Source: an uncultured Muribaculaceae bacterium (GTDB lineage: Bacteria > Bacillota_I > Bacilli_A > RF39 > UBA660). Taken from it: a stretch of 64,000 nt of DNA. The notes beneath the pieces were generated by a model. The model worked only from the letters and a program-made list of their open reading frames with translations, made no database searches and had not been told where the DNA came from. Location of the stretch: the NCBI GenBank assembly GCA_964397485.1, contig CAYNHT010000001.1, positions 273,190-337,189 of the forward strand, given 5' to 3'. The translations under genes were made by a program, and so were the position numbers. Shown here one piece after another: positions 1 to 64,000 of the stretch (the stretch's first letter is position 1; each line of letters opens with the position of its first letter).

Positions 1-700
1 TACTTTTATAAATCTATCGTAGTGTTGATAATTACCTGATTCATCACTTACTTTATATTGACATTTATAATCCCCTGGTGTTCCCATATCTACTGTACAT
101 CTTAATCTTTCAACAGTTACCTCACCATCTGAGTTATCTGATGTATATACCTCTGCAGTATCAATATATGTTGCAGTTTTATCTGCTTCTACTGTTTCAT
201 AATTCCATTTTACACTAAACCCTGTTATCTTTGGTTTTGTTGTGTCTCTAACAATAATTGTTCTCACAACGGGAACTGCTTCATTACCATAGCTGTCAAC
301 AGCAGTATACGTTACTGTATATGTTCCTAATTGATCAATAACAACATTGTTAACTACACTTGGTACTATTGATTCATCAAAATTATCATATACAACCGCA
401 CCCGCATCTACATAGGTTTTATCGATACCGATTTCTAGATAAACCGTATTGTCACCATTTAGAATGATAACTGGTTTTTCATCATCAACAAAACCATCTT
501 TGACTCCTGTGCTTACTTGGTAAACTGATTCTCCTTTTTTGTTATCTTCACTTTTATCAGACTCAGTATTTTTAGTCTCATTGTTATTAACAATGATATT
601 CTCTTCTGGTTCTTCATTATTATTTAAAGCATACGAAAAAATACCAAACAACATAAATACAAAAACAGCAACTGCAACTATGTAATTCTTTTTAAACATA
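1..700 (-). CDS. N-terminal part of a signal-anchored surface protein with Ig-like DUF5011-type domains; the CDS continues past the left window edge. ATG is at 698-700.
   Basis: Open frame on the minus strand from ATG 700 to the window edge. Hydrophobic signal-anchor 'IVAVAVFVFMLFGIF'. DUF5011-like pattern 'GTYTVTYTAVDSYGNEA...RTIIVRDTTKPKI'. Not in the ORF track because it is truncated. Confidence 0.5.
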
Positions 701-1027
701 AGTTCAGTCCTTCCTATTCATAATATGTTAATCACAATACTAAAAGATAACTACAATTTTTTCTTTTACATAAGCTCAGTCCTTTCTATATATCATATAT
801 AATCCTATATATATTAAAATTAAGGATAATAAATAAAATAGATATCAATTTGTATATCATTAATATTTATTATATTTTGATATTTATACTATTTAGGTTT
901 GTTCTAATATCGACAAAACATATGCAATTATAACGAAATTATCCTATATAATACAAAATACCTAGTTAATAATAATACATACAATAAAAAAAGATTGTCG
1001 GTTTATATATTTACAATCTCTTTTTTT

Positions 1028-1064
1028 ATAAAAAAACCACTTATTAAAAAATAAGCGGTTTTAT
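1028..1064 (-). terminator. Rho-independent terminator downstream of the zinc-ribbon gene. A second A-run/hairpin/T-run sits at 986-1027.
   Basis: Minus-sense 'aaaccgcttattttttaataagtggttttttt' is a hairpin followed by a T-run. The adjacent 'gattgtcggtttatatatttacaatc' hairpin is flanked by A- and T-runs. Confidence 0.5.
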
Positions 1065-1070
1065 AATAAT

Positions 1071-1454
1071 TTATCTTTTTCTAGCACATGTCTTTCTTGT
1101 TGTTCTTTTGCTTTCTTCTTCTTTACTTTTTTTTCTACATTTAGGACATCTGGCAGGATCATTTGTAAATCCCCGAAAATTATAGGCTTCTTGACTGTTT
1201 CCATTACTTAATCTTATTATCATATCTTCAAGTTTTGAAAACTCTTCTTGTAATCTTTTAGCTTCGGAAAGTTTACCTTTTTCTGTTAAACTAGCTATCT
1301 TTTCTTGGAGTGAATTCCTTTTTTCAAAAATCTCATGGGCTTTTTCTTCAGTTATTGATTGATATAAATCTTTGACTTGTATTTGATAAGGGAAAACAAA
1401 ATTTTCGCCACACTCTTTACATTCAATTATCTTATCCTTTGATTCTTTTCCCAC
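1071..1454 (-). CDS. Zinc-ribbon and coiled-coil protein of unknown function, with a basic C-terminal tail.
   Basis: Two CxxC pairs (CKEC...CPKC). GTG at 1452-1454 is preceded by the RBS 'aaaggggagag'. The upstream part of ORF 1071..1547 overlaps the next gene and has no RBS. Confidence 0.45.
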   Translation of the reverse strand: MGKESKDKIIECKECGENFVFPYQIQVKDLYQSITEEKAHEIFEKRNSLQEKIASLTEKGKLSEAKRLQEEFSKLEDMIIRLSNGNSQEAYNFRGFTNDPARCPKCRKKSKEEESKRTTRKTCARKR

Positions 1455-1473
1455 TAAATATCTCTCCCCTTTT

Positions 1474-2094
1474 TTATTTTGTATGTCCAATATTATAGTT
1501 ATTTGCAACATTAATACCGTTATCAACAAGTATCTTATAGTTATCACTTGTTATAAAATCATAAGGAAATTCATCTTGTGAATCCATAACAGAATAAGCA
1601 ATGTTTACTTGTTCAGGTAAATTATCTGTTTTATTTATAATAGTCTCAGATACTTGTTTATCGCTTAATACTCCAATATAAAAAGTATAATCTTCTAAAT
1701 CAAGTCCCGATGAACAAGCTGACAGCATAAATAATTCTTCGTCAGTTCTCTCATGAATTTTACTAAAATAATTTACTAAAACTCCATATGATAACATCAT
1801 TTTCAATTTTTGTTTTTCTGATATGTTTTCCAAACAATCCATTTTAAATAGTGTTTGCATATACCATTCTATTTTACTATTTTCTAGTTTAGTTATTTCT
1901 GTAATTAATTCTAGCTTACTATTATAAAGATTGTAATCTTGTTGTAAATAATTAATCTCATCTTCTAATTCATCAATATCACATTCTTCTTGAATATTAA
2001 TTATATCAATGTTTTTTTGTTTTTCTAATTTTTCTTTCAATTGCTCAAACAGAGATTTTTCCTTTATATTTTGCCAATCAATTATATTTTTCAT
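1474..2094 (-). CDS. Hypothetical coiled-coil, acidic protein.
   Basis: ORF 1474..2151. The internal ATG at 2092-2094 is preceded by the RBS 'taggaggg'. Confidence 0.45.
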   Translation of the reverse strand: MKNIIDWQNIKEKSLFEQLKEKLEKQKNIDIINIQEECDIDELEDEINYLQQDYNLYNSKLELITEITKLENSKIEWYMQTLFKMDCLENISEKQKLKMMLSYGVLVNYFSKIHERTDEELFMLSACSSGLDLEDYTFYIGVLSDKQVSETIINKTDNLPEQVNIAYSVMDSQDEFPYDFITSDNYKILVDNGINVANNYNIGHTK

Positions 2095-2206
2095 AAAATT
2101 CCCTCCTAATACTATTATTATAGCACACATTAATAAAAATATGGAATTCATTAATTAAAAATATATTTGTTCATTTATTGTTAATAAATTTCTTTTTCTT
2201 ATAAAA

Positions 2207-2235
2207 CAAAAAAAAACTAACTATTTCTAGTTAGT
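2207..2235 (-). terminator. Terminator after tRNA-Arg.
   Basis: Palindrome 'aactagaaatagtt' followed by a T9 run on the minus strand (A9 on plus). Confidence 0.5.
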
Positions 2236-2274
2236 AGTTTATATAATACTCTCTAAGAGAGTTTGTATTCGATA

Positions 2275-2351
<77 letters not shown>

Positions 2352-2398
2352 ACATGTTCCAAAAGTGGAACATATAAATTATATCGCATTTAAAAAAA

Positions 2399-3370
2399 TT
2401 ATTCAATAGTTTTTAACACAGTTTTGTAAATTTCTTCATCATTAACTTCAAAAACAACCTCTTTAACATTATAATTATCTCCTACTGATAAGCAAATTGT
2501 ATAAATTACTTCCTCTAGTATACTTTTTTCTACATCATCATCAAATATATATGAATTAAATTTTAATTGTAAAATATCATCGGCTTGCTCTGAGGCCAAT
2601 AATTTTGCATTATTATTTAAAAAACTCATTAGATTAGAATTATATAAATGAGTACTACTTAATTCTTCAATTATTATCTTTATTTTTTCTCTATCATCAT
2701 TTAAATATTTTGTTACAGGTACATAATAGTAATTATCATTGTATTTATTAACATAGTAAATTGTAACTTGGTTAATTCCTTTATAACTTTTTATATCATA
2801 TTCTTTATTTATCCCAAAACTACGATCTAAAGTGCTTGGAAGATTGATTTTAGATTTTGGTAGTTTATCTAAAATATCTCCTTCTACATATAATATAATA
2901 CTATTAACTCCATCAATTTTAGTTAAAGTATAAACGAGTGCTGAAATAACTTTCTCTTCTAAATTTTCTGACACATCAAGTAATTCTTTTGAAAAATTAA
3001 CTTTTATTACACCTTCATCATACTTTAAACTTAATAATTTTGTATCACTAGGTATTAATGATCTAAATCCATTTGGGATCTTATTCTCACCGGCTCCATC
3101 TTTGATTAAAATTTCAATTAATTCTCTAGCCTTTGCTTCAATATTCTTATTACTATTACTTACTACTACACTTGCTCTTCCTAAATAATTATGACTATCC
3201 AAAAGATATATCGTGCTTGTTATTACTTCCGTATTAACATATTCTAAATCCTGGGGAATTTTATTGTTCAGATTATGATTATCATCTTTTGGTATTACAT
3301 AAAGCAAAAACAAAGCAAATAAGACGGCCGTAGAAACAAATACTTTACGTGATAGCATCCTTTTTAACAT
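2399..3370 (-). CDS. GerM-like protein (two GerMN-type domains) with an N-terminal membrane anchor.
   Basis: 323 aa with an N-terminal TM segment. Repeated GerMN-like segments ('VYTLTKIDGVNSIILYVEG', 'TICLSVGDNYNVKEVVFEVN'). Lies adjacent to gerE. Confidence 0.55.
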   Translation of the reverse strand: MLKRMLSRKVFVSTAVLFALFLLYVIPKDDNHNLNNKIPQDLEYVNTEVITSTIYLLDSHNYLGRASVVVSNSNKNIEAKARELIEILIKDGAGENKIPNGFRSLIPSDTKLLSLKYDEGVIKVNFSKELLDVSENLEEKVISALVYTLTKIDGVNSIILYVEGDILDKLPKSKINLPSTLDRSFGINKEYDIKSYKGINQVTIYYVNKYNDNYYYVPVTKYLNDDREKIKIIIEELSSTHLYNSNLMSFLNNNAKLLASEQADDILQLKFNSYIFDDDVEKSILEEVIYTICLSVGDNYNVKEVVFEVNDEEIYKTVLKTIE

Positions 3371-3421
3371 ATATCCACCTCTACATAATAATATGAAAAA
3401 AATCGCAATTTAATGCGACTT

Positions 3422-3640
3422 TTATAATGAAAGTTCCCCAAGTTTTAAAAGTTCAACTACGGCGCCAGCGCGACCTTTTACCCCTAATTTTTGCATGGCA
3501 TTCGATATATGATTACGGACGGTCTTCTCGCTTATGTCTAGTTTTTTAGCAATCTCAACCGTTGATTTATTTTGTATAAGTAATTCAAATACTTCTTTTT
3601 CGCGTTTTGTCAATATACTTTTACTCATTATTTCCCTCAC
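3422..3640 (-). CDS. gerE: GerE, a LuxR-type HTH sporulation transcription factor.
   Basis: 72 aa. 'LTKREKEVFELLIQNKSTVEIAKKLDISEKTVRNHISNAMQKLGVKGRAGAVVELL' matches B. subtilis GerE over nearly its full length. Confidence 0.85.
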   Translation of the reverse strand: MREIMSKSILTKREKEVFELLIQNKSTVEIAKKLDISEKTVRNHISNAMQKLGVKGRAGAVVELLKLGELSL

Positions 3641-3742
3641 TTCCTAAGTTGGGTGGTTTATATTTACTCATATTATTTTATGACGATATTACTTTTTAGT
3701 GAAAGAAAAAGCCTATAAAACAAAAAAACTCTACATATAGAG

Positions 3743-4243
3743 TTATTTTTGGAACTTTACTGAGATATACATTTTTTTGTCATAATTACTTTGAATACTA
3801 CGCATTATATTGTTTGCAATGGTTGCATCATGTTTTTCTTTAGCAACTACAACCCTGATCTGGTCACCATCTATTTTAATAAAAGTTTTTAATTTAAACT
3901 CTTCTAAAATCTTATTTTCTAGTTTTTCTTCCTCGCCACGGTTAACATTTAATAATTTCATTTTTTCAAAAGCATTATTCTTTTGATCAATTGTTGCATC
4001 AATATCTGTCAAAATTATTTTTAACTCATCTAATTCCTTTAACATTTGTTCATTTGATTCAACCCTTAGTGCTGTTAAAATTTCACTATCTTCTATCTTT
4101 GCGGTCGGTTCATTGTTCTCATTTTCGGTATGATCATTATTATTAGTTAACAATAACTCTGATGGCATTGTTACATAATAAACACTTAAAACTAAAATTA
4201 AACTGAATAACGTTAAAAACCACAAACTCTTCTTATTAATCAT
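3743..4243 (-). CDS. Membrane-anchored coiled-coil protein, possibly sporulation-associated.
   Basis: N-terminal TM segment 'LWFLTLFSLILVLSVYYV'. The rest is charged and coiled-coil. Its genomic context is gerE/gerM. Confidence 0.35.
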   Translation of the reverse strand: MINKKSLWFLTLFSLILVLSVYYVTMPSELLLTNNNDHTENENNEPTAKIEDSEILTALRVESNEQMLKELDELKIILTDIDATIDQKNNAFEKMKLLNVNRGEEEKLENKILEEFKLKTFIKIDGDQIRVVVAKEKHDATIANNIMRSIQSNYDKKMYISVKFQK

Positions 4244-4407
4244 TAATATCCCTCCTAGTACTGCCTTAATAAATTATATTATCTTTCTTTTATTTTATTA
4301 CAACTATTTACTATATATATTAGTTTAAAAACAATAAAAAAACTAAACACCATATTATATGTAGTTTAGTTTTAAAATATTATTTATTATTTATTATTTA
4401 TTATTTA

Positions 4408-6138
4408 TTATTTGTTTTTTATTTCATTTTGTAAAAGTTCGATAAATTCATCCACACTTATAGTAGTTGTTTCATTGCTACCATATTTACGATAACTAAT
4501 CATTTTGTTGTCACGCTCATTGTCACCTATAATTAAATTATAAGGTATCTTTCGTGTTTGACTTTCACGCATACGATATCCTAATTTTTCATCACGACTA
4601 TCTAATTCTACTCTAAAGTTATTTTCTAATAACATTCTTTTTATATCATTAGCATATTCCAGATGATATTCATTATTAACAGGTATTACATTTATTTGAA
4701 CTGGATTTAACCATAATGGGAAAGCCCCTGCATAGTGTTCAATAATAATACCAATGAATCTTTCAATCGAACCAAATATAACTCTATGGAGCATAATTGG
4801 ACGCTTTTTCGAACCGTCACTTGCAACATAAGTTAAATCAAAACGTTCAGGTAAATTAGCGTCAAGTTGGATAGTTCCACATTGCCATACTCTTCCTAAT
4901 GAATCTTTAACATGGAAATCTAATTTTGGACCATAGAATGCACCATCACCAGGATTGATTTTACAACCACGTCCTGCTTTATTACAAGCGATTTCTAAGA
5001 TGTTTTCTGCTCTATCCCAAGCTTCTATAGTTCCAATATATTTTTCTTCTGGTCTTGTTGATAACTCTATTTTATATTCTAAATTAAATACTTTATATAT
5101 ACGGTCAATGAAATTGATTAATCTTATAATTTCACTTTCAATTTGTTCTTCTGTCATAAAAATATGTGCATCATCTTGTGTAAAATTACGAACTCTAAAT
5201 AAGCCATTTAATGCACCACTCGCTTCATGACGATGTACAAGTCCTAATTCACCTACTCTAAGTGGTAAATCTTTGTATGAATGCAAACTGTTTTTGTAAA
5301 CAAGCATTCCTCCTGGACAATTCATTGGTTTAATAGCAAATTCTTTTTCGTCAATAACTGATGTATACATATTTTCTTTATAATTACCCCAGTGCCCAGA
5401 TACTTCCCATAAATCACGATTTAACATAATTGGTGTTTTTATAAATTGGTATCCTTCTTTAGTATGTTCTTCATACCAAAAGTCTTCTAATACTTTTCTT
5501 AAAATCATTCCATTTGGCAGCCAAAACGGAAATCCGGGACCATATTCACTAAACATGAATAATTCTAATTCACGACCTAGTTTTTTGTGATCTCTTTTCT
5601 TGGCTTCTTCTAACATTTCTAAATGATTATTTAATTCTTCATCTGTCTCGAAACAAATACCATATATTCTTTGTAACATTTTATTATTAGAGTCACCTTT
5701 ATAATATGCACCACTTACTTTTAACAATTTAAAATACTTTAATAATTTTGTACTTTCAACGTGTGGTCCACGACATAAATCAATAAAATCTTCTTGCTTA
5801 TAAGCTGTAATTAAAACATCTTCTTCCATGTTATTAATTAAATCAATTTTATAAACGTCATCTTTAAACATATCTAATGCATCACTTTTTGATAATTCTA
5901 GTCTTTTAATTAATTTGTTTTCCTTAACAATTTTTTTCATTTCTTTAGAAATTAATTCTAAATCATCTTCTGTTATAACTTTATCTTGTAAATCAATATC
6001 ATAATAAAATCCTTCACTTATAACAGGACCTACCCAAAATAAAGCATTAGGATATAATCTTTTTACAGCATGTGCTAGAAGATGTGCACAACTATGGTTT
6101 AAAATATTTAATTTTTCATTTGCTTTTATATCTATCAT
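4408..6138 (-). CDS. thrS: Threonyl-tRNA synthetase, catalytic and anticodon-binding portion; it lacks the N-terminal TGS domain.
   Basis: 'LNHSCAHLLAHAVKRLYP' corresponds to the ThrRS 'RHSAAHLFAQAARRLFP'. Class II motifs are present. Its own RBS 'gaaagagg' precedes the ATG. Confidence 0.95.
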   Translation of the reverse strand: MIDIKANEKLNILNHSCAHLLAHAVKRLYPNALFWVGPVISEGFYYDIDLQDKVITEDDLELISKEMKKIVKENKLIKRLELSKSDALDMFKDDVYKIDLINNMEEDVLITAYKQEDFIDLCRGPHVESTKLLKYFKLLKVSGAYYKGDSNNKMLQRIYGICFETDEELNNHLEMLEEAKKRDHKKLGRELELFMFSEYGPGFPFWLPNGMILRKVLEDFWYEEHTKEGYQFIKTPIMLNRDLWEVSGHWGNYKENMYTSVIDEKEFAIKPMNCPGGMLVYKNSLHSYKDLPLRVGELGLVHRHEASGALNGLFRVRNFTQDDAHIFMTEEQIESEIIRLINFIDRIYKVFNLEYKIELSTRPEEKYIGTIEAWDRAENILEIACNKAGRGCKINPGDGAFYGPKLDFHVKDSLGRVWQCGTIQLDANLPERFDLTYVASDGSKKRPIMLHRVIFGSIERFIGIIIEHYAGAFPLWLNPVQINVIPVNNEYHLEYANDIKRMLLENNFRVELDSRDEKLGYRMRESQTRKIPYNLIIGDNERDNKMISYRKYGSNETTTISVDEFIELLQNEIKNK

Positions 6139-6174
6139 TTTTATCGCCTCTTTCTTTTTTTTGCACTAATTATA

Positions 6175-6357
6175 CTATCTAAATTTCTTAACTTTACTTA
6201 AACTACGCTTTTCACAGTGTACAATCATTTTATTATACGGAATAAATGTCTCTATTTTAAAAATTCTATCAACTGCATAATACTTATTTGTTCCTGCTAA
6301 TTGCTTCTTTAGTTCAATTAATTCTGATAAGGATTTGTTTTCTAAATTTACGTACAT
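6175..6357 (-). CDS. Stand-alone TGS-domain fragment, corresponding to the detached N-terminus of ThrRS.
   Basis: 'LKKQLAGTNKYYAVDR' matches the TGS 'LKKKALAGKLNGELVD'. It is in frame with thrS but separated from it by 36 nt containing two TAG stops. Its own RBS 'aaggagga' lies directly after the T-box terminator. Confidence 0.5.
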   Translation of the reverse strand: MYVNLENKSLSELIELKKQLAGTNKYYAVDRIFKIETFIPYNKMIVHCEKRSLSKVKKFR

Positions 6358-6359
6358 AT

Positions 6360-6560
6360 TATCCTCCTTAAATACAAAAAAACACCCCTTAATATACTTA
6401 AGGAGCGTTTATACGCGGTACCATCCTACCTTTTACTTAATTTAATAACGGCTTTAACCGGAGATTTCTTTCGAACTCTGCTTATAGGTAGTAATTATTA
6501 ACGTTATTTATTAGGCTCACACCACCCCTAATTCGCTTAAAAATACTTTTTAATAATCAT
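6360..6560 (-). promoter_or_regulatory. T-box riboswitch leader upstream of the TGS/thrS unit.
   Basis: Minus-sense 'AAAAGGTAGGATGGTACCGCG' (plus 6411-6430) fits the T-box consensus. It is followed by the terminator hairpin 'cuccuuaa...uuaagggg' plus a U-run (plus 6374-6404). The specifier codon was not resolved. Confidence 0.6.
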
Positions 6561-6586
6561 GTCCTAATCAGTGCATTTATGTACTA

Positions 6587-6614
6587 ATTTTATCACTTAT
6601 TTCATATTTGTCAA
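6587..6614 (-). promoter_or_regulatory. Sigma-A type promoter for the thrS leader.
   Basis: Minus-sense TTGACA, a 16-nt spacer, then TGaTAAAAT (an extended -10). Confidence 0.45.
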
Positions 6615-8569
6615 TTACTTTTATATTTTTTTGTTAAAATTTTTGAATATTCTTCGACATATTGTTCATTTAATTCATTACGTTCATTCAAATGTTTAGT
6701 TATAAGTCTTAGTTTTTCTTCTAATTTATAATAATATTCATCTGTCATTTGTTGGTTATCAACTAAATACCTTTTTACTAAACGCTGATTTATCAATGAA
6801 GCATAATTTCTTATTGGAATAGTTGTATGAGCGTATGCATTTAGATTTAGCCCATAATGTCCTAAATTAGATGTTGAATAGGTAGAAGATTCATACATCT
6901 CGTTAATGCATTTTACTATGTTTGTTATCTTGGAATTATTATTCCAGTTTTCTTTTAATTTTATGAATTCTTTTTTATCACAATTAGACAAATTAATTCT
7001 ATAGATTAATGGTAATTTTTTTTCAGAAAAATAATACGCGATAAAATGATTTAATAACACCATAAACTCTTCTACGATAACACAACCCACACTATCATCA
7101 TATTGATTTGTATCTTTGTTATTGGCATATCGCCTCATTTGTTTTATTTCATGGTAAACACCTTTAGAAAGATTTTGATTTTTCAATTTTTCAGAAAATG
7201 ATAACATATTTTTCAATAATTTAAACTGATTAATATCATTACCTTTATCCATTATATTATTAATGTCATTATATGAAAAATTCTTGTTAATTGTTACAAT
7301 TGATCGATTAATTTCATAATTAACTAAATTCATATTGGGAGAAAATTCAAATAAATGGGAAACAACTAACTTATCACTTCCAGTATTTAAAGAAAATAAA
7401 TTGTATGTTAGATTATTTGGAAACATTGGAATTGTTAAATTTGGCAAATAGATTGTTGAACCACGTTCATATGCCTCTTTATCTAAGTGTGTTCCGGCTT
7501 TAACGTAACTTGAAACATCAGCAATGTAAATTCCAAGCAAATAGTTTCCATTAGGCAATACCTCTAATGAAAAAGCATCGTCTAAACTTTTGGCATTATT
7601 AGCATCTATTGTAATAATATACTTATTACGTAGATCCCTATAACATAAGCCATTTATATCTTTAAAATTACACATTTGCTGAATTGCATCATTACTAAAT
7701 TCCTGTTGAAGATTATATTTGTATTTTATATCATCAATTTCATCTTCACTATTATTAGTCTTTACATTTTTTAACTCTTTGATTAATTCATTCAAGAAAT
7801 ATTTAATTTTTTCTTTTTCCTTCTTATCCATCTTACATCTTTTTAAGTTATCGATTGCTAATCTTAATTTATCAATAAGTTTCTTCTTTTGAATTTCTTT
7901 AATTTTAAGTTTACGATTTGTTATTACAAAAGTGATAACTTTTTTTAAGTAAACCATATTGAAATCACAATTAGCCATTGCTGCTTGATTTATATATTGC
8001 TCAATAATTTCATCAAAAATGGAATTTTTACCATTACTAGTATTAATTAGTTCAGGGAATTTATTAAAAATTTCTTCAATGTATGTGAACTTTTTCACAT
8101 CAAAAATAAGATGTTTTAAAAAATCATAAACATTGTATTGATCTAGTATTGTGTTTTGCTCTTTTAAATGTTCAAAATTGTTTATTGTAATAGATATATT
8201 ATCTTGAATCTTTTCAAGTATAAAATCATTTACTATATATACTCCTTTAGAGCTTTTGCGATTAAGTTTTTTTATTAGTCTAGATATCTTAATATCGAGG
8301 TCTTTTAAGTCTTCAATTACTTTTGAGTCAGTACCATATTTTAACTCTTCAAAACACTCATCAAAATAAGCAAAGCACTTATAAAGATATTTATAGTCAT
8401 CAAAAGATGATGTGACATCAAAATTATTTATTTCCTCTTTAAAAAGTTCTAACATTAGATTCATTAATTCTTCATTATTAAATGCTTTTATTTTCTCTTT
8501 TAGTTCTTTTATATCATATTTTTTATTATGAAGAAGAACCTTTTTTAATACTTCTGTTTTACTACTCAT
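6611..8569 (-). CDS. RNB-domain 3'-5' exoribonuclease of the RNase II/R family, with no obvious C-terminal S1 domain.
   Basis: 'ITIDANNAKSLDDAFS' is the RNB catalytic motif. 652 aa. Confidence 0.75.
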   Translation of the reverse strand: MSSKTEVLKKVLLHNKKYDIKELKEKIKAFNNEELMNLMLELFKEEINNFDVTSSFDDYKYLYKCFAYFDECFEELKYGTDSKVIEDLKDLDIKISRLIKKLNRKSSKGVYIVNDFILEKIQDNISITINNFEHLKEQNTILDQYNVYDFLKHLIFDVKKFTYIEEIFNKFPELINTSNGKNSIFDEIIEQYINQAAMANCDFNMVYLKKVITFVITNRKLKIKEIQKKKLIDKLRLAIDNLKRCKMDKKEKEKIKYFLNELIKELKNVKTNNSEDEIDDIKYKYNLQQEFSNDAIQQMCNFKDINGLCYRDLRNKYIITIDANNAKSLDDAFSLEVLPNGNYLLGIYIADVSSYVKAGTHLDKEAYERGSTIYLPNLTIPMFPNNLTYNLFSLNTGSDKLVVSHLFEFSPNMNLVNYEINRSIVTINKNFSYNDINNIMDKGNDINQFKLLKNMLSFSEKLKNQNLSKGVYHEIKQMRRYANNKDTNQYDDSVGCVIVEEFMVLLNHFIAYYFSEKKLPLIYRINLSNCDKKEFIKLKENWNNNSKITNIVKCINEMYESSTYSTSNLGHYGLNLNAYAHTTIPIRNYASLINQRLVKRYLVDNQQMTDEYYYKLEEKLRLITKHLNERNELNEQYVEEYSKILTKKYKSN

Positions 8570-8591
8570 ATTTTTTTCTCCCGCTAAATTA

Positions 8592-9512
8592 TTATTTTCT
8601 TAAGTTTTTACTTATCATTTTTTGAACCTCGGTTAATTGCTCAATTCTCTCAATAATCCGTTTAGCTTTAATATCGGATACACGATCTTTAGTTATACTA
8701 AAGTGTACTTCCAAGCTTTTTAAATCTAGATTAGATGTAAAAAAAGTTGGTAGTTGTTCCTGCATTCGATATTGAATAATTGGACAAAAAATTTCATCCC
8801 TCCCCCATTCAGTTGTACTTTCTGCCCCAATATCATCAATTAATAATAATGGGACTTTTTTAATATATTCAAATTTTTGTTTGAAATCAGTTTGAAAAGA
8901 ACTTTTTAAATCTCTTAAATATTCTGGCCAAAATACAATAGCACTTTTAACTCCCTTTTTAGCAAGTTCATTAAACATTGCTGCAATCATATATGTCTTC
9001 CCACATCCAAAATTACCATATAAATAAAGTCCTTTTTGTTTTTTCTCTTTATCATAGTTTTTAATAAAATTGTTTAACCACAATATTGCATCTATACGAT
9101 TATCATCATCCTTAAAGATGTCTTTCATTCGCGCCTCTTTAATTTCTTTAGGCACATCAAATAAGTAGATATTATTAAGATAGCTAGTATCTTTAATAAA
9201 CTTCTTTTGGAAACGACAAGCTATATAATTAAATTCTAATTTATCATCACTTGCTTTTGGCATATATGCATATCCTGTTAGTTTATTTGAACATTCCAAA
9301 AGTCCCTTGCATTTTAAACATCGATCATAATCCTTACTACAATCTTCTAACATCGATGTATACTTCATTAAAGTTTCTTCACTTAATTTTAATTTGCTAA
9401 CTAATAATTTAAAAGAAGGATCTTTTAAAGCCTCAAAATAAGACTCTTTTAAGTTGTTAGTATATGCATTTTTTAGTCCTACATTTTTAAGTTGTTCCGT
9501 TACTTTTTTCAT
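8592..9512 (-). CDS. dnaI: Primosomal helicase loader DnaI.
   Basis: Walker A 'GNFGCGKTYM', an N-terminal Zn-binding Cys cluster, and synteny with dnaB. Confidence 0.85.
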   Translation of the reverse strand: MKKVTEQLKNVGLKNAYTNNLKESYFEALKDPSFKLLVSKLKLSEETLMKYTSMLEDCSKDYDRCLKCKGLLECSNKLTGYAYMPKASDDKLEFNYIACRFQKKFIKDTSYLNNIYLFDVPKEIKEARMKDIFKDDDNRIDAILWLNNFIKNYDKEKKQKGLYLYGNFGCGKTYMIAAMFNELAKKGVKSAIVFWPEYLRDLKSSFQTDFKQKFEYIKKVPLLLIDDIGAESTTEWGRDEIFCPIIQYRMQEQLPTFFTSNLDLKSLEVHFSITKDRVSDIKAKRIIERIEQLTEVQKMISKNLRK

Positions 9513-9519
9513 GATTCAC

Positions 9520-10818
9520 CTACTTATATTCTTTTAATATTTCTTCAAGTTCTTTTTTTCGAGAATCAGAAGGAGTTTTTACTTCAACTTCCTTATCAAA
9601 CCAATCTGGTCTATCTTCAACAATACGTTTTTTATATTGGATATTTGTCTTTTTTATATTATTACGGTTTTTATATTCTTTTTCGGCTAAGTTCATAGCA
9701 CCTTCAACTGTTGTTATATTACTACGGCTCCACTGAATGGCAATAGCTTCAACAAAAGGTTTATTTAACTTATTGTTATTAATTTTTAAAATGTAATCAA
9801 TTAATACATTTACAACCCCAGGATTTAGATTTAGCTCTACTAGTAAATAAGTTAGGATATCCTTATCAGTTTGAGTAATAACTCCATTACTATTTTTACT
9901 GCCAAGAAATTCTGATGGACTAGTAGTTTCAAAAGTATATATCATTTTTGCTTTTTTAGAAGTATCATTTAGATTTTTTCTTAAATATTCAGGTTGATTT
10001 TTATATGCTAAACTAGGTAGTTTACCACCATTTTCAAATTTGAAATAATTACGACAGTTGCTTTTTAGTAATTCTTTATCTATAACTTTACGATCATCTA
10101 CTGAGTTCTTTATTATTTCAACAGTATTGTCATTATCTAAACTATAAATAAAACTTAATTTATAAATTAATTCTTTCGTTTCTCTAGTTACACTCCTTGG
10201 ATTTAATAAATCTTCTGGAATAAGAGCAATAACTTCATTTAAATCAATTTTACAATTAAGTTGTAAATCTTTTTTATTTCTCCTTTTAATATCTTCAATA
10301 ATGTGTTCCATTTGAGAAGTAACAACTGGCTCAAAAACATCATTGAATAAACATGTTATGTCTTCATAGTCCTCTGTTTTTAATTTAGGAATACTAAAAT
10401 ATGCAACAGCTTTTTCATATTCTGTTTGACCAATATTATTTTGAAGTGCTACACTCAATATTGGATTATTGAAAAAATCATAAGCGCTTATTGGTGAATA
10501 TAACTCATATATATAATTATCGACACTTCCCTTTTTTACAAGTGATGTTAATAATCCTATTGCTTCTAATTTTTCTCGTGCCTCAAGAATTACTTCTAAT
10601 TTCATTCTCATGCTTGCCATTAAATGATGGTGTGTCCATTCACATGAAATAATTTCACTTTTATCCAAATATGACCACAATGTATAATATAAATTAATAG
10701 CGTCGCTTCCAACAATTGGCTGGTATAGCATTGTCAATATTCGGCGGTCTTGATCATTTAAGATAGTTTTATTAACCACAATATATGTATCAGCTGGTAA
10801 CAAATTAACTCTTCCCAT
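9520..10818 (-). CDS. dnaB: Replication initiation and membrane attachment protein DnaB (Bacillus type, DnaD-like domains).
   Basis: N-terminal 'ILTMLYQPIVGSDAINLYYTLW' parallels the B. subtilis DnaB 'IITQLYQPLIGPVAFSLYMTLW'. Confidence 0.75.
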   Translation of the reverse strand: MGRVNLLPADTYIVVNKTILNDQDRRILTMLYQPIVGSDAINLYYTLWSYLDKSEIISCEWTHHHLMASMRMKLEVILEAREKLEAIGLLTSLVKKGSVDNYIYELYSPISAYDFFNNPILSVALQNNIGQTEYEKAVAYFSIPKLKTEDYEDITCLFNDVFEPVVTSQMEHIIEDIKRRNKKDLQLNCKIDLNEVIALIPEDLLNPRSVTRETKELIYKLSFIYSLDNDNTVEIIKNSVDDRKVIDKELLKSNCRNYFKFENGGKLPSLAYKNQPEYLRKNLNDTSKKAKMIYTFETTSPSEFLGSKNSNGVITQTDKDILTYLLVELNLNPGVVNVLIDYILKINNNKLNKPFVEAIAIQWSRSNITTVEGAMNLAEKEYKNRNNIKKTNIQYKKRIVEDRPDWFDKEVEVKTPSDSRKKELEEILKEYK

Positions 10819-10901
10819 CAGAACACCTCCTATGACATAAGTATTTATCTATTTCTAGTTTATCATATTTTACGATATTAAAAAAGAAGAAAAAGATATT
10901 T

Positions 10902-11120
10902 TTAATATTTTTTTTCTTCTATATGATCATTATAAAAAATTTCATCAGGCTTCGATACAAAAATTTTAGAAATTCTAACAGCCATGTCATAAGACAGTCT
11001 CCTGTTACCATTTTCTAGTTGACAATAAAATGGCTTGCTTATATCTAGCATTTCTGCCATTTGTTTTGTCGTATATGCATTTTTATAGCGTATTTCCTTT
11101 AGTTTTCTATACATCTTCAT
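10902..11120 (-). CDS. XRE-family HTH transcriptional regulator.
   Basis: 72 aa; 'TTKQMAEMLDISKPFYCQLENGNRRLS' is an HTH_3 motif. Confidence 0.6.
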   Translation of the reverse strand: MKMYRKLKEIRYKNAYTTKQMAEMLDISKPFYCQLENGNRRLSYDMAVRISKIFVSKPDEIFYNDHIEEKKY

Positions 11121-11141
11121 CCCCCATATATTTTTAAATTA

Positions 11142-11858
11142 TTATAATAAAACATTATGATAAACATTTTGAACATCTTCTATTTCATCCAACATAGCTA
11201 TCATTTTATTAAAATGTTCTAAGTCTTCACCATCTAATGTAACTGTAGCCTTAGGTATCATTGTAATTTCTTCAACTTCAAATTCTACATTAGATATTAA
11301 TGAACTGATAACTTCTTTTATTTTATATAAATCTTGTGGATGTCCATAAATTGTAATATGATTGTCAACCACTTCAATATCATCAATATCAATTTCATTT
11401 TCGATCATAGCGTCTATAACTTCTTCTTCGCTTAGTCCCGTAAAACGTACTACACATAAATTATCATACATATGAACGACGCTTCCACTTACACCCATTT
11501 TACCATTATTTTTATTTAAAGCCGGTCTTACATAACTTAAAGTTCGATTTACATTGTCAGTAAGACAATCAACAATTACAGTAGACCCATTTGGACCGAA
11601 TAATTCATATCGTACTGATGTATAGTTTTCATCTACACCACTATTTACTTTATCAATTGCTCTTTTAATAATATCAGATGGAATTTGATCTTTCTTAGCT
11701 CTTTCAATCAATCTTTTTAAAACAGCATTTGATTCTGGAGATGTTCCACCACTTTTGGCCGCTGCATATATTTCCCTTGCATAAAGTGAATATAACTTTG
11801 CTTTAGCTGCTCCGGTTTTTTGAATACTAGCTTTTCTAACTTCATAAGCTCTTCCCAT
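11142..11858 (-). CDS. yebC: YebC/PmpR-family transcriptional regulator.
   Basis: 'MGRAYEVRKASIQKTGAAKAKLYS' is the canonical YebC N-terminus. 238 aa. Confidence 0.9.
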   Translation of the reverse strand: MGRAYEVRKASIQKTGAAKAKLYSLYAREIYAAAKSGGTSPESNAVLKRLIERAKKDQIPSDIIKRAIDKVNSGVDENYTSVRYELFGPNGSTVIVDCLTDNVNRTLSYVRPALNKNNGKMGVSGSVVHMYDNLCVVRFTGLSEEEVIDAMIENEIDIDDIEVVDNHITIYGHPQDLYKIKEVISSLISNVEFEVEEITMIPKATVTLDGEDLEHFNKMIAMLDEIEDVQNVYHNVLL

Positions 11859-11919
11859 AATCTTCCTTCTTTCTTGAAACTTAATATATTTTACAATATT
11901 TTATTTAATTTTTCAAGGA

Positions 11920-12237
11920 TTATAAATAAAAATCCATTTTTTTACTTAAGTACAACCCTTTTCCACCAAATATTGTTTTATAAAATATTTTCGATAGGTT
12001 ACTTTCGGTAAATTTTGGCCCACACTTAAATTCTATTATTTCCCCAGAATTGATACTGAAATCAATTTTTTCACTAGAAAAACTTTTACTTCTTACCATA
12101 ATAGTATGTTGTCCACTTTTTATATTCAAGTTTTTTATTTCATCGTTAGCTATTTCTAACATTTCTAAATTATCTATTATAACATCGTAAATTTCATTTT
12201 TATCTACCTCGAAATCTTCACGAATAATTTTTATCAT
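11920..12237 (-). CDS. Hypothetical protein.
   Basis: 105-aa ORF with no recognisable motif. Confidence 0.35.
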   Translation of the reverse strand: MIKIIREDFEVDKNEIYDVIIDNLEMLEIANDEIKNLNIKSGQHTIMVRSKSFSSEKIDFSINSGEIIEFKCGPKFTESNLSKIFYKTIFGGKGLYLSKKMDFYL

Positions 12238-12245
12238 ATGTTCTC

Positions 12246-12905
12246 CTATCTAGCACTTTTTTCTAGCGCATCTCTTGCCGCTTCTTGTTCTGCTTCTTTT
12301 TTGCTGTGAGCAATTCCTTTACCATATATAATATTATCTATTTTTACGATAACCGTAAACATCTTATTATGTGAAGGACCTTCCTCATTTATAACAACAT
12401 ATTCTAAACTTCTTTTGTCGGTTTGAACAAGTTCTTGCAAAGTTGATTTATAATCTCCTAAAAAGTCAATTTCGTTGCTTTCTATCATAGGGATAACATG
12501 TTTATACATAAATTCTTTAACACCTTCTAACCCTTTATCTAAAAACAGTGCTCCAATGAAAGCTTCAAAAATATCAGCAACTATTGCTTTACGATATTTA
12601 CCACCACTTTCACTTTCGCCTTTACCAAGTTTTAAATGGTCATTTAATTCTAAATTCAACGAATATTCATATAAAGCGTTTTCACATACATAATGGGCAC
12701 GCAGTTTTGTCATATCCCCTTCATCTTTATCCGTAGTCAAATATAAATATTCACTCATAACAAGTTCTAAAACAGCATCTCCTAAATATTCTAGCCTCTC
12801 ATAGCTAGCAACATTTTCCTCATTTGCATATGATGTATGAGTTAAAGCCTGTTCATATAACTGTTCATTACTAGTTTCTATTTCTAATTGTTTTAACAAT
12901 TCCAT
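12246..12905 (-). CDS. rnc: Ribonuclease III.
   Basis: 'ERLEYLGDAVLELVMSEYL' is the RNase III signature. A dsRBD lies at the C-terminus. Confidence 0.95.
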   Translation of the reverse strand: MELLKQLEIETSNEQLYEQALTHTSYANEENVASYERLEYLGDAVLELVMSEYLYLTTDKDEGDMTKLRAHYVCENALYEYSLNLELNDHLKLGKGESESGGKYRKAIVADIFEAFIGALFLDKGLEGVKEFMYKHVIPMIESNEIDFLGDYKSTLQELVQTDKRSLEYVVINEEGPSHNKMFTVIVKIDNIIYGKGIAHSKKEAEQEAARDALEKSAR

Positions 12906-13014
12906 AATATCACCTAACTTATTATATCATATATATCCTTAAGAATATAATACTAATTAGTAAAAATATTTTACTTTTAAAGATAATTTTAGTATAATGT
13001 ATGTGGTGTTATAA

Positions 13015-13251
13015 ATGAAAAATATTTTAATTAAATTAATAAAAGTATACCAAAAAATCCCAGGAAACTTCCACAACAGTTGCCGTCACATTCCAACGTG
13101 TTCTAACTATGGAATTGAAGCTATTAATGAATATGGTAGTATTAAAGGAAGTTATTTAACTTTTATAAGAATTTTAAAATGTACTCCTTGGGGTACAAGT
13201 GGTTATGATCCAGTTATTAAGAAGGAGAGAAAGAATGAAAAAAATAATTAG
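13015..13251 (+). CDS. yidD: Membrane protein insertion efficiency factor YidD.
   Basis: '[45 protein letters not shown]'. Confidence 0.85.
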
Positions 13252-14101
13252 TCTAACTTTATTAGTTGTTATAGCCTTAAGTTTAACAGGGTGTTTAAAA
13301 AGAGATAATTTAGAAGATATTGATATATATACTACAGCTTATCCAATTGAATATATTACCAAGCGACTTTATGGAACTCACAGCAATGTATATAGTATTT
13401 ACCCAGATGGTATTAATATAGAAGATTATTCCTTAACAGATAAGCAAATTAAGGATTACAGTAGATCTAGTTTATTTATTTTTAATGGACTTAGCAAAGA
13501 AAAAGATTATGTTGTTCCTATGTTTAATCATAACAAGAAAATAAAAATAATTGATACAACTTTAACTTTAGATTATTCTAATGATATTGCAGAATTATGG
13601 TTAGATCCATCTAATTTCCTTATGTTAGCCCAAAATATTCGTACTGGTTTTAAAGAGTATATTAATAATCATTATTTAAAAAATGAAATTGATGAGAGAT
13701 ATGAACAAATCAAAGTTGATGTATCTAATTTGGATGCTAAATTGAAATTGATGATAGAAAGTGCTAGTAATAAAACAATTGTTGTAAGTAACGATTTATT
13801 TAAGTTTCTAGAAAAATATGATTTTAATGTTATATCTTTAGAAGAAAATGAAAATTTAACTGATAAAAGAATTGCCGATGTTAAAGAGATGATAAAAAAT
13901 AATCAAATAGAATATATTTTCTTAAAACAAAATGAAGAAATTAATGAGACAATCAAAAAAATTAAAGAAGAAACTAATGTTCAATTAGTAACTCTTCATA
14001 CTTTATCTAACATTAGTGAACTTGATAGAAATTCTAATAAAGATTATATATCTATTATGAATGAAAATATGGAATTATTAAAAAATGAATTATACGATTA
14101 A
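13235..14101 (+). CDS. ZnuA/TroA-like (cluster A-I) metal-binding lipoprotein.
   Basis: Lipobox 'LSLTGC' after '[12 protein letters not shown]'. RBS 'gaaggagag'. 'ELWLDPSN' resembles the ZnuA 'HIWLDP' motif. Confidence 0.55.
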
Positions 14102-14208
14102 AACAACATTTGTTGTTTTAATTTGTATTTTTTTAATCAATATATTGACATGTTTGAATATATAATGTAAAATTATATTCGTACCTGTTAATGTATATGG
14201 AGCAGTAC

Positions 14209-14289
14209 TCAAGAGGCTGAAGAGGCGCCCCTGCTAAGGGTGTAGATCGGGTAACCGGTGCGAGGGTTCAAATCCCTCCTGCTCCGCCA
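14209..14289 (+). tRNA. tRNA-Ser(GCT), with CCA.
   Basis: Cloverleaf with a long variable arm and anticodon loop 'ctgctaa'. Confidence 0.9.
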
Positions 14290-14301
14290 CTAAAGAAAAT
14301 T

Positions 14302-14331
14302 AAACCGTTGATTAAATTCAACGGTTTTTTC
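14302..14331. terminator. Bidirectional rho-independent terminator serving tRNA-Ser and asnB.
   Basis: Hairpin 'aaaccgttgattaaattcaacggtttttt'. Confidence 0.7.
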
Positions 14332-14335
14332 TTGT

Positions 14336-15928
14336 TTATTTACCACTATCACCATAATTTGATAAAACTCTTGCTGATGGATCTTTTATATCATTTCCAA
14401 CCCATTGTTTATTAGGCATCCAAAAATCTTTTATCATATTTGCTCTATTTTTATAATGTTGTTCAAATATATCTCTATACATTAATGATTCTTTGGTAAA
14501 TGGTGGACAATGATAAGCATATTTTTCATTAGCGTTTAAAACATCTTGATCTGTATATAAGGCTTCAGCATGCTCCTTTAAATAATCCACTAATGAGTGC
14601 CCTACTGCATCACTAAAAGCAGCTTTTTCACGCATTAAAATAGATTCTGGTAAGTAATCACCAACAAATGCTTTTCTAAGTAAATATTTGCCTTTATTAT
14701 ACTTGTTAATCTTATGTTTAGGATCAATTCCCATAACATAATCTACAAAAGCTAAATCTCCAAAAGGTACTCTTCCTTCAAGACCATTACTAGATATACA
14801 ACGGTCTGCTCTTAATACATCATACATATATAATTCTCTCACTCTTTTTTCAGCTTCCTTTTGAAACTCTAGTGGGGTTGGTGCAAAATCAGTATACTTA
14901 TATCCAAATATTTCATCACTAACCTCACCTGTCATTAGAACCCTAACATCAGTATTATTACGAATATATTTACATATTAAATACATTCCAATTGATGCTC
15001 TAATAGTTGTAATATCAAAAGTTTCTAATACCCTAATAACTTCATTTAAAGAACCTATTACATCATCTTTATTTATAATTACTTCTGTATGATCACTATC
15101 AATATAATCGGCAACTATTTTAGCGTACTTCAAGTCAATAGCATCAGTCTCCATTCCAACGGCAAATGTCCTTATTTTTTTGTTATGTTTTTTTAAATAG
15201 TCTGCAGCTATTGCACATACTAAACTAGAATCCAGTCCTCCACTTAATAAAAAACCTAACGGAGCATCAGCATCTAATCTTTTTACAACACCATCATATA
15301 ATCTTTTTTGTATTCCTGATGTAATTTCCTCGAGTGATGCATCAATATGTAGACTTGATATTGAAGCATCATGATACTTAATAAATTGTTCCTTATAATA
15401 GTAACTACCTACTGGAAATGGTTGTACTTCATCACATAGTTCTGTCAAGGCTTTAGCTTCACTAGCAAACATTATTTGTTTGTTATTTTTTGAATAACCA
15501 TAAAATAACGGTCTAATTCCTATTGGATCACGTGCCGCTATAATTTCTTTTTCTACATCATCATATAAAACTAAAGCAAATTCTGCATCTAACATTTTAA
15601 ACATGTCAAACCGATACTTCTCATATAATGGCAGCAATACTTCACAATCACTACTAGAATGAAAAGTATATTCATTTAAGTATTTTTCTTTTAAATCACG
15701 ATAGCGATATATTTCACCATTACAAATTATTCTTTTTTTACCTAGTTCAAATGGTTGCATTCCATCTTCACTTAAATCCATAATTGCTAAACGATGAAAT
15801 CCCCATATTCCACTATCATCTTTTACTACTTTAGTCATATCAGGTCCACGGTATTGAATTTTGGAAAATCCTTTCGAAAACTCTTGTTCCGATATTGTTT
15901 TGTCACTACTATACATTATACTACACAT
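14336..15928 (-). CDS. asnB: Asparagine synthetase B (glutamine-hydrolysing).
   Basis: Start 'MCSIMY' with an N-terminal Cys nucleophile. 'LSGGLDSS' PP-loop. RBS 'aaaaggaggaa'. The upstream part of ORF 14336..15967 lacks an RBS. Confidence 0.9.
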   Translation of the reverse strand: MCSIMYSSDKTISEQEFSKGFSKIQYRGPDMTKVVKDDSGIWGFHRLAIMDLSEDGMQPFELGKKRIICNGEIYRYRDLKEKYLNEYTFHSSSDCEVLLPLYEKYRFDMFKMLDAEFALVLYDDVEKEIIAARDPIGIRPLFYGYSKNNKQIMFASEAKALTELCDEVQPFPVGSYYYKEQFIKYHDASISSLHIDASLEEITSGIQKRLYDGVVKRLDADAPLGFLLSGGLDSSLVCAIAADYLKKHNKKIRTFAVGMETDAIDLKYAKIVADYIDSDHTEVIINKDDVIGSLNEVIRVLETFDITTIRASIGMYLICKYIRNNTDVRVLMTGEVSDEIFGYKYTDFAPTPLEFQKEAEKRVRELYMYDVLRADRCISSNGLEGRVPFGDLAFVDYVMGIDPKHKINKYNKGKYLLRKAFVGDYLPESILMREKAAFSDAVGHSLVDYLKEHAEALYTDQDVLNANEKYAYHCPPFTKESLMYRDIFEQHYKNRANMIKDFWMPNKQWVGNDIKDPSARVLSNYGDSGK

Positions 15929-16200
15929 ATTCTTTCCTCCTTTTTTATATAAAAAAACAGTTATCATCCCTATAGGGACGAATAACTGTTATATCCGCGG
16001 TACCACCCAATTTATCATATTACTATGATCACTCTTGACTCAATTAAGTCTAGTATTTGATAACGGATTACAACCCGGCTTAGTCTACTCAGTTTATTTT
16101 CGGTAAGCAACTCAGAAGTGTTATTCATATTATTTTAATTGTTAGTTTTCCACTATCTCTAACTCACTATAAATCAGTCATAATATTACTTCTCTTCTTC
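15929..16200 (-). promoter_or_regulatory. T-box riboswitch leader of asnB.
   Basis: Minus-sense 'AATTGGGTGGTACCGCGG' (plus 15994-16011) is a near-perfect T-box. It is followed by the terminator 'aacagttattcgtccctatagggatgataactgttttttt' and then the RBS. Confidence 0.8.
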
Positions 16201-16205
16201 AATGT

Positions 16206-16234
16206 TCATAATTTAATTATATCATATTTTATGC
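16206..16234 (-). promoter_or_regulatory. Sigma-A promoter of the asnB leader.
   Basis: Minus-sense TTGACA, a 17-nt spacer, then TATAAT. Confidence 0.6.
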
Positions 16235-16343
16235 AATTTGTCAAAATGACATTACAAATGATTACGTATAATGACTAGATAAAAACAAACTATTTTTTTA
16301 CACAAAAAAACCTTTATTACTAAAGGTTCTAATTATTAATTTT

Positions 16344-16419
16344 GGTGACCCGTATGGGATTCGAACCCATGAATGCTGCCGTGAAAGGGCAGTGTGTTAA
16401 GCCGCTTCACCAACGGGCC
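16344..16419 (-). tRNA. tRNA-Glu(TTC).
   Basis: Anticodon loop 'ctttcac' in the reverse complement. The 3' end 'cacca' is encoded. Confidence 0.85.
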
Positions 16420-16429
16420 AAAAATAAAA

Positions 16430-16506
16430 TGGCGCCTCAAGTAGGATTCGAACCTACGACCCCTTGATTAACAGTCAAGTGCTCTAACCGACTGAGCTAT
16501 TGAGGC
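16430..16506 (-). tRNA. tRNA-Asn(GTT).
   Basis: Anticodon loop 'ctgttaa' in the reverse complement. Full cloverleaf. Confidence 0.85.
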
Positions 16507-16515
16507 AATCATAAG

Positions 16516-16592
<77 letters not shown>

Positions 16593-16828
16593 ATCAAAAT
16601 TTTTGATGACTATTTCAGTATACATTATTTTGATAATTTTGGCAAGACTTTTTTTTACTTTTTTTAAAATTATATGCCATTACCATTTTTTTATAAACGT
16701 TGTTTATTATTAATATGCCTATTTTTTTCAAGGCCATGAATATTATAAACTATAAAAAAATTAATTGCAACACTTTTTTTATATTTTTTAAATATTTAAA
16801 AAGAAGAACCTTTAATGGTTCTTCCTTA

Positions 16829-17632
16829 TTATATTTTCATGTCTCTTCTTTTATAACTTTTATACATTAGTACAAGACAACTAGTTACTATAATAAATGT
16901 CAAAAAGATGTAGCCTAAATTTATATTACCATTTAATAATAACATTTTTCCATCAAAATATTTAAACGGTGATAAAAACCTTAATATTTCAAAACTTTCA
17001 TTCATGTCTACTATAATTGAAATAAAGAATGATGATAATAAAATACTCATTGTTATCATTCCTGATTTTTTAGGATTTTTATTTATTGATGCTGCTAATG
17101 CACCTATACACATAAATATTATTTGGATAAAAAACAGTCCAATCATAAAAAGTAGCATTGATGTAAATATTGAATCACTTGATATTCCTTTAATTACTAT
17201 AAACGAAGGAATAAAAATAGCTAGATTCATAATTATAACATTAGTTAATGCTGCTAATAATTTAGATGTTATAATTTTATTTCTCGTAACAGGTTTAACT
17301 AGTAAAAACTCAACGGTTCTATCTCTTTCTTCTTTTGCAATAATACCAGATCCTATCATACCTGCATGTATAGCTGCCATTAAGGCTAAATAGAAAAATA
17401 GTACTGAGTAATAACCCATTGGTGATGTTATATCTAACATCGATAATCCCCACATTGATTGTAAAAACTTAGGCATGGCTTCAAGCATTTCAATTAACTC
17501 TGCTCCTCCACCCTCTACTCCAATTAATGCATCATATTTTTGCATACTCATAGCAATAAATATCAACATCGATATAGACCATATAATAATTGATTTTCTA
17601 TGAGCTTTTAACTCTCTTAAATAAATATTCAT
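16829..17632 (-). CDS. ABC-2 family transporter permease.
   Basis: 267 aa with six predicted TM helices. Lies in an operon with an ABC ATPase. Confidence 0.65.
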   Translation of the reverse strand: MNIYLRELKAHRKSIIIWSISMLIFIAMSMQKYDALIGVEGGGAELIEMLEAMPKFLQSMWGLSMLDITSPMGYYSVLFFYLALMAAIHAGMIGSGIIAKEERDRTVEFLLVKPVTRNKIITSKLLAALTNVIIMNLAIFIPSFIVIKGISSDSIFTSMLLFMIGLFFIQIIFMCIGALAASINKNPKKSGMITMSILLSSFFISIIVDMNESFEILRFLSPFKYFDGKMLLLNGNINLGYIFLTFIIVTSCLVLMYKSYKRRDMKI

Positions 17633-17641
17633 GATTACCTC

Positions 17642-18430
17642 CTATACCGAATGGATATCTTTCTTTTTATAAATTATATATGTTAATACTGTTGATGATA
17701 CTATTACAACAAAAGTAGCTAATAAGTATTTTAATTCGTAACTTGTATTTTCTATTATATACACGGAATCAAAATATTTAAAAGGATTTATTAAACGCAT
17801 TTTCTCATCAACAATTACACCTAAGGCATAAAATCCAAATACAATTGCCATTGATATAGAAATTGGTGCTTTTACTTTTGGTAATAAAACAGATACTAAA
17901 ATCCCAATAGCAAAGAAAACCAGTTGGATGATAAATACAGCACTTGTCAATAATAGAAATACACTAAAACTAAATGATGTTTTTGAAAACATTAGTAGTA
18001 ATAAATAAGCACCAAATATTAAAATCAAATTAGAAAGTGCTAATAAGGATATAGAAGCTAATAATTTAGATGTTATAATTTTCATTCTTGATAATGGTTT
18101 TGTAAACAGAAAGTCTGCTGTTTTATCTCTAATTTCTTTTGAAAGAATAGAAACACCTAAAATTGTTGCTTCCATAGCTGCACATATAGTAATAAAAGTT
18201 AATGGGAATGATGAATAATATCCTAATAGAGATCCCATTGTATTTAAATTCATTCCAAATGCATCTCTAATATTTTTAGGATAGTTTTCCATCATCTTTA
18301 TAAATGCATCCATATCTTTAAAAATAGTAGGATAAAAAGATAACATAACTAGACCTATTGATAATATAACAATTAACCAGGTTGTAATAAATTTTCTGTT
18401 TGCTTTTAATTCATACAAATATACATTCAT
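17642..18430 (-). CDS. ABC-2 family transporter permease.
   Basis: 262-aa polytopic membrane protein, paralogous to the downstream permease. Confidence 0.65.
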   Translation of the reverse strand: MNVYLYELKANRKFITTWLIVILSIGLVMLSFYPTIFKDMDAFIKMMENYPKNIRDAFGMNLNTMGSLLGYYSSFPLTFITICAAMEATILGVSILSKEIRDKTADFLFTKPLSRMKIITSKLLASISLLALSNLILIFGAYLLLLMFSKTSFSFSVFLLLTSAVFIIQLVFFAIGILVSVLLPKVKAPISISMAIVFGFYALGVIVDEKMRLINPFKYFDSVYIIENTSYELKYLLATFVVIVSSTVLTYIIYKKKDIHSV

Positions 18431-18432
18431 AT

Positions 18433-19317
18433 TTACGCCTCCTTGTTGTAGTAATGCATAAATATTTCTTCAAGATCCGGTTCATCTATCCAGATATTGT
18501 TTATCTTTGTTTCAACTACTTTCTTTAAAATGTTATTAATGTCACCTTTAAACATAAAGCTATGAATATTTCCAACTACTTTCAAGTTGTTAACACCCTC
18601 TACTTCAAAAAAATTATCATCTATTTTATCTTGTGTTTCAATTTTAATTCTCTTATAATTATCTTCATTTATTTCACTTATTTTTTCTGTTTTTATTATT
18701 TTTCCTTCTTTTATTATTGCTACTCTATCACATATTCTTTGTACCTCACTTAAAACATGTGATGAAAAGAAAATAGTCACACCTTTTTTATTTTCTTCTT
18801 TTAATAAATCGAAAAATCTTTGTTGCATTAATGGATCAAGACCACCAGTTGGTTCGTCCAAAATAAGAAGTTTAGGTTCATGAAGTAATGCTTGAACAAT
18901 ACCTACTTTCTTTTTATTCCCATATGATAAATCATCTATTTTTTTATTTAAATTTAAATCCATTGTTTTAGCTAATTCTTTTATTCTTTTTGAACAATCC
19001 TTTTTATAAAAAGATGCTGAATAATTTAATAAATCAATAACTTTCATACCTTCATAATAAAATACTTCTGATGGAAGATATCCGACTTCATTCATTATGA
19101 TTGATGAGTCTTTTATACAATCCTTACCAAAAATCGTAGCCTCACCTCTTGTTGGATGGATTAATTCTAGTAGTGTTCTGATAGTAGTACTTTTACCACT
19201 TCCATTTGGACCTATAAACCCAAATATTTCACCTTCTTTAACTTCAAAGCTGACATCAATTATACCTCTAGCCTTTCCGTAATATTTGGTTAGTTCTTTA
19301 ACTTCAATAACATTCAT
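18433..19317 (-). CDS. ABC transporter ATP-binding protein.
   Basis: Walker A 'GPNGSGKST', signature 'LSYGNKKKV', Walker B 'LLILDEPTGGLD'. Confidence 0.9.
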   Translation of the reverse strand: MNVIEVKELTKYYGKARGIIDVSFEVKEGEIFGFIGPNGSGKSTTIRTLLELIHPTRGEATIFGKDCIKDSSIIMNEVGYLPSEVFYYEGMKVIDLLNYSASFYKKDCSKRIKELAKTMDLNLNKKIDDLSYGNKKKVGIVQALLHEPKLLILDEPTGGLDPLMQQRFFDLLKEENKKGVTIFFSSHVLSEVQRICDRVAIIKEGKIIKTEKISEINEDNYKRIKIETQDKIDDNFFEVEGVNNLKVVGNIHSFMFKGDINNILKKVVETKINNIWIDEPDLEEIFMHYYNKEA

Positions 19318-19319
19318 AA

Positions 19320-19949
19320 TTACTCTCCTTTATAATATATTTTTTTCATAACTTCAATATATCGATTGAAATCATTCAACCATTTATCATATAATTCTTT
19401 ACTATATCCTGTTTGTTTTATTTTGATAGCTTCTCTATTGCCATAAGATTCAAATGTTAAGAAAATCATGTCAATTGCCACATTAGGATCTATATCACTT
19501 CTAAATTTACTTCTATCAATATCACTTAAAAGTGTAGCCATATTTTTAGAAATTATCTCCCTATTTTTTTTATTTAACTCTTTTTGTAATTCAATATCAT
19601 CACCGTATACGGTATTAATAACGAAATCATACAAATCAGGGTGTTTATCTAACAAGTCTAATTTTACTATCAATATATTTTTATACCTTTCAAATATATC
19701 TTTTTGTTCAAAATCTACTTTTTCAGAAAAATTTGTAATCATCATTTGTGTAACATAATCATAAAGATATAAGAAAAAATTCTTTTTGTTTTTAAAATAA
19801 TGATATAAAGCCCCCTTTGATATACCAGCTTGATCTACTATGTCGTCTGTAGATGCACTTTTATAAGGCTTTTTAGAAAACACACTTAATCCAGCATTTA
19901 TAATTCGTTCTTGTTTTTCTTTATCAAGTTTTAAAAAATTAGCATACAT
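19320..19949 (-). CDS. TetR/AcrR-family transcriptional regulator.
   Basis: 'STDDIVDQAGISKGALYHYFKNK' is a TetR HTH. Confidence 0.8.
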   Translation of the reverse strand: MYANFLKLDKEKQERIINAGLSVFSKKPYKSASTDDIVDQAGISKGALYHYFKNKKNFFLYLYDYVTQMMITNFSEKVDFEQKDIFERYKNILIVKLDLLDKHPDLYDFVINTVYGDDIELQKELNKKNREIISKNMATLLSDIDRSKFRSDIDPNVAIDMIFLTFESYGNREAIKIKQTGYSKELYDKWLNDFNRYIEVMKKIYYKGE

Positions 19950-20066
19950 CTTATAGCATCATCCTCTCATATTATTATGATATCATAATTGACTAGATTA
20001 GTCAATTTAATTTTATTCAGGAATAATTAGATATATTCCAAATAAAAATAAGACAATAAAATTGTC

Positions 20067-20456
20067 TTATTCAACCTCAATATTTTTCTTACTCTTTTGC
20101 ATTTCTGTTTTTGAAATTGATACTTTTAGTAACCCGTCAATAAATTCGGCTTTAATATTATCAGGGTCTACCTCGCCTACATAAAAACTTCTTTTACATT
20201 CTTGTGAATATCTTTCTTTACGAATATATGTCCTTCCTTCATCTTTCTTTTCTTCCTTTTTAGCAATAGTTATATTTAAATATCCTTTATCACATTCAAT
20301 ATTTAAATCCTCTTTTTTAAAACCGTTCGCATCCATTTCAATATAGTACTTATCACCTTGTTCATAAATATCACACTTTAAACTATTATTATCTCTTATG
20401 GTTAAAATATCATCTAGAATATCATCTAAAAAGAAATTTTTGGGTAATATGTTCAC
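20067..20456 (-). CDS. Hsp20/alpha-crystallin small heat-shock protein.
   Basis: 129 aa; 'DIYEQGDKYYIEMDANGFKKEDLNIE...AEFIDGLLKVSISK' is an ACD fold pattern. Confidence 0.75.
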   Translation of the reverse strand: MNILPKNFFLDDILDDILTIRDNNSLKCDIYEQGDKYYIEMDANGFKKEDLNIECDKGYLNITIAKKEEKKDEGRTYIRKERYSQECKRSFYVGEVDPDNIKAEFIDGLLKVSISKTEMQKSKKNIEVE

Positions 20457-20650
20457 TTTTATACCTCCTACAATATACTTTAATACGCATTAGCACTTTT
20501 AAGGGGCGCTTGCTAAAACGTATTCGATAATATTCTATTCATTAACCGAAAATATATGTCGCCGTTAATCTATTTTAATTGATTTTATAGCTATTCGTTA
20601 TTACGAATATTTTTGCTTGTTAATATACTAAATTGAGGAGGTGGATAAGT

Positions 20651-20737
20651 ATGTATGGATGCGGAGGTATTTCACAAGGAGCCATTATATTAGTACTTTT
20701 TATATTATTAATTATCATATTAGGTCTTAGAGTTTAA
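20651..20737 (+). CDS. YjcZ-family sporulation micro-protein (28 aa).
   Basis: RBS 'gaggagg' lies 8 nt upstream of the ATG. 'MYGCGGISQGAIILVLFILLIIILGLRV' matches the Gly-rich/hydrophobic YjcZ pattern. It is below the ORF-track size cutoff. Confidence 0.55.
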   Translation: MYGCGGISQGAIILVLFILLIIILGLRV

Positions 20738-20756
20738 AAACATTATTTAATATAAT

Positions 20757-20786
20757 AAAAAAGAGAAATTTTTTTCTCTTTTTTTC
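20757..20786. terminator. Bidirectional terminator between the yjcZ-like gene and the giant pilin gene.
   Basis: Hairpin 'aaaaagagaaatttttttctcttttttt'. Confidence 0.65.
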
Positions 20787-23700
20787 TATGGAGATGGTTG
20801 TATTTCATATAGCAATCCAGGGTTACCAAGCCTTCCCATAACATACCTTATATATTTTGTATTTGATGGTATAACTAAGTTTTTTTCATAAGTGGCTCCA
20901 CCACTGTACGAATAATCCTCACTTATTAAGTTTCTATTTACATCTAAAAATTGAATTTGAGTACCATAATTATCCTTAAATTTTACAAATATAGCTGTTC
21001 CTATCATGCTACCATGCACTTCCATAATGGAGTTTTGTTTACTTGAATATGTATTTAAATCATTATCATATGACTCCTTAAGCATTGCATCGGTCACATT
21101 TGAAGTGTAAGCAGGAATAGTTCTTGTTTCATTACCATATTTGTCAATACCTTTTGCATATATCGTTTCATTTTGATTTACTTTTATTGCTTGATTTTGA
21201 TAATTAACCCATGTTCCATCAACACCTATTTTATATAGTTTTTGAACACTTGTTGGAAAGTAATCAATTTTCACCATTTGATATGGATTTCTTATTGCCT
21301 TAGTTGGATCTGCATGTAATAACATATAACCATCTGTTGCACTAAAAGTCGGTTCATCACTTGGAGCTATTTCATACAACATACTTGTTGTTCTATTTAT
21401 AACATAATTTATATATTTGGTTCCTATAGGTATTTCTAAAATATGTTCCCTTGTTGCTCCTCCTGTATAGGTATAATCTTCACTTATCAACTGTTTATTA
21501 CTATTTAGAAATTTAATATATGTTCCATAGTTATCCTTAAACTTAACATATATACTTTTGCCTACCATACTACTATCGACTTCCATAAACGAATTTGATT
21601 TTTGCATATATGTATTTAAATCACCATCATATGCTTCTTTTGTTATAGCATCATTTACTGCTGATGTATATGATGCTATTGTTCTAGTCTCATATCCATA
21701 TTTGTCTCTTCCTTTAGCATAAATCGTTTCTCCATGTTTTACTTTAATTGCTTGATCAGTATAGTTAATCCATTCGCCTTGTTCACCTATTTTATATAAT
21801 CTTTCAACACTTGTTGGGAAAAAATCGATTGATACCATTTGATATGGTTCTTTTATAGCTTTAGTTGGATCAGCATGTAATAACATATATTTACTAACTG
21901 CATTAAAAGTTGGTTCATTACTTGGTTGTATTTCAAATAACCTACTAGAAGTTCTATTAGTGACATATTTTATCTTTTTCGTTCCTTCAGGTATTAATAA
22001 GATATGTTCTCTTGTAGCTCCTCCAGTATGAGTATAATCCTCACTAATTAAATTATCATTGCTGTCTAAAAATTTTATATATGTCCCGTAATCATCTTTA
22101 AATTTAACATATATATAGTTGCCTATCATACTACTATCGACTTCCATAATGGAATTTGATTTTTGCATGAATGTATCCAAATCACCATCATAAACTTGGT
22201 ATGTAATTGCATCTGGAGGCATAGTTACAGACTTACTTACACTAATAGTTAGTCCTGTGTCTTTTTTTACACTTCTGGCAGTTATTGTTCCACTATATAC
22301 ATTTAGTGTTCCTGTATATAAAGTCCATGTCACTCCATTATCTAGACTATATTCATTTCTTATATCATTTCTGTTTTCATAAGTTATCGTTGTCGTTCCA
22401 TCTAGTATAACTCCATAGCTTGCTAATACGGGATATCCGTAACTTGAATTGATTACTGGCGCTTCTGGCATATCTAAATCTAAGTTCACAACTTTTTTGC
22501 TTACCATTTTATCATTACCCGCTGAATCTTTTCCTTTTGCATATATTGTTACTGTCTTATCCTCATTTTCAAATCCATTTTGTAATACCTCGTATGAGGT
22601 TAATGTAATTTCTCCTGTATAACTACTCCACACTAGATTGCTTGCTCCTATTTTATACTCTTTTATAACACTATCTTCATAATCAATATTTATTTTTATT
22701 GTTGTTCCTATTATATTATTCGGTGTTACTACTATATCTATTTCTGGTGGAGTATTATCTATATTAGAAATAGTTATTGTTTTTATTGTTTTATTACCTA
22801 CCATATCTTCTGCATAAACTGTATAAATCCCATTTGCATTTACATTAAAAATACTATTGTTCGCAATCGTGTTTCCGCTATTTTCAAAATAACTTTCACT
22901 TCTATTTCCTTCTGCCCACTTTACCATTCCAACTTCTGTATCATCTGTTACACTTACCTTTATTCCTACACTTCTACTTGGTGTTTCTAAATCAGCATTT
23001 AATTTTATCGTTGGAGCTTCTTCATCTATATTAGTTATTTTTTTCGCCGATTCTTTACTCCACACTTCTTGGGTTGTCATTCCTCTTGCATATATAACAG
23101 TATTTTTTCTATCTATTGTAAATGATTTTGTATATTCTTTCCATCCACTACTATTACCATCTGGATCAACTATTTTATATTCTTTTTTTTCTAAATCATT
23201 TTGATAATTTATACTTACTGTTACTTCTTTGGTTGATTCAGTTGGATTTATTAATATTTGAGGTTGTTGGGGGATTGTTTTATCCCATCTCATATAAATA
23301 TTTTCTATTAATTCATTTAGTGGCACATCAATAAAATAGTAATCACCTGTAAATATTATCTCTTTTCCATTTTCATCTTCTATTTTTATTAATGCTCCAT
23401 CTTCAAACATCTCTGATTTCGTTTCTGGTTTTATTAGCAAAATACCTACTTCTTTATATCCTTTCCATTCTCCTTCTTCCTTAAATTTATATTCTCTATC
23501 AGTTGATTTTGGAGGATATGTTAATCTTAAAATAAAATATTTCCCTTTATCTATTAAATATGTTGGCGGTTCTGGAATGATATTTTCAATTGTATATGTA
23601 CTTTCAGCAATTTCACCAAATTCATTTTCGTTATATGCTCTTATTACTGTTTCGTTTTCAGTTATGACAAACTCACTTACATAATCTCTTAATTGAAAAC

Positions 23701-25789
23701 CATTTATACTATACCTTTTTATAACTGCATTTTTATCAAATTCGATTGTTACTTTTACTTTACTTACATCTCCGGTTGGATCTACTCTAATAATTGGTTC
23801 TGAGATTCCTGTTAATAAATTATCTATCTTTTTTGATGTTTCTCCTTTTCCAGTTGCCGATATGGCATATGCATATATTGTTACATTATCTGTAACATTA
23901 AATTTTCCACTATATTCTTGTAATTCTCCATTTATTCCCAACTTATAATATTTCTTAGTTGCCTTACTATCATAATCTATTGTAACTTCTACACTACTAT
24001 ATCTTTCATTTGATACGAGTGGTTCTGGGATTACATTTATACTTACTTCTAATTTCTCTAGCGGATTTGGGGCTTTTAAGTTTCCTATATTGGTTATATC
24101 CAAATATCTATCTGTTATCCCATTTTCGTTTATGCCTCTTGCATATATTCTACCATTTTCGGTTATTGTTAATTTGCTAGTATATTCTTGATATAATAAC
24201 CCATCTAAACTATATTGTAATGAATCATAGTTTTCTCCACTTATAATTACTTCTACATTATTATCTCCATATCTTCCACTAGACGGATATGGATCAGCAT
24301 TTATTTTTACATATGGTTTATTTCCTTCAACTATATTATCTATTACTCTAAATGCCTTATCCGACCTATATCCATCATATGTTACATAGTATGCATATAT
24401 CTGCATATTTTTTTTAACTATAATTGGTGTTTTATACTCTTGGTAACTTCCATATCTTCCTAATCTTATATATGTTTTTTCTGCTTCTATTGGCGAATTT
24501 ACACTTACTTCTACTTGATCAGTTATTGTTATTGGATCTATTTCTATTACCGGAGCCGGTACCATACTTGCTGGTTTATTATCAAATACATTTCCATTTG
24601 GGTCATAATCACTTGCCTCTATTGCTTCTTCAATGGTTGTATCGTTTATTAGTATTCCCCTTGCTCTACTCCTTTTACCATTTTCATCATAATAATAAGC
24701 AACTATATGAGTACCATATTTTTTTATACTTATTTCTTCTGTATATTCTTGTTCAAATCCATAATTTTCTTTAAATATTTTGGTTGCTGCACCTTCTGGA
24801 TAAGTTACTCTTACCCTCGCTACTTCATTTTCAAGTATGGGGTCTAATCTTTCTATAGTTGGTGCTTCTAAATTTTCTTCTTCTACACCTATATTACTTA
24901 TATATATCATATCTCTTCCCGATATATTTCTCGTCATCAATAAATTACCTGATTGATCATATACATTTTCTTCTTTTGATGCTCTTGCTTCTACTATTAC
25001 TTTTTCACTTACTATAAATGGTCTTATATAGTCCATCCAACCACTATTACCTACTCGGTACTGTTTAATTTCTGCTTCTTCATCATAGTTTATTTTTACA
25101 TTTACACTTGTTGCCATTACCCCAACTGGTTCTGGCGATATATCCACTAGTAGTCTTCCTGCTGGCGGTATTATATATTCTTGGTTATCTAATATATAAC
25201 TTATCCATACATCTTCTATTCTATCAAGGGGCACTAAGATCGGACCAGTATAATTTTGCCACATTAACATTGGATCACTTCTTAATTCGCCTTCTTCGCT
25301 TAATCGCCATTTTCTATTTGTTGCATTATCTGGGTAATATAGTATCAATTGCATCCAACCATTAGCAATTAATTCCTCACCTTTATCAACTATAATTGTA
25401 TTATCTTTACTACATGTTGGACTTATTAAATAACTTTCATATTTATATCCATCAGTTTCTCTTATTACAATTACTTTACTTTCATACTCATCGGCTGGTT
25501 GTTTTGTTTTAGGATCTAATATTGGCTTTATATAACCATTATTTATTAACTCTATTAGTTTAACCTCTTTTAAATCATTTACTTGAACTGGTAAGGTTTC
25601 ATTCTCATCAAAGGTTAAATAATTACTTGCCGCTTCTTCCATACTATGTCGATTGATTTGGCATACTTTTTCATAAACTCTATCCATTGCATCAAAAAAT
25701 ATAAATCTAGTTATTAACATGATTATGGTTATAATTATTATTACTGCAAGAATTTCTACTAGGGCAAACCCCTTTTTCTTTTTTTTCAT
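20786..25789 (-). CDS. Giant (1667 aa) modular type IV pilin-like protein. It has a prepilin N-terminus, multiple Ig-like repeats and a 2.5x repeated C-terminal module.
   Basis: Start 'MKKKKKGF|ALVEILAVIIIITIIMLI' is the class III prepilin leader plus E5 and a hydrophobic helix. RBS 'ggagg'. Repeated ~90-aa units end in 'TIYAxG'. The C-terminal ~190-aa unit is triplicated. Confidence 0.7.
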   Translation of the reverse strand: MKKKKKGFALVEILAVIIIITIIMLITRFIFFDAMDRVYEKVCQINRHSMEEAASNYLTFDENETLPVQVNDLKEVKLIELINNGYIKPILDPKTKQPADEYESKVIVIRETDGYKYESYLISPTCSKDNTIIVDKGEELIANGWMQLILYYPDNATNRKWRLSEEGELRSDPMLMWQNYTGPILVPLDRIEDVWISYILDNQEYIIPPAGRLLVDISPEPVGVMATSVNVKINYDEEAEIKQYRVGNSGWMDYIRPFIVSEKVIVEARASKEENVYDQSGNLLMTRNISGRDMIYISNIGVEEENLEAPTIERLDPILENEVARVRVTYPEGAATKIFKENYGFEQEYTEEISIKKYGTHIVAYYYDENGKRSRARGILINDTTIEEAIEASDYDPNGNVFDNKPASMVPAPVIEIDPITITDQVEVSVNSPIEAEKTYIRLGRYGSYQEYKTPIIVKKNMQIYAYYVTYDGYRSDKAFRVIDNIVEGNKPYVKINADPYPSSGRYGDNNVEVIISGENYDSLQYSLDGLLYQEYTSKLTITENGRIYARGINENGITDRYLDITNIGNLKAPNPLEKLEVSINVIPEPLVSNERYSSVEVTIDYDSKATKKYYKLGINGELQEYSGKFNVTDNVTIYAYAISATGKGETSKKIDNLLTGISEPIIRVDPTGDVSKVKVTIEFDKNAVIKRYSINGFQLRDYVSEFVITENETVIRAYNENEFGEIAESTYTIENIIPEPPTYLIDKGKYFILRLTYPPKSTDREYKFKEEGEWKGYKEVGILLIKPETKSEMFEDGALIKIEDENGKEIIFTGDYYFIDVPLNELIENIYMRWDKTIPQQPQILINPTESTKEVTVSINYQNDLEKKEYKIVDPDGNSSGWKEYTKSFTIDRKNTVIYARGMTTQEVWSKESAKKITNIDEEAPTIKLNADLETPSRSVGIKVSVTDDTEVGMVKWAEGNRSESYFENSGNTIANNSIFNVNANGIYTVYAEDMVGNKTIKTITISNIDNTPPEIDIVVTPNNIIGTTIKINIDYEDSVIKEYKIGASNLVWSSYTGEITLTSYEVLQNGFENEDKTVTIYAKGKDSAGNDKMVSKKVVNLDLDMPEAPVINSSYGYPVLASYGVILDGTTTITYENRNDIRNEYSLDNGVTWTLYTGTLNVYSGTITARSVKKDTGLTISVSKSVTMPPDAITYQVYDGDLDTFMQKSNSIMEVDSSMIGNYIYVKFKDDYGTYIKFLDSNDNLISEDYTHTGGATREHILLIPEGTKKIKYVTNRTSSRLFEIQPSNEPTFNAVSKYMLLHADPTKAIKEPYQMVSIDFFPTSVERLYKIGEQGEWINYTDQAIKVKHGETIYAKGRDKYGYETRTIASYTSAVNDAITKEAYDGDLNTYMQKSNSFMEVDSSMVGKSIYVKFKDNYGTYIKFLNSNKQLISEDYTYTGGATREHILEIPIGTKYINYVINRTTSMLYEIAPSDEPTFSATDGYMLLHADPTKAIRNPYQMVKIDYFPTSVQKLYKIGVDGTWVNYQNQAIKVNQNETIYAKGIDKYGNETRTIPAYTSNVTDAMLKESYDNDLNTYSSKQNSIMEVHGSMIGTAIFVKFKDNYGTQIQFLDVNRNLISEDYSYSGGATYEKNLVIPSNTKYIRYVMGRLGNPGLLYEIQPSP
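20789..22200 (-). repeat. Intragenic tandem repeat (~560-nt period, 2.5 copies) encoding the C-terminal module of the giant pilin.
   Basis: Near-identical nucleotide blocks, e.g. 21240-21370 versus 21800-21930. The protein units begin 'DAITxxxYDGDLxTYMQKSNS'. Confidence 0.65.
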
Positions 25790-25934
25790 ATTTAACCTCC
25801 TCATGTATTTTCTTAATTTCTTCTTATAAAGTATAACATTTTTAACTTTTTCGGTCAATTTATTAAAGCATTTATATTAACACTTTTGTTTGTTGGGAAA
25901 ATTTGGTATAATACTTAACCAAGAGGAGAAATTT

Positions 25935-27068
25935 ATGAAAAAAACATTGAAATTATTTAAAATTATCGTTCTTAGTGTTGTTTTAATAGTATCATCTATG
26001 TTTATACCTAAAACTAAAAATAAAGACGTTGTTAATAACGTTCCCACTATTTCAAAAAATAATATAGAAGAAGATAAAAATACTGAAATTATAACACCTA
26101 TTACTGAACCGGAAGAAATAATTAATATTCCGGTACCAGAAAAAAAACAAATAGTTTTAAGTTTTGTTGGTGATTGTACGCTTGGTACTGATGACAACTT
26201 TGGTTATACAAACACATTTACACATGTGTTTGATAAAAACGATAAAGATTATAGTTATTTTTTTAAAGGTGTAAAAGAAGTTTTAGAAAACGATGATTTA
26301 ACGATTGCTAATTTGGAAACGACTTTTACTAATGCTACTGTAAAAAAAGATAAACAATTCAACTTTAAAGGAGATCCGTCTTATGTTAATATTCTTTTAG
26401 AAGGAAGTGTTGAAGTTGTTAATCTTGCTAATAATCATACTTATGATTATTATGAAAAAGGATATAATGATACTGTTGATGTTCTTAAGAGTGCTAATGT
26501 AGGTTTTTATGGAAATAATGTTTTTTTAGTAGAAGAAGTACAAGGTGTAAAAATTGGATTTGCCGGTTTTAACGGATTTGGTGATATAAAAAGTACTTCT
26601 ACTCAAATTAAAACAGCTTTAGAATATTTTGAAGAAAATAACATTGATATTAAAATTGTATCTTTTCATTGGGGAATTGAAAGAGAAAATTATTTTAATG
26701 AAAAACAACAAACATTAGGAAGGTTTGCAATTGATAATGGAGCTAATCTAGTTATTGGACATCATCCTCATGTTTTACAAGGTATAGAAGAATATAATGG
26801 GAATTATATAGTTTATTCTTTAGGTAATTTTGTATTTGGTGGTAACAGAAATCCTCAAGATAAAGATTCTATGATTTTTCAAAAAATATTTACTTTTGAA
26901 GATAATCAACTAATAGATCAAAAAGTAAATATAATACCTGTTTCTATCTCTTCACAAAAAAACATAAATGATTATCAACCAACATTATTAGAAGATGAAG
27001 AAAAAGTAAAAGTATTAACTCGGATTAATAAATATAGTAAAAATTTCAACTATGAAATTAATGAATAA
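25935..27068 (+). CDS. CapA/PgsA-family metallophosphoesterase-like protein (poly-gamma-glutamate capsule biosynthesis family), secreted or anchored.
   Basis: RBS 'aagaggag'. Signal 'MKKTLKLFKIIVLSVVLIV'. 'VGDCTLGTDD', 'NLANNHTYDY', 'GHHPHVLQGIE' and 'SLGNFVFGG' are CapA motifs. Confidence 0.75.
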   Translation: MKKTLKLFKIIVLSVVLIVSSMFIPKTKNKDVVNNVPTISKNNIEEDKNTEIITPITEPEEIINIPVPEKKQIVLSFVGDCTLGTDDNFGYTNTFTHVFDKNDKDYSYFFKGVKEVLENDDLTIANLETTFTNATVKKDKQFNFKGDPSYVNILLEGSVEVVNLANNHTYDYYEKGYNDTVDVLKSANVGFYGNNVFLVEEVQGVKIGFAGFNGFGDIKSTSTQIKTALEYFEENNIDIKIVSFHWGIERENYFNEKQQTLGRFAIDNGANLVIGHHPHVLQGIEEYNGNYIVYSLGNFVFGGNRNPQDKDSMIFQKIFTFEDNQLIDQKVNIIPVSISSQKNINDYQPTLLEDEEKVKVLTRINKYSKNFNYEINE

Positions 27069-27082
27069 AAAAGCTTTTCAAA

Positions 27083-27325
27083 TTATTTGAAAAGCTTTTT
27101 TATTTTTTTCTTTTTAGTATTTTTTAAAAGATCATAAGATGCGGTTAAAATAAAAACTATTTGCAATACTATAAATACTAGATCACCTAAATATATACTA
27201 TAAAATTCTAAACATATTCCACCAATTATATAAAGTATATCTTGTTTTTTTCTTGTTTTTGTCATAACACCAGTACAAATAAAAATTAATCCAACAGCAC
27301 CAAGTGTTTTATAAATTAATGCCAT
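27083..27325 (-). CDS. Small membrane protein (two TM segments).
   Basis: 80-aa hydrophobic ORF. Confidence 0.35.
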   Translation of the reverse strand: MALIYKTLGAVGLIFICTGVMTKTRKKQDILYIIGGICLEFYSIYLGDLVFIVLQIVFILTASYDLLKNTKKKKIKKLFK

Positions 27326-27402
27326 AAAAATACCTCCAAATTATAAATATATTGTATCATATTTCGACACTGAAAAAACAAAAAACGTAATAATTTAAAA
27401 AA

Positions 27403-27432
27403 TTGACATTATATGACAAAAATTGATATAAT
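27403..27432 (+). promoter_or_regulatory. Sigma-A promoter of the 771-aa pilin-like gene.
   Basis: TTGACA, an 18-nt spacer, then TATAAT, about 30 nt upstream of the RBS 'ataggagg'. Confidence 0.5.
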
Positions 27433-27463
27433 TTAATAGAAAAAATAGGAGGAATATATATAT

Positions 27464-29779
27464 ATGAATGACAAGAAAGGTTTTACCTTGATAGAATTAC
27501 TTGCAGTAATTGTTATATTAGCTATCATTGCACTAATCGCAACTCAATTATTAGCTAATATAATTAAAAAAGCACGAATGGGTGCTTTTGAAAATGACAT
27601 TCGAGCAATAATTAGAACAATCGAATATCAAGAGGTTTTAGACCAAGATTTCAATATTTTTAATATAAATAAAGATACCGTTAAAACAACTCTTAACATG
27701 TCAAATGATAATTATGAATATGTTGAAGTTTCTTTATTAGATGAAGATATATACATTAAGGTTATTGGAAAAAATGAATGGAAAGGTTTGACTGGATACG
27801 GTATAAATAAACAAATGACAGTTAGAGACACTGATGAATTTGATGCCATAACTTGTCAAGTATATGACCCAGGTTTTAGAACAGACTATACTGTAGCAAG
27901 TGCTGTACAAGATTGTATTAATATAACAAATGCTGATGAATTTATGAACATTAAAAATGATTTAGATGGCAAATATTGTATACAAAATAATATCGATTTA
28001 CAAAATGTAAATAATTGGGAAATTATTGCTCCTAATGGTGATCAACCTTTTACTGGAGAAATTTATGGGAATAATTTTCATATTCAAAATTTAAATGTTA
28101 ATCACGATGGTAATTTTTCATTATTTGGTTATATTGAAAATGCTAAATTTCATGATTTACGTTTTAGTAACATGAATATAAATGGTAATGATTCTATTTC
28201 TCTAATAGCTTATCACGCTTCAGGTGACTTAGATATTATTAATTCTAAAATAGAAGATAATAATCGTTTTACAACTAATAACCCTGATGCACTTATTACT
28301 GGGTTTGTAACCCTTAAATATGGTGAAGGTAATTTAAATATTATAAATAGTTATGCAAATGTTAATATATATAACGCTTATTATGCTAGTCCTTTTATAG
28401 GTATGATAGCGCCGGAAACTACTACAACAATTGAAAATTCAACTGCAATTTCCAATTCGAAAAATATAGAAGGCTACTCTACTTCATTTGGTGGATTTGT
28501 TGCACTAAATGAAGGTCCAATTTCGATAATAAATTCTAAAGCTAATATTAAAACAGAAAATGTAACCGGTTATAGTGGTGGCTTTGCTGGAATGTCTTGG
28601 GCCGATACCTACATTGAAAATTCAATGTCTACTTGTGATATTGATGGTTCAAAGTATGCTGGTTGTTTTATTGGATTTGTTGATGATCTTGAAGTTAACA
28701 ACTCGGTTGTATTAAAATCTAAAATCACTGATATTAATGATTATTATGGTGGTATGGTTGGTGCGGTAAGAGAATTTAATCTTACTAGCTCATGTGTCAA
28801 AAATTCAACTATGCGAGGATTACAAAATTCATTAGGTGGTGGCTTTGCTGGAATCGTTTTTGCAAATATTAACTCTGATAAAATTAAAACATTTGGTCTT
28901 AATATGAGTGGTGGCCGTATAGGTGGAATATTTGGAGATGCCCACGCTAATACAAATATGATATTACATCACACAGAGTATATAAAAATGCATAATGCTA
29001 ATGAAAAAGTTGGTAGTATGATAAGTGCTATATATGGTGATTTAACATTAAATAAGGCAAGATTAAATAATATAAGTTTTAATAATATTAATTCCGATGT
29101 TGGTAGTATTGCAGTATCTACTTATGGAAATACCAATTTTAATAACATATCGGTTAATATGGTTGATTACGATAATGTTAATTCAAATGTTGGTGGACTT
29201 GTTGGTTCTACCTTTGGTAATTTTATATTAGAGAATGCAAAAATATATAATGTTAATTTTGATAATACCCAATCACATATCGGTGGTGTTATTGGAGCTA
29301 ACTACTCAAGCGTTACATCATTTAATGATACAACTATAACAGGAGCTATAAAGGCTTCTAATGACAATATAGGTGGTATTATTGGTTATGATGTAGGAAG
29401 TTTTAGTACAATTACTGACACTAAAGTAAATGTTAATATGTCTGGAAGATCTTACATTGGTGGACTTGTTGGATTTTGTACTTCCGATACTAATTTAATT
29501 AATATTGAATTTATCGGAAATATAGCTGGTGAGACACCAAACGATCATTTTGATGGTGGTATTGGTGGAATGTATGGAATGCATGTTTCAACCTTAAGTG
29601 GAAACGGGGCTAAAACAAGTGCTTTTATAACAGCTGGTGAAAATGTCGGTGGAATTGTCGGTGTTAAAACGGAACGTTCTAGTATTACTAATATTGATAA
29701 TTTTACTTTTAATGGAAATATTAATAGTGGTGGAACATATGTGAATAATAAAGTTGGTTTATATTTAGAAGACTTTTAA
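27464..29779 (+). CDS. Large (771 aa) modular type IV pilin-like protein with GLUG-type beta-helix-like repeats.
   Basis: Start 'MNDKKGF|TLIELLAVIVILAIIALIA' is the canonical prepilin N-methylation motif. Repeated 'xIGGxxGxxxGxF' (GLUG-like) units fill the C-terminal 450 aa. Confidence 0.7.
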   Translation: MNDKKGFTLIELLAVIVILAIIALIATQLLANIIKKARMGAFENDIRAIIRTIEYQEVLDQDFNIFNINKDTVKTTLNMSNDNYEYVEVSLLDEDIYIKVIGKNEWKGLTGYGINKQMTVRDTDEFDAITCQVYDPGFRTDYTVASAVQDCINITNADEFMNIKNDLDGKYCIQNNIDLQNVNNWEIIAPNGDQPFTGEIYGNNFHIQNLNVNHDGNFSLFGYIENAKFHDLRFSNMNINGNDSISLIAYHASGDLDIINSKIEDNNRFTTNNPDALITGFVTLKYGEGNLNIINSYANVNIYNAYYASPFIGMIAPETTTTIENSTAISNSKNIEGYSTSFGGFVALNEGPISIINSKANIKTENVTGYSGGFAGMSWADTYIENSMSTCDIDGSKYAGCFIGFVDDLEVNNSVVLKSKITDINDYYGGMVGAVREFNLTSSCVKNSTMRGLQNSLGGGFAGIVFANINSDKIKTFGLNMSGGRIGGIFGDAHANTNMILHHTEYIKMHNANEKVGSMISAIYGDLTLNKARLNNISFNNINSDVGSIAVSTYGNTNFNNISVNMVDYDNVNSNVGGLVGSTFGNFILENAKIYNVNFDNTQSHIGGVIGANYSSVTSFNDTTITGAIKASNDNIGGIIGYDVGSFSTITDTKVNVNMSGRSYIGGLVGFCTSDTNLINIEFIGNIAGETPNDHFDGGIGGMYGMHVSTLSGNGAKTSAFITAGENVGGIVGVKTERSSITNIDNFTFNGNINSGGTYVNNKVGLYLEDF

Positions 29780-29897
29780 AAAATAAAAATACTAGAAAAA
29801 ATTAGTATTTTTTTACATAATTTGGCCAAGTAAATAATCGTTTGTGTAGTCATAAAATCCAATATTTTGGTGATAATATATGACGAGGAGGAAAAAC

Positions 29898-30320
29898 ATG
29901 AAAAGATTATTTATCGATTTATTATTTACAGCAACCATTGTTTTTTTCATTTCCAATGTCAATATTGCGTTTGCACAAGATGATCCGAATGTCAATAATC
30001 CAAATATCAATGATCCAAATAATCAAACAGATAATATTTATGATAATAATACAACAAACGATGAAAATATTATAGACGATGATATAGATGATGATAATAA
30101 TACACCAGATTATAATGATGATACGGATTATAACACAAACCCAAATAATGATTTTAATAACACAGGTGATGTAAACGATATTAATGACAATTTAGAAAAC
30201 GATGAGCTTGTAGATGATGATAACGATGATTTTGTAGAGAATGTAACTTATGGTTTAGGTGGTACTATTTTAGGTAGTGCACTTACTTTTCTACTACTCC
30301 GAAATAGAAGAACTATATAG
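29898..30320 (+). CDS. Secreted acidic Asp/Asn-rich low-complexity protein with a C-terminal hydrophobic anchor and basic tail.
   Basis: RBS 'gaggagg'. Signal peptide 'MKRLFIDLLFTATIVFFISNVNIAFA'. D/N-rich core. C-terminus 'GGTILGSALTFLLLRNRRTI'. Confidence 0.5.
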   Translation: MKRLFIDLLFTATIVFFISNVNIAFAQDDPNVNNPNINDPNNQTDNIYDNNTTNDENIIDDDIDDDNNTPDYNDDTDYNTNPNNDFNNTGDVNDINDNLENDELVDDDNDDFVENVTYGLGGTILGSALTFLLLRNRRTI

Positions 30321-30356
30321 TTCTTTTATATTGAAAAAGAATACAAATCGTATTCT

Positions 30357-30893
30357 TTATTTTGTAATAATCTCTTCGCCTATCCTACTAACCCCTTCAA
30401 CATTTAATGCATCATCTTTAGTGGTGTTTAAAAATTGCATTATTCTATTTCTAACATAATTATATTCATTTGGTTTGTTTAACCAAAAACTAATAATATT
30501 TATTCCAGCTTCCTCACAAATAGATTTAACTGATTTATCTCGCTTTTTTCTTGAGGCAAGATTATGAGATTCATCATTTAATTCTATTAATAATAATATT
30601 TCATGGCTATCTTTTAAGAAAATTCCAAAATCCACATTTCTATATAGTTCATTTTGGTATCTAGTTTGACCATTCTTTTTTATAACTGCTGCTAAATTTA
30701 TTTGTGGCCACACGATATAGTCTTCCCCCACTATATGTTTAAGCATATTATAAAATTTTTGTTCGGTTCCTGTCATAATATTCTTTTTGGTATACCAATA
30801 GTTTCTTTTTGGAGTATTTGTGGCATTCTTTTGCTTTCCTTTAAATAATCGTATAATAAATTCTAATATGGCTTCGAAAATTTCTATTAACAT
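30357..30893 (-). CDS. DUF2726-like (restriction-endonuclease-like fold) protein.
   Basis: 178 aa; 'YIVWPQINLAAV...VDFGIFLKDSHEILLLIELND' pattern. Confidence 0.45.
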   Translation of the reverse strand: MLIEIFEAILEFIIRLFKGKQKNATNTPKRNYWYTKKNIMTGTEQKFYNMLKHIVGEDYIVWPQINLAAVIKKNGQTRYQNELYRNVDFGIFLKDSHEILLLIELNDESHNLASRKKRDKSVKSICEEAGINIISFWLNKPNEYNYVRNRIMQFLNTTKDDALNVEGVSRIGEEIITK

Positions 30894-31047
30894 ATTTACC
30901 TCCTATTTTATAATAAACCGCGACTTTGAAATATTAATTTACAAAGCTGCTAATGTAAATAAAAAGCAACACAAAATATTATAATGATTTGTACTACTTT
31001 ATTACTATTATAATTATATACCATATTTTGACAATTTACAACAAATA

Positions 31048-31680
31048 TTATTTTCTGCGAAACCTTAATATTTTTTCTTCTTCTTTTTCTTCTATTTCTT
31101 TATTTAGTTTAAGATTATTATAATTTACAATCTCTTCTTTTATTTTTTTTAATTCACTTAAAGAATAATCATCAATGTTATTTATATTGAATTTATTATT
31201 ACAAACTTCTTTTTTAGTATTTTTTATTGAATATTCATTAACATTATTATAAATATCCACATATTCATCAACACTAGAATTTAATTCATTTTTATTATCT
31301 AAGAAAAATTTCATTTTCTTTATTTCTTTTATTCTTTTAAAGTTTTCTACCAAACCTACATAACTTAAAATAAAACAAAATAAATATATATAAGACATAA
31401 TAGATTTTGCTATTACTATTGAACTAACTGATAATAAAAATAAAAACGGTGCTACCATTAAATTAAGAGCAAAATATTTTTTTGCTTTTTTTAATGGTTT
31501 ATCTGCTGCATTAGAAGCTTGAGTTTCCATTATATCAATTATTGATTGTTCATTACTTTCAGTATAAGGAATTTCCTTTTTACCAGTGTCAGCATACCTA
31601 ATAATAATTTTGTTACCAACAACTTTATATTTAGTAATAAAATTTTCACATTCAGTCCAATGTTCTGCATAATTTTTCAT
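31048..31680 (-). CDS. Hypothetical membrane protein.
   Basis: 210 aa with two central TM helices and a Lys/Glu-rich tail. Confidence 0.35.
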   Translation of the reverse strand: MKNYAEHWTECENFITKYKVVGNKIIIRYADTGKKEIPYTESNEQSIIDIMETQASNAADKPLKKAKKYFALNLMVAPFLFLLSVSSIVIAKSIMSYIYLFCFILSYVGLVENFKRIKEIKKMKFFLDNKNELNSSVDEYVDIYNNVNEYSIKNTKKEVCNNKFNINNIDDYSLSELKKIKEEIVNYNNLKLNKEIEEKEEEKILRFRRK

Positions 31681-31775
31681 AATACCACTTCCCTACAAAA
31701 TATATATGCATTAAAAAATTACGTTATATTATAGCATATAAAAAAAGGATTGTATACATATACAACCCAATTTAT

Positions 31776-32966
31776 TTAATTATCAAATTTTAATTTTGTT
31801 TGAAAAATACCTAATAAAATAATTAATAATCCTGAAATAGCAAACCAAATATTTATTCCTACTATATCAGCAAATAAACCACTGATTATTAAACCAATTG
31901 GCATTGCTAGAACAGATAAGCTTATATAATTAGCATATACTCTACCTAAATAATTAGGATCAACTATTTCCGCAAATATAGTTGATATTGAAGCATTTAT
32001 TAAAGCTCCTGCTTTTCCCATAAAGAAACATAAAATACAAAATATAATAAACATAGTACTAGATAATATTCCAGATAAAAATAATGTTATTCCTATTATC
32101 ATAATAGATAAAGTAATATTTTTTCTTTTATTTTGAAAATATTTCTTACTAGATAAAATTAATGATCCAATTAACATTCCAATAGCAAAAATTATTTCTA
32201 CTATTCCTGCATGAATTGAATTTCCATTAAAATAATCCATACTCATTAATGGGAATAAAGAACTAATTGGCATAAATACTATCATAAATATTACGCTCAT
32301 TATAAAAATTGATTTTATTGAATTACTCTTTAGAATTATTTTAATACCCTCTTTAATATCAGTTATATAACTTGTTTTTTCTTCTTGTGGTGTAACTTTT
32401 GGTATTGTAACAATCATTAATGTGATGATTGCAAATAAAGCACCAAATACATCTATTAAAATAATATTGCCTAATTTCATACTTGCATATAAAAAGGCTG
32501 CAAGAGCTGGGGCTAAAATCAAACTAATAGATACACCAACTTGATTATATCCTGAATACTTTAACAATTCTTTTTCAGGTACAATTAAAGGCATTAATGC
32601 TTGTAATGATGGGTTATGAAAAGCAGAACCTACTGATCTTACACCTAACACTACAAACAATAACCATATTGGAACTACCCCACTAAACATACTATAAATA
32701 AATATAATTAATCCAGCCATAGCTATAACTATATCAGATATAATCATAATTTTTTTTCGGTCATATTTATCAATAATACTACCTGAAAATATTCCAAGTA
32801 ATCCTTGTGGTAACAATCCAATAAGTGATGCCATTGATAGGTAAAAAGCCGATCTAGTTACATCAGTTATATACCATATAATAGCAAACTGAACAATTGA
32901 ACTTGTAATTATAGATAATGATTGACCAGTCCATATTGTCCAAAACGTTTTTTTCCATTTTTCCAT
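31776..32966 (-). CDS. MFS transporter (Mef/EntS-like efflux type).
   Basis: 396 aa with 12 TM segments. N-terminal 'TFWTIWTGQSLSIITSSIVQFAIIWYITD'. Confidence 0.8.
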   Translation of the reverse strand: MEKWKKTFWTIWTGQSLSIITSSIVQFAIIWYITDVTRSAFYLSMASLIGLLPQGLLGIFSGSIIDKYDRKKIMIISDIVIAMAGLIIFIYSMFSGVVPIWLLFVVLGVRSVGSAFHNPSLQALMPLIVPEKELLKYSGYNQVGVSISLILAPALAAFLYASMKLGNIILIDVFGALFAIITLMIVTIPKVTPQEEKTSYITDIKEGIKIILKSNSIKSIFIMSVIFMIVFMPISSLFPLMSMDYFNGNSIHAGIVEIIFAIGMLIGSLILSSKKYFQNKRKNITLSIMIIGITLFLSGILSSTMFIIFCILCFFMGKAGALINASISTIFAEIVDPNYLGRVYANYISLSVLAMPIGLIISGLFADIVGINIWFAISGLLIILLGIFQTKLKFDN

Positions 32967-33150
32967 TTATTTTCTCCTTTATTACAATTTTAATCATTAT
33001 ACAGATTATTGTAATAAATTATATATCACAAATAACCTGTGATATTATCGCATTCTAACTGATTGCATACTTATCCCTCCGTTATAATTATATCATAATA
33101 TATTATGATATAATAAAAAGAATTGAATATCAATTCTTCTATTATTAAAA

Positions 33151-33804
33151 TTATTTTCCTTGCATTTTTTTATTAACAAGTTTAATCGCAAACTTATCAT
33201 TCATCTTATACATAATATTCATAATTTTAGAATCAGTTCCAACATAAATCTTAAACTTATCTTTTTCTATTCCATTAATAATTATTTCGGCTGCTTTTGT
33301 TGAAGAAAGCATTTTGATTTTACTATTATTTTCACTATTACCAAAATCAACATTAGAATTTTTAGTAATATTGGTATTTATAGCACCCGGTAATACTAAA
33401 GTAACTTTAACATTAGTATTTAATAATTCAGGTAAAAATAATTTAGTTAATTTAACTGGTCCATAAAAATTAACATCCATTACTTTATATATAATATCCA
33501 TATTTAGTTTATCAACATTTATAAAAGGTTGAATAATACCTGCATTATTAATTATTCCATCAATAACAGAATAATTTTTAAAATATTCATCTTTAAATTT
33601 ATTAATTGATTCCTCGTTTGCCATATCTACTATATGTAATGTTAAACGATTATTATTTGCTATTTCTTTAGTTTTATTAAGTTCTTGTTCATTTATATCT
33701 AAAGCTGCAACATAAGCTCCTTTAGATAATAACTGTAGTGTTAATTCTCTACCAATTCCACTACCCGCACCTGTTACTATTATTCTTTTATCTTTTACTT
33801 TCAT
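33151..33804 (-). CDS. Short-chain dehydrogenase/reductase.
   Basis: 'IIVTGAGSGIGREL' Rossmann motif and 'NNAGI'. Confidence 0.8.
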   Translation of the reverse strand: MKVKDKRIIVTGAGSGIGRELTLQLLSKGAYVAALDINEQELNKTKEIANNNRLTLHIVDMANEESINKFKDEYFKNYSVIDGIINNAGIIQPFINVDKLNMDIIYKVMDVNFYGPVKLTKLFLPELLNTNVKVTLVLPGAINTNITKNSNVDFGNSENNSKIKMLSSTKAAEIIINGIEKDKFKIYVGTDSKIMNIMYKMNDKFAIKLVNKKMQGK

Positions 33805-33844
33805 TTTATCACCTATTTTTATTATAACATATAAACTTTTTTAG

Positions 33845-34150
33845 TTAGTCAATAAAGTAAGTATGTTTAGTTTTCCATTTTTTAAGTGCTATACCTACCC
33901 AAAAACTATATATACCAAAGGTTATCAGCATCAAAATCATCCATTTAATCCAACTACCAAAAAGCTGCATTGCTGTTCCATCAAATTGTAATCTCTTACC
34001 ATTTATTACAGTATGTTTAGTCTCCCAGTTATATATCATACATATAGCCCAAGGTGCACATATTCCAAATGTAATAAGAGTTACAAAACCTCCAAGTAAC
34101 TTCCAACCTACAAGTTGCATAAGACCACCATCAAAATAAGATTTTTCCAT
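33845..34150 (-). CDS. Small membrane protein.
   Basis: 101 aa with two TM helices. Confidence 0.35.
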   Translation of the reverse strand: MEKSYFDGGLMQLVGWKLLGGFVTLITFGICAPWAICMIYNWETKHTVINGKRLQFDGTAMQLFGSWIKWMILMLITFGIYSFWVGIALKKWKTKHTYFID

Positions 34151-34190
34151 AATTATTCCTCCTTTAAAATATCAAATCTATTTTTTATTA

Positions 34191-34772
34191 TCAGTTAATA
34201 AAAGTCTGTTCAACTCTAACTGACTTTTTCAAATAAGAAATCCATACAATTGCTGCAATAATACCACCAATAACTTGTCCAACTAATTCCGATGTTATTT
34301 CAATACCAATAGCATAACCCCAAACTATATCAATAACTGATGCTGCTTGAACTAATATCAAAAATATGATCGCATACTTTGGAAACTTTATGCTTTTTTT
34401 AAACATCAACATTAACCCATAAAATATTCCTATTATACATAATATTCCTCCAATAAACTCATATTGAATTAGTGGAACTACGTTAGGATTATAAAATTCA
34501 CTATTAACATCTCTTAAAATATCAAATGTACCATTTTTGAACATCTCCATAATATCAAAAATAGAAGTAAATTGCTTAAATAGTGAAAAACACCATCCAA
34601 AAACTAAAAATAATAGCCATCCTCCAATTTTATTATACTTTTCTACTTCTTCCATCTTAAAACTCCTTTCATAATACTTGTATCTAAAATAAAAAGCAGC
34701 ACAAAAATCCATTAGATGTGTACTGCTTATCATTAATATGATTATATACTTTATTTCGACAAAATGCAACAA
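34191..34772 (-). CDS. Hypothetical membrane protein.
   Basis: Polytopic hydrophobic ORF. The true start may lie downstream, at 'MEEVEKY'. Confidence 0.35.
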   Translation of the reverse strand: MLHFVEIKYIIILMISSTHLMDFCAAFYFRYKYYERSFKMEEVEKYNKIGGWLLFLVFGWCFSLFKQFTSIFDIMEMFKNGTFDILRDVNSEFYNPNVVPLIQYEFIGGILCIIGIFYGLMLMFKKSIKFPKYAIIFLILVQAASVIDIVWGYAIGIEITSELVGQVIGGIIAAIVWISYLKKSVRVEQTFIN

Positions 34773-34842
34773 TATTCGCTATAAATATAGATAACAACTA
34801 ACACGATCATTATAAAAAAATCCCTGTTAATAGGGATTTTAT

Positions 34843-35604
34843 TTATACAGGCTGCATTATTCCAAAGAAAACTAACCATGCTAATATAGTTTTAGCAACC
34901 AAACTTAATATAATATATACTCTTTCTCCATATATATAATCTTTCCATTTACCTAATTTCTTATATTGCAATATCATGTTGATTGGAAACAAATTAAAGA
35001 ATATAAAATATGAAATAAATACTGCATAAACAAACCATGGAACTTGTGCTGGATCTGAATTGCCAAATGCATACATTGTTATTACTATCCATGGAATGAT
35101 ACCTGCTATTGACCCATAAACAAATGCAGACCAATTTGTTTTAGTTGTATATTGGTTTATTTTCTCCATCAATAATCCAAAAAGATTCATACTAGCATTT
35201 AATCCAAAAATTAGTATTAAAGCACCAATATCATAAACACCAAATAATACGGCTATTAAAGTTATCATTAATGATGACGATAAAGCATATTCATACCACC
35301 TAAATTTATTTATTCCTTTTTCTAAATCTTTTATATATTTCTTATTACAATAAACTATTATAAAATGAAATAAGGCTGATAAAAGTAAGAATACACTTAC
35401 ACATAAGGCAAATGGTAGCTCAAATAATTCTTTCACATCTGTAACTAATTTCATTGAAGTACTATCAAATTTTAAAAAGTAAGAATAAATAGTTGGTTTA
35501 AAATTCGCAACCTTTTCTACATTTAATGAAACAATAACCATTGCAAGTCCCTGAATCAAATGAAGTATCCCCATAACTAAGTTAAAGTTTTTTAATTTTT
35601 TCAT
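34843..35604 (-). CDS. Hypothetical polytopic membrane protein.
   Basis: 253 aa with about 7 TM segments. Confidence 0.4.
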   Translation of the reverse strand: MKKLKNFNLVMGILHLIQGLAMVIVSLNVEKVANFKPTIYSYFLKFDSTSMKLVTDVKELFELPFALCVSVFLLLSALFHFIIVYCNKKYIKDLEKGINKFRWYEYALSSSLMITLIAVLFGVYDIGALILIFGLNASMNLFGLLMEKINQYTTKTNWSAFVYGSIAGIIPWIVITMYAFGNSDPAQVPWFVYAVFISYFIFFNLFPINMILQYKKLGKWKDYIYGERVYIILSLVAKTILAWLVFFGIMQPV

Positions 35605-35751
35605 ATATTCCTCCTATTAATCTAATATAAATTTATTCATCTCGTGAATTAAATGTTATCCTGTACATTAATTATATCATTTATAGTAAGAAAGTAAATA
35701 TATTAAAAATTTAAATCTTTCATACAACTAAAAAGAATTAGTGATATATCA

Positions 35752-36441
35752 CTAACTCTTATTATTTAAATTAAACTTTCTTATTAATCTTTTCACAAAC
35801 CCAACATCTTTCGTTTCTTCAATAACTTCATTTTCTTCTATAACTTCTATAATTTCTTCTTCATCTTCAATACGATAATTACCTACAAATGAAATTAAAC
35901 ATTCATTTAACCCATTTATTCCTCTTTGTTTAGAACAATATAAGTTATTTTCACTAACAAAGTTCTGACCAGGAGTAAACACATCATATGGTATATCATT
36001 TTTCATAATATCTTTAAATAATAATTGGGCATCTTTTCCTAATGTATCATCAGCAAACCCAAACCAGACAACATCTATATTATTTTCTTTAAGTTGATTA
36101 ACATAATTAGTCACTTGAAACAACTTATATGAATTTTCTTCTTTAGGATATAAAACACACTCACCATCTTGATAACTCATTTTATCTAAAAAACATTTAC
36201 CCACCATAACATTATTTTTTTCAAATGGTTCTTTAACATTAGTTAAACAATGCTTTATATAAAAAGGTTGTGAGTGTGAAGTAGCAAGTGAAAAAATAAC
36301 TTGATCTGCTTCATATCTTTTTTTAATTTCAACTAATAGATTAGTAAAACGATTGTATGCTTTTCTTTTTTCTATATCACTATTGATATCTTCTGGTGTA
36401 AAAGTTCCTTCAATGTCTGAAATGAATAATATTGTTTTCAT
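35752..36441 (-). CDS. Hypothetical protein, possibly HAD-like.
   Basis: The start 'MKTILFISDIEGTF' resembles the HAD motif I DxDGT. RBS 'gggggg'. Confidence 0.35.
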   Translation of the reverse strand: MKTILFISDIEGTFTPEDINSDIEKRKAYNRFTNLLVEIKKRYEADQVIFSLATSHSQPFYIKHCLTNVKEPFEKNNVMVGKCFLDKMSYQDGECVLYPKEENSYKLFQVTNYVNQLKENNIDVVWFGFADDTLGKDAQLLFKDIMKNDIPYDVFTPGQNFVSENNLYCSKQRGINGLNECLISFVGNYRIEDEEEIIEVIEENEVIEETKDVGFVKRLIRKFNLNNKS

Positions 36442-36637
36442 ATTATCCCCCCTATATGCCATTATTATATACCAAATGAGTTGGATGTGCAAATAAAAGT
36501 TGAGCAACAAACTTTTACAAAAAAAGAATTGCTCTAAAATGCAATTTTCTTTATTGTTTATTCCGATATCTATAATAAACCTCTGACACCTAAATAAGTA
36601 TCAAATTTTACTTTATATATATTAATATCACATAGTT

Positions 36638-37009
36638 TTATACATAGAATAACCAGATTGTTGATAGTATAATGGATATTAAACTTAAAATAAATCCTGT
36701 AGTATTTAAACCATTTTTTTCTTTTTTGCGAGCAATTAATAATAAACATAATCCTGGAATAGTAATACTATAAATAAAAATAGTACAAATAATATTTACA
36801 GCAAAATCCGATGTTCCTTCTAGAAATTGCGCTAAAAAGCCAATGAACATGAAAAAAGAATAAAAAACTCCTATAATACCAAGAACAAAGCCTGCGACAC
36901 TCTTTCCCTTTGGCTTTTTTTTGATATATACATTGATAGTATTAACTCCACAATGTACACATATGACAGCCTTTTCATCAATTTTTTTCCCACAATTATA
37001 ACAATACAT
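36638..37009 (-). CDS. Zinc-ribbon plus membrane protein.
   Basis: Start 'MYCYNCGKKIDEKAVICVHCG' has two CxxC pairs. RBS 'ggagg'. Three TM helices. Confidence 0.45.
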   Translation of the reverse strand: MYCYNCGKKIDEKAVICVHCGVNTINVYIKKKPKGKSVAGFVLGIIGVFYSFFMFIGFLAQFLEGTSDFAVNIICTIFIYSITIPGLCLLLIARKKEKNGLNTTGFILSLISIILSTIWLFYV

Positions 37010-37165
37010 AATTAACCTCCCTAAATTATACAAAAGATAATCTATAATATTTTATTATTAAATCAATTATACCATATTTTGGAAATATTGGACATAGCAA
37101 TACCAATTACTAAAAATAGACCACAATTTCTTTGTAATCTATCGTATTTAGTACCCGTCTATACC

Positions 37166-37366
37166 CTACTCACTAACAATCTCTTGTACTCTACCAACAG
37201 CATTATTTTCCTCAATCATTACTTTGATCCCATGCGGGTGATTTGTACTATTAGTTAGAATTTTTTTAACGTGTCCTTTAGTAAGTTTGTTAGTTCTTTG
37301 ATCCTGCTTTAAAACAATATTTACAAGGGAACCAATCTTAATATTTGATCTTTTTTGTCCGTTCAT
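37166..37366 (-). CDS. ywbE: YwbE-family protein (DUF2196).
   Basis: 'MNGQKRSNIKIGSLVNIVLKQDQRTNKLTKGHVKKILTNSTNHPHGIKV' matches the conserved YwbE sequence. Confidence 0.75.
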   Translation of the reverse strand: MNGQKRSNIKIGSLVNIVLKQDQRTNKLTKGHVKKILTNSTNHPHGIKVMIEENNAVGRVQEIVSE

Positions 37367-37417
37367 AAATGCTCCTTTAATTACTATTTCTTATATTATT
37401 TTAATACATTGCAGTTC

Positions 37418-38446
37418 TTAAACTACATTTATTCCTTCTATATAACAATATTTAATATCCTTAAACTCTTTATATTTAAGCAAAAGATTTTCAGCTTCTT
37501 TTGAAACCTTATCTAAACGTACAATTTTATTATCTGCCTTACAAAGTGGTACAACATATCTTTTTTTTGAATCAATCGATACATAATAAACTCCTTTTGG
37601 TTCTTCATCTGTTCTTTTTAATAAACTCGCTTCAGAAAATATATTCCATGTTTTTTCATTTTCTTTTATCACTTTTATTATATCACTTTCACTTAATTTA
37701 TATATGTCTTTAAAATATATTTTATTTGAATCGATTTGTTTTTTTAATACATCTGCAATATATTGCATTGAAAATTTATCTTCATTACTTTGAAGTGCTA
37801 TACTATATTCATAAACCGCTTTAAAAAATAACTCACCAGATTCAATGTCTTTGAATCCTATTTCAAGAACATTATCTTCATTAGATAAAACAACTATACC
37901 TTGATATACTTTTTCTATTTTTTCTAATGGCCAAATATTTAACCATATATAGACAGTATGCAAAACACCTTCTAATCTATCAGCACATAATTTTGGACTT
38001 TTATTTTCAACTATAGGATATCTAGAAACATCTGCTACATCTTCAATTGATATTCCATCAGAGGCAAGAATACTACAAATATCAGGCGAATTTAAAATAA
38101 TCTCCTTAACACTCTTTTCTGAAGATTCCTGATTAACTGAATCACCTAACATAAAATCAATACAATGACTAAATGCTGGCGTTCCTAAATCATGAAACAA
38201 AGCAGCAAGGGTTTGAACTTTATCTTTAGTAAAATTCCATGTTATAAGTGCTGTTGCAATACTATGATCAAATCTTGTATACCAGTATCTTATATTATAT
38301 AATTTATTATAATCGCATCCACAGAATTGACCTATATTTTTTAACCTTTTTAATTCAATAGTATCAAAATATTTTTCTATAAAAAAAGGGTAATCTCCAT
38401 TGCATAAAATATCAAAATATTTTTTTAGTTCTTTATTATTTGTCAT
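37418..38446 (-). CDS. HD-domain phosphohydrolase-like protein.
   Basis: 'LAALFHDLGTPAFSHCIDF' is an HD motif. Confidence 0.6.
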   Translation of the reverse strand: MTNNKELKKYFDILCNGDYPFFIEKYFDTIELKRLKNIGQFCGCDYNKLYNIRYWYTRFDHSIATALITWNFTKDKVQTLAALFHDLGTPAFSHCIDFMLGDSVNQESSEKSVKEIILNSPDICSILASDGISIEDVADVSRYPIVENKSPKLCADRLEGVLHTVYIWLNIWPLEKIEKVYQGIVVLSNEDNVLEIGFKDIESGELFFKAVYEYSIALQSNEDKFSMQYIADVLKKQIDSNKIYFKDIYKLSESDIIKVIKENEKTWNIFSEASLLKRTDEEPKGVYYVSIDSKKRYVVPLCKADNKIVRLDKVSKEAENLLLKYKEFKDIKYCYIEGINVV

Positions 38447-38547
38447 ATAACCACCATATAAATTATATCATATTATCGGCTTTATATTAAATAAAAAAAT
38501 GTGATGGTTTAGTTTTCACATTTTCTTTTTTATTATATTTTATCTAA

Positions 38548-38593
38548 TGGTTTCCTATACAGGATTCGAATCTATGACCCGCTGATTAAGAGT
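38548..38593 (-). repeat. Degenerate copy of the tRNA-Lys 3' half; this is the left boundary of the island array.
   Basis: 'tggtttcctatacaggattcgaatctatgacccgctgattaagagtc' aligns with the 3' half of tRNA-Lys at 59066-59111. The T-stem pairing is degraded. Confidence 0.6.
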
Positions 38594-38752
38594 CGCTTTA
38601 AAGCAATATTTTTATTTGTCTTAAAACCTCATAAAGTGTAACAATCATTTATTTAAATAGCATTTTGACTTTTATCTATATTTTGTAATGTTCCCTAATA
38701 TTTTATATTATGCCGGCAAAATGCTGGTATTTCAATGCGTTGTAAATAAACA

Positions 38753-39709
38753 TTATATCTTTTTAGAATGACTGATAAACCCTTTTAATTCATCATAAGC
38801 TTGCTTGTGTAAAAATCCTTCATTATATAAAATTTTCATTTCTTCTTTTAACAAATCTTTGTTCATTTTTCTGTGTCTCAAATAAACCTCATTTATCAAA
38901 TCGATATTTAGACTATCCTTATCAAATTCTTTTATAAATTGAGTAGTTGTTTCAATAATTACATCTTTACTTTTTTTAAGTCTATCATTATATTTTCTCA
39001 ATAATAACGAATTACTATATTCTAAATTCAATAGTTCATTATATACTCTTTTCTTTTTGGATAAAAAGATAATATATTGTAAATAAGTTAACATTATTAA
39101 ATCACAAAGATTTGAAATAATTTCTGTATCCTTATCATTTAAGTTTACAATATTATCTAAATAACCAGCAATTATAGATAAAATAAATATATTATTATTT
39201 CTATAATATCCACCTAAAAGCATAGCATCCTCAGGACTAGATTCGATTTTAATTAGCAAATCTTTGAGAGGATCTGGGTGTGCTATATTAGTAAAATATT
39301 TATATACTTCTTGCAAAGTATTTGCCTTATCACTTATACTCGGTATTTTATCAAATACATTAATTCCAAAAAATTTTTCTTGATTATTAATAATTTCTTC
39401 TTTGTATTCAGTGAAAAATTTTTCTTCCTGGTAATGATTGTAATGAACAGTTTTCATTAATAATTCCAATGCCTCGCGTGATAGAGTTATTCCACTTGTA
39501 ATATTACCTTTTCCTAACAATCGATTCGATTCTATTATTATCCTTAAGGATGCACTTAAATTTAACTTTAAATAACTATCTATTTCGTTTTCCATAATTA
39601 TTCTAATAAATTCTTTAATTAACAACCTAATGAATTGATTATTCCATAATTTAATTTTACTATTTATAGGTTGCTTTTTAAATTTATATGGTATATTCGT
39701 TTTTTTCAT
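38753..39709 (-). CDS. Hypothetical protein translationally coupled to hsdS.
   Basis: A TAATG overlap joins the hsdS stop to this ATG. 318 aa with no recognisable motif. Confidence 0.5.
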   Translation of the reverse strand: MKKTNIPYKFKKQPINSKIKLWNNQFIRLLIKEFIRIIMENEIDSYLKLNLSASLRIIIESNRLLGKGNITSGITLSREALELLMKTVHYNHYQEEKFFTEYKEEIINNQEKFFGINVFDKIPSISDKANTLQEVYKYFTNIAHPDPLKDLLIKIESSPEDAMLLGGYYRNNNIFILSIIAGYLDNIVNLNDKDTEIISNLCDLIMLTYLQYIIFLSKKKRVYNELLNLEYSNSLLLRKYNDRLKKSKDVIIETTTQFIKEFDKDSLNIDLINEVYLRHRKMNKDLLKEEMKILYNEGFLHKQAYDELKGFISHSKKI

Positions 39710-40896
39710 TAGACAAACATTTGTTGCAGTAACCCTATTTTTAATTGAGTTAAGTTACTAAACAATTCTCTTTCCTTCTCAATTTTGAAATCAATTATTG
39801 ATAAAAATTTAGAGATTCTTTTTTGTTCAGAAATTATTGGAACACTTATTTGTAATAACCCTAAATCTTTAAATGAGAGACTTTGCCTTACACTTCCAAT
39901 TAGATACCTTTTAATGCCTTCCTTAAACGAGTGGGTGTTTGTAAAATAATTTAGAAAATCTGGATCTAAGTTAGTTTTAAATACAGTATACATTGGACTT
40001 AATACTCCATTGTCATATTCCTTAAGTAAAGCAATGGATCCCACATTTATTCTCGAAGGATTATAAGCAAAATTATTCCTGTTAATTATTTTGTAATTAT
40101 TTAAATTTGTGCTAGCTACCCTTTTATCAAAATAGTCACTTTGTAAAATAAATCCCTCTTTATTAGTAACACTTAATATTTGATAATTTTTGTTTTCTTT
40201 ATTTTTTATTGAACATTGAATGATAAATTTTTTTAATTTCCCGTTTTCCCATTCTGGATATTCAATTCCAGCATAATCTTTAAATCTAATCCCTTGACTA
40301 AATACCTTTTGCATCATCCCTTTTTTATATCGTTCTAATTTGCCAATCTTATCTTCTTGTAATTCTATTCTTTTATCTACTAATGACAAGAACATTGCTA
40401 TTTTATTTTGTTCTTCTAAACTAGGGGTTTTTATTTTTAGTTCTTTTAAATGACTGTTGTATAAGTGTATAACTGATATTCCCTGAGACAATTTAGCTAT
40501 TTCATTTCTATATTTATTATTTAGAGAATATGAAAGGAAGAGCCCGTTTTCTTTAGTTTTAATTATGTTAATATCGCCGCCTATTGCAATTTTATCATCA
40601 GTATAAATACACGAAGCAGTTGCCAAATCTACCGCAGTCTCCCCTGATGATGGAATTAATATATCATTTCTCTCAGAAAATATTAATTTATCATCAGACG
40701 TAAAATTATTTACTTCAGTTATTTTTTCTTTATATTTAGTATATAATTCGCCATACCTCACACATTTGAAAGCACCATTTTCAACAACTGATGCTTTAGA
40801 TACTCCTTTTCCTTTTGATAGTTTTGCTATTTCAGAAAGACTTATTTCTTTCCACTCACCACTGAATTCTTTAAATCTTAAACTTGGAGTATTCAT
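39709..40896 (-). CDS. hsdS: Type I restriction-modification specificity subunit.
   Basis: 395 aa with two target-recognition halves separated by conserved coiled regions. Flanked by hsdM. Confidence 0.85.
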   Translation of the reverse strand: MNTPSLRFKEFSGEWKEISLSEIAKLSKGKGVSKASVVENGAFKCVRYGELYTKYKEKITEVNNFTSDDKLIFSERNDILIPSSGETAVDLATASCIYTDDKIAIGGDINIIKTKENGLFLSYSLNNKYRNEIAKLSQGISVIHLYNSHLKELKIKTPSLEEQNKIAMFLSLVDKRIELQEDKIGKLERYKKGMMQKVFSQGIRFKDYAGIEYPEWENGKLKKFIIQCSIKNKENKNYQILSVTNKEGFILQSDYFDKRVASTNLNNYKIINRNNFAYNPSRINVGSIALLKEYDNGVLSPMYTVFKTNLDPDFLNYFTNTHSFKEGIKRYLIGSVRQSLSFKDLGLLQISVPIISEQKRISKFLSIIDFKIEKERELFSNLTQLKIGLLQQMFV

Positions 40897-42458
40897 TATA
40901 ATTCCTCCAAACCTAACTCTTTTAAATATACATTTAATTCTTTAGTGACCTCAACTATATCTTCTTCTATAAATTTAAGTGCACTTTGAACTTGTTTTAT
41001 ATCAATAGGCTCTTCTTCTTCAAAAGTATTTACATATCTTGGAATATTTAAGTTATAATCATTTTCTTTTATTTCATCTATTGAAGCTACATGTGCATAT
41101 TTATCTATATCTTTTCTATTTTTATAAGCATTCAATATTTTTTCTATATTTTCCTCTGTTAAAGTATTTTGATTTCTTTGTTTTTCAAATTCTTTAGAAG
41201 CATCTATAAATAAAATATCAGTATTGGTTTTACACTTTTTAAACACTAAAATAACAGTTGGTATGGCAGCTCCATAAAATAAATTTGATGGTAATCCTAT
41301 TACTGTATCAATATAATTTTTTTCTACAATATATTTTCTTATTACATCTTCCGAAGCACCTCTAAAAAGAACTCCGTGAGGTAACACCACCGCCATAACA
41401 CCTTTATCATCTAAAAGGTATAACATGTGTTGAACAAATGCATAATCAGCTGTAGATTTAGGCGCTAATTTTCCATAAGCACTAAATCGTTCATCATCCA
41501 AAAATTTAGGATCACTACTCCAATTAATGCCAAAAGGCGGATTGGCAACTATTACTTCAAATTTCATATTTAAATGTTTTTCATAAGGGTTAGTTAAAGT
41601 ATTGCCATTGTAAATGTTAAATCTATTAAAAGGCACTCCATGAAGTATCATATTCATTCTTGCTAAGTTGTATGTTGTAGAAGTTAATTCTTGTCCATAA
41701 AAACTTCCTACATTAGCTTCTTTAGCTACTCTTAGCAATAATGATCCTGAACCACATGTTGGATCATATACTTTTTTTATTTTATCTTGATTCATCGTTA
41801 CAATTTTAGCTAATATTTTTGATACCTGTTGAGGAGTATAGAATTCACCTGCTTTTTTACCTGCAGTAGCAGCGAATTTACTAATTAAATATTCATACGC
41901 ATCACCAAGTACATCTATTTCACTATCACTATGATTAAAGTTGATTTCATTAACTTTTAGCATTATTGTAGCTATTAGTTTACTTTTATCTTTTTCACCT
42001 TTACCCAGTTTAGAAGAATGCAAGTCCATATCTTCAAATAAATTTTCAAAATCATCTTGACTTGTTGTACCAAGAACAGATTCATTCAATTCATTAATTG
42101 CCTTTTCTAACATTGAAATATCAAATTTATTTTGCTTAATTAATTCAATTAATGAAGAATATAAATATTGCGGTTGAATAACATATCCAATTTCACTGTT
42201 ATTAAGTAATTGCTCAATTAAAGCATTTCTATATTCTTTCTTTTCCCACGCTGCTTTATAGGAAATACTATCTGATTTTAACAAAGTTTTTTCCACATAA
42301 TAAAGCAAATTTTCTGATAAATATCTGTAGAATATTAAACCAAGAATATAGTTTTTAAAATCACTTGCTTCCATACTGCCTCTTAAACTATTAGCCATAT
42401 CCCAAAGTTTAGCATGTAATTCTTTTTGTTGAACACTCTGTTTTTGATTTGTTGTCAT
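40896..42458 (-). CDS. hsdM: Type I R-M N6-adenine DNA methyltransferase subunit.
   Basis: 'VIVANPPFG' (NPPF catalytic motif) and 'DPTCGSGSLL' (motif I). Confidence 0.9.
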   Translation of the reverse strand: MTTNQKQSVQQKELHAKLWDMANSLRGSMEASDFKNYILGLIFYRYLSENLLYYVEKTLLKSDSISYKAAWEKKEYRNALIEQLLNNSEIGYVIQPQYLYSSLIELIKQNKFDISMLEKAINELNESVLGTTSQDDFENLFEDMDLHSSKLGKGEKDKSKLIATIMLKVNEINFNHSDSEIDVLGDAYEYLISKFAATAGKKAGEFYTPQQVSKILAKIVTMNQDKIKKVYDPTCGSGSLLLRVAKEANVGSFYGQELTSTTYNLARMNMILHGVPFNRFNIYNGNTLTNPYEKHLNMKFEVIVANPPFGINWSSDPKFLDDERFSAYGKLAPKSTADYAFVQHMLYLLDDKGVMAVVLPHGVLFRGASEDVIRKYIVEKNYIDTVIGLPSNLFYGAAIPTVILVFKKCKTNTDILFIDASKEFEKQRNQNTLTEENIEKILNAYKNRKDIDKYAHVASIDEIKENDYNLNIPRYVNTFEEEEPIDIKQVQSALKFIEEDIVEVTKELNVYLKELGLEEL

Positions 42459-42469
42459 TTTATCACTCC

Positions 42470-43198
42470 TTATTTAGAAAGTAAATTACTTAAATTATTA
42501 GTTCTTTGATCAAGTAAATATGCTTCATCATTTAAATCATAGAATCCATTTGCAATTGCAAATAAAATTATCCCAGTTATTGTTGGTGTAAATGAAAATG
42601 AATCTTGATCAATTTGCCAATTACGAATAAGAGAATTTGCAAATAGACATCTCATGTAGTTTGCTATATTATTTATATTTAGCCTTGTTCTATATTCTGA
42701 CAATTCTTTCATCACACTATTGGTTTGCTTTGTAATTTTTAACCTATTTAATTCTTGACTTAAACCTATATTAGAATTATTTCCATGACATTGTTTAAAA
42801 AATATATAATATAAGTAATAGTGCAATTGAATTTCATAACTACTCATAGAACTTAAAATATTAGTATAATACTTCATCTGATCGTCTTCGCCATTTGTAG
42901 ACCTTGACGATATTAATATACCAGCATAATACTCTTGAATAATATCTTCTTCACATAAACTTCCTTCATAAATAACATCGTTTAAAATTCTCGGATTTAC
43001 ACTTTTACCATCTTCATTTTTCTCAAAATTTATTTCTGGATTTTTATCTATAGCTTTCTGAAATATCTTATTTAAGTTGTCATATCTTTTTTCAAGATCA
43101 AAAGCCAATTTTTTCCCTAACATATCAAAGGAAGGTCCTAATAATTTTTTTAAAGCAATAGTAGATACTCCAGCTACTGTTAAAACATTAACATCCAT
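42470..43198 (-). CDS. Hypothetical protein embedded between hsdR and hsdM.
   Basis: 242 aa with 11-nt gaps to both neighbours. No recognisable motif. Confidence 0.5.
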   Translation of the reverse strand: MDVNVLTVAGVSTIALKKLLGPSFDMLGKKLAFDLEKRYDNLNKIFQKAIDKNPEINFEKNEDGKSVNPRILNDVIYEGSLCEEDIIQEYYAGILISSRSTNGEDDQMKYYTNILSSMSSYEIQLHYYLYYIFFKQCHGNNSNIGLSQELNRLKITKQTNSVMKELSEYRTRLNINNIANYMRCLFANSLIRNWQIDQDSFSFTPTITGIILFAIANGFYDLNDEAYLLDQRTNNLSNLLSK

Positions 43199-43209
43199 TT
43201 TATCACCAC

Positions 43210-45963
43210 CTACATATATTTTTTAACGGTATTTATTATAAAATCTTTTATACTCTGAACTACACCTATTTTTTGTAAAAAGGGCAACTCTATTTCTTTA
43301 TTTATTTCACCAATAGGTATAACACCACTATACTCGAATTCTTCAATAAAGTCACTTAATTTTTCATAAGAAATATTATATTCTTTAGCCATTCTTTCTA
43401 TTTCTCTAACTCTTTCTTGAGTTAAGTGATTGTTATATGCTTCATCGATAGATTTATCCTTATCTAAGACTGGAACAACCTTATTTAGGAAATTTTTAAT
43501 AAGTTCAGATTTGAGTCTTAATTCCTCATTATCTGTTTTATCTATTTTATCCTCAATATCGTTTATATCTTTTCTCAATGTTTCTTTATTACTTAAATCT
43601 AAGTTTTTAATTAAATCTAAAATATATGAAACATTTATTTTGTCAGTGCGCATCAACTCAAGCTCAAAATCTATATCATCTAATATAGTTTCCTCATCTT
43701 TTTGAGCTTGTCTAGCTAAATACGTATACTTGCTCCTATAATCTTGATATTCTTGGCTTGATATTAAATTAACACTTGATTCAAAATTAAATTTTGGAAA
43801 AGTTTCTAATTTAACCAAAATTCTAGCAACTTCTCTAAATGCTAGGACAAATTCTCGTTTATCTTCTTCTCTTTCTAAATTATTAATACTGTCTAACGTT
43901 GGAGCTATCTTTTTAAGTTTAGATAAAGCTTTTTCAAATTGCTCTAAATATTCATCATAGTTTTTCATAAGAACAGTATCAACATTGTTAGTTTGAGAGA
44001 ATAAAGTAATAGCTTCGTCAACTGCTTTTTTTCCCGTTTGGTAGCAGATTATATTGCCATAAGGTTTTGTTGATAATTCCACTCTATTAGTACGAGAAAA
44101 GGCTTGAATTAAATTATGATTATTCAATTTTTTATCAACATATAATGTGTTTAATCTTTTTGAATCAAATCCCGTTAAAAACATATTAACGACTAAAAGG
44201 ATATCAATCTCACCACTCTTTACCTTTTTCGTTACATCTTTAAAGTAACTTTCAAAGGTATCTGTTGAGTAATTTCTATTAAAGAGTTTATTATAGTCCT
44301 TTATAATACGTTCTAAGCTATCTCTCGAATGCTCATCTCTTCCCTCAGAGTCTTCATTATTACCATAAGTAAAAATAGCGGATATTTTTAAATCTTGATT
44401 AATACTTTTAAACATATCATAGTACTTTACTAACATTGGAATGCTTTGAACTGCAAAAATAGCATTGTACATTCTGTTTCTTGTTTTGGTATTATGAATA
44501 TCTACTATATTATTTGCGATTATAGCAATTCTCTCATCTGCCATTAAAGCTTCTTCCGTATCAATAGCTTCTACCCTTTTATCTTCAAGTCCTTCTTTAT
44601 AATTTGTAGTACTAACATAGTCAACAGAGAAACCCAATACATTTTCGTCTTTTATTGCATCTTTTATTAGATATGTATGTAAACACTTTTCAAAGATATC
44701 CGCAGTTGTTCTTCCATCAATTGCTTTGTTTTCGATAAATCTTGGAGTACCAGTAAACCCAAAATATTGGGCTTTTTCAAAATGAACATTTATGACCTTA
44801 TGCATTTCTCCAAACTGTGATCTATGACATTCATCAATAATGAATATTACTTTTTCATTTTTATATTTTTCTAATATACTGTTATATCTTGGATTTTTAA
44901 TAGCATTAGCCATTTTTTGAATAGTAGTTATAATTAAATTTTTGGCTGGATCTTCTATTTGTTTAACAAGCGTATCAGTTTTATCAGTTGTATCAACACA
45001 ACCAGGATCAAATTTATTAAATTCTTCTAAAGTTTGTCCATCTAAATCTTTTCTATCAACTAAGAAAAAAACCTTATTAATATTTGGCTCATCTTTTAAT
45101 AACTGACTTGTTTTAAAAGATGTTAATGTTTTACCAGAACCAGTTGTATGCCAAACATATCCGTTATTATTGGTTTCAGTAGCCCTATTTAATATTTCTT
45201 CTGTTGCATACACCTGATAAGGTCTCATAATCATTAAAGCCTTATCAGTTTCATTTAACACCATATATCTAGCTATCATTTTTGAAATATGACATTTATC
45301 TAAAAAATAAAATGCAAAGTCGCTTAAATTACTTATTCTTTCGTTTTTAACATCAGTCCAGTGAAATGTATGTGAAAAATTCAAATCACTATCACCATTG
45401 GAAAAGTACTTTGTATCTACTCCGTTGCTAATAACAAACAATTGAATATATCTATATAATCCTGTAAATGAATGTTTCCTATATCTTTGAATTTGGTTAA
45501 AAGCTTCTTTAAAATCTAATCCCCTTCTTTTTAATTCGATTTGAACTAAGGGAAGCCCGTTAATTAAAATGGTTACATCATATCGACTGGTATACTTACC
45601 AATAACAGTAGTTTGATTAGTAATTTGAAATAAATTTTTGCACCATTGTTTAGAATTAAACAACTCAATAAAAATAGTTTTCCCATTATCTCGGGTTATA
45701 CTTTGTAATTGTCTTAATTCTTTAGCACTATTAAAAACACCCTTACCAGAGATGATTGTCACTAATCTATCAAATTCCCTGTCTGACAATTCAATTCCAT
45801 CAAGTCTTTTTAAATTAAATTTGTTAACTTGTTTTCTAAAGTTATCAAGAAGATTTTGTTCATTATTTATAATTACTCTTTCGTAACCTTGTTTTACTAA
45901 CTGTTCAATTAAATTATACTCTAATCTTGCTTCGCTTTCATAAGCACTACTCATATTAATCAC
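43210..45963 (-). CDS. hsdR: Type I restriction enzyme R subunit.
   Basis: 'VWHTTGSGKTLTSF' Walker A and 'IIDECHRSQ' DEAH-like box. 917 aa. Confidence 0.9.
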   Translation of the reverse strand: MINMSSAYESEARLEYNLIEQLVKQGYERVIINNEQNLLDNFRKQVNKFNLKRLDGIELSDREFDRLVTIISGKGVFNSAKELRQLQSITRDNGKTIFIELFNSKQWCKNLFQITNQTTVIGKYTSRYDVTILINGLPLVQIELKRRGLDFKEAFNQIQRYRKHSFTGLYRYIQLFVISNGVDTKYFSNGDSDLNFSHTFHWTDVKNERISNLSDFAFYFLDKCHISKMIARYMVLNETDKALMIMRPYQVYATEEILNRATETNNNGYVWHTTGSGKTLTSFKTSQLLKDEPNINKVFFLVDRKDLDGQTLEEFNKFDPGCVDTTDKTDTLVKQIEDPAKNLIITTIQKMANAIKNPRYNSILEKYKNEKVIFIIDECHRSQFGEMHKVINVHFEKAQYFGFTGTPRFIENKAIDGRTTADIFEKCLHTYLIKDAIKDENVLGFSVDYVSTTNYKEGLEDKRVEAIDTEEALMADERIAIIANNIVDIHNTKTRNRMYNAIFAVQSIPMLVKYYDMFKSINQDLKISAIFTYGNNEDSEGRDEHSRDSLERIIKDYNKLFNRNYSTDTFESYFKDVTKKVKSGEIDILLVVNMFLTGFDSKRLNTLYVDKKLNNHNLIQAFSRTNRVELSTKPYGNIICYQTGKKAVDEAITLFSQTNNVDTVLMKNYDEYLEQFEKALSKLKKIAPTLDSINNLEREEDKREFVLAFREVARILVKLETFPKFNFESSVNLISSQEYQDYRSKYTYLARQAQKDEETILDDIDFELELMRTDKINVSYILDLIKNLDLSNKETLRKDINDIEDKIDKTDNEELRLKSELIKNFLNKVVPVLDKDKSIDEAYNNHLTQERVREIERMAKEYNISYEKLSDFIEEFEYSGVIPIGEINKEIELPFLQKIGVVQSIKDFIINTVKKYM

Positions 45964-46370
45964 TCCAGACTAATTTCTATATAAATTATACCACATTTTG
46001 TGGTTTTTTTAATGCATTTTAGAAAATTTCACACTGCATCTCTATAACAAACTTGGGCTTTTTTCTAGAATATATTTTGTTTTTTGTAAATGACACTGAA
46101 TAGTGCTAATTATTTGTTTTATAACGATATAGATAAAACAAAAAAAAGAGCTTGTAAAACAAATAAAGATATATTCTTCTCATTGATTTTATAATAAAAA
46201 TTATTGCCGAGTAAAATCACGACACTATCCCAAAAAATTAAAAAGAGTTTTAATTAAAAAAATTATAATACAATTTATTTATTAAGAAAACATTACAACG
46301 AGTTGATTGCTTTATTCATATTCTATACAATAAAGTACTTCAAATATAAAATATTAAAATGTGTTTTTTA

Positions 46371-46461
46371 ATACAAAAAAGATTACAATTTTTTGCAATC
46401 CTTCTAATTTCATATTTGGTGCCATTATAGAATTCAGCCCTATGACTCACTTATTAAGAGT
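46371..46461. repeat. Island-boundary module copy 1: A-run/hairpin/T-run terminator plus a degenerate tRNA-Lys 3'-half copy (46427-46461).
   Basis: 'aaaaaagattacaattttttgcaatccttctaatttcatatttggtgccattatagaattcagccctatgactcacttattaagagtg'. Confidence 0.55.
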
Positions 46462-46966
46462 GCTTCAATGGGGTCATCGTAGGTTATTTCAACTGAAACA
46501 AATTTGTATATTTATGGAGATTGTTATCATTTTATCTTTTTCTCGCATTTTATAACATTACATATTGTTTTAAAAAATCGTATGATATCAGTTAATTAAG
46601 CAATACAACGAATTTGTAAAAATGTAGGTAATGAAACATCTAAAAAAATACCTAGATTAAAACTGTTTCTTTATCATATCCTACAAATGAAGTATAAATA
46701 TTATTAATAGTGTATTGAGTGAAGCAGATAATATAATCTCCCATTACCAGCCATGGAAAAATATAATTAAATATTCAAAAAGAGAACGTCGTGAAGCTAT
46801 CTTAAGAGATGCGGAGTAAACCCAAATTATTAGTAATAGTGTTTGTTGGCATGGGAAATGACACCAATTCAAAATATTAATTGTCATGTATTTGAATCTT
46901 TATAAAAAATCTGTAAATAAAAGTAATTCTGTTTTAATTTTGGTTACAGATAAAAGAGTAAAATAA

Positions 46967-47410
46967 TTATTTTTTTGAACTCAAAATTGATAATCTGACA
47001 ATGAGAGTTAAAAGCATTAATTGAAATAGAAACGTAAATATATATATTGATTCTCGCAAAATTAATAAAGAATCTTTAAGCTCTGACGGAATTTTTATGT
47101 CAAAATTAAAGACACCTAGTAAAAACACGAGGAATGTAAATTTAACCATATTATTAAAATACATTAGAAACACTTCATACAAATCCGATTTAAAGTTATA
47201 AAATTTTGTTATCAAAGGTTTGGCTGTTATTCTAAAAGTTATTAAGAATGGAGTCATTATTAATATAAATTCAAAAATTGTATCTAAATCAACTGAAAAG
47301 AAACTCATAAAATTATCACTTACGCTAAAAATAAGCGACAAAATAAAACTAACAAAAATATATTTATATACACCTGTCACTTTATACATTTTTTCTAAAA
47401 CTTTATGCAT
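46967..47410 (-). CDS. Small polytopic membrane protein (partner of the upstream 277-aa protein).
   Basis: Four TM helices. The start overlaps the stop of the upstream gene. Confidence 0.45.
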   Translation of the reverse strand: MHKVLEKMYKVTGVYKYIFVSFILSLIFSVSDNFMSFFSVDLDTIFEFILIMTPFLITFRITAKPLITKFYNFKSDLYEVFLMYFNNMVKFTFLVFLLGVFNFDIKIPSELKDSLLILRESIYIFTFLFQLMLLTLIVRLSILSSKK

Positions 47411-48236
47411 ATGCACCACCTTTTGCATGTGCAACGTCACTTAAATTATCAATAATCATTTCACTACCATGAGAAGTAATTTCAACATTTAAAATAATAT
47501 CATCCGCCGTTTCATCTATAATGTTAATCATTTTTGTCTGCTCCTTACCACCACGAGCATATTTACAATTTACTCTAAGTTTTTTCAAGTTATTTGTTTC
47601 TTGGTGTAAATCAACAAGAGTTTTTAATAATGCTTTTTTTGAGTTTCCAGTAGAATCTCCAGAAAACCATCTACTATTGATTGTAAAATTACATTCTTCT
47701 GCTTCAAAAAAATTAAGAGTACTATTAATGCCTTTTACTATATTTTCGAAAGATGGTTCGTCAAAGTCACAATTAATTTTTTTTGAGTTAATTTCCATTG
47801 AAATTATTTCTGAACTTTCAAGAAATGGAATTCTTGCCATATCAGACAAGTCTTGCGCAAATGAAAATGTAATATCAGGTCCAAATACTTTATTAAGAGT
47901 TCTTTCCATAGCTTTGATTTTAACGCCAGCATGATTATATTCCATAAAAGCCTCTATTCTATCCGGCCTTCTAACCAATAACACTGTTGATAATTCTGCT
48001 ACTTTTTCATTTATTTCTCTATAATCATTTCCATAAACAGGTTTTATTTCACGATCATATGCAAATTGTATTAGCATATCACGATCTTTTTCTTCAAATT
48101 TATTTATTATAACTCCCCCATTATTATAGTAGTTAACGTTACGTTCTTCCTGCTCCTTTCCAAATATACTTCTCAAATTAATGAAACTTTCTCCTTCAAG
48201 CGCAAGTATATACTTTTTTATTCTTAAACTAGCCAT
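47403..48236 (-). CDS. Hypothetical cytoplasmic protein (277 aa).
   Basis: No recognisable motif. Co-oriented and overlapping with the downstream TM protein. Confidence 0.5.
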   Translation of the reverse strand: MASLRIKKYILALEGESFINLRSIFGKEQEERNVNYYNNGGVIINKFEEKDRDMLIQFAYDREIKPVYGNDYREINEKVAELSTVLLVRRPDRIEAFMEYNHAGVKIKAMERTLNKVFGPDITFSFAQDLSDMARIPFLESSEIISMEINSKKINCDFDEPSFENIVKGINSTLNFFEAEECNFTINSRWFSGDSTGNSKKALLKTLVDLHQETNNLKKLRVNCKYARGGKEQTKMINIIDETADDIILNVEITSHGSEMIIDNLSDVAHAKGGAYA

Positions 48237-48470
48237 AAGTCACCTCCTTTCTTACTATATCACTTTGTCCATTTTTACACATGACTACAAACAGTAAACA
48301 CTAAACAAAAAAGCAGCACAAATTAAACCTAATCGGTTTACTGTACTGCTTAACCAAATACATTATACCACTTACTTTCAAGATTTGTCCCTTTTTATCA
48401 CAAAATATCTTATTTCATTATAACTTTTTTTATATTTTTCCGACAAAAGTCCAATTTTGCTATTTCGAAC

Positions 48471-48540
48471 ATAAAAAAAAGATTGTGAATCCTCACAATT
48501 TTTTAATTTCATATTTGTACGTATAATCTACGTATTTTTT
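48471..48540. repeat. Island-boundary module copy 2 (terminator hairpin without a tRNA fragment).
   Basis: 'aaaaaaaagattgtgaatcctcacaattttttaatttcatatttg' plus a second hairpin 'tacgtataatctacgta' and a T-run. Confidence 0.5.
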
Positions 48541-48616
48541 TATTTAGTGGTGGCTATATAGTAGATAATCTTTTATCATACAAAGAATATCATACACAGT
48601 CGATAAAAGCCCCGCC

Positions 48617-49798
48617 TTAAAGGGTGTCATTCCAATAATCAATAACGAACCTATTTACCTCTTTAATTTTTTTCTTGCTTTCCTTGTTTTTAAAATTATA
48701 ATGAAATTTTGGTAAAACATTTTCTCTAACTTCTAGTTTAAACTTCCAACCATCTTCATATTTTCTAGGAAAGTTATCTAGTTTAGTTCTATCATATTTT
48801 GATATTTTTTCTGCTCTGCTAATAAGTCTAGTAAAAGAAAAATTATATTTAAAAGGATGATTTGTCTCATGGTGATGGACTATTTGATTTGTTGGAACGC
48901 CTAATGTCTTTGGAATAAATTGAGCGAAATATTTAGTTCTTTCTTTTTTACATGTACAAAATAATTTTTGTATTTCGTCTGAAGTAATTTCATCATTAAA
49001 TAAAACTAGATTTCTTGAAGATACTACTTGAAACATATTAAGCCATTTTACTTCAGTATCATTATTAATGTTTATTATTTGCTTATTATTGTTTCTAGGA
49101 TACATCTTTTTATCATATAAGATTATAAGTTTAGTTGGTGAAACCGGGAAAAATATTACAATTCCAATTGAAGTCAAACCAACATTGTAAATGCAAAAAT
49201 TATTATAATGTATTATTGGATTGTCACTTGTTATAAGTTTGCTCTTACAAGTATAATTTATTATTAGCAGTTCTAAATCTACAATATATTTCCCCAATTC
49301 TTTATCAGCTAATTCTAAACACATCTCTGGAATTTTATTTAATTTTTCTTTTAAAAAGACGTCTTTGATTTTTTGTTTTTCGCTATCACTTAAACTATCA
49401 AATTTATTTCCATATTTCATTTGAACAGCAACATCAATTGTCTTCCAAGCCATTTCTTTAACTTGTGTTACTCTGGTAAGTGTTCTGTTTTTTTGAAATA
49501 GTATAAACTGCTTTATTTTATTTATTTCATTAATGGTGGGGTAATAAATAGTATTGCCATTAATTTTATTTAATACGCTAGCCCATTCTCCTTCCAAACT
49601 CGATAATTTTCTTTCCCAAATTTCATCTGTTCCATAATAATAATTTTCGTAACATTGGTTCATGTATGGAACATTACTTATTATTTTTTCATTTGAAATA
49701 TTTAGGATACTAATTTGCTTTTTATAATTTGAAAAATATTTTAAATAGAATTGTGGAACATAATGTTGCTTTTTTCTTTTGTTCGACAATTTTACCAC
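48617..49798 (-). CDS. DUF4238-like protein.
   Basis: N-terminal 'HYVPQFYLKYF' resembles the DUF4238 signature. 393 aa. Confidence 0.4.
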   Translation of the reverse strand: MVKLSNKRKKQHYVPQFYLKYFSNYKKQISILNISNEKIISNVPYMNQCYENYYYGTDEIWERKLSSLEGEWASVLNKINGNTIYYPTINEINKIKQFILFQKNRTLTRVTQVKEMAWKTIDVAVQMKYGNKFDSLSDSEKQKIKDVFLKEKLNKIPEMCLELADKELGKYIVDLELLIINYTCKSKLITSDNPIIHYNNFCIYNVGLTSIGIVIFFPVSPTKLIILYDKKMYPRNNNKQIININNDTEVKWLNMFQVVSSRNLVLFNDEITSDEIQKLFCTCKKERTKYFAQFIPKTLGVPTNQIVHHHETNHPFKYNFSFTRLISRAEKISKYDRTKLDNFPRKYEDGWKFKLEVRENVLPKFHYNFKNKESKKKIKEVNRFVIDYWNDTL

Positions 49799-50040
49799 CT
49801 CAATATATTTATTTTATCAGAATTTACATATTTTTAGAATGCAAGTTGTAATAAAACTCGATTATTAATTCTAAGGTTATCTCTATCGCCGACGTCGAAC
49901 TTTGCTACCACAGAGGAAACTGAACAACATATTTCATCTTCGATTGTCAGAGCAGATCAGATTGGATCAGAAATATTTGTAAAGTTATTTACTTACTATT
50001 TTCCATTATAAATACCATCAATTCCCTACTTTTTAAGCAT

Positions 50041-50125
50041 AAAAAAAGATTGTGATTTCTCACAATCCCTTATATTCATTGGTGTCCCGTATAGGATTCG
50101 AACCTATGACCCACTGATTAAGAGT
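50041..50125. repeat. Island-boundary module copy 3: terminator hairpin plus a well-preserved tRNA-Lys 3' half (50080-50125).
   Basis: 'aaaaaaagattgtgatttctcacaatc' then 'tggtgtcccgtataggattcgaacctatgacccactgattaagagt'. The reverse complement has an intact T-arm and acceptor strand. Confidence 0.7.
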
Positions 50126-50350
50126 TTTAAAAGGCACTTATTATGGTTTAGTATATAGTCATAAAAAATACTATATACTAACAATTATCAATGATAGTCA
50201 CAACACAAAATAATATATTTTATTATTTATTGATATATATTAGTCCGATTTAAGTCCGACTTATTATAAAAATAGTATCCAGGGGGTATCACTTCAAAAC
50301 AAATAATTTAGAATAAATGTTACTAGTGTAGTAGGATAATCGGCACCCAC

Positions 50351-51445
50351 TCAAAAATCATTTAGGCATTGTTGTGATTTTAATATATCATTTTCAAGTA
50401 AAACCAAAATATTATTAAGAGCTGTTTCAATTTTAATTTTATAATCGTTATCACTAAAGCTGAACTCTTGTTGAATTAAACCTAAAAACATTAATTTGTT
50501 ATTATAGTATCTTTCGTTGATACTATTTTTCATATCATAATGAAACATACAGTTCCTAAAGTTTCTATTTTTAAAATATTGTTGTCCTTTTATCAAGTCT
50601 TTATATTTTTTAATATCAAATGGGCAATTAACAAATATTTCATTATCACACATTTTAGAAATATCACTATGGATGGTGTCCCATATAATATAAGCAAGTC
50701 TATACCTTAATGTTGATTTGCTAGGTAGTGTATTACAAATTATTACTTGATAATAGTTAATTTTACATATCATATCTAATAGGCTTAAACCTATATTAAC
50801 ATCAATGTCATTTTTAAATAAACCATTACTATTTTTTGTTGTATTGAAATCTTTATATTTTACTAGAAAAGAATTAATATCGATATTGTCATTTTGTTCA
50901 ACAGAAAAGCATTTCATTAAAGCACTTAATACTTGTCCCTGTTCTTTTCCAAAATCAAATAAATGTTGATTTAATTCTTCTTTGTTTTTCAAAAGGGGCT
51001 TATATAATGTAGCGAATAGAAATGTGTTTCCTATCGGTTTAACATCAATGTAGTATACACCTAAATTATCTACTAAATCTTTTAAAAACCTATGTTCCTT
51101 TATAAATGAACTCATATTAATAAAATCTTCATGTGTTTGTTCATTTAATGTATTTATTTTTTCATATCTTTTTTCAAATGGTAATTCATCACTTTTAGTA
51201 CGACCTCTAATGGATTTAATGGCTTTTTTATACCTTAATTCTTTTCTTAATTCAACATTGTAATTTTCTTCTATATAATCAATTATTCCTAAATTTAATA
51301 AGTTTAAGTAATTAAACCAAAACATTGAAATAACAGCATTTTGGGTTTTAGAAATTGTAATGCACATTTTATAAATATCTTTAAGTTCTTCTTTAATAAG
51401 GATGTTAGTATTATCAGTTATATCAATTGTAAGTTCTATTTCCAT
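50351..51445 (-). CDS. Hypothetical protein with a C-terminal R-N-x-x-x-H (HEPN-like) motif.
   Basis: 364 aa; 'FRNCMFH'. Second gene of a two-gene operon. Confidence 0.5.
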   Translation of the reverse strand: MEIELTIDITDNTNILIKEELKDIYKMCITISKTQNAVISMFWFNYLNLLNLGIIDYIEENYNVELRKELRYKKAIKSIRGRTKSDELPFEKRYEKINTLNEQTHEDFINMSSFIKEHRFLKDLVDNLGVYYIDVKPIGNTFLFATLYKPLLKNKEELNQHLFDFGKEQGQVLSALMKCFSVEQNDNIDINSFLVKYKDFNTTKNSNGLFKNDIDVNIGLSLLDMICKINYYQVIICNTLPSKSTLRYRLAYIIWDTIHSDISKMCDNEIFVNCPFDIKKYKDLIKGQQYFKNRNFRNCMFHYDMKNSINERYYNNKLMFLGLIQQEFSFSDNDYKIKIETALNNILVLLENDILKSQQCLNDF

Positions 51446-51499
51446 TAAATTCCCCCTTAATTATTTTAAATATGTTAGTTTTAATTTGTATATACAAAA

Positions 51500-52750
51500 T
51501 TATTTTATATGCTTTTTATCATAATATAAATTATAATTTAATCGTTCCTTAATAGTCTTTTGTGAAACACCAATTTTATTATATAAATAACCAAGAAGTA
51601 AATCTTCTAAAAAATATGAAAACCTAAATAGTTCATCATTTTCCATCTTCTTTAATGGTTGAGAATGGTGATTAAAATAATTCCTACCATCAGCAATTTT
51701 TCTTGATATAGTGTGTATCCTTGTCTTTTTAAATCCCCATATATAATTCAGATTTTTAATCATACTTTCAATTCTATCTGAAAGAGTTATACCAAAACCA
51801 GGTTTTCCATTATCAATCCAAACTTGTTTTGCATTAACATTGTCATATTCTTTTGACATATATTCTATTATTTGATTACAATTTAAAAATCTATTCATTC
51901 TTGATGTTTCTTTTTCTATCATATCTAAGTAAATATCAAATATTGGAGTTATATCTTTAAAAACAACTAAAAATTGTTCATATATAAGTTTAAAATCATT
52001 TTCCAAATCTTCTAATGTCAATACAAATTGTTCATATTCATGTTGTAAAAATTCGTTTTTGTAATCTTTATCTTCAAAGTAAGTTAAATTCATAAACAAA
52101 ATATTATTATCATTTATTTTAATTTCTTTAATTCCAATTATTCTTTTTGAAATTATTCCTATAAAACATTTTAAAGCCCATACATCTTGTATTGTGTTTT
52201 GTAATGTCTGTTTGTTCCTATATTCGATTGTAAAACTCACTCTTTTTTTACATTTATATATTGAGTGTCCATGTGTTGTCAAATTTCCTATAAGTATTGT
52301 AAGTTTATAATCATTAAAATTAAATTCGTTATGTTTATACTTAAATATTGGATTCAAATTTTCGCCATAGTCATAAAAAGGACTTATTGAAAAATTTTCT
52401 AAATCATAGTATTCAAAATTAATTGATTTAATCTTTTTGTTCTTTTTAGAAGTATATTTCATTCCTTCAACAAACATATCAATCTTAAAAGTCATTGAAA
52501 ATAATTCAGTTGCTCCATTTGCAGAACTAGAACTACTTACTAAGTTAAAAAATGTAATGTTCCTACCTTCAATTTTTCCATTTACAATTGGAAATGAGTT
52601 TTTTAGTTTTAAATATGTATCTCTGTCAACACCATCTATTAATTGAAGTATTAATTGATTATTTTTATTTACTAATAAAGCCGAATATTCTTTATTTAAT
52701 AATGATATTTTAAGATTATTATTGTTATATTTTTCTAATAATTCATTCAT
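51500..52750 (-). CDS. Hypothetical protein with a C-terminal R-N-x-x-x-H (HEPN-like) motif.
   Basis: 416 aa; 'GRNYFNHH'. First gene of the operon, 55 nt upstream of the 364-aa gene. Confidence 0.5.
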   Translation of the reverse strand: MNELLEKYNNNNLKISLLNKEYSALLVNKNNQLILQLIDGVDRDTYLKLKNSFPIVNGKIEGRNITFFNLVSSSSSANGATELFSMTFKIDMFVEGMKYTSKKNKKIKSINFEYYDLENFSISPFYDYGENLNPIFKYKHNEFNFNDYKLTILIGNLTTHGHSIYKCKKRVSFTIEYRNKQTLQNTIQDVWALKCFIGIISKRIIGIKEIKINDNNILFMNLTYFEDKDYKNEFLQHEYEQFVLTLEDLENDFKLIYEQFLVVFKDITPIFDIYLDMIEKETSRMNRFLNCNQIIEYMSKEYDNVNAKQVWIDNGKPGFGITLSDRIESMIKNLNYIWGFKKTRIHTISRKIADGRNYFNHHSQPLKKMENDELFRFSYFLEDLLLGYLYNKIGVSQKTIKERLNYNLYYDKKHIK

Positions 52751-52884
52751 AAATAATCACCCTATAAATATTATAACATACATTGTAAAGTTCATTTACC
52801 TATTACTTTACATTTTAATAAAAACCACCTATATTTTCACACACTCAATAAAAAAAATAGCATGACAACAAAAGCAAAAAATCA

Positions 52885-53094
52885 CTATTTTATTATAGTG
52901 ATTAAATCTCCAGGTTCGCAATTTAAATGATTACAAAATTCTATTATGTATTTAAACGAAATCGATTTTGTTTCTCCTCTAATAATTTTGTTTAAATTTC
53001 TTGAAGTAATATTCATTTGTTGACATAACCAATATTTTGTTTTTCCATTTTTTTCTAATAATTCAACTATATTTAATTTTATCATTACCAACAC
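52885..53094 (-). CDS. XRE/Cro-type HTH regulator.
   Basis: 'TKYWLCQQMNITSRNLNKIIRGE' is an HTH_3 motif. Confidence 0.6.
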   Translation of the reverse strand: MLVMIKLNIVELLEKNGKTKYWLCQQMNITSRNLNKIIRGETKSISFKYIIEFCNHLNCEPGDLITIIK

Positions 53095-53192
53095 TTCCTT
53101 ATAGAAATATTGTAACTGTAATACAATTTATAAATAAGATACTTGCATTACCCTTATTTTTAGAATATAATATAAATGGAAGGAGAGTAAAA

Positions 53193-53642
53193 ATGAAAAT
53201 ATTAAAATACCTAATGATTTGTTTTAGTGTTTTATTTGTCTTAACAGGCTGCACTAATAATAAAAAAGAAGTAATTACTTTAAATAAAGACAACATAGAA
53301 AAATATTTTATTATTACAAATAGTATTGATGATTATTCTGTTGATACAAGCAGAACAATTGTTGGAAATACTTATAGAGGATATGCTACACTAAAAATTA
53401 CTTTAAAACCTAAATACACCATTTCTGTTAATGATGTTGTTATTAAAGGTGAAGTAAAATTGTCAGAAGTTGTATGGTCATCTTCATATAATCCTATGGT
53501 TTCATTTGAAATTCAGCTTGATAAAGATGGGAATGGAGAATATACTAAAAACTTAACTGCTTCTCAAAGTATTATTAGACCAGAAAAGCCAAGTGTTTAT
53601 GAAATAAATTTTACTGAAATAAGTGGAAGTATTGAGAAATAA
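53193..53642 (+). CDS. Lipoprotein of unknown function.
   Basis: RBS 'ggaaggagag'. 'MKILKYLMICFSVLFVLTGC' is a lipobox. Confidence 0.55.
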   Translation: MKILKYLMICFSVLFVLTGCTNNKKEVITLNKDNIEKYFIITNSIDDYSVDTSRTIVGNTYRGYATLKITLKPKYTISVNDVVIKGEVKLSEVVWSSSYNPMVSFEIQLDKDGNGEYTKNLTASQSIIRPEKPSVYEINFTEISGSIEK

Positions 53643-53803
53643 TAAAACATTAAAAAGTTACTAAAATAACTTTTTTTATTTGTTATGCCTTTTAACAAGT
53701 GATTGATGCAACCAAGTAATATGATAAACTAAAATAAAAAACAAAAGAAAGTTAATCAAATTAACCTTCTTTTTCAGATTTCAGACAGTCAGATTATGTA
53801 CCC

Positions 53804-54859
53804 TTAGTCTGAACTTCTGATTTCTGAATCCCTTATATATTCTTCTTTCAATTCCCAATTCCAACATTTATTTTTCTGAAAAGGTTTTTTGCAAACTATT
53901 TTCCTTGCTTTTTCAATAGATAATCTTTCAAAGCCACTTATATCTGCATTATCTAATATCTCTTTCATAGGTGCAGTATGATTATTAATAGAAGATAGAT
54001 AATCTACTAACCATTGTTTAGCATTTATCGTTGTAGAGTCGTTATCATAGGTAAATAAGCCGTCTATATTTAATGGTTCTCTTTCTTCAAGCCATGCAAT
54101 ACCTTTATCAGTTATTTCAAAAACATATTCCTTTAGGTTCTGTTCACTCGAATAATTACCCTTGATAGGACATAATAACCTTTGTTTTTCATTATCAGGG
54201 TTTCTTGTAATGCCTAAAACAACTCTAGCAGCTGAAGCAAATCCAGCCGAACCCATAGTTTTATATAGTGCTTTAGTATTACTTTTATTCATGTGCATTA
54301 CCCCAATAATAGCGATTTCAAAGTATCTAGCAATTAAACTTAATGGAGTTAATATATCATACACTTGTTTATATTTATCAATGTCAGTTCCATTCATATA
54401 ACTTGTTAAAGGGTCAATAACAATTAGTTTTGGTTGTATCTCGATAATCTTATCTATCAAATTATTTATATCACTTAAATCCAGCCCATTTTCTATACTA
54501 CTATCAATGTAGAAAACATTATTTACATCAGCACCACTATCCTCCAATCTATAAATTGTTATCTGTTCTGGGTCATCTTCAAGATTTTGAAATAATATCT
54601 TTTGTGGTTCTAATACTTGGCTATCAAAAGGAAACGATATACCATTAGATAATCTTGAAGTTATATCACATGTAACAAAACTCTTTCCAAGTCCTGCATC
54701 ACCGATTAATAGGGTTAGATACCCTATTGGTATTTTGCCATTCCACAACCATTTTAACTCCTTCTTTTGAACATTAGCAAAGCATTTAATAACTTGCTCT
54801 TTTTTCAATAAATCTTCTTTAATTTTCTTTTTTATTTCTTCACTAGTTAATTTTTCCAT
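53804..54859 (-). CDS. RecA-fold AAA ATPase (RepA/AAA_25-like replication protein of mobile elements).
   Basis: Walker A 'GDAGLGKSF', Walker B 'LIVIDPLTSY'. RBS 'aaggaga'. Confidence 0.6.
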   Translation of the reverse strand: MEKLTSEEIKKKIKEDLLKKEQVIKCFANVQKKELKWLWNGKIPIGYLTLLIGDAGLGKSFVTCDITSRLSNGISFPFDSQVLEPQKILFQNLEDDPEQITIYRLEDSGADVNNVFYIDSSIENGLDLSDINNLIDKIIEIQPKLIVIDPLTSYMNGTDIDKYKQVYDILTPLSLIARYFEIAIIGVMHMNKSNTKALYKTMGSAGFASAARVVLGITRNPDNEKQRLLCPIKGNYSSEQNLKEYVFEITDKGIAWLEEREPLNIDGLFTYDNDSTTINAKQWLVDYLSSINNHTAPMKEILDNADISGFERLSIEKARKIVCKKPFQKNKCWNWELKEEYIRDSEIRSSD

Positions 54860-54864
54860 TTCAA

Positions 54865-55053
54865 TTATTCTCCTTTATTTCTATTTTCTTTTAACCAATT
54901 TTCTATGTCTTGTTTATCAAACATAATCTTTTTACCAATTCTAAAATATGGTATTTCGCTAGAACGAATTAACTTTCTAACAAATGCTTCACTAATATGT
55001 AAATAGATAGCAACTTCTTTTACATTAAAAACATCTCTAGCCAATATCGGCAC
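54865..55053 (-). CDS. Excisionase-like small HTH (HTH_17) protein; the true start is probably the TTG at 55042-55044.
   Basis: 'VKEVAIYLHISEAFVRKLIRSSEIPYFRIGKKIMFDKQDIENWL' is the Xis/MerR-like pattern. Confidence 0.6.
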   Translation of the reverse strand: MPILARDVFNVKEVAIYLHISEAFVRKLIRSSEIPYFRIGKKIMFDKQDIENWLKENRNKGE

Positions 55054-55320
55054 CTCCTAACTGTATTCTTGCATTTTTTTAGTTACACTCTTGGCAACAA
55101 GCATACTCATTTTATACTAGAGGCAATTGCTTGTTCAAGCAATTTTAGTGAGGTTTTTCAATTGCTTTTGATTGTGTCGTTAATAAAAATTATTAACTTT
55201 TTTAGTGTCCAATTGTCTATTTTAATTTTTATTTAAAATACTATTGACATCTTGTCCAACTGTGTGCGATACTGTCATCAGAACACACAAGTGGAGTTCA
55301 AAAGAAAGGAAGTTAAAGTT

Positions 55321-56031
55321 ATGTCAACCAATACAAACAAAGTAAATCTAAAGTATCAATTATTTGCAGATAGGCTTATAGAATTAAGGAATGAAAGAAA
55401 ATTGACCCAAGATGAAGTATCAAAAGGAATAGGAATTAGTAAATCTTCAATTCAAAAGTATGAAGGTATGACACGATTTCCACAAGGTTACGACTTAATA
55501 GAAATAGCCAATTTCTTTGAAGTATCAGTTGAATATTTACTTGGTAAAAGTGAATATAAAAAAAACCAATACACTAGTCTAAGTGAACTTGGTTTGAATG
55601 ATAGAGCAATAGATACTTTAATAAAAATGAAACAAGAAGTTTATAAAAATGGCAAGTTGGATTATAAACCCTATATGTTCTTAAATGCTCTAAATTTACT
55701 GCTTGATATAGATAACAAAAGATATATTTATAAGATAGGTAAAATGCTAATTCAAAAAAGAGCTGAAGACCAATTTAAAAAGCGAAACAACGAAGAATTA
55801 GAAACATATCAATATAACTTGTTTAGATTAAACAATATGTTTGATAGATTTTTTAAAGAAAATTACGATAAAGTCGATTGTAGTTTCATTAATGAAATAG
55901 AAAGCGAAAAAGAAATAAAAAATTTCTTAACACAAGTTAATATATTAGATAATGATATGGTAAAAAATTGGCAAGATTACTTATTAACACCAATACAAAA
56001 AAAATTACTTGAAAATAAAGATAGTGAATAA
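55321..56031 (+). CDS. cI-like XRE HTH repressor with a C-terminal extension.
   Basis: 'KLTQDEVSKGIGISKSSIQKYEGMTRFPQGYDLIEIANFFEVSVEYLLG'. Divergent from the xis-like gene. Confidence 0.65.
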   Translation: MSTNTNKVNLKYQLFADRLIELRNERKLTQDEVSKGIGISKSSIQKYEGMTRFPQGYDLIEIANFFEVSVEYLLGKSEYKKNQYTSLSELGLNDRAIDTLIKMKQEVYKNGKLDYKPYMFLNALNLLLDIDNKRYIYKIGKMLIQKRAEDQFKKRNNEELETYQYNLFRLNNMFDRFFKENYDKVDCSFINEIESEKEIKNFLTQVNILDNDMVKNWQDYLLTPIQKKLLENKDSE

Positions 56032-56036
56032 AAAAA

Positions 56037-56097
56037 CTCTCTTGCTACTAACAAGAGAGAGAGTCACACAAAAACTTGGACAGCCTTTGTGTGACTC
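56037..56097 (+). terminator. Two tandem hairpins between the repressor and the integrase. They lack a strong T-run, so they may be a terminator or a regulatory structure.
   Basis: 'ctctcttgctactaacaagagagag' and 'gagtcacacaaaaacttggacagcctttgtgtgactc'. Confidence 0.35.
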
Positions 56098-56146
56098 CAT
56101 TATAACAGATTATTTAGAAAAATAAAAGAAATGGAGAAAAAATAAA

Positions 56147-57280
56147 ATGAGTGTTAAATTAATTGATAAAAATAAATATATGATTGAAGCCTTTATCGGT
56201 TATGATAGTAAAGGCAAAAAAATAAGACAATATAAAACTTTCAATGGTACAGAAAGACAAGCAAAAGTTATGGAAAACGAAATGATACAAAAGTATAAAA
56301 ACCAAGTTCTTAATGATATTGATTATACAAAAATCACTTTTGAAGAATTAAGCAAAATTTATATGGAAAGACATGCTAAAAATCTAGCCCCTACAACCTA
56401 TATAGGTTATTCGAAAATGTTAGAAGTTATAAATGATAATTTTGGCAAAAGAAAGTTAACCAATTTAAACCCTTTAATACTAGAAGATTTTTATTGTAAA
56501 TTAAGAGAAAGGCGACAACCTAAAAAACTAACTGAAAATACAATATTACATTATTATGTTTTAATTGGTGCAATACTTAATAAAGCCAAAAGATGGAAGA
56601 TAATAAGCGATAACCCAAATGAAGCAATTGATAGACCTAAAAAGGAAAAGAAAGAATCCAAATATTACAATGTTGAAGAAACCAAGCAGTTGTTAAAAGC
56701 ATTAGAATGTGAACCTTTAAAATATCAGACTTTAATTAGATTAGCAATTGATAGTGGTGCTAGAGTTGGTGAAATATTAGGATTAGAATGGGACGATATT
56801 AATTTTAATTTGGGTTATATTAGTATTAATAAAGTTATATATGCAATTAAGGGTGGAGTTAGAGAAAAAGACAAACCAAAAAATAATAGTTCTATAAGAC
56901 CAATAACATTAATGGAAGAAACTTTAGATTTATTAAAACAATTTAAAGAACAACAAGAAGAAACAAAAATTAAATTAGGTATAAAATGGTTAGGTTGCAA
57001 AAAAGTATTTACTTCCGAAGAAGGTTGGTATATGCACCCTTGCACACCTAGACATATTCTAGGAAAGATAATTAATAAATATGATTTACCAAAAATCAAT
57101 TTTCATTCTTTAAGGCATACTTCGGCATCATTGCAGATAGCATTAGGCATTCACATGAAAATCATTAGTAAAAGACTTGGTCACAGTAGCAGTAGCACCA
57201 CAGATATGATTTATAGCCATGTTTCAAGCACTCTGCAAAGCGAAGTAACTAATAAAATGGGGAAACTACTAAATAGTTAA
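56147..57280 (+). CDS. int: Tyrosine site-specific integrase.
   Basis: C-terminal 'HSLRHTSASLQIALGIHMKIISKRLGHSSSSTTDMIYSHV' carries the R..H..R..Y catalytic residues. An N-terminal SAM-like domain is present. Confidence 0.9.
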   Translation: MSVKLIDKNKYMIEAFIGYDSKGKKIRQYKTFNGTERQAKVMENEMIQKYKNQVLNDIDYTKITFEELSKIYMERHAKNLAPTTYIGYSKMLEVINDNFGKRKLTNLNPLILEDFYCKLRERRQPKKLTENTILHYYVLIGAILNKAKRWKIISDNPNEAIDRPKKEKKESKYYNVEETKQLLKALECEPLKYQTLIRLAIDSGARVGEILGLEWDDINFNLGYISINKVIYAIKGGVREKDKPKNNSSIRPITLMEETLDLLKQFKEQQEETKIKLGIKWLGCKKVFTSEEGWYMHPCTPRHILGKIINKYDLPKINFHSLRHTSASLQIALGIHMKIISKRLGHSSSSTTDMIYSHVSSTLQSEVTNKMGKLLNS

Positions 57281-57303
57281 AACAAAAGAAAATGGCTATC
57301 AGA

Positions 57304-58989
57304 TTAGCCATTTTTATTTTCGTTTTGTATTGCTATTGCAGTAATAAGTCCAAAATATAAAACTAGTAATTTTTCCACATTACCATAATTAAAATCTTTC
57401 ATTTTTAGATTTTTAAAATGTGCTAAATTATTTCTAATTCCCTCGCCTACTTCATTATCATCATTAATTAAATAAAACCTTAACAACTTTATATGATTAA
57501 TTCCTATAATATCATTTATTATAGAATTATCTTTATTCAATAAAACTCCCAAAGAAATAGAATTTTCGTTTATATACCCATTTTCATCGACCTTGCTTTT
57601 ATATATTAATCTCAATGATTTTTCAATCAAACCACATGTAAGCATTTCAATTGAATAAGCAATAGCACTTAATTGAATAGATAATTTTTGTTCTTTATCA
57701 CTTTTAATAATAGAAACATAAAGCAGAATAAGGTTAAATAACATTTCGTTATTTTCAATTATTTCATTTTCCACAAAATTAACAGTGTGATAATTGAATA
57801 CTTTGGTAAGTCTTCTAGTTACTTCAGAAAACAACATATTTGTGAGTTCATCATTATTTAAAATGTAATTTACTTTTAACATATGGTGTTGTAGTTCTAT
57901 ACCTAGAGTGGTCTGTATACTTGGTGTAAATAACTTGTTTGTTTTAACATTTGCAATAGAAACAAAATCAGTAATACTTGGTTTGCTATCTCTAACTAAT
58001 TGGTCAAAGAAATGAGTAAATGTTTTACCATCAGAGTAATTAGTTAAGTATACCAACATCTTTGCTGCTTTTGTTCCAATATCGGATTTTTCTATCATAT
58101 CAACATAACTTTTAATGTTTATTTCGTATGAAAATGATTGCCCATGATTTTGTAAATAATCATCAAGTAAATTGTTCTGTTCATCTAATTTAAATTGCCA
58201 TTCTTTTGCTTTTGAATGCTTTATTGTATCTAAAAATCGAAATAATTTAACAACATAACTTTGACTTATAATAGCATCCTCAACTTTTAAATCTTTCGTT
58301 TGTTCTTCAATATAATTTATGAGAAATGTAACTATTTCTTCAAATTTATTACTAAACCATGCTTGATTTTGTAAAGAAACTAATATATCAAATATATCTT
58401 CCAATCTAAATGTAACTAATTTATTTAATGTGTCATTTGAAAAGAACAGATCTGCTAAATCATTGTTTTCTTTTACAACATTGATAAATCTATCAAAACT
58501 GTCTATTAACAAATGAGAACAATGAGATATTAAGCATTTCCATGTATCTTTATCGATTCCACTTCTATACTTCAAACAATATGTAACAGTTTCAATTTTT
58601 ATATCAATATCATGATGAGTGACATCATCTTCGTATTCGCATATTATTTGAATATTATCATTAATGAAACTAAATATATCTTTTCGTTTATAGTTGTTTA
58701 AGATACCATTAAAAGTAGTAATTATATTACTAAACTCTTGTTTCATTTCATCTTTTACAATCTCAACATAAGTATCGTATTCAACTAATTTATACAAAAA
58801 AATATAATCGATATAGTTTTCTAAACTAGTTATGGAATAATCATTAATAGAGTTATAATAATTAATAATTATACTATTATTTTCTAGTAATTTTGTTATT
58901 TCAATTCCTGTTGCCCAATCATCATAAGTATATCTTCTTAACCCAATGTGTATTTTATTGTCATCTAATAATTTAAATATATTTCCCAT
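57304..58989 (-). CDS. Large hypothetical protein (561 aa) with a C-terminal R-N-x-x-x-H (HEPN-like) motif.
   Basis: 'EGIRNNLAHFKN' lies near the C-terminus. Positioned between int and tRNA-Lys. Confidence 0.5.
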   Translation of the reverse strand: MGNIFKLLDDNKIHIGLRRYTYDDWATGIEITKLLENNSIIINYYNSINDYSITSLENYIDYIFLYKLVEYDTYVEIVKDEMKQEFSNIITTFNGILNNYKRKDIFSFINDNIQIICEYEDDVTHHDIDIKIETVTYCLKYRSGIDKDTWKCLISHCSHLLIDSFDRFINVVKENNDLADLFFSNDTLNKLVTFRLEDIFDILVSLQNQAWFSNKFEEIVTFLINYIEEQTKDLKVEDAIISQSYVVKLFRFLDTIKHSKAKEWQFKLDEQNNLLDDYLQNHGQSFSYEINIKSYVDMIEKSDIGTKAAKMLVYLTNYSDGKTFTHFFDQLVRDSKPSITDFVSIANVKTNKLFTPSIQTTLGIELQHHMLKVNYILNNDELTNMLFSEVTRRLTKVFNYHTVNFVENEIIENNEMLFNLILLYVSIIKSDKEQKLSIQLSAIAYSIEMLTCGLIEKSLRLIYKSKVDENGYINENSISLGVLLNKDNSIINDIIGINHIKLLRFYLINDDNEVGEGIRNNLAHFKNLKMKDFNYGNVEKLLVLYFGLITAIAIQNENKNG

Positions 58990-59065
58990 TTTACACTTCC
59001 CTCGTTATTTAAATTATATCATAAAAAAAGAGTTTCTATTTTAGTAGAACTCTTTATATACATTT

Positions 59066-59141
59066 TGGTGTCCCCAGCAGGACTCGAACCTGCGACAATC
59101 TGATTAAGAGTCAGGAGCTCTACCAACTGAGCTATGGAGAC
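59066..59141 (-). tRNA. tRNA-Lys(CTT).
   Basis: Cloverleaf with anticodon loop 'ctcttaa' and T-arm gcagg/cctgc. CCA is encoded. Confidence 0.85.
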
Positions 59142-59186
59142 ATTTTGAAGAAAAATCACTAGTTTTTTACTCGGTTATCACTCGCC

Positions 59187-59226
59187 GATTAAGAGTCAGT
59201 TGCTCTACCAGCTGAGCTAACGAGAC
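59187..59226 (-). pseudogene. Orphan 5' half of a tRNA-Lys(CTT) (acceptor 5' strand through the anticodon loop).
   Basis: The reverse complement 'gtctcgttagctcagctggtagagcaactgactcttaatc' is complementary (acceptor and anticodon stems) to the 3'-half copy at 50080-50125. Confidence 0.65.
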
Positions 59227-59236
59227 ATATATTTAA

Positions 59237-59313
59237 TGGTGAACGATATAGGACTCGAACCTATGACCTCTACCACGTCAAGGTAGCGCTCTAACCAACT
59301 GAGCTAATCGTCC
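59237..59313 (-). tRNA. tRNA-Val(GAC).
   Basis: Cloverleaf with anticodon stem ctacc/ggtag and loop 'ttgacgt'. Confidence 0.8.
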
Positions 59314-59383
59314 AATGGATATTAATATTGTATACCTATTTTTATATTTTTTCAAGGGAAAAACAAAAAAAAGTAACAATTTG

Positions 59384-60568
59384 TTACTTTAATTTTGTTT
59401 TAGAACCTTTAGCTCCTTTTAATCCATTAAAATTACATAAAATATTTGTTTCAAATGAATAAGTTTTTTTACATCTATTCTTGTAATCTTTTATAGCTAA
59501 TGAAATCATATCATCTAATAAATCAGGATACTTTTTACCAACTGGTTCCCATAAGTAGAATGATAATGATCCTGGTATTGTATTTGGTTCATTTACATAT
59601 ACTTTATTTGTTTTTTTATCAACTAAGAAATCAATTCTACATAAACCACTTAAATTTAATGATTTAAATGTTTTTTTAGCTAAATCTCTTATTTCTTGTT
59701 CAATAGTATTTTCAATACGAGCTGGTATTACTCTATCAGTAGATACCATCCCTTTTGATTTACCACCTTTTTTATTTCCAATGTATTTATCTTTATAAGT
59801 TAAGAATTCTTCAGTACTCATAACTTCTTCAATTGCACTTGTTTGTTGATATTCATAATTACCTAAAACACTACAATTCACTTCTAATAAATTATCAACT
59901 GTTTTTTCTACTACTATTTTAGTATCATATTTCATAGCTTCATCAATTGCTGAATGTAATTTTTCTTCATCTTTAGCAACCGTTATACCTACACTACTTC
60001 CAAGTGAAGCTGGTTTTACTATAACAGGATATCCTAATTTATTAACTTCTTTAACAATAGCATCTTTATTAACAATATATTCTATATCATAAAACCAAGT
60101 ATAAGGTACTATTGGTAATCCTTCTGCTGTCATTACTTGTTTCATAATAACTTTATCTTGACCTAATGCTGAGCCTAATACTCTACTTCCAACATAAGGT
60201 ATACCTAATGTATCTAAATATCCTTGTAGACTTCCATCTTCAGTATTATTACCATGAACAATTGGAAATGCTATATCTATTTGATTAATAATTCTTTTAA
60301 AGAATCCCGTAGTTTGAACATTAAAGTTTCCATCTTTTTTATATAAAACTACTTTTTTAGCATACTTCTTTAAACTGTCAAAATCTTTATATACTTCTAT
60401 ATCAGTTAGCATTTTACCACTATACCAAATACGATCTTTACTAATATAAATTGGTATTATTTCATATTTTTCTTCATTAATATTATTCATAGCTTGAACA
60501 GCTGATATAATACTTACTTCATGTTCAACTGTTTCTCCACCAAAGATAACTCCTACTTTTATTTTCAT
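59384..60568 (-). CDS. ddl: D-alanine--D-alanine ligase.
   Basis: 'MKIKVGVIFGGETVEHEVSIISA' N-terminus and ATP-grasp motifs. 394 aa. Confidence 0.9.
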   Translation of the reverse strand: MKIKVGVIFGGETVEHEVSIISAVQAMNNINEEKYEIIPIYISKDRIWYSGKMLTDIEVYKDFDSLKKYAKKVVLYKKDGNFNVQTTGFFKRIINQIDIAFPIVHGNNTEDGSLQGYLDTLGIPYVGSRVLGSALGQDKVIMKQVMTAEGLPIVPYTWFYDIEYIVNKDAIVKEVNKLGYPVIVKPASLGSSVGITVAKDEEKLHSAIDEAMKYDTKIVVEKTVDNLLEVNCSVLGNYEYQQTSAIEEVMSTEEFLTYKDKYIGNKKGGKSKGMVSTDRVIPARIENTIEQEIRDLAKKTFKSLNLSGLCRIDFLVDKKTNKVYVNEPNTIPGSLSFYLWEPVGKKYPDLLDDMISLAIKDYKNRCKKTYSFETNILCNFNGLKGAKGSKTKLK

Positions 60569-60574
60569 AAAACC

Positions 60575-62170
60575 TCACTCCTTTTCATTGAAAATATCAG
60601 GTAAATCATTTTCTAATAAGACATATGTTTCTTTGTCTTTTAATTCTTGCATTAAATTAAATGCTACTTTTACATCATTTATAATATGTACTTTTTCTTT
60701 TTCATAACCTTTAGTCATTAATCCATCATAAATAGGTTTTGTTTGTTCAGCACCTACTAATATTACTTCATCACAAACATCAGCTATTTGTTTTCCAAAT
60801 TCCAAGTTAAGTTCATATTGTTCTGGCCCTAATTCTATCATACCTGGTGTTACAATAATTTTTTTACCTGGCATTAATGATAAAACTTCTAATGCCATTT
60901 TTGATCCTACTGGATTTGAATTATAAGCATCATCAATTATATTTATACTACCATATTTCTTTAATTCTAAACGGTGTTCAATTGAGTTTACTTTTTTAAC
61001 TCCTAATTGTAATTGTTCTACTGATAAACCTAATTCTTTACCTAAAGCAATACTTGCTAGAATGTTATAAATATTAGCTTTACCTAATAATCTTGTTTCA
61101 AACTTATATTTTTTATCATCACCTTTAAATATACAATCAAAGGTTGTTCCATTATGATTTAATTTGATATTAGTTGCTCTAACATCACAATCTTCTTTAT
61201 CTATACCAATCCATACTATTTTACATTTATTTTTTAATTTATATGAAACTTGGTATTTATCATCTTTGTTAAGAATTCCTACTCCATCTTTAGGTAATGA
61301 TTCAATTAATTCAAATTTACCAGATTGAATATTTTCGCGACTTCCAAAGCTTTCAAGATGAGCAGTTCCAATGATTGTTAAAATACCATATTGTGGTTTT
61401 ACTAAATCACAAATTTCTTTTATTTCACCTTTTTTAAATGCTCCCATTTCAGCTATAAATATATCACTAAATTTATCTAAATAGTTGTTTATGGTATTAA
61501 TTAATCCATATGTTGTATTAAAGTTTTTAGGTGTTGGAAAAGCATTATATTTTATATTTAATATATCATTTAAAATGTTTTTACTACTTGTTTTTCCATA
61601 ACTACCTGTTATACCAATTATTTTCATATTACTCATATTTTTTAATTTTTTCAAAGCTTGTCTTTTATAGTAATAGAAAACTTGTTTTTCTATTGGTTTA
61701 TTTATAACATTAGCAACCATTACCACAAAATAATTTAAGTAAGTAAGTGCTCCAATTATTAAATAATAAATATATATATTAGCAACATCAAAAGTTAATG
61801 CGATTGTTACTACTGGTATTAAGTATAAGATTAAGGTTGTTACATATAATCTTCTTACTCTTTTTGTAATAACTAATGGTTTTTTTGATTGTTCTTTACT
61901 TGTTTTTTGATAATATAAATAAGTTACTATTAAATAGAATAATCCAAATAAAGACATTGCTATTTTATAATCAATAAATAATGCGATTATAAATATAATA
62001 AAAGTCATATCTGCTTCTAAAAAAACACGATATGGATTTTTTACTAACCATCTTAAATAACGATATCCATCATTATACCAATTTTGTTGTAACATATGTA
62101 ATGATTTTCTAGATTTAAAAATCAAATAAATAGCAACCGGAAATAAAGATAAAATAAATAATTTTAACAT
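60575..62170 (-). CDS. murF: MurF-like Mur ligase (central and C-terminal domains) fused to an N-terminal ~175-aa polytopic membrane domain.
   Basis: 'IIGITGSYGKTSSKNIL' P-loop at residue ~185. Four or five TM helices precede it. Lies in an operon with ddl. Confidence 0.75.
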   Translation of the reverse strand: MLKLFILSLFPVAIYLIFKSRKSLHMLQQNWYNDGYRYLRWLVKNPYRVFLEADMTFIIFIIALFIDYKIAMSLFGLFYLIVTYLYYQKTSKEQSKKPLVITKRVRRLYVTTLILYLIPVVTIALTFDVANIYIYYLIIGALTYLNYFVVMVANVINKPIEKQVFYYYKRQALKKLKNMSNMKIIGITGSYGKTSSKNILNDILNIKYNAFPTPKNFNTTYGLINTINNYLDKFSDIFIAEMGAFKKGEIKEICDLVKPQYGILTIIGTAHLESFGSRENIQSGKFELIESLPKDGVGILNKDDKYQVSYKLKNKCKIVWIGIDKEDCDVRATNIKLNHNGTTFDCIFKGDDKKYKFETRLLGKANIYNILASIALGKELGLSVEQLQLGVKKVNSIEHRLELKKYGSINIIDDAYNSNPVGSKMALEVLSLMPGKKIIVTPGMIELGPEQYELNLEFGKQIADVCDEVILVGAEQTKPIYDGLMTKGYEKEKVHIINDVKVAFNLMQELKDKETYVLLENDLPDIFNEKE

Positions 62171-62174
62171 CTAA

Positions 62175-62915
62175 TCACTCCTTAATACCCAAAAAACTTT
62201 TTATTACACTTATTGTTTGTTCTAGTCTTTCTAAATATGCATAATGAGTACATCCTTCATATACCACAACACCTGCATCTTTAATTAATTTTTCTAATTC
62301 ATATGCATGTTCTAGTGGAACCTCACTATCTAAACTTCCCCATACTATTAAAGTTGGACTTTTAATTTTTTTAACATTTTGTGTTATATCTAAATTAACT
62401 GTACCTACTAAAACTTTACGCATTAAAACACTTGCATTTCTATAATCACGAGAACCTATATGTTTTTTAGCAAAATTCTCTAATTTATTTAATATAGGTA
62501 TTTTTTTCATTGTTTTTAATATTCTTACTTTTACTGATAATTTTTCTACTTCTTTTTTAAATGGACTACCAAATAATATTAATTTATTAGTTTTATATTT
62601 ACTAGCATAAAGTAAACTAATCTTACCTCCAAATGAATGTCCAATTAGTATTGGATTAGTAATTTTTTCTAAATCTAATAATTCTTTTATTGCTTCTACA
62701 TAATCACTTACAGTCCATGGATAAGTTGGTTCACTACTTTGACCATATCCTGGTAAATCAATAATAGTTATTTGATAATCTTTTTGTAAACGATCACCAA
62801 TAGGACGCATCATTTCTATGTTTTGTCCCCAACCATGAAGTAAAACAATATTTTCGCCATCTTTGTTGCCATACGTCACATAATTTATGTTGACATCATT
62901 AATTTGTTTTATCAT
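62175..62915 (-). CDS. Alpha/beta hydrolase.
   Basis: 'ILIGHSFGG' nucleophile elbow and 'LLHGWGQN'. Confidence 0.7.
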   Translation of the reverse strand: MIKQINDVNINYVTYGNKDGENIVLLHGWGQNIEMMRPIGDRLQKDYQITIIDLPGYGQSSEPTYPWTVSDYVEAIKELLDLEKITNPILIGHSFGGKISLLYASKYKTNKLILFGSPFKKEVEKLSVKVRILKTMKKIPILNKLENFAKKHIGSRDYRNASVLMRKVLVGTVNLDITQNVKKIKSPTLIVWGSLDSEVPLEHAYELEKLIKDAGVVVYEGCTHYAYLERLEQTISVIKSFLGIKE

Positions 62916-63021
62916 CTAATCACCACTATTATTATACCATTTTTTATTAATAATAAAAATAATTTTATAAAAAAAGTCACACAATAATGTCAATCGATTA
63001 TTAAGTGACTTTTTTATTTTT

Positions 63022-64000
63022 TTATAAACCTTCACCAACTAGTAAGACTGGTCTAAAAGTATTTCCACTAATAGATCCACCATCACTTATATAATAAGCA
63101 AACACCCCAGCAGAAGTTCCACTAGAATAGCGTCCACCACGGAAAAACCAAGCACCTGTTGAAAATGGCATACGAGATGTATCACCATACCATCCACCTG
63201 TTGTGTTACCTTCCCAAGAACTTCCGTTATAAGTTGCTCCTAAACTAGTTTCATATACAGCATCTCCATAAACACTATCATTATAACCTCGGTTATCTCC
63301 TCCATATCTGTCAATATATTTGTCTAATACTGTTGATGGATCAATACCACTCATTGCTTCATTATTTTCATAATTAGCAAACATTCTTTCACTAGCACCA
63401 CCAACCATATCATATACACCATATACACTACCAGTTGTACTAGTCTTCACACCATTTACTGTATGATATTCATTACAAATAGTTGAGCCAGCCTCAGCTG
63501 CACTATTACCAGCACATCCTGTTATATAATCACTATTTGGATTAATCCAGATTTCTTGTTCATTCATACCGTATATTGATTTAGATAAATATGCAACTGC
63601 TCCCCACTCTGTATTTTTCATCATATGAGTATCAATTTCACTAGCATTCCACCCATATACATCTGTTTTTTCTTTCATATTCATAACAACTTCATAAGCA
63701 TTGCCTGCAGTTATATATTGCCATGATTGAACATTTGGTATTATTTTAACTGTTTTTGTTGTTACGTTGTCACCAACAGTTGCGTTATCAAGACCTTCAA
63801 CTGCAGTTGGTTCAAATTTAGCAACCCATATTCCTGTGACATTATTATCTCCAAATTTAAAGGCAGGATGCGATACATAATTGGTTTGACTATCACCACT
63901 ATATAAAGGAGTTGTTGCTATTGGAACTGCATCTATTGTATTATTTGTTTTATCAATTAAAAATTTAATATTTATTGTTCCGGTTTCACTAGTGTGATAT
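63022..64000 (-). CDS. C-terminal part of a secreted/surface protein with a Gly/Ser/Tyr-rich C-terminus. The frame is open upstream of the first Met to the right window edge.
   Basis: ORF 63022..63684 continues without a stop to position 64000. Confidence 0.4.
   Translation of the reverse strand, partial: YHTSETGTINIKFLIDKTNNTIDAVPIATTPLYSGDSQTNYVSHPAFKFGDNNVTGIWVAKFEPTAVEGLDNATVGDNVTTKTVKIIPNVQSWQYITAGNAYEVVMNMKEKTDVYGWNASEIDTHMMKNTEWGAVAYLSKSIYGMNEQEIWINPNSDYITGCAGNSAAEAGSTICNEYHTVNGVKTSTTGSVYGVYDMVGGASERMFANYENNEAMSGIDPSTVLDKYIDRYGGDNRGYNDSVYGDAVYETSLGATYNGSSWEGNTTGGWYGDTSRMPFSTGAWFFRGGRYSSGTSAGVFAYYISDGGSISGNTFRPVLLVGEGL

Follow-up and report, generated by a model that had tools for sequence, protein, structure and literature searches.

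The locus analyzed here encodes two proteins of 1667 and 771 amino acids (aa) that begin with the class III signal of type IV prepilins, which raises the question of whether such large proteins are subunits of a type IV filament or use the pilin-like N-terminus for membrane anchoring only. It lies in a window of 64,000 nucleotides, i.e., the whole stretch of DNA analyzed, from an uncultured Bacillota species with a very AT-rich genome (27% GC). Each protein consists of a pilin module and at least one non-pilus module and is thus a modular pilin in the sense of Raynaud et al. (2021). With moderate confidence, we interpret both as modular type IV pilins that serve as adhesin subunits for display on a type IV filament.

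Gene arrangement of the locus

All four ORFs described in the initial annotation were recovered (Table 1). A longer frame of the giant gene, starting from TTG (1690 aa, up to position 25858), was dropped, as the Shine–Dalgarno sequence precedes the ATG instead. The distance between AGGAGG and this ATG is 6 nt, and the 1667-aa protein, with a mass of about 185 kDa, is therefore the likely product.

Table 1 Features of the modular pilin locus (positions refer to the window)
Feature	Position	Strand	Description
1667-aa giant modular pilin-like gene	20786..25789	minus	ORF from ATG; stop codon 20786-20788
Distal head of giant protein, residues 1192-1667	20789..22216	minus	Three CBM32/discoidin-like jelly-rolls and two FN3-like domains (predicted)
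Stalk of giant protein, residues about 141-1191	22217..25369	minus	11-13 Ig/FN3-like beta-sandwich domains in tandem, each about 85 aa; self-similarity and iterated HMM tiling
Pilin module of giant protein, residues 1-140	25370..25789	minus	Leader MKKKKKG, cleavage-type G↓FALVE with Glu5, hydrophobic alpha1N, Cys 43 and 126
Giant-gene expression signals	25796..25858	minus	Promoter-like TTGACC-17-TATACT (25858-25830) and AGGAGG (25801-25796); consensus matches only
CapA-like membrane-anchored protein gene	25935..27068	plus	Pfam PGA_cap E=1e-53; divergent from giant gene
Bidirectional terminator-like hairpin	27063..27105	unstranded	Between CapA-like gene and convergent 80-aa gene
80-aa membrane-protein gene	27083-27325	minus	Convergent with CapA-like gene
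771-aa gene expression signals	27403..27452	plus	Perfect TTGACA-18-TATAAT with extended TG (27403-27432) and AGGAGG (27447-27452)
771-aa modular pilin gene	27464..29779	plus	Pilin module residues 1 to about 130 (27464-27853), linker, GLUG/Peptidase_M26_N-type beta-helix residues about 150-757 (27911-29734)
146-aa D/N-rich acidic protein gene	29880..30320	plus	N-terminal signal-like helix, C-terminal hydrophobic tail
Third modular pilin gene (538 aa, P0114), 3' part	63022..64000	minus	Continues past window end; TIGR02532 33.1 bits

Domain structure of the two large proteins

The giant protein starts with MKKKKKG↓FALVEILAVIIIITIIMLI and the 771-aa protein with MNDKKG↓FTLIELLAVIVILAIIALIA (the arrow marks the predicted cleavage site). 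Both sequences comprise a basic leader, a Gly, a hydrophobic stretch, and a Glu at position +5 (Glu5), as expected from the class III signal G↓F(A/T)L(V/I)E noticed initially. The HMM scores are clear for the 771-aa protein (Pfam N_methyl, PF07963, 34.7 bits at a cut-off of 21.2, E = 1.2e-8; TIGR02532, 32.7 bits at a cut-off of 16.3), but borderline for the 1667-aa protein, which scored narrowly under the first cut-off (20.9 bits) and narrowly over the second (16.4 bits). As a single sequence, the giant pilin module matched pilins in the PDB weakly (E = 0.2–0.8); the profile of 29 giant homologues matched full-length PilE1 of S. sanguinis (chain 8pfb_G) with E = 2.4e-8, followed by other solved pilins.

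In the giant protein, the pilin module is followed by a stalk of Ig/FN3-like domains. The repeats are real, but the initial count of about eight was too low, as iterated HMM searches yielded the 11–13 domains of the stalk and two additional ones in the C-terminal region. Residues 144–420 form the best conserved, family-specific stretch, and many aromatic residues of the stalk are invariant among 29 homologues. Among 1.84 billion cluster representatives, no more than 262 matched residues 140–420. The stalk had no significant match in Pfam, and five sub-segments of the giant body gave nothing meaningful at E ≤ 1. The distal head contains jelly-rolls at residues 1192–1293, 1379–1480, and 1566–1667, which are separated by FN3-like spacers (1294–1378 and 1481–1565). 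The triplicated C-terminal module of about 190 aa reported in the initial annotation corresponds to three copies with a period of 187 aa and an identity of up to 86%. Structure prediction returned a lectin/CBM-like fold for this head, namely the galactose-binding-like jelly-roll of the CBM32 or F5/F8 type C type. The sequence profiles PF00754 and PF18344 gave no match with the giant protein at a threshold as permissive as E ≤ 1; only some of its homologues carry the Pfam labels F5_F8_type_C or CBM32, as precomputed or faint matches. Judged by the predicted fold, the head may bind glycans.

In the AlphaFold2 model (pLDDT 85.9), the 771-aa protein has a helix at residues 9–59 and a four-stranded sheet at residues 84–122 (pLDDT about 70–86), which correspond to a predicted pilin fold. 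Beyond the pilin module, a regular beta-solenoid was modelled with pLDDT values above 90. Its best Foldseek matches were the beta-helices of IgA1 proteases (3n6z, 7uvl, 6xja), in agreement with the GLUG-like beta-helix recognized from the sequence before. Peptidase_M26_N remained below the threshold (22.8 versus 27.7 bits). The HExxH motif of M26 metalloproteases is absent from the sequence, and a role as protease was therefore discarded. Together, the motifs and the predicted folds agree with the modular type IV pilin-like nature with grafted modules that had been proposed for both proteins.

Pilin-module genes and search for pilus machinery in the genome and its relatives

The host genome carries at least five pilin-module genes at dispersed positions. 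Two further modular pilin genes (1271 aa and 538 aa) flank the window, and a short pilin of 145 aa is encoded in the same genome. The alpha1N helix is identical over 22 residues in the 771-aa protein, the 538-aa protein, and this short pilin; between the 538-aa and 771-aa proteins, only the last aligned residue differs. By eye, and considering the PF03781 label of a homologue, the C-terminal module of the 538-aa protein looks FGE-sulfatase-like.

Genes for PilB, PilC, PilD, and PilT were absent from the window and from 10 kb past each end (about 84 kb), which extends the initial observation that no pilus assembly genes were in view. The 20 kb around the gene of the short pilin did not contain pilus machinery genes either. 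Related loci (1.28 Mb) were searched by phmmer with HofB, HofC, GspE, GspF, and GspO of E. coli. In nearly all of them, the giant genes are unlinked to pilus genes. PilB, PilT, and PilC are encoded in one relative harboring a giant paralogue (L075), and PilC and PilD in another (L009), 5–7 kb from the giant gene. Since some MAGs contain more than 10 giant paralogues, these two linked cases could be due to chance. The PilB proteins of these lineages possess the Walker A sequence APTGEGKTT. T2SSF genes were located close to the short pilin in one of the four homologue-bearing relatives checked, and the other contexts were free of machinery genes. Pilus machinery may be present in the host genome as well.

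The giant protein family

The identical 1667-aa protein was found on 7 public contigs; the species is missing from the GTDB representatives, in which the best match had 54% identity. The 63 homologues of the giant protein range from 948 to 2488 aa, and the longest with a pilin N-terminus has 2,233 aa. Their genes lie dispersed between housekeeping genes. Many orthologues have retained the N-terminal motif, while others carry a pilin N-terminus devoid of Glu5 or an ordinary transmembrane anchor; the latter is joined to the same body in about 18 of the 63 homologues. Among the giant paralogues seen per MAG in 16 MAGs, those within one MAG were either all canonical (GFTLIE) or all of the Glu5-less type (G↓I(S/T)LI(V/A)L), without any mixing. 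Glu5 is retained in every canonical-type member of the family. In the Glu5-less lineage, a pilD-pilB-pilT-pilC operon (L082) encodes a short pilin with almost the same N-terminus as the giant proteins. Because the short operon pilin of the Glu5-less lineages lacks Glu5 as well, this trait marks the whole system rather than a tip position. Close to a thousand proteins combine the same pilin N-terminus with diverse domains.

Comparison with known systems

Modular pilins are not restricted to a few Gram-positive pili, as had been assumed in the initial annotation; more than 1,200 of them, with 264 architectures and a maximum length of 860 aa, have been catalogued (Raynaud et al., 2021; PMC8179133). 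The 1667-aa protein is indeed extreme, with about twice this length, but in view of the even longer pilin-type homologues it is not unique. It is most likely a size-extreme variant of a design that is already known. The catalogue also includes the combination of N_methyl and GLUG (IPR012902-IPR011493), for which a peptidase function was predicted from the association with M26 (PMC8179133). With its pilin motif and GLUG beta-helix, the 771-aa protein conforms exactly to this architecture. It differs from the M26-type prediction in that only the M26-N/GLUG beta-helix is present, without HExxH or a catalytic domain. In PilB of S. sanguinis, an effector is likewise grafted onto a pilin carrier, but the module is a vWA domain (PMC8179133).

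A close counterpart of the giant protein in plan is PilC of S. sanguinis, which consists of a pilin module, an Ig-like fold, and a lectin, binds glycans, and was modelled at the pilus tip (PMC9934059). The class III signal with Glu5, the small pilin module, the Ig-like module, the terminal carbohydrate-binding module, and the monoderm host are common to both. However, PilC (about 53 kDa) combines a single Ig-like fold with one lectin of the ConA type, and its gene lies within the pil operon (PMC9934059), whereas the 185-kDa protein has roughly 13 Ig/FN3-like domains, three predicted CBM32-like modules, and no pil genes nearby. Structurally, residues about 150–700 of the 771-aa protein are most similar to the GLUG beta-helix of the M26 IgA1 metalloproteases from S. 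pneumoniae and Gemella (6xja, 7uvl, 7uvk) and of BACOVA_03286 (3n6z). In contrast to the IgA1 proteases, the 771-aa protein has no protease domain, LPXTG motif, or signal-peptide-type export, but an N-terminal pilin module instead.

An anchor followed by a long beta-sandwich stalk and terminal binding modules is a plan that the 1667-aa protein shares with fibrillar adhesins of Gram-positive bacteria, and both occur as many paralogues per genome. In the giant protein, an N-terminal pilin module serves as the anchor instead of an LPXTG sortase signal at the C-terminus, so that the polarity is reversed and the adhesive end is C-terminal. Many members of the giant family resemble tip pilins without Glu5 (GspK/PilK class; S. 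sanguinis PilA) in this feature, but the proteins of the window, unlike the GspK/PilK class, have retained Glu5. We found nothing specific in the literature on giant or CBM-bearing pilins in MAGs. To our knowledge, only small modular pilins of about 50 kDa have been studied so far.

Proposed mode of display and alternative explanations

As modular pilins, both proteins would be inserted into the membrane by the class III signal, with the N-terminus inside and the C-terminus outside, and a PilD-type prepilin peptidase would cut after the Gly. The alpha1N helix with Glu5 would then dock the subunit into a pilus of short pilins with a near-identical helix. Considering the bulk of the large subunits, we propose the pilus tip as their most likely position. 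The 1667-aa protein would project its approximately 13 Ig/FN3-like domains as a stalk with an estimated length of roughly 45–55 nm, at the tip of which the three CBM32-like modules may provide multivalent glycan binding. The 771-aa protein would offer its GLUG-type beta-helix as a binding surface. Cleavage by PilD, filament assembly, and the tip position are putative for both proteins.

Several observations count against a display on pili. Pilus machinery genes are missing from the regions searched around the locus and the short pilin gene, the pilin module of the giant protein is borderline, and the giant genes of nearly all related loci are unlinked to pilus genes. The body of the giant protein also occurs on ordinary transmembrane anchors and hence works without a pilus, and a stalk of the estimated length could cross a Gram-positive cell wall from the membrane unaided. 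The proteins may accordingly be free-standing fibrillar adhesins that pass through the wall, with the class III signal serving for membrane insertion only, with or without cleavage by PilD. The topology of a prepilin is the same as that of a bitopic protein with the N-terminus inside and the C-terminus outside, and the location of the genes among housekeeping genes, distant from the machinery, fits this explanation. Archaeal sugar-binding proteins with pilin-type signals are a parallel. Nevertheless, we regard a pilin-type anchor without a pilus as possible but rather unlikely. Glu5 acts in pilus assembly rather than in cleavage; its conservation in all canonical-type members would be needless for a simple anchor. 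In addition, the anchor type follows the pilin type of the pilus operon in the respective lineage, and the alpha1N helix of the 771-aa protein does not differ over 22 residues from the helix of the host's short pilin.

A competence (Com) pseudopilus as the displaying structure, with the host genome perhaps encoding comG/comC only, appears improbable. The pilin module of the giant protein has some ComGC/GspG-like features, i.e., matches to NCBIfam pilin_ComGC (E = 1.8e-4, residues 5–76) and GspG (E = 0.005) and two Cys residues at positions that are, by eye, reminiscent of ComGC. The ComGC score of 21.7 bits, however, is far under the cut-off of 75 bits, and PilE1-type pilins are nearest to the family profile and to the pilin modules of both the 771-aa and the 538-aa protein. 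PilT, which accompanies retractile pili, is encoded in relatives. That the CapA-like enzyme and the acidic protein act together with the pilins as one functional unit, e.g., in making or binding a polyglutamate-like capsule, is very unlikely. Adjacency and the divergent layout speak for such a unit, but each large gene has a promoter-like site of its own and a terminator-like hairpin follows the CapA-like gene; the giant and the 771-aa genes are probably transcribed independently and not as an operon with the CapA-like or the acidic-protein gene. Neither capB nor capC, which would complete a CapBCA capsule system, was detected among the gene products of the window (precomputed Pfam labels for products at about 17 to 39 kb, translations for the others). 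In the initial annotation, the D/N-rich protein and the CapA-like gene were suggested to be functionally linked to the pilins. This was not borne out in about 73 related loci, where neither is a conserved neighbor. CapA-like matches were found in only 3 of these loci (24–26% identity), the D/N-rich and the 80-aa proteins had no homologue there, and the 1667-aa and 771-aa pilins did not co-occur. The CapA-like gene is probably not part of the pilin system. The D/N-rich protein, for which no family was found in Pfam or NCBIfam, is an orphan, and its tie to the pilins is unsupported.

In a broader and rather speculative scenario, the pilin module may be a general, interchangeable display anchor in small-genome uncultured Bacillota, to which a large, fast-evolving set of enzyme-like modules and giant adhesins is attached. 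The role of sortase/LPXTG in other Gram-positive bacteria would fall to the pilus machinery or to PilD alone, and one adhesin body would have been moved between canonical, Glu5-less, and transmembrane anchors. The occurrence of the same body on pilin and non-pilin anchors is a natural experiment by which the contributions of pilus and adhesin could be separated. Modular pilins explain how many functions arise from simple pili. If a subunit of 185 kDa, with a stalk of roughly 50 nm and three putative sugar-binding heads, is truly pilus-borne, this raises the questions of what cargo size the assembly machinery and the cell wall can take and how a filament tip organizes several competing large subunits. 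For uncultured Bacillota with reduced genomes from guts and digesters, such proteins may be a route of attachment to glycans or partner cells.

Two further assumptions were rejected. The use of genetic code 4 was dropped because of the long ORFs obtained under table 11. An origin of the large proteins from phage tail fibers was considered as well, but a single sub-threshold Pfam match was all that pointed to it, and the giant and the 771-aa genes are free of prophage-type neighbors. An integrase island is located at about 37–59 kb of the window, more than 7 kb off.

Organization of the two large pilin-like genes

The GC content of the window is 27% throughout, and housekeeping genes ordinary for Bacillota are present: thrS, replication genes of the dnaB/dnaI type, yebC, ddl, and murF, together with SpoIIIAH-, GerE-, and GerM-like genes. 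The initial annotation's observation of two large ORFs with pilin-type N-termini was confirmed (see table). The giant gene, encoding 1667 aa, has AGGAGG 6 nt 5' of its ATG and a TTGACC-17-TATACT site upstream, the 771-aa gene carries its own AGGAGG and a perfect TTGACA-18-TATAAT promoter-like site, and a terminator-like hairpin lies 3' of the CapA-like gene. Each of the two large genes thus seems to be transcribed on its own.

Positions of the genes and features discussed
Feature	Location	Position	Strand	Remark
Giant (1667-aa ORF)	window	20786-25789	minus
PGA_cap/CapA-like gene	window	25935-27068		divergent from giant; Pfam E=1e-53
771-aa ORF	window	27464-29779
D/N-rich 146-aa ORF	window	29880-30320
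Spacer, 165 bp	window	4243-4408		position matches L165 pilins
Asparagine-synthetase-like gene	window	14336-15967
T-box leader	window	15971-16211	minus	123.6 bits
tRNA-Glu/Asn/Ile cluster	window	16343-16592
Heliorhodopsin gene	window	34843-35604	minus	PF18761
Probable integrated island	window	about 37400-59313
hsdS	window	39709-40896		type I restriction-modification; island
hsdM	window	40896-42458		as hsdS
hsdR	window	43210-45963		as hsdS
Tyrosine integrase	window	56147-57280		island
tRNA-Lys, tRNA-Val	window	59066-59313		adjoin island
784-aa Bact_surface_Ig-like protein	L162	12672-15026		about 1.7 kb left of window
1271-aa modular pilin	L162	15978-19793		about 5 kb left of window
Split pilin ORF	L077	10001-11626		145 + 384 aa
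Split pilin ORF	L079	10001-11635		150 + 381 aa
Two short pilin genes	L165	9341-10435		145 and 144 aa
Glu5-less pilus operon	L082	7791-14124
Glu5-less pilus operon	L083	7473-9836
Glu5-less pilus operon	L075	484-4604
Small membrane-anchored pair	L004	15332-16422
Small membrane-anchored pair	L005	15720-16824
Small membrane-anchored pair	L006	8960-9972
Small membrane-anchored pair	L009	8332-9375

The suggested functional link to the CapA-like gene and the acidic D/N-rich protein is unsupported, as neither is a conserved neighbor in about 73 related loci. Weak CapA-like matches occurred in only three of these, and the acidic protein, an 80-aa membrane protein, and a DUF2726 gene had no counterpart in any of the approximately 73. 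The window contains no capB or capC partner. At four loci of three lineages, giant-family genes are flanked by genes for a pair of small beta-rich proteins with membrane anchors (about 140 and 200 aa), which belong to no recognized family, save for one sub-threshold DUF1425 match, and are missing beside the window's giant gene.

Four modular pilin genes lie within about 84 kb. The 1271-aa protein of the same-genome locus L162 (MKRERKQYQG|FTLIEVL) contains N_methyl and a weak GLUG match, and a 538-aa pilin, whose FGE-sulfatase-like label was given by eye and analogy, extends past the window's right end. L162 also encodes a Bact_surface_Ig-like protein, whose signal sequence is of the ordinary kind.

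Pilin modules and grafted domains

The N-termini read MKKKKKG|FALVEILAVIIIITIIMLI in the giant and MNDKKG|FTLIELLAVIVILAIIALIA in the 771-aa protein. The latter scored far over the curated PF07963 and TIGR02532 cut-offs; the giant was right at them (20.9 vs. 21.2 and 16.4 vs. 16.3 bits, respectively). As a single sequence, residues 1-140 of the giant matched solved pilins weakly. A profile of 29 homologues covered the entire Streptococcus sanguinis major pilin PilE1 (8pfb_G, E=2.4e-8), and its remaining, lower matches were pilins and pseudopilins only. For the 771-aa protein, AlphaFold2 (pLDDT 85.9) gave an alpha1 helix of 50 residues and a sheet of four strands, together forming a small predicted pilin module ahead of the effector domain. 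The core interpretation as modular type IV pilin-like proteins is supported.

The initial annotation had suggested predicting the structure of the C-terminal modules to look for lectin or adhesin folds; the predictions gave jelly-roll/lectin-like matches for the giant and a beta-helix for the 771-aa protein. Residues of about 150-757 of the latter form a regular beta-solenoid (pLDDT >90), whose top structural matches were beta-helix domains: those of a Bacteroides "IgA1 protease" fragment and of the IgA1 proteases of pneumococcus and Gemella ranked first, and those of adhesins and tailspikes came next. Pfam returned Peptidase_M26_N and GLUG, both sub-threshold. A protease role was rejected because the sequence lacks an HExxH motif; the effector is best read as a predicted binding beta-helix.

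Self-comparison and an iterated HMM, the later rounds of which may over-extend, divided the giant's stalk (residues about 124/209-1195) into 11-13 repeats of the beta-sandwich type, each about 85 aa long; Pfam recognized none of this region. Its last 476 residues show a 187-aa period, with three jelly-rolls and two FN3-like domains between them. One unit, modeled with 48 homologous units (pLDDT 93.9), independently matched, in Foldseek, lectins and the paired jelly-roll and Ig domains found in glycoside hydrolases; some homologues bear F5_F8_type_C or CBM32 Pfam labels. Conserved motifs at the start (A-[YF]-D-G-[ND]-x-x-T) and end ([LI]-[YF]-E-[IV]) of each module fit the discoidin signature.

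Anchor types and the proposed role of the pilin module

The giant has 63 homologues (948-2488 aa, 32-52% identity). Of 1.84 billion cluster representatives, only 262 matched its most conserved region, residues 140-420. Among species-representative genomes, the family occurs in uncultured MAGs only (labeled Bacillota, Clostridia, Bacilli, Mollicutes, Tenericutes, or "Firmicutes CAG:582") whose sources were guts, digesters, and sediments. Some of these MAGs have >10 copies, and the copies frequently lie at contig ends. Conservation of the body sets in at residue about 144, and the N-terminus is variable. The prepilin motif, on whose conservation in orthologues the initial annotation made its reading depend, is conserved in many homologues but not in all: 14-15 retain the canonical G|FTLIE, about 27 carry the Glu5-less G|I(S/T)LI(V/A)L(V/I)IT, and about 18, which are more distant, are anchored by an ordinary transmembrane segment, in some cases behind a cytoplasmic domain (about three are fragments).

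We consider it somewhat probable that both proteins are adhesins displayed by a pilus, probably at its tip; one would be a glycan-binding fibril and the other a beta-helix binder. The main rival, in which the pilin module is a membrane anchor only, appears rather unlikely. The ordinary transmembrane anchors count against pilus display, as does the lack of pilus machinery in the window (initially noted), in 10 kb past either end, and around P0197, the one short pilin found in the same genome. In relatives, pilB-pilT-pilC lie 5 kb (L075) and pilC-pilD 7 kb (L009) from giant paralogues, and T2SSF genes are close to a short pilin in L166. In each of 16 MAGs, the giants show one pilin type only, and the Glu5-less type differs little, over a stretch of about 35 residues, from the short pilin of the pilin-pilD-pilB-pilT-pilC operon in that lineage (L082). 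We take this as the strongest evidence here for a module fitted to the host's pilus system rather than a generic anchor.

Modular pilins were defined by Raynaud et al., who found >1,200 in 264 architectures (PMC8179133); the initial annotation thus overstated their rarity. IPR012902-IPR011493 (GLUG) is explicitly among these architectures, so the 771-aa protein adds a member to one already listed; the extreme length given across all of them is 860 aa (PMC8179133). Among studied proteins, the giant's closest analogue is S. sanguinis PilC, a glycan-binding protein of pilin module, Ig-like fold, and lectin, modeled at the tip (PMC9934059). Unlike PilC, the giant is about 185 kDa with about 13 stalk domains and three heads, its gene lies outside any pil operon, and it belongs to a multi-copy family with interchangeable anchors. 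New here is a size-extreme, stalked variant of the known modular pilin design.

Additional observations

Short pilins of the Glu5-less operon class read K-G|I-S/T-L-I-V/A-L-V-I-T, and its PilB has an atypical Walker A motif (APTGEGKTT). The L082 operon lies directly 3' of the spoIIIA sporulation operon. In the syntenic locus L165 (ThrRS 74% identical), short pilin genes lie between thrS and a SpoIIIAH-like gene; the window has merely a spacer there. The probable island also contains an AAA_25 ATPase and several orphan genes. The T-box leader lies upstream of the asparagine-synthetase-like gene and near a tRNA cluster, and the heliorhodopsin gene belongs to a small-genome, AT-rich Bacillota MAG. 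In L077, about 370 kb away in the same genome, the pilin ORF stops at a single in-frame TAA (GAT TAA ACA), past which the frame encodes a module like the one that ends the intact 538-aa pilin. The diverged relative L079 has the same TAA-ACA split at the same linker position; a two-gene split that has been conserved, a pseudogene common to both, or programmed readthrough could account for this.

Follow-up and report, generated by a model that had tools for sequence, protein, structure and literature searches.

The DNA analysed here, a 64-kb stretch called the window, carries two tRNA genes identified by both ARAGORN and Rfam, tRNA-Lys(CTT), intact at 59066-59141(-), and tRNA-Val(GAC) at 59237-59313(-). 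To the left lies a run of genes broken up by pieces of tRNA-Lys. The features are listed from right to left; terms such as host, element, attL and scar follow the interpretation developed below.

59355-59327: promoter-like site TTGAAA-17-TACAAT, upstream of tRNA-Val
59237-59313 (-): tRNA-Val(GAC) of the host, leading its Val-Lys tRNA pair
59187-59226 (-): orphan 5' half of host tRNA-Lys(CTT) at the attL junction; tRNA positions 1-40, acceptor strand GTCTCGT
59142-59186 (-): attL spacer of the element, 45 nt, GGCGAGTG...AAAAAACTAGTGATTTTT
59066-59141 (-): tRNA_E, the element-borne complete tRNA-Lys(CTT); Rfam tRNA, 68.7 bits
57304-58989 (-): 561-aa protein without a family match, in a variable cargo slot between tRNA_E and the integrase gene
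56147-57280 (+): tyrosine integrase (PF00589 and a SAM-like N-terminal domain; phrog_1)
55252-56031 (+): cI-like HTH repressor
54865-55053 (-): HTH_17 excisionase-like protein (phrog_66)
53804-54859 (-): AAA_25 ATPase similar to the helicase portion of primase/helicases, presumably for replication
52885-53094 (-): small HTH_26 regulator
51500-52750 (-): ApeA (ApeA_NTD1 and Apea-like HEPN domain; match to PADLOC candidate defence family PDC-S58)
50351-51445 (-): 364-aa cargo protein, no family assigned
50126-50350 (-): attR arm of the element, kept in L005, L006 and L007
50080-50125 (-): 3' half of the split tRNA-Lys; core 50116-50125, acceptor strand ACGGGAC
46462-50079 (-): segment 2, integrase-less, comprising a DUF4238 protein (48617-49798), a weak terminator/spacer relic (48474-48525) and two uncharacterised proteins, 277 aa (47403-48236) and 157 aa (46967-47440) long
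46418-46461 (-): decayed tRNA-Lys 3' half, attR-type scar
38594-46417 (-): segment 1, integrase-less, comprising a type I R-M operon (hsdR 43210-45963, Abi_alpha 42470-43198, hsdM 40896-42458, hsdS 39709-40896) and an uncharacterised 318-aa protein (38753-39709)
38548-38593 (-): decayed tRNA-Lys 3' half, leftmost scar

Allowing up to one mismatch, CTGATTAAGAGT occurs five times in the 64-kb window (38582, 46450, 50114, 59100 and 59185) against 0.51 expected, and none of 100 shuffles reached five. A 3'-half profile, built solely on tRNA-Lys 3' halves taken from other genomes, matched 50080-50124 (E=7.7e-15), 59066-59110 (E=9.2e-9) and 38548-38592 (E=4.7e-8). Its match at 46439-46460 was weak (E=0.2), marginal by the tRNA profile alone. 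Adding the spacer and terminator made this copy significant: 46375-46460 aligns with 50042-50124 at E=9e-7, the stretch 46375-46417 being homologous to 50041-50079. Left of 38548, the profile found no additional scars in the window. The 5'-half profile matched 59187-59226 (E=3.4e-14). The A of ACTCTTAATC is where the similarity breaks off in every copy. This confirms what the first-pass annotation had claimed, that the pieces are tRNA-Lys fragments with one common boundary, and they stand well above chance. The copies it had placed at 38548, 50080, 59066 and 59187 keep their positions; the one given as 46427-46461 is re-placed at 46418-46461.

The orphan 5' half begins 10 nt past tRNA-Val and ends in the core ACTCTTAATC (59187-59196). 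It is exactly complementary to the 3' half at 50080, which is followed by a spacer and terminator hairpin at 50041-50079. When joined, the two halves form a 76-nt tRNA-Lys(CTT) with 21 of 21 cloverleaf pairs. Joining the orphan to the 38548 copy leaves 4 non-pairs, and with the 46418 copy no tRNA is called by ARAGORN. Indeed, as had been proposed, the orphan and the 50080 copy belong to a single gene that is interrupted at ACTCTTAATC in its anticodon loop, with an integrase-bearing element in between. This terminal element and the host tRNA share just the 10-bp core; neither junction rebuilds a tRNA, and attL in its present form is not one. The intact tRNA-Lys had been regarded as the target and one of four copies of the repeat. 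This part of the earlier reading has to be given up: the host target is the split gene, and the intact tRNA is cargo of the terminal element, 45 nt inside attL. It lies downstream of tRNA-Val, in the host gene's place, and is structurally intact, with acceptor stem GTCTCCA/TGGGGAC and one C27-A43 non-pair. The element also encodes an integrase, a repressor, an excisionase, a replication ATPase, ApeA and two uncharacterised proteins; no phage structural genes were found in it. Its attR arm has a TCGGAC repeat pair (GTCCGA on the plus strand at 50243-50248 and 50254-50259), presumed to be arm-type integrase sites.

At least seven other genomes also have a split target accompanied by the element's own tRNA; in five the target is tRNA-Lys(CTT) (L005, L015, L022, L025 and, on the attL side only because the contig ends before attR, L013) and in two tRNA-Ser(GCT) (L042, L062). 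The L005 genome is distinct (its Ddl is 62% identical), and its left flank differs. Its order is 5' half, ACTCTTAATC-GGCGAGTG, spacer ending AAAAAACTAGTGATTTTT, intact tRNA-Lys, cargo, integrase (91% identical), arm with TCGGAC repeats, core and 3' half, and its halves (GTCTCCG/CGGAGAC) pair with each other, not with the internal tRNA. The slot of the 561-aa protein is occupied in L005 by an LDcluster4/LOG-like gene. Both ends of the 138-nt L005 spacer have homology to the 45-nt attL spacer in the window. Since the position of tRNA_E recurs in L005 with homologous upstream sequence in another chromosomal context, we infer non-restoring integration with a replacement tRNA. Furthermore, the element-borne tRNAs are 99% paired and show compensatory changes: both sides have changed at 12 of 21 pairs, and 0 of 500 shuffles reach 12. 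Among closely related integrases, restoring and non-restoring modes are interleaved.

These data suggest, with a probability of about 0.8, that 50126-59186 is a ~9.06-kb integrative element that enters by non-restoring ("tRNA-dependent") integration, and that earlier restoring-type events at this core left the older copies, at 46418 and 38548, as attR-type scars. The two junctions can be read directly. The reaction behind them would be recombination by the element's tyrosine integrase between attP, which would share with the tRNA only the 10-bp core, and the anticodon loop of host tRNA-Lys(CTT), leaving the remnants at 59187-59226 and 50080-50125. tRNA_E is probably driven by the host promoter and would supply the lost function; a promoter-like site upstream of tRNA-Val and the absence of a promoter-like match in the 45-nt spacer count for this. 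The cell may or may not need tRNA_E, since a tRNA-Lys(UUU) or a second CTT gene may lie in the genome beyond these 64 kb. Excision by Int and the HTH_17 excisionase-like protein would rejoin the halves into a perfect tRNA.

The terminal element is mobile: L006 has 5.3 kb of it at 97.3% nucleotide identity, adjoining another tRNA-Lys 3' half and an unrelated flank. Judging from its sequence, the copy in the window may be unable to excise, because the TCGGAC pair is absent from its attL arm (the 45-nt spacer) and present in that of L005. The predicted attP/attL motif had no match in IMG/VR. Related genomes had been proposed as a check on serial integration, to be read from empty tRNA-Lys sites, and here the outcome went against the proposal: about 20 contigs of the species with flanking or internal proteins all showed the same arrangement, and neither an empty site nor an excised circle was seen. 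These contigs may not be independent samples. The flanks had been called core. On the right this held, with tRNA-Val and ddl-murF synteny kept in L005, L010 and L011. The left flank is doubtful, since its 342-aa "HD" protein has no Pfam or NCBIfam family match and a 55%-identical homolog lies within the L005 element, beside attR.

The description of the whole region as a tandem array of integrated elements holds for the terminal element, which has the only integrase among three segments. For the other two thirds we infer it, since segments 1 and 2 (38594-50079) contain no integrase remnants or arm repeats; nor does base composition set them apart. Most likely, related elements integrated earlier in the restoring mode, each bringing a 3' half and a terminator, and later lost the integrase. 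Their leftovers would be the defence-type cargo, that is, the type I R-M operon with Abi and the DUF4238 and uncharacterised genes, and the replace-type element would then have entered the hybrid tRNA left behind. Tandem arrays arise since integration regenerates the core at each end of the element (PMC7192596). Relatives have similar traces. A truncated integrase just downstream of the L005 3' half shows that, in this genome, the replace-type element came after a restoring-type relative. In L010 the same ddl-linked tRNA-Lys is occupied by a restoring-type relative with a 58%-identical integrase and one additional scar inside it; arrays are therefore recurrent at this site. We favour serial integration as the history, though it is unproven because all ~20 contigs of the species have this array.

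An appreciable minority chance goes to a variant that keeps the terminal element and takes 38594-50079 not as two or three old elements but as one composite island, or as what recombination or deletion in an array, or insertion at an attR core already present, has left; the scars would then not reveal how many events there were or in what order. Both segments lacking an integrase and arm site fits this, and rearrangement is suggested by the third terminator/spacer relic (48474-48525), beside which no tRNA half lies. A second element can also enter at either restored core, and arrays recombine internally (PMC7192596). However, each scar has an exact core boundary and a terminator of its own, most simply explained by separate attR junctions, and L005 and L010 show stepwise arrays at sites of this kind.

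Other readings dispense with the split target or with integration altogether. In classical serial integration, the gene at 59066-59141 would be the host target, regenerated by attP-borne 3' halves, and the orphan a second host tRNA-Lys interrupted by chance. Four same-orientation 3' halves with one boundary are what it predicts, and restoring-type relatives of the integrase are common, L010 at tRNA-Lys(CTT) among them. It was already disfavoured and is unlikely: the orphan is perfectly complementary to the 50080 copy, and against the 3' strand of the intact gene 2 of its 7 acceptor pairs are mismatched; the intact gene lies between the orphan and the element genes, hence inside the inserted segment. 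Moreover, both spacer ends and the tRNA move with the element in L005, and the same nesting is found in five other genomes (L015, L022, L025, L042, L062). Still less probable is that slippage or unequal recombination copied the tRNA 3' end with its terminator and that the accessory genes arrived by other routes. Integrase-less segments and an identical arrangement in all sampled contigs would suit it; yet every copy ends at one and the same base of the core, at which an integrase family found at this locus crosses over, the element-side sequence of each scar is unrelated to the host tRNA flank, and the genes are typical island cargo, with type I R-M homologs (59-68% identical) less than 10 kb from a related integrase in L072. 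Finally, the host halves could be expressed apart and joined or annealed into a working tRNA, as in the split tRNA genes of Nanoarchaeum. Their perfect complementarity would permit this, but complementary leaders or trailers are missing from them, the complete tRNA on the element, conserved and covarying, would be needless, and old scars decay as unused DNA should. A pathway that joins split tRNA genes in trans is not known from bacteria, and we regard this reading as extremely improbable.

The terminal element, read as non-restoring, resembles phages with tRNA-dependent lysogeny, shown experimentally in the actinobacteriophages Fionnbharth/K4, cluster L, CQ2, DL and Gaia, with the Lj965 prophage of Lactobacillus johnsonii a likely case outside Actinobacteria (Guerrero-Bustamante & Hatfull, mBio 2024, PMC10865867). 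Both have a tyrosine integrase, an attB in a host tRNA gene (often tRNA-Lys), a common core so short (~8-17 bp in phages, 10 bp here) that no tRNA is rebuilt, an element-encoded tRNA with the same anticodon, and paired arm-type repeats flanking attP; in both, restoring and non-restoring modes are interleaved among close integrases (PMC10865867 Fig. 6, Table 2). Unlike those temperate phages, the carrier here is ~9 kb without phage structural genes, its hosts are uncultured low-GC Bacilli, its targets are Lys(CTT) and Ser(GCT), and dependence on the element tRNA is presumed. Its tRNA gene adjoins the attP core (about 28-150 nt) and so lands in the host tRNA operon, whereas that of Fionnbharth overlaps gene 37, has its own demonstrated promoter and lies outside the int-attP fragment of integration plasmids, to which it had to be added separately (PMC10865867).

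With classical tRNA-gene islands and tandem arrays (Islander/TIGER; PMC4383910, PMC7192596) the locus shares anticodon-loop integration, displaced 3' fragments as direct repeats at element ends, several same-orientation scars at one hot spot and defence-type cargo. It differs in that the terminal element does not regenerate its target, an orphan 5' half remains, which classical arrays never leave, and two of the three segments have no integrase. By gene content (int, cI-like repressor, excisionase, primase/helicase-like ATPase), ~9-kb size, lack of capsid genes and defence-type accessory cargo, the element is like PICI-type phage satellites and small integrative mobilizable elements; unlike in these, no packaging or capsid-redirection genes, relaxase or oriT were found in it. 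Inactivation of a target supplanted by the element's homolog is known from a Rhodobacter tmRNA gene with an integrated tmRNA-encoding island and from hrpB-inactivating islands carrying another hrpB (PMC7192596); here the target is a tRNA, and the whole replacement gene sits right at the junction. The strategy has been known since 2024 from actinobacterial phages, and here a small element of uncultured low-GC Bacilli that is not a phage probably uses it.

One tRNA-Lys gene in this stretch is split by 9,061 bp that hold a second, complete tRNA-Lys(CTT), because the two displaced halves pair with each other and the intact gene is self-consistent. Joined together, the orphan 5′ half (GTCTCGT) and the 3′ half at 50080 (ACGGGAC) make a 76-nt tRNA-Lys(CTT) with 21 of 21 cloverleaf pairs, which agrees with the split gene recognized by the first-pass annotation. 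The intact gene, tRNA_E, has a matching acceptor stem of its own (GTCTCCA/TGGGGAC), scores 68.7 bits and lies inside the inserted segment, which we call the terminal element. The split falls in the anticodon loop, the common core ACTCTTAATC is 10 bp long, and the target tRNA is not rebuilt: the unaltered attL sequence yields no tRNA call from ARAGORN. With the halves rejoined, the predicted attB junction reads ...GGTAGAGCAACTGACTCTTAATCAGTGGGTCATAGGTTCG..., and the predicted attP junction reads ...AATAAGTGCCTTTTAAAACTCTTAATCGGCGAGTGATAACCGAG.... The features of the locus are as follows.

38548-38593, old scar, decayed tRNA-Lys 3′ half
38594-46417, segment 1: hsdR, Abi_alpha, hsdM, hsdS and a 318-aa ORF
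46418-46461, old scar, decayed tRNA-Lys 3′ half
46462-50079, segment 2: DUF4238 gene, 277-aa and 157-aa ORFs
50080-50125, minus strand, 3′ half of the split host tRNA-Lys
50126-59186, terminal element
59066-59141, minus strand, intact tRNA-Lys(CTT), tRNA_E (ARAGORN and Rfam)
59187-59226, minus strand, orphan 5′ half of the split host tRNA-Lys
59237-59313, minus strand, tRNA-Val(GAC) (ARAGORN and Rfam)

Read in the tRNA sense, on the minus strand, the locus starts with tRNA-Val, 10 nt, the 5′ half ending in ACTCTTAATC, a 45-nt spacer (GGCGAGTG...) and the complete tRNA-Lys. Then come a terminator, a 561-aa ORF, int, the genes for a repressor, an excisionase, an AAA_25 ATPase, an HTH protein and ApeA, and a 364-aa ORF. 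The far end consists of an arm with two TCGGAC repeats, ACTCTTAATC, the 3′ half at 50080 and a terminator. The intact gene had initially been taken for the host target of integration. It is instead the element's own tRNA_E, which sits within the inserted segment and is likewise carried by a related element, at locus L005 of another genome; a reading of two tandem host tRNA-Lys genes was rejected on the same grounds. tRNA_E carries a C27-A43 non-pair and the variable loop ATTGTC, versus GTGGGTC in host-type genes. The TTGTC of this loop is common to tRNA_E of the window and of L005, so the element tRNAs form a lineage of their own.

With at most one mismatch, the 12-mer CTGATTAAGAGT occurs at five sites on one strand (38582, 46450, 50114, 59100 and 59185); shuffling gives a mean of 0.51, and none of 100 shuffles reached five or more. 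Half-gene profiles, trained only on tRNA-Lys halves of other genomes, matched 3′ halves at 50080-50124 (E=7.7e-15), 59066-59110 (E=9.2e-9) and 38548-38592 (E=4.7e-8) and the 5′ half at 59187-59226 (E=3.4e-14). The match at 46439-46460 was weak (E=0.2); this copy, at 46418, is rescued when 46375-46460 is compared with 50042-50124, spacer and terminator included (E=9e-7). Similarity among all copies stops at one common base, the A of ACTCTTAATC. The displaced 3′ fragments at 50080, 46418 and 38548 are direct repeats with a common boundary and mark the ends of units. Profile matches, shuffling and the common boundary all support the 3′-half copies and the orphan 5′ half of the first-pass annotation; its third copy (46427-46461) is real, but the spacer/terminator alignment moves its start to 46418. 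A half-gene profile search of the window gave no further scars left of 38548, and an arm-like repeat at 48399-48457 (D4) was not significant (E=3.1). A third copy of the spacer and terminator that follow the tRNA (CAAATATGAAATTA and a hairpin) lies at 48474-48525 with no adjoining tRNA half and resembles 46375-46417 and 50041-50079 at a marginal E of ~0.05-0.1; it could be an additional, partly deleted junction dividing segment 2 in two. No partial copies accompany the tRNA-Ser(GCT) of the window (14199-14289), which looks unoccupied.

The same design is found in other genomes. L005, on a Bacilli MAG contig (JBKDZP010000008.1, loci L005 and L009), has an integrase 91% identical to that of the window; its Ddl is 62% identical to the window Ddl, and the flanks are different. 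On the attL side, an orphan 5′ half (12063-12102) is followed by ACTCTTAATC-GGCGAGTG, a spacer ending in AAAAAACTAGTGATTTTT and an intact tRNA-Lys (11849-11924). The far side has an arm with TCGGAC repeats, the core and a 3′ half (3878-3922). The L005 halves (GTCTCCG/CGGAGAC) pair mutually and not with the internal tRNA (GTCTCCT/AGGGGAC).

An alignment of 30 integrase homologs then served as the query against genomes sampled at one per species, and 79 loci were retrieved. Split-and-replace arrangements at tRNA-Lys(CTT) were found at L015, L022 (on a closed 1.31-Mb chromosome) and L025; L013 shows the attL side of one, on a contig that ends ahead of attR. Two further loci, both using the core CCTGCTAAGG, have this arrangement at tRNA-Ser(GCT), and in each of them the orphan 5′ half pairs with the distal 3′ half:

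L042, 1904-2067 and 11267-11327
L062, 2428-2580 and 11293-11322

Such complementarity holds in every locus having both halves on its contig. Common cores at the split-and-replace loci are 10-20 bp long, and the arm repeats are paired, one kind per subgroup (TCGGAC, TATGCAAAA or TTCGGCACC). The cloverleaves of five element-borne tRNA-Lys genes are 99% paired, with two-sided changes at 12 of 21 pairs, a level reached by none of 500 shuffles. This pattern of conservation suggests that these genes are maintained as working tRNAs. At another locus, L006, 5.3 kb of the window element recur at 97.3% nucleotide identity, ending at a different tRNA-Lys 3′ half with an unrelated flank, which argues that the element has recently moved between different target genes. 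L045 has an intact tRNA-Arg(TCT) at 17617-17693 and, ~125 nt upstream, an orphan 5′ half of this tRNA (17452-17491, 97.5% identical over 40 nt); replacement may extend to a third isotype here, near, but without linkage to, an integrase of the family.

These data suggest how the element would integrate. Recombination by Int would join attP (arm-ACTCTTAATC-spacer-tRNA_E) to the host tRNA-Lys gene within its anticodon loop, and tRNA_E would substitute for the gene that is split. Int together with the excisionase would catalyze the reverse reaction, restoring the host gene. The core-to-tRNA_E spacer is short, ~28-45 nt in the window, L022, L025, L042 and L062, and in the window a promoter-like site is present upstream of tRNA-Val and absent from the 45-nt spacer. 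Because of this geometry, the host tRNA promoter probably drives tRNA_E, with transcription reading through the orphan 5′ half. The TCGGAC pair seen in the L005 attL is missing from the window attL, so the window copy may excise poorly. The attP/attL motif ACTCTTAATCGGCGAGTG, which would indicate an excised form, had no match in IMG/VR.

The empty site proposed for a search in related genomes was not found. Exact-protein look-ups with Ddl, the 342-aa left-flank protein and the 277-aa island protein each gave ~20-21 contigs, all with the same arrangement. The array is thus common to all ~20 contigs of the species, and no empty site is visible among the next relatives because they are too distant (only ~62-65% identical in Ddl). 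In a metagenome scan, the 342-aa protein returned only relatives of ≤59% identity, with no synteny and no integrase nearby. One 8-kb Logan contig, L174, starts at the equivalent of window position ~50071, 9 nt beyond the 50080 3′ half; the repeat may have broken the assembly here, or the junction may be heterogeneous in that sample.

The gene content of the terminal element is that of a small integrative element with defence-type cargo. The integrase matches PF00589 (1e-22), PF14659, PF13102 and phrog_1 (1e-69); its closest counterparts are 34.7% identical in the phage collection and 44% in IMG/VR. Pfam, PHROGs and PADLOC also recognize a cI-like repressor, an HTH_17 excisionase-like protein and a small HTH regulator. 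The AAA_25 ATPase resembles the helicase part of primase/helicases, and ApeA is a HEPN protein of candidate defence family PDC-S58. The 201-aa (149 aa as called in other assemblies), 364-aa and 561-aa proteins had no match in the libraries scanned for each, and Pfam, PADLOC, PHROGs and NCBIfam gave nothing informative for the 561-, 364-, 318-, 277-, 157- and 342-aa proteins. The element is perhaps a satellite. It has the int-repressor-excisionase-primase module of PICI-like phage satellites. Such satellites also have genes for hijacking the packaging of a helper phage; no packaging-related gene was recognized in the element, which has three proteins without a family match. By PHROGs and Pfam, it has no virion or lysis genes, only functions in integration, regulation and replication. 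The slot between tRNA_E and int varies, holding the 561-aa ORF in the window versus an LDcluster4/LOG-like gene in L005, and L006 has an extra DUF4238 cassette ahead of its attR arm. The motif TGTGTGCCGATTAAT is found on both sides of that cassette (L006 5300-5325 and 6640-6665), and in the window a related motif, GGGTGCCGATTAT, lies after the final cargo gene (50330-50350); these may be a boundary for cassette exchange.

The older part of the array is less well defined. Both old copies, at 46418 and 38548, have the attR-type order of core, 3′ half and own terminator. Four non-pairs result when the 38548 copy is joined to the orphan 5′ half; with the 46418 copy in its place, no tRNA is recognized any longer. 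Segment 1 encodes a type I R-M system with strong Pfam matches for HsdR, HsdM and HsdS, and the Abi_alpha gene lies between hsdR and hsdM. A tblastn search of 38000-50200 with 132 proteins, mostly integrase-family homologs, found no integrase remnants. No arm-type repeats were found beside the old scars, and islands and flanks are alike in base composition (GC ~0.22-0.30 throughout). The tandem array of elements described in the first-pass annotation therefore stands as far as the scars and their common boundary go, but 11.5 kb without an integrase had been over-read as defined elements. At a separate locus, L072, hsdR and hsdM homologs (6-3601) are 59-68% identical to those of segment 1 and lie ≤10 kb from a 37%-identical integrase adjoining tRNA-Met; this R-M system may be cargo that moves with integrases of the family.

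Relatives of the window integrase that are of restoring type, where a fragment borne by attP rebuilds the target tRNA, are common, with tRNA-Met, Thr, Tyr and Pro as targets. One of them, L010 (integrase 58% identical), sits at the same ddl-linked tRNA-Lys(CTT) as in the window. It has an extra 3′-half scar (13654-13691, E=5e-6) between the intact tRNA-Lys(CTT) at 17082-17157 and an identical distal copy at 2033-2081, so this hot spot holds a tandem array there too. In L005, the 3′ half and terminator are closely followed by a truncated integrase (2646-3444) with 82% nucleotide identity to the window int, apparently the remnant of an older relative of restoring type. The tRNA split there would therefore already have been rebuilt by that relative, and elements would stack at this site in L005 as well. 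Tandem arrays have been described, with new elements able to enter at either restored core (PMC7192596). By analogy with these cases, the most economical history for the window would be one or two restoring-type integrations, later loss of their integrase, and then arrival of a replace-type element, which supplies the whole tRNA. Such a history would leave three 3′ halves but one orphan 5′ half. By direct sequence comparison, the 50080 3′ half has its T arm in common with L005 tRNA_E, so this 3′ half may be of element origin.

To the left of the array, the 342-aa protein (37418-38446) had been taken for a core HD hydrolase. That assignment is doubtful, as the protein has no Pfam or NCBIfam family match and a homolog (55% identical) lies inside the L005 element next to attR (L005 4154-5161). 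A decayed paralog is found just outside the L005 element (1442-2448), and the left-flank gene may be island cargo and not a core gene. The genome (~25% GC) also encodes a heliorhodopsin (34843-35604; PF18761, listed for the identical gene in locus L003) and N_methyl pilin-like proteins, a possible clue to the lifestyle of the organism.

In a neighbor-joining tree of the integrases, restoring and replace types are interleaved, the latter in at least four clades. With at least four integrase clades and two targets, Lys-CTT and Ser-GCT, we tentatively propose, at a probability of about 0.35, that satellite-like defence islands of uncultured low-GC Bacilli, lacking phage structural genes, have repeatedly taken up tRNA-replacing integration together with host-promoter takeover by a tRNA cassette adjoining attP. 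It is the position of the cassette next to attP that would allow takeover of the host tRNA operon promoter. If this is true, imprecise loss of an island would cost the cell its sole copy of a tRNA, making a built-in addiction device; a decayed island would leave a foreign tRNA allele, a route of horizontal replacement, and the replaced gene would be targetable again. The acceptor stem (GGGCTGT/ACAGCCC) and 3′ end of the L015 tRNA_E are those of the resident tRNA-Lys at L062 and of the split-off 3′ half at another locus, L029. This match and the T arm common to 50080 and L005 hint in this direction, and the integration mode suggests a route by which foreign alleles replace core tRNA genes. Finders of the Islander type expect a rebuilt tRNA and a displaced fragment; they would misplace the boundary of such elements and take tRNA_E for the host gene, as the first-pass annotation did. 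The int-attP-tRNA cassette is compact (~1.3 kb of integrase and ~300 bp of attP/tRNA) and could be an integration tool for low-GC, Firmicutes/Mollicutes-like hosts.

The proposed mechanism of the terminal element is of the tRNA-dependent lysogeny type, for which there is genetic proof in mycobacteriophages; in other actinobacteriophages it was inferred (PMC10865867). The element has a tyrosine integrase, an attB in a host tRNA gene, a short core with no rebuilt tRNA, and a tRNA of its own. Related integrases of that system switch between restoring and non-restoring modes (PMC10865867), and the same interleaving is seen in the tree here. Strictly defined, such lysogeny belongs to temperate phages, which encode virion and lysis functions; the terminal element has no genes for either. 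A passage of the same paper cites the Lactobacillus johnsonii prophage Lj965 as a likely case outside actinobacteriophages (PMC10865867), and tmRNA and hrpB are further targets whose replacement by an element-borne homolog is on record (PMC7192596). Judged by title and abstract, none of the literature matches listed describes tRNA-dependent lysogeny in non-phage elements or in uncultured Bacilli. In a classical tRNA-gene island, the target is rebuilt at one junction, unlike at the terminal element. As in classical islands and tandem arrays, the displaced 3′ fragment marks the far end of each unit; in those, however, each unit has an integrase, and segments 1 and 2 have no remnant of one. Tandem scars and R-M/Abi cargo at a tRNA hot spot are ordinary. 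Our findings extend tRNA-dependent integration from the temperate phages of actinobacteria to small non-phage elements of uncultured Bacilli and to two isotypes. Replace-type integration is a recently described kind, and what is new here is the carrier, the host group and the second tRNA isotype.

Follow-up and report, generated by a model that had tools for sequence, protein, structure and literature searches.

HEPN RNases rank among the most frequent effectors in bacterial immunity and, to our knowledge, most HEPN families outside Cas13, Csm6, PrrC, HepT, and ApeA have yet to be studied. The minimal HEPN proteins, e.g., HepT, which is ~130 to 140 aa long and paired with MNT antitoxins that AMPylate it, are the toxins of toxin-antitoxin pairs. 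The ApeA members studied in Escherichia coli cleave tRNA anticodon loops in abortive infection through a catalytic Arg, and ApeA forms a doughnut-shaped oligomer with a dinucleotide-binding pocket (bioRxiv 10.64898/2026.01.26.701840). DUF4209 was listed as the C6orf70 HEPN family by Anantharaman et al. 2013 (PMC3710099), the only mention of it returned by our literature search, and DUF4238 has been demonstrated to be a single-gene defence against T7 (PMC9122126). Here, we scrutinized a window of 64,000 nucleotides from a low-GC Bacilli genome, in which positions 50126 to 59065 are an 8.9-kb integrase-bearing island inserted in the 3' half of a tRNA-Lys(CTT) gene. We consider it likely that the integrase mobilises this tRNA-Lys island and that its cargo, the proteins p416, p561, and p364, provides RNA-targeting HEPN immunity.

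The tRNA-Lys(CTT) island

The intact tRNA-Lys on one side and a 47-nt half copy on the other, 79% identical to 59065 to 59111, bracket the island and confirm its boundaries as drawn in the initial annotation, whose gene inventory was likewise reproduced, every listed gene being found in its place (Table 1). The same island was present in three metagenome contigs (L001 to L003). The small HTH gene precedes p416 and p364 and is read in the same direction; p364 lies 54 nt downstream of p416, and the two genes probably share one transcript. The p561 gene stands alone between int and tRNA-Lys. A DUF4238 gene was found just beyond the island edge.

The island core consists of a divergent repressor/Xis-like switch, an AAA_25 replication-type ATPase that lacks a primase domain, and the tyrosine integrase, while the cargo would serve RNA-targeting immunity. 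The island is presumably mobile, and tRNA-Lys(CTT) seems to act in these Bacilli as a hotspot of serial integration where defence genes build up.

Table 1. Features of the island and its borders (window coordinates)
Feature	Position	Strand	Evidence or description
Terminator hairpin just past the displaced tRNA-Lys half	50044-50071		
Displaced tRNA-Lys(CTT) 3' half, acceptor end to anticodon loop; left-hand att repeat	50079-50125	-	Direct repeat
p364, candidate third HEPN-like protein	50351-51445	-	Invariant F-R-N-C-M-x-H-Y
p416, ApeA-like HEPN protein	51500-52750	-	Pfam ApeA_NTD1 + HEPN_Apea; PADLOC PDC-S58
HTH_26 small Cro/C1-type HTH, 69 aa	52885-53094	-	Pfam HTH_26 2.8e-12
Lipoprotein, 149 aa, lipobox LTGC	53193-53642	+	Translation; weak lipoprotein family matches
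AAA_25 / RecA-fold replication-type ATPase	53804-54859	-	Pfam AAA_25 5e-23; PHROG primase/helicase families
HTH_17 / Xis-like small DNA-binding protein	54865-55053	-	Pfam HTH_17 4.6e-14, Tn916-Xis 4.8e-4
HTH_3 (cI/RstR-like) repressor, 236 aa	55321-56031	+	Pfam HTH_3 6e-10; NCBIfam phage_RstR 5e-15
Tyrosine integrase (int)	56147-57280	+	Pfam Phage_integrase 1e-22 + SAM-like N-domain; PHROG_1 1e-69
Bidirectional terminator-like hairpin between int and p561	57288-57315		
p561	57304-58989	-	Modelled C-terminal HEPN domain (~437-560) + N-terminal ~430-aa all-helical array
Intact tRNA-Lys(CTT), integration target and right-hand att repeat	59066-59141	-	ARAGORN; Rfam tRNA 68.7 bits

HEPN domains of p416 and p561

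Each cargo protein had been described in the initial annotation as an unknown with an RNx3H motif, the HEPN signature, near its C-terminus. The motifs are FRNCMFH in p364 (R297 and H302 of 364 residues), GRNYFNH in p416 (R356 and H361 of 416), and IRNNLAH in p561 (R519 and H524 of 561), all within the final 70 residues. The HEPN assignment held for p416 through its Pfam domains and for p561 through its fold, leaving p364 with the motif; the label of unknown no longer fits p416, ApeA being a characterised defence family. The family of p561 is unstudied, and that of p364 is rare.

In p416, matches to Pfam ApeA_NTD1 (PF18862; 1.9e-15, 57.6 bits against a gathering cut-off of 25.5) and then HEPN_Apea (PF18739; 7.2e-10, 39.9 bits against 24.4) follow one another, both above gathering, and R356 to H361, the predicted catalytic motif, lies inside the HEPN_Apea match (residues 320 to 398). 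On this domain content p416 is a bona fide ApeA-type HEPN protein. The initial annotation had proposed a PADLOC search, in which p416 matched two PDC-S58 models only (8e-21 and 1.7e-20) and had no match to the ApeA model at E<=1. p416 resembles ApeA in its two Pfam domains, their order, and the R-N-x3-H in the HEPN_Apea part; it differs in matching the candidate system PDC-S58 instead of the ApeA model, in being much shorter (416 aa, whereas the catalytic Arg of E. coli ApeA lies at 502 and 521), and in being followed by p364, whereas ApeA has been described as a one-protein system. By homology to the E. coli ApeA proteins, p416 would dimerise through its HEPN domain and, on infection, cut tRNA anticodon loops, stopping translation and leading to abortive infection. 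RNase activity and a role in abortive infection may likewise extend to p561 and p364.

Structure prediction, also proposed in the initial annotation, gave a confident AF2 model of p561 (pLDDT 95.5, pTM 0.88), in which the C-terminal region (~residues 437 to 560) is a HEPN fold of four up-and-down helices holding E456, R460, G515, R519, N520, and H524. At E<=1e-3 the family comprises at least 268 representatives (clusters at 50% identity), almost all of them full-length proteins of ~550 aa; as a family it is not in Pfam and is essentially missing from PADLOC. Across 110 relatives (18 to 53% identity), the sole invariant residues were G515, R519, N520, and H524, with E456 and R460 conserved at 98% and 92%, and p561 deviated from the family consensus at three positions that are non-catalytic but otherwise almost invariant (H317N, N550T, and S326H). 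A composite R-N-x3-H active site is predicted to form upon dimerisation. The N-terminal ~430-aa helical region, which had no solved or viral structural match, may keep the protein inactive or sense a trigger, and the N-terminal regions of these proteins could generally be trigger sensors.

The closest structural match of p561 was HepT (PDB 7AE2, 5YEP, and 8XDJ), from which it differs in its 561-aa length, the absence of an adjacent antitoxin gene, and an identity of just 12 to 15%. Relatives of p561 weakly match DUF4209/C6orf70 (ERMARD; PF13910) across the C-terminal G-x3-R-N-x2-A-H region: 9 of 80 did so at E<=0.01 (best 6.8e-6), and in one, P0142, the match covered the C-terminal motif region (residues 472 to 548) with 19.1 bits, below the gathering cut-off of 22.3. 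Since p561 itself had no match to PF13910 at E<=1 and P0142 falls below gathering, we treat p561, on these profile comparisons, as a distant relative of the family, not a member. The two share the conserved motif and gene neighbourhoods of conflict systems, but the N-terminal helical region is specific to the p561 family.

p364 and the alternative readings

Might the three motifs have arisen by chance, given a proteome that is Asn-rich and AT-rich? Asn makes up ~10% of the cargo proteins, and Rx4H alone arose in 14 to 26% of their shuffles. However, the whole window has 45 ORFs of at least 150 aa; Rx4H occurred in seven of them and RNx3H in only three, exactly p364, p416, and p561, in accordance with the initial annotation. 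Its chance estimate of a few percent also agreed with shuffling of each cargo protein, which gave RNx3H anywhere at P = 1.7%, 2.6%, and 3.1%, within the last 100 residues at ~0.5% each, and all three motifs jointly at ~1e-5. The motif was moreover invariant among the relatives of each protein, the p364 set having been partly retrieved through it, and p416 and p561 were independently confirmed as HEPN proteins. Coincidence is thus effectively refuted for p416 and p561, and as an account of all three motifs we regard it as extremely improbable. The case of p364 is more finely balanced. Its likeliest identity is that of a third HEPN-type RNase that has diverged strongly, or of an effector that relies on this motif. 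Alternatively, its FRNCM(F/M)HY block could do something else, e.g., bind a ligand or form a structural turn, and p364 would then be no HEPN RNase but an accessory protein (sensor, regulator, or inhibitor) or an effector of unrelated origin sharing a short motif by chance; we lean away from this reading while giving it real weight. Consistent with it, p364 and its family had no match in Pfam, PADLOC, NCBIfam, PHROG, or PDB sequences; an AF2 model from four sequences (pLDDT 42.8, <50 in the motif region) put the motif in low-confidence coil; further invariant blocks of the family (NLGVYY..K.IGNTFL, R80, and K84) lie far from the motif; and an ApeA-like HEPN gene directly precedes the p364-family gene in two loci, as a partner would. 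Alignment with hhalign to the HEPN domains of p561 and ApeA was nonsignificant (E 0.05 to 0.4) and covered little beyond the motif, although at E 0.05 the motifs were in register, and this negative result weighs little because a control pair of two true HEPN domains, the C-termini of ApeA and p561, was also nonsignificant (E 0.008, probability 5%). Against a non-HEPN role, the motif forms the family's longest invariant block and, as in the two other cargo proteins, sits ~65 residues before the C-terminus. F296, R297, N298, C299, M300, H302, and Y303 were invariant in all nine sequences of this rare family (nine loci found), down to 21% identity, a conservation that is partly circular because motif-based patterns served to retrieve several of the homologues; a Listeria homologue, obtained by tblastn without use of the motif, also carries it. 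Nor is p364 an obligate ApeA partner, since two relatives lack an ApeA-like neighbour, one standing alone by an integrase (L007) and one following a WYL regulator (L015). By its conserved motif, p364 is a candidate HEPN-like protein.

Carriage of HEPN genes on a mobile island, together with a HepT-type toxin as the best structural match of p561, would also suit a function in addiction, in which these genes mainly stabilise the island as toxin modules, or one in fighting competing mobile elements, in place of anti-phage abortive infection. No antitoxin-like small gene (e.g., MNT) was found beside p561 or p364, however, and a search of the locus for a repeat-RNA antitoxin returned no such repeats. 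Each of the two is one large chain with an extended N-terminal region, an architecture known from ApeA and other sensor-effector defence proteins, and the neighbourhoods of their relatives are of the defence-island type (Cap4 nuclease, KAP NTPase, WYL regulator, and DUF4238), those of p364 relatives including an ApeA-like HEPN gene, a KAP NTPase, a WYL/WCX regulator, integrases, and a prophage edge. This context suggests defence functions for p561 and p364, and we judge the addiction or competition reading distinctly unlikely. A further possibility, speculative and rather unlikely, is that p364 and p561 belong together in a single multi-HEPN defence module, not recognised before, as opposed to being independent cargo. 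In the excised circular island, p561 would come directly after p364 across attP, in the same orientation. Two other Bacillota/Bacilli MAGs (L009 and L010) contain a diverged island, which encodes homologues of p364 (41% identity), the lipoprotein (33%), and p561 (29%), with a DUF4238-like gene beginning 3 nt past the p561 homologue, so that four families are common to it and this tRNA-Lys locus; in L013, a p364 homologue is flanked by two other proteins with Rx4-6H motifs near their C-termini. Such a module would imply that different HEPN families cooperate, e.g., by forming hetero-oligomers or by acting as sensors and effectors in layers.

p561 offers a concrete, testable handle on a sizeable family, with a confident structural model, a large N-terminal region that is a possible new trigger sensor, and defined mutation targets (the predicted catalytic tetrad G515, R519, N520, and H524, plus E456 and R460), and p364 is flagged as a rare family recurring near other HEPN and defence genes. 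Should the HEPN readings all fail, there would still be an island with correct boundaries that carries defence genes, with an ApeA homologue among them, which is ordinary.

Comparison with satellites and defence hotspots

The element had been called satellite-like in the initial annotation. Its layout of integrase, repressor, Xis, and replication ATPase supports that label, and the integrase, the repressor with a divergent small HTH/Xis, and the replication module are PICI-like traits; the rest of the label found no support, as packaging or capsid-redirecting genes and relatives in the viral contig collection were lacking. All island ORFs of at least 50 aa could be assigned, none of them to helper packaging (terS, capsid remodelling, or cos/pac mimic), and the viral contig collection contained no relatives of the AAA_25 protein, p364, or p561. 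At coverage >80%, phage-collection relatives of the ATPase were confined to unannotated 4- to 13-kb faecal virome scaffolds and one Caudoviricetes contig, and its 30% identity to the small faecal virome scaffolds is the sole hint of encapsidation. Satellite status is unproven. Unlike satellites and PICIs, the island has no packaging, capsid-size, or terminase-small-subunit gene, and its AAA_25 protein has neither a primase domain nor matches in the viral contig collection. It resembles PICIs and the defence hotspots of P4 and P2 (Rousset et al. 2022, PMC9122126) in its small size, its integrase, its location at a tRNA gene, its repressor/Xis-like switch, and its replication ATPase. Defence-type genes likewise occupy the cargo positions at both of its ends, and a DUF4238 gene of the type validated in the P4/P2 hotspots adjoins it.

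HEPN domains of the cargo proteins p416 and p561

The R-N-x3-H motifs proposed for the three cargo proteins of the integrase-bearing island, p364, p416, and p561 (364, 416, and 561 aa), were present in each (R297/H302, R356/H361, and R519/H524, respectively). Among the 45 window ORFs of at least 150 aa, exactly these three carry the motif, and composition-preserving shuffles gave chances of 1.7%, 2.6%, and 3.1% per protein, and ~0.5% within the last 100 residues. The motif trio thus holds up and greatly exceeds chance expectation. The initial annotation had read all three as unknown proteins fitting HEPN RNases, which proved correct for p416 on its Pfam domains and for p561 on fold and motif, and is probable for p364.

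The label "unknown" was wrong for p416, which matched two domains of a characterised family, ApeA_NTD1 (1.9e-15) and HEPN_Apea (7.2e-10), both above the Pfam gathering threshold and with the motif inside the latter match. PADLOC assigned it to the candidate family PDC-S58 (8e-21) and the ApeA model was not matched. p416 is thus a compact, divergent member of the known ApeA kind. ApeA is a characterised single-protein defence family, an abortive-infection tRNA anticodon-loop nuclease whose defence is abolished by mutation of the catalytic Arg; its dimers form through HEPN and usually build decamers, and 5'-phosphorylated deoxydinucleotides activate the Ec2ApeA variant (bioRxiv 10.64898/2026.01.26.701840).

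p561 had no match in Pfam, PADLOC, NCBIfam, PHROGs, or PDB sequences, and PDB sequence searches with the cargo proteins singly and with profiles returned nothing. Word-indexed searching, in which low-complexity words saturate the 8000 candidates considered, recovered a single relative (53% identity) and no more than two proteins when given a 110-sequence profile. The family became visible when 1.84 billion representatives were searched exhaustively with a two-sequence profile, which recovered 268 relatives at E ≤ 1e-3, nearly all aligned end to end and ~550 aa long, and 81 at E ≤ 1e-30. In an alignment of 110 sequences (18 to 53% identity to p561), the sole invariant residues were G515, R519, N520, and H524, followed by E456 (98%) and R460 (92%), such that the proposed motif is conserved throughout, with the consensus G-x-N-x-R-N-x-L-A-H. 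A second conserved patch (G283, T316-H317, D341, and F354-T355) lies in the helical region. p561 itself departs from its family at residues 317 (Asn, where 95% have His), 326 (His, where 81% have Ser), and 550 (Thr, where 92% have Asn), with all HEPN motif residues intact.

Structural matches to the C-terminal domain (match values in brackets) comprised the HepT toxin 7ae2_A (10.3; 132 of 141 residues aligned), HI0074 (1jog; 9.6), YutE (1ylm; 9.1), HepT (5yep_B; 9.0), AF0298 (2hsb; 8.2), AbiA (8oz7; 8.1), and the sacsin HEPN domain (3o10; 7.9), with LsoA, RnlA, and Roquin further down the list. Foldseek with full-length p561 gave only generic helical repeats and no significant match in PDB or BFVD (predicted viral structures), nor did the chain outside the HEPN domain have one in PDB or predicted viral structures. 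Pfam DUF4209 was weakly matched by 9 of 80 family members, in one of them (P0142) at residues 472-548, the motif-bearing C-terminus. DUF4209 corresponds to the HEPN family of C6orf70, in which Rx4-6H is conserved and neighbourhoods are of restriction-modification type (Anantharaman et al. 2013, PMC3710099, the only paper mentioning it in the limited collection searched). The C-terminus of p561 is a genuine HEPN domain, distantly related to DUF4209, and is joined to a helical region of ~430 aa specific to the family.

The p561 gene occupies the classic cargo position between int and the att site, separated from int by a bidirectional terminator-like hairpin. On a short contig (L004, 2471-5189), the 53% relative precedes a 346-aa protein with a Cap4-type dsDNA endonuclease domain that overlaps an unrelated 562-aa coiled-coil-like protein; no cyclase is visible on that contig. 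On a B. cereus conjugative plasmid, a p561 relative lies beside an unrelated 351-aa protein. A conserved partner gene was rejected because these neighbours differ, and the p561 gene therefore looks autonomous.

The p364 family and its genomic neighbourhoods

Homologues of p364 were rare. Word-indexed searching returned three (99%, 72%, and 47% identity), species genomes two (41%), metagenomes five (25 to 34%), and Listeria monocytogenes one (30%, by tblastn); p364 and its relatives had no match in domain-family or PDB searches. Across nine aligned members, F296, R297, N298, C299, M300, H302, and Y303 were invariant and form the longest invariant block, a count that is biased, several members having been retrieved by patterns built on this block. 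The word-based homologues and the Listeria match (SFRNCMMHY) are independent of those patterns. An AF2 model from four sequences only was unusable (pLDDT 42.8). In hhalign, p364 and the p561 HEPN domain aligned with RN..H in register and LRYRLAYI paired with the p561 helix-1 LRLIY (E 0.05), and the p364 profile was non-significant against the p561 family and against ApeA C-termini. A control of two genuine HEPN domains, the ApeA and p561 C-termini, was also non-significant (E 0.008, probability 5%); hence, the comparison lacks discriminating power here. On balance, p364 is probably an HEPN-type RNase.

Neighbourhoods of its relatives support a role in conflict systems. At L005 (GCA_003246125.1), directly after tRNA-Lys(CTT), a relative overlaps the end of a 468-aa protein that carries the motif TRNYFAH and matches HEPN_Apea below threshold (9e-5). 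Elsewhere, relatives lie alone beside an integrase on an island carrying an AAA_25 gene as well (L007), after a WYL+WCX regulator (L015), and at the edge of phage-homologous DNA in Listeria (L017). An obligate partnership with ApeA was rejected, as relatives are also found on their own or next to different genes. At L005 6199-6283, just after tRNA-Lys(CTT), ARAGORN called a tRNA-Asp with the unusual anticodon ATC; a miscall is possible, as is a long-arm tRNA of a different type.

In a Bacillota MAG (L009 6458-16811; also L010), a defence-island-like stretch encodes, in order, a KAP NTPase, a p364 homologue (41%), a protein kinase with an overlapping 404-aa protein, a homologue of the island lipoprotein (33%), a p561 homologue (29%), and a DUF4238-like gene that begins 3 nt past the latter (pairwise BLASTP 2e-6 to the window DUF4238 protein). 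The same four families therefore occur there and at the window tRNA-Lys locus, and on the circularised island p364 and p561 adjoin across attP on the same strand. Beside an integrase and tRNA-Met (L013 4929-9230), three consecutive genes each encode an Rx4-6H near the C-terminus: a 354-aa protein (RKVRDNIH, Rx6H), a p364 homologue (RNCMFH), and a 650-aa protein (RNKYIH). Assignment of the last to the p561 family failed (no hmmsearch match; hhalign probability 8%). The co-occurrence reflects either a functional link among the four families, which we consider unlikely, or shared island ancestry together with the general clustering of defence genes.

Under the proposed mechanism, infection would trigger RNA cleavage and the infected cell would stop growing. 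This role would follow for p416 from membership of the ApeA family; for p561 it is suggested by the fold, by an invariant motif predicted to be catalytic, by an architecture like that of sensor-effectors, and by the position as cargo, and for p364 by motif and context. Neither an antitoxin gene beside p561 or p364 (ORF map) nor a repeat-RNA antitoxin (tandem-repeat search, Rfam) was found, which argues for autoinhibited single-chain effectors rather than a classical toxin-antitoxin.

The tRNA-Lys locus and comparison with known islands

In this region of ~22-29% G+C, the ORF map matched the gene layout initially described, and the proposed limits, 50126-59065, are bracketed exactly by tRNA-Lys(CTT) and a copy of its 3' half in which the blocks TTGGTGTCCC and CTGATTAAGAGT are identical to the intact gene. 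This repeat pair is the signature of tRNA-gene integration by an element that brings along its own variant of the tRNA 3' half. The island recurs in several metagenome contigs with an unchanged chromosomal context, ddl and murF-type genes lying past the tRNAs, and one integrase copy is labelled "MAG: Bacilli bacterium". Near the left end, within the island, tandem units may serve as arm-type sites bound by integrase or by Xis.

Features of the tRNA-Lys locus and island (window coordinates)
Feature	Position	Strand	Assignment
Terminator hairpin + ATTTCATATTTG	~46370-46418
tRNA-Lys 3'-half copy	46415-46461		second, degenerate; 74% identity
157-aa ORF	46967-47440		remnant
277-aa ORF	47403-48236		remnant
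Terminator hairpin + ATTTCATATTTG	~48466-48517
DUF4238 gene	48617-49798		remnant
Terminator hairpin + ATTTCATATTTG	~50041-50080
tRNA-Lys(CTT) 3'-half copy	50079-50125		47 nt, acceptor end to anticodon loop; 79% identical
Tandem 11-nt units, two (AGTCCGACTTA)	50242-50263		candidate binding sites
p364	50351-51445	-	no family match
p416	51500-52750	-	ApeA-like HEPN
69-aa HTH	52885-53094	-	HTH_26
149-aa lipoprotein	53193-53642	+	lipobox LTGC
ATPase	53804-54859	-	AAA_25
Small HTH	54865-55053	-	HTH_17 / Tn916-Xis-like
Repressor	55321-56031	+	HTH_3
Integrase	56147-57280	+	tyrosine integrase
p561	57304-58989	-	C-terminal HEPN domain
tRNA-Lys(CTT)	59066-59141	-	intact
tRNA-Lys-like 5' half	59187-59228		88% identical to 59102-59143

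To the left of the island, the three hairpin contexts delimit two remnants without integrase, one comprising the DUF4238 gene, whose family includes a demonstrated single-gene anti-T7 defence (PMC9122126), and the other the 277- and 157-aa ORFs. The locus (46370-50125) looks like a serial integration hotspot. Between tRNA-Lys and tRNA-Val, the 5' half of a second tRNA-Lys-like gene has no matching 3' half and may have been left behind when an older element integrated or was deleted.

The initial annotation had called the element satellite-like. Its core layout, with int and repressor on one strand and a small HTH and replication-type ATPase on the other, is indeed similar to that of Gram-positive chromosomal islands and satellites; however, the ATPase lacks a primase domain, no island ORF is left over to supply packaging functions, and a scan of a viral contig collection found no relatives of p364, p561, or the ATPase. 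Because of these three points we describe it as an integrative island with a satellite-like core rather than an established satellite. In the phage collection, the best matches of the ATPase were unannotated 4-13 kb faecal virome scaffolds, one of which also encodes a distant integrase, a hint of satellite nature and nothing more. Integrative islands with HEPN abortive-infection effectors are a known kind; new variants, and worth testing, are the rare p364 family and the sizeable, unannotated p561 family, whose N-terminal region is new.

Follow-up and report, generated by a model that had tools for sequence, protein, structure and literature searches.

The two neighbouring genes at this locus raise the question of whether they encode the parts of one nuclease or two separate defence proteins. 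We studied them within a window of 64,000 nt, by which we mean the whole stretch of DNA that was analysed; its G+C content is about 26%. A first-pass annotation had described two co-directional genes for proteins of 416 and then 364 aa, each with a HEPN-like RNxxxH motif and with no other recognisable domain, and had proposed that the two form an obligate heterodimer, or that one is a toxin and the other its regulatory paralogue. The listing of open reading frames confirmed both genes on the minus strand, gene 1 at 52750-51500 (416 aa) and gene 2 at 51445-50351 (364 aa). They are adjacent as described, and the spacer between them measures 54 nt instead of 55 nt. In the 416-aa protein the motif is RNYFNH (residue 356), in the 364-aa protein it is RNCMFH (residue 297), and its residues are conserved in the homologues of both families. 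It is present in three of the 52 window genes of at least 100 aa, compared with about 0.55 expected from composition.

Two genes at the distal end of a tRNA-Lys island

The features of the region are listed by position.

50079..50125, no strand assigned: partial tRNA-Lys(CTT) 3'-half copy, 47 nt, distal attachment-site scar (direct-repeat family D1, 79% to the intact gene)
50351..51445, minus strand: gene 2 ('geneB'), 364 aa, unmodelled family, with about 200 N-terminal aa and a C-terminal helical domain of about 160 aa with FRNCMFHY (R297...H302)
51446..51499, minus strand: spacer between gene 1 and gene 2, 54 nt, read directly from the sequence
51500..52750, minus strand: gene 1, short ApeA-family protein (416 aa, by its domain matches), ApeA_NTD1 (N-terminal) and HEPN_Apea (C-terminal) with RNYFNH (R356...H361)
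52885..53094, minus strand: Cro/C1-type HTH gene, 69 aa, directly upstream of gene 1 (Pfam HTH_26, E 2.8e-12)
53804-54859, minus strand: AAA_25 ATPase, island backbone (Pfam)
54865-55053, minus strand: Xis-like HTH_17 gene, island backbone (Pfam)
55252-56031, plus strand: HTH_3 repressor-like gene, island backbone (Pfam)
56147-57280, plus strand: tyrosine integrase, island backbone (Pfam)
57304..58989, minus strand: ORF of 561 aa, lying between integrase and tRNA-Lys and carrying the island's third RNxxxH (C-terminal GEGIRNNLAHF)
59066..59141, minus strand: intact tRNA-Lys(CTT), integration target of the island (ARAGORN; Rfam tRNA, 68.7 bits)

The attachment-site boundary that had been placed at 50080-50125 proved to be a partial copy of the tRNA-Lys(CTT) gene. 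The direct-repeat family D1 comprises 46415-46461 (74%, more decayed), 50079-50125 and 59065-59111 (79%), and the exact 45-mer of the attachment-site repeat has a single occurrence in the window. Both genes lie at the distal end of an island with integrase, Xis, AAA_25 and HTH genes, where defence cargo had been suspected, and this position supports them as cargo of a tRNA-Lys-integrated island. The 561-aa ORF found no match in Pfam, NCBIfam, PHROGs or the PDB and is, from its motif, possibly another HEPN-type cargo gene. The 69-aa HTH gene may be a local regulator, judging from its sequence; its arrangement upstream of ApeA is repeated in two metagenome copies (L060 and L061). The nearest type I restriction-modification (R-M) genes are about 4.4 kb from gene 2, with hsdR at 43210-45963 beyond two attachment-site scars, so that gene 2 of the window is not within a type I R-M operon.

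Within the spacer, AAGGGGGA forms a strong ribosome-binding site 7 nt 5' of the gene-2 ATG. The terminator scan found no terminator-like hairpin between the genes, and their co-transcription is possible.

Gene 1 as a short ApeA protein

The statement that neither protein had a further recognisable domain did not hold for gene 1. Residues 25-257 align to positions 20-268 of the 271 in the Pfam profile ApeA_NTD1 (PF18862; E 1.9e-15, 57.6 bits against a cut-off of 25.5). The C-terminal part matches HEPN_Apea (PF18739; E 7.2e-10, 39.9 bits against a cut-off of 24.4) in an alignment that spans only profile positions 54-135 of 136. Gene 1 also matches the PADLOC model PDC-S58, a candidate system, at E 8.1e-21. 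The two Pfam domains recur in 24 homologues of 413-417 aa, a clade from metagenomes, and R356, N357, Y358 and H361 are unchanged across 17 sequences of the ApeA clade. The ApeA profile matched no PDB sequence. By its sequence, gene 1 is a member of the ApeA family and a bona fide HEPN protein.

ApeA was reportedly described as a single-gene defence by Gao et al. in 2020. Gene 1 resembles it in having both domains above the Pfam cut-offs, in its defence and mobile-element context and in the Rx4H motif, which is RNYFNH in gene 1 and RNKITH in Ec1ApeA; it differs in size, being 416 aa long where the E. coli proteins that have been studied have about 600 aa. ApeA is a self-sufficient, one-protein HEPN RNase defence, and its homodimers build decamers or dodecamers (bioRxiv 10.64898/2026.01.26.701840; 10.64898/2026.03.20.713152). 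The homologues studied need no partner, both faces of the HEPN domain being engaged in the homodimer, and tRNA anticodon loops or phage RNA are the targets of those from E. coli and Pseudomonas (bioRxiv 10.64898/2026.01.26.701840; 10.64898/2026.03.20.713152). They are kept off by a ligand pocket of their own and not by an antitoxin (bioRxiv 10.64898/2026.01.26.701840).

The family of gene 2 and its putative HEPN domain

For gene 2 the statement about domains stood, since no model in Pfam, PADLOC, NCBIfam or PHROGs and no PDB sequence was matched. The family comprises about 334 clusters, nearly all of 340-390 aa, which indicates a fixed architecture, and its hosts were Bacillota in all 40 genome loci recovered. 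Among the viral contigs scanned we found one relative of gene 2 and none of ApeA, and a phage origin is therefore unlikely.

Conservation was analysed in 146 family representatives with at most 50% identity to each other. R297 was present in 92%, H302 in 97% and Y303 in 92% of them, and the family motif reads FR[NS]CMxHY, the residue after the arginine usually being polar (N or S). The strongest conservation in the family exceeds that of the motif and was found in the N-terminal domain, where R80 and K84 are near-invariant and N140, T141 and D199 are also conserved. A simple HEPN model leaves the conservation of R80 and K84 unexplained.

Profile searches did not connect the family to known HEPN proteins. 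None of 117 members matched any HEPN model of Pfam, and none matched any PADLOC model consistently. The full-length profile found no PDB sequence, and the profile of the C-terminal part gave only two chance-level, non-HEPN matches (E 0.24 and 0.63). In the structure model of the C-terminal domain (pLDDT 89.1), helices were predicted at 12-35, 41-62, 90-98 and 128-150, with insertions. The motif lies on the short helix 90-98. Before it come two long helices and a short inserted one, and after it a short helix and then a long one. The HEPN fold is an up-and-down bundle of four helices that has the motif on helix 3; the match of this domain to it was weak, generic helical bundles scoring alike, and the full-length model had no specific fold match. 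From the motif and the weak fold match, the C-terminal domain is plausibly HEPN-like. Compared with minimal HEPN structures (the integron-cassette HEPN 3jrt and the HepT toxins 5yep, 7ae2 and 8xdj), gene 2 has 8-10% sequence identity and possesses an additional N-terminal domain of 200 aa and two helical insertions; in contrast to the HepT toxins, it has no MntA-like partner.

In six loci, relatives of gene 2 lie within type I R-M operons. HsdS is encoded directly upstream in six loci (L019, L020, L027, L033, L039 and L052), HsdM two genes upstream in five, and HsdR directly downstream in three (L019, L020 and L051). Further neighbours of the family are integrases, resolvases, PDC-S01, PDC-M49, HerA, a KAP NTPase and Schlafen helicases. 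The R-M arrangement recalls the anticodon nuclease PrrC, a second line of defence whose gene is part of the type Ic R-M locus prr (hsdM-hsdS-prrC-hsdR) (PMC3710099). About six loci, from several clades, have a gene-2 relative with the conserved Rx4H at the equivalent place, flanked by hsdS and hsdR. However, gene 2 has neither the ABC-ATPase domain of PrrC nor sequence similarity to it, and the likeness in position applies to the R-M-embedded relatives and not to gene 2 of the window.

The Abi2/AbiD/AbiF proteins (PF07751, Abi_2) are comparable to gene 2 in size (about 330-360 aa), are mostly helical, have a late RNxxxH and are likewise solo genes within R-M operons and on mobile elements. Yet neither sequence nor profile comparison detected any similarity of gene 2 to them. 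That it might be a diverged Abi_2 protein was rejected at the sequence level, with an hhalign probability of 0.4% against an Abi_2 protein and no Abi_2 match among the 117 members.

These findings bear on whether gene 2 is a nuclease at all. Its Rx4H could instead serve structure or binding, within a helical protein that has some other role on mobile elements and in R-M operons: regulation, anti-restriction or anti-defence, or the binding of RNA or nucleotides by a non-catalytic HEPN protein like MtlR. This is suggested by the lack of homology to any HEPN model, by the weak and generic fold matches and by the top conservation at R80 and K84, outside the motif; moreover, some HEPN domains are non-catalytic (PMC3710099). 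We consider it improbable, since more than 90% of the 146 divergent representatives keep the R and likewise the H, the residue after R usually being a polar N or S, as in the catalytic HEPN signature (PMC3710099), and since the position between hsdS and hsdR is that of the anticodon nuclease PrrC.

Neighbourhoods of the two genes

The proposal of an obligate pair was set against the gene neighbourhoods. Relatives of gene 2 are mostly solitary. The nearest one with known context (L001, 72% identical in amino acids and 80% in nucleotides) lies directly 3' of an integrase and has a hairpin at its end and no ApeA. Its homology to the window is confined to the gene-2 ORF, and the integrase that it follows is an unrelated one. 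An ApeA gene downstream in L001 was rejected, as only the hairpin and then unrelated DNA follow.

The relatives of gene 1 gave a corresponding picture, with other genes in the place of gene 2. The closest ApeA (L053, 69% identical in amino acids and 76% in nucleotides) has a NUDIX gene next downstream. It has in common with the window only the ApeA ORF and 30 nt upstream, the homology ending at the ApeA stop codon, and the window spacer is not homologous to the one 3' of this ApeA. The ApeA of L068 (67%) is directly preceded by a RhuM gene, and that of L057 (46%) is directly followed by an Abi_2 gene, which thus holds the position equivalent to gene 2.

An ApeA-like neighbour was found in three of the 53 loci of the gene-2 family, namely the window, L003 and L056, and in one of 51 once the bias from ApeA look-ups was excluded. 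A narrower alignment of the gene-2 clade (A9) had added five loci. A narrow ApeA HMM run over all fetched loci revealed no further ApeA neighbours, although very divergent ApeA-like proteins could escape it. In L003, a 468-aa ApeA-like protein with RNYFAH (HEPN_Apea, E 9e-5) overlaps the gene-2 relative by 8 nt. Compared with the window, gene 2 of this locus is 47% identical and its ApeA-like partner about 20%. In L056 the two genes stand in inverted order with a 71-nt gap.

Since the homology breaks at the ends of each ORF, the divergence in L003 is uneven and the order in L056 is inverted, the two genes do not move together. The pair is not conserved across genomes, and neither co-divergence nor joint movement was observed, as an obligate two-gene HEPN system would show. 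A paralogy of the two proteins was also rejected: BLASTP of gene 1 against gene 2 gave no match, and hhalign of the gene-2 profile against the ApeA alignment gave a probability of 0.6%. With a self-sufficient ApeA, two proteins of no detectable relationship and nearest relatives that are unpaired, neither the obligate heterodimer nor the toxin with a regulatory paralogue was supported. The homologues do occur largely singly, in defence and mobile-element contexts and not in housekeeping ones.

The window, L003 and L056 belong to one clade of the gene-2 tree, with both gene orders represented. As all three ApeA-like neighbours fall into this clade, an optional partnership is possible, and pure coincidence does not easily explain their recurrence. 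Gene 2 of the window clade could then act with the ApeA-like protein as a second effector, a co-sensor or a hetero-oligomer partner, and elsewhere the family would pair with another protein or act alone. That other protein, geneC, belongs to a different uncharacterised family with an Rx6H motif and an invariant NRx[IVL][RK][DN]NIHY. In six loci, which belong to several clades, it is encoded immediately upstream of gene-2 relatives, with an overlap or a gap of no more than 15 nt. A paralogy of geneC with gene 2 or ApeA was not supported, as hhalign gave 1.7-2.8% and 0.1%, respectively, and the HEPN motifs failed to align.

The geneC loci, the 54-nt gap without a terminator and the strong ribosome-binding site of gene 2 in the window, the 8-nt overlap in L003 and the 71-nt gap in L056 are consistent with a facultative two-HEPN partnership of this kind. 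We nevertheless regard it as rather unlikely: among the nearest relatives each gene occurs without the other, the homology breakpoints coincide with the ORF ends, the L003 proteins have diverged unevenly, and ApeA appears once in the 51 loci unbiased by ApeA look-ups. In addition, the ApeA homologues studied act without a partner, both of their HEPN faces being engaged in homodimers, and defence genes cluster anyway. It is unlikely, too, that the family of gene 2 represents a novel HEPN-like module of defence whose members combine, in modular fashion, with a further HEPN protein unrelated to them (ApeA-like in the window clade, geneC elsewhere) in two-nuclease, possibly hetero-oligomeric systems, of which the operon in the window would be a working example.

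A direct neutralisation or gating of ApeA through binding by gene 2, or the reverse, as in MntA-HepT, would fit the close co-directional spacing, the probable common transcript and the cognate partners that HEPN toxins often have (bioRxiv 10.64898/2026.01.26.701840; 10.64898/2026.03.20.713152). Such a toxin-antitoxin-like relation is very improbable, since gene 2 is as big as the presumed toxin and contains no nucleotidyltransferase or other antitoxin-type domain, each gene is found alone in close relatives, and the ApeA homologues are restrained by their own pocket (bioRxiv 10.64898/2026.01.26.701840).

Probably two adjacent single-gene cassettes

We favour the reading, with a probability of roughly 0.6, that gene 1 and gene 2 are two separate single-gene defence cassettes, carried as adjacent cargo at the far end of the island. 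Since gene 1 falls into a one-protein family and the family of gene 2 is usually found alone, they are best seen as neighbouring defence genes and not as one two-part enzyme.

By homology to the studied ApeA proteins, gene 1 would form homodimers, and possibly larger rings, via its HEPN domain. It would stay inactive until a ligand derived from the infection enters the pocket between the N-terminal and the HEPN domain, and the ligand-bound protein would then cleave RNA. For gene 2 we infer an RNase of the HEPN type that needs no metal. Dimerisation through the C-terminal helical domain would bring R297 and H302 of two subunits together as the active site, and the conserved N-terminal domain (R80, K84, N140, T141 and D199) may sense the infection as its trigger or restrain the enzyme. 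For the R-M-embedded relatives, the recurrent position flanked by hsdS and hsdR points to a back-up role like that of PrrC. Gene 2 of the window is more likely an autonomous gene of the abortive-infection type, possibly co-transcribed with ApeA.

With gene 1, a short ApeA of the Bacillota type would join a family whose mechanism was solved only recently, in E. coli, and it could reveal how much of the ~600-aa protein is required for sensing. The family of gene 2 is undescribed, with several hundred clusters outside all public model libraries. Since it is unmodelled, has an RNase-type motif and is steadily found in defence and mobile contexts, including the PrrC slot, it is an inexpensive, testable candidate for a new anti-phage system encoded by one gene in Firmicutes. 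If its recurring partners, the ApeA-like proteins and geneC, are functional, they would be examples of cooperating HEPN nucleases and of wider interest.

Two adjacent genes code for proteins with an RNxxxH motif

The first-pass annotation proposed a two-gene HEPN module, possibly an obligate heterodimer or a toxin with a regulatory paralogue. The ORF calls confirmed two genes in the proposed arrangement, both coding for a protein with an RNxxxH motif:

52750-51500, minus strand, gene 1, 416 aa, RNYFNH at residue 356
51445-50351, minus strand, gene 2, 364 aa, RNCMFH at residue 297

Among the 52 window genes of at least 100 aa the motif is found in 3, whereas about 0.55 would be expected from composition. 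The two genes are separated by 54 nt. Since this spacer contains a strong ribosome-binding site (AAGGGGGA, 7 nt 5' of the gene-2 ATG) and no terminator-like hairpin was found when it was scanned, co-transcription of the genes is plausible.

Gene 1 is an ApeA by homology

Gene 1 was compared with Pfam and matched ApeA_NTD1 (E 1.9e-15) and HEPN_Apea (E 7.2e-10), both exceeding the curated cut-offs. Therefore, the first-pass annotation was wrong in denying gene 1 any recognisable domain. In PADLOC, gene 1 matched the candidate defence system PDC-S58 (E 8.1e-21), found in the literature solely as a prediction. Its 24 homologues are mostly 413-417 aa long with both ApeA domains, and R356, N357, Y358 and H361 are invariant in those aligned. 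Judged by its sequence, gene 1 is an ApeA, a kind already known. The ApeA proteins studied so far are longer than those of its clade by about 180 aa. ApeA is a single-protein defence whose HEPN homodimers assemble into decamers or dodecamers in most homologues; a ligand that arises during infection is bound in a pocket formed where the N-terminal domain meets the HEPN domain (bioRxiv 10.64898/2026.01.26.701840). For Ec2ApeA the ligand is 5'-phosphorylated deoxydinucleotides, and activated ApeA cuts tRNA anticodon loops (bioRxiv 10.64898/2026.01.26.701840). Ec1ApeA additionally cleaves the genomes of RNA phages (bioRxiv 10.64898/2026.03.20.713152).

Gene 2 belongs to a family without a model

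Gene 2 had no match in Pfam, PADLOC, NCBIfam or PHROGs, and the family is annotated as "hypothetical protein" in the source records. A single-sequence search recovered 4 relatives and a profile search 20. When 1.84 billion representatives were searched exhaustively with the profile, 334 clusters were obtained at E<=1e-3 and 196 at E<=1e-10, almost all of 340-390 aa and matching over the full length. All 40 family loci recovered from species-representative genomes were from Bacillota. Testing 117 diverse members against the Pfam and PADLOC models gave no consistent match.

The RNxxxH residues are conserved in the family (FR[NS]CMxHY), with R297 present in 92% and H302 in 97% of 146 representatives. 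This removes one of the objections that the first-pass annotation had named, namely non-conserved motif residues. The other best conserved positions in this set are R80 (99%), K84 (97%), G129 (95%), D199 (93%), G322 (93%) and Y303 (92%). The AlphaFold model of the full-length protein is mostly helical (pLDDT 80.6, pTM 0.85). In the model of residues 205-364 alone (pLDDT 89.1), two long helices precede a short inserted one; the motif lies on the short helix that comes next, and a further short helix and a long one complete the chain. The top 60 structure matches of this part include LAS1L, Las1, three HepT-type toxin chains, kanamycin nucleotidyltransferase and Csx1. Profile comparison with ApeA and Abi_2 showed no link. 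Gene 2 is likely to be a HEPN-like RNase and would be a new member, without an existing model, of the HEPN-like abortive-infection class. This reading leaves the near-invariant R80 and K84 of the N-terminal domain unexplained.

The closest relatives of each gene occur without the other

The pair did not hold up as a conserved unit. A 72% identical gene-2 relative (locus L001) belongs to another element, where an integrase immediately precedes it; this integrase is unrelated to that of the window, and identity between the AAA_25 proteins is 27%. The DNA of both loci shares 80% nucleotide identity over exactly the gene-2 ORF and none outside, and a hairpin is found at the end of the L001 gene. 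Close relatives of gene 1 each have a different small neighbour. At L053, the DNA coding for a 69% identical ApeA aligns with the window at 76% nucleotide identity, beginning 30 nt before the start codon and ending at the stop codon. A NUDIX gene (3804-4361) comes 57 nt later, and the two genes form an islet between the housekeeping genes recG and ABC transporter. At L068, a RhuM gene (1892-2920, 8-nt overlap) precedes a 67% identical ApeA, again as a two-gene islet, between the housekeeping genes lepB and ylqF. At L057, an Abi_2 gene (6350-7339) comes after a 46% identical ApeA. The neighbour at L056 is a gene-2-like protein (3904-4929).

Neighbours of gene-2 relatives at 53 distinct loci

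HsdS upstream, 6 loci (HsdM before it in 5, HsdR downstream in 3)
geneC family upstream, 6 loci
ApeA-like neighbour, 3 loci

Other loci adjoin integrases, resolvases, HTH genes or defence candidates (PDC-S01, PDC-M49, HerA, KAP NTPase and Schlafen-type helicases). By analogy with PrrC, which acts as a second line behind an R-M system (PMC3710099), the gene-2 relatives between hsdS and hsdR probably have a similar role.

The three ApeA-adjacent loci are the window, L003 and L056, and their gene-2 proteins fall within one deep clade of the tree. The L003 neighbour is a 468-aa protein with RNYFAH (HEPN_Apea E 9e-5, just below the cut-off), whose gene has an 8-nt overlap with gene 2. At L056, where hmmsearch detected the gene-2 relative with E 5e-36, the two genes lie in the opposite order, 71 nt apart. 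The geneC proteins (354-399 aa) have an invariant NRx[IVL][RK][DN]NIHY motif (Rx6H) and showed no detectable relation to gene 2 or ApeA by hhalign. Their genes lie immediately upstream of gene-2 relatives, overlapping or at most 15 nt away:

L032, 4582-5781, geneC
L034, 4630-5790, geneC
L045, 4455-5534, geneC
L047, 3923-5020, geneC
L064, 2038-3126, geneC
L065, 2929-3993, geneC

Since these six loci belong to different clades, this is a conserved two-gene arrangement. Together with the ApeA-like neighbours, it indicates that the gene-2 family tends to adjoin a second, dissimilar HEPN-motif protein, and a facultative partnership between them would fit. However, the closest relatives of genes 1 and 2 have other neighbours (integrase; NUDIX, RhuM) and the homology with L001 is limited to the gene-2 ORF, so that we regard such a partnership as unlikely. 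Just downstream of the gene-2 relative, L065 (5278-7230) and L066 (878-2830) code for a 650-aa protein that has DLRNKYIHG in its C-terminal part, which gives L065 three consecutive HEPN-motif genes.

The pair is the distal cargo of a tRNA-Lys island

The surroundings of the pair contain the following features:

59066-59141, intact tRNA-Lys(CTT)
57304-58989, minus strand, 561-aa ORF between integrase and tRNA-Lys, C-terminal GEGIRNNLAHF
50079-50125, tRNA-Lys 3'-half copy, 79% identical
46462-50078, segment without integrase between two tRNA-Lys scars, with a DUF4238 protein (48617-49798), a 277-aa protein and a 157-aa hydrophobic ORF
46415-46461, more decayed tRNA-Lys 3'-half copy, 74% identical
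43210-45963, type I restriction R subunit (hsdR), beyond the integrase-less segment
42470-43198, Abi_alpha protein, directly beside hsdR

From tRNA-Lys to the first 3'-half copy, the 561-aa ORF is followed by a tyrosine integrase, an HTH_3 gene, a Xis-like HTH_17 gene, an AAA_25 ATPase, a putative lipoprotein, a 69-aa HTH_26 gene and genes 1 and 2. By this layout the pair is cargo at the far end of an element integrated at the tRNA, in line with the first-pass annotation. Two metagenome assemblies share the island arrangement. Of the 52 window genes, only the 561-aa ORF codes for a further RNxxxH protein. Searches of Pfam, NCBIfam, PHROGs and PDB gave no match for this ORF, which is possibly a third HEPN-type gene in the cargo of the island. 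The 46462-50078 segment looks like a remnant of an older island at the same tRNA, in tandem accretion. Below Abi_alpha and hsdR, the ORFs at about 38753-42458 are probably hsdM and hsdS. With the islands and the R-M/Abi_alpha genes, 38-59 kb of the window is a defence hotspot adjoining tRNA-Lys.

Between tRNA-Lys and tRNA-Val, a fragment at 59176-59228 is 88% identical to the tRNA-Lys 5' half and could be a further scar left by integration or excision. Elsewhere in the window, a T-box leader (Rfam RF00230, 123.6 bits; 15971-16211, minus strand) lies upstream of a 543-aa ORF (14336-15967) and adjoins a tRNA Glu-Asn-Ile cluster, and a very large ORF of 1690 aa with a TTG start was seen at 20786-25858 (minus strand).

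Probably two stacked defence cassettes

Taken together, our results favour, with a probability of roughly 60%, the view that each gene is an autonomous HEPN-type defence cassette and that the two have been stacked in the cargo end of the mobile island and are possibly read from a single transcript. By homology, ApeA would be a ligand-gated, homo-oligomeric RNase. Gene 2 would act as a homodimeric HEPN-like RNase, with its N-terminal domain as a possible infection sensor or latency keeper. The first-pass interpretation is thus partly supported: the two motif proteins and their place as island cargo stand, and the heteromeric nuclease is not supported. What makes the locus valuable is chiefly a new candidate defence family that can be tested, together with the HEPN neighbours that recur beside it, rather than a heteromeric nuclease.
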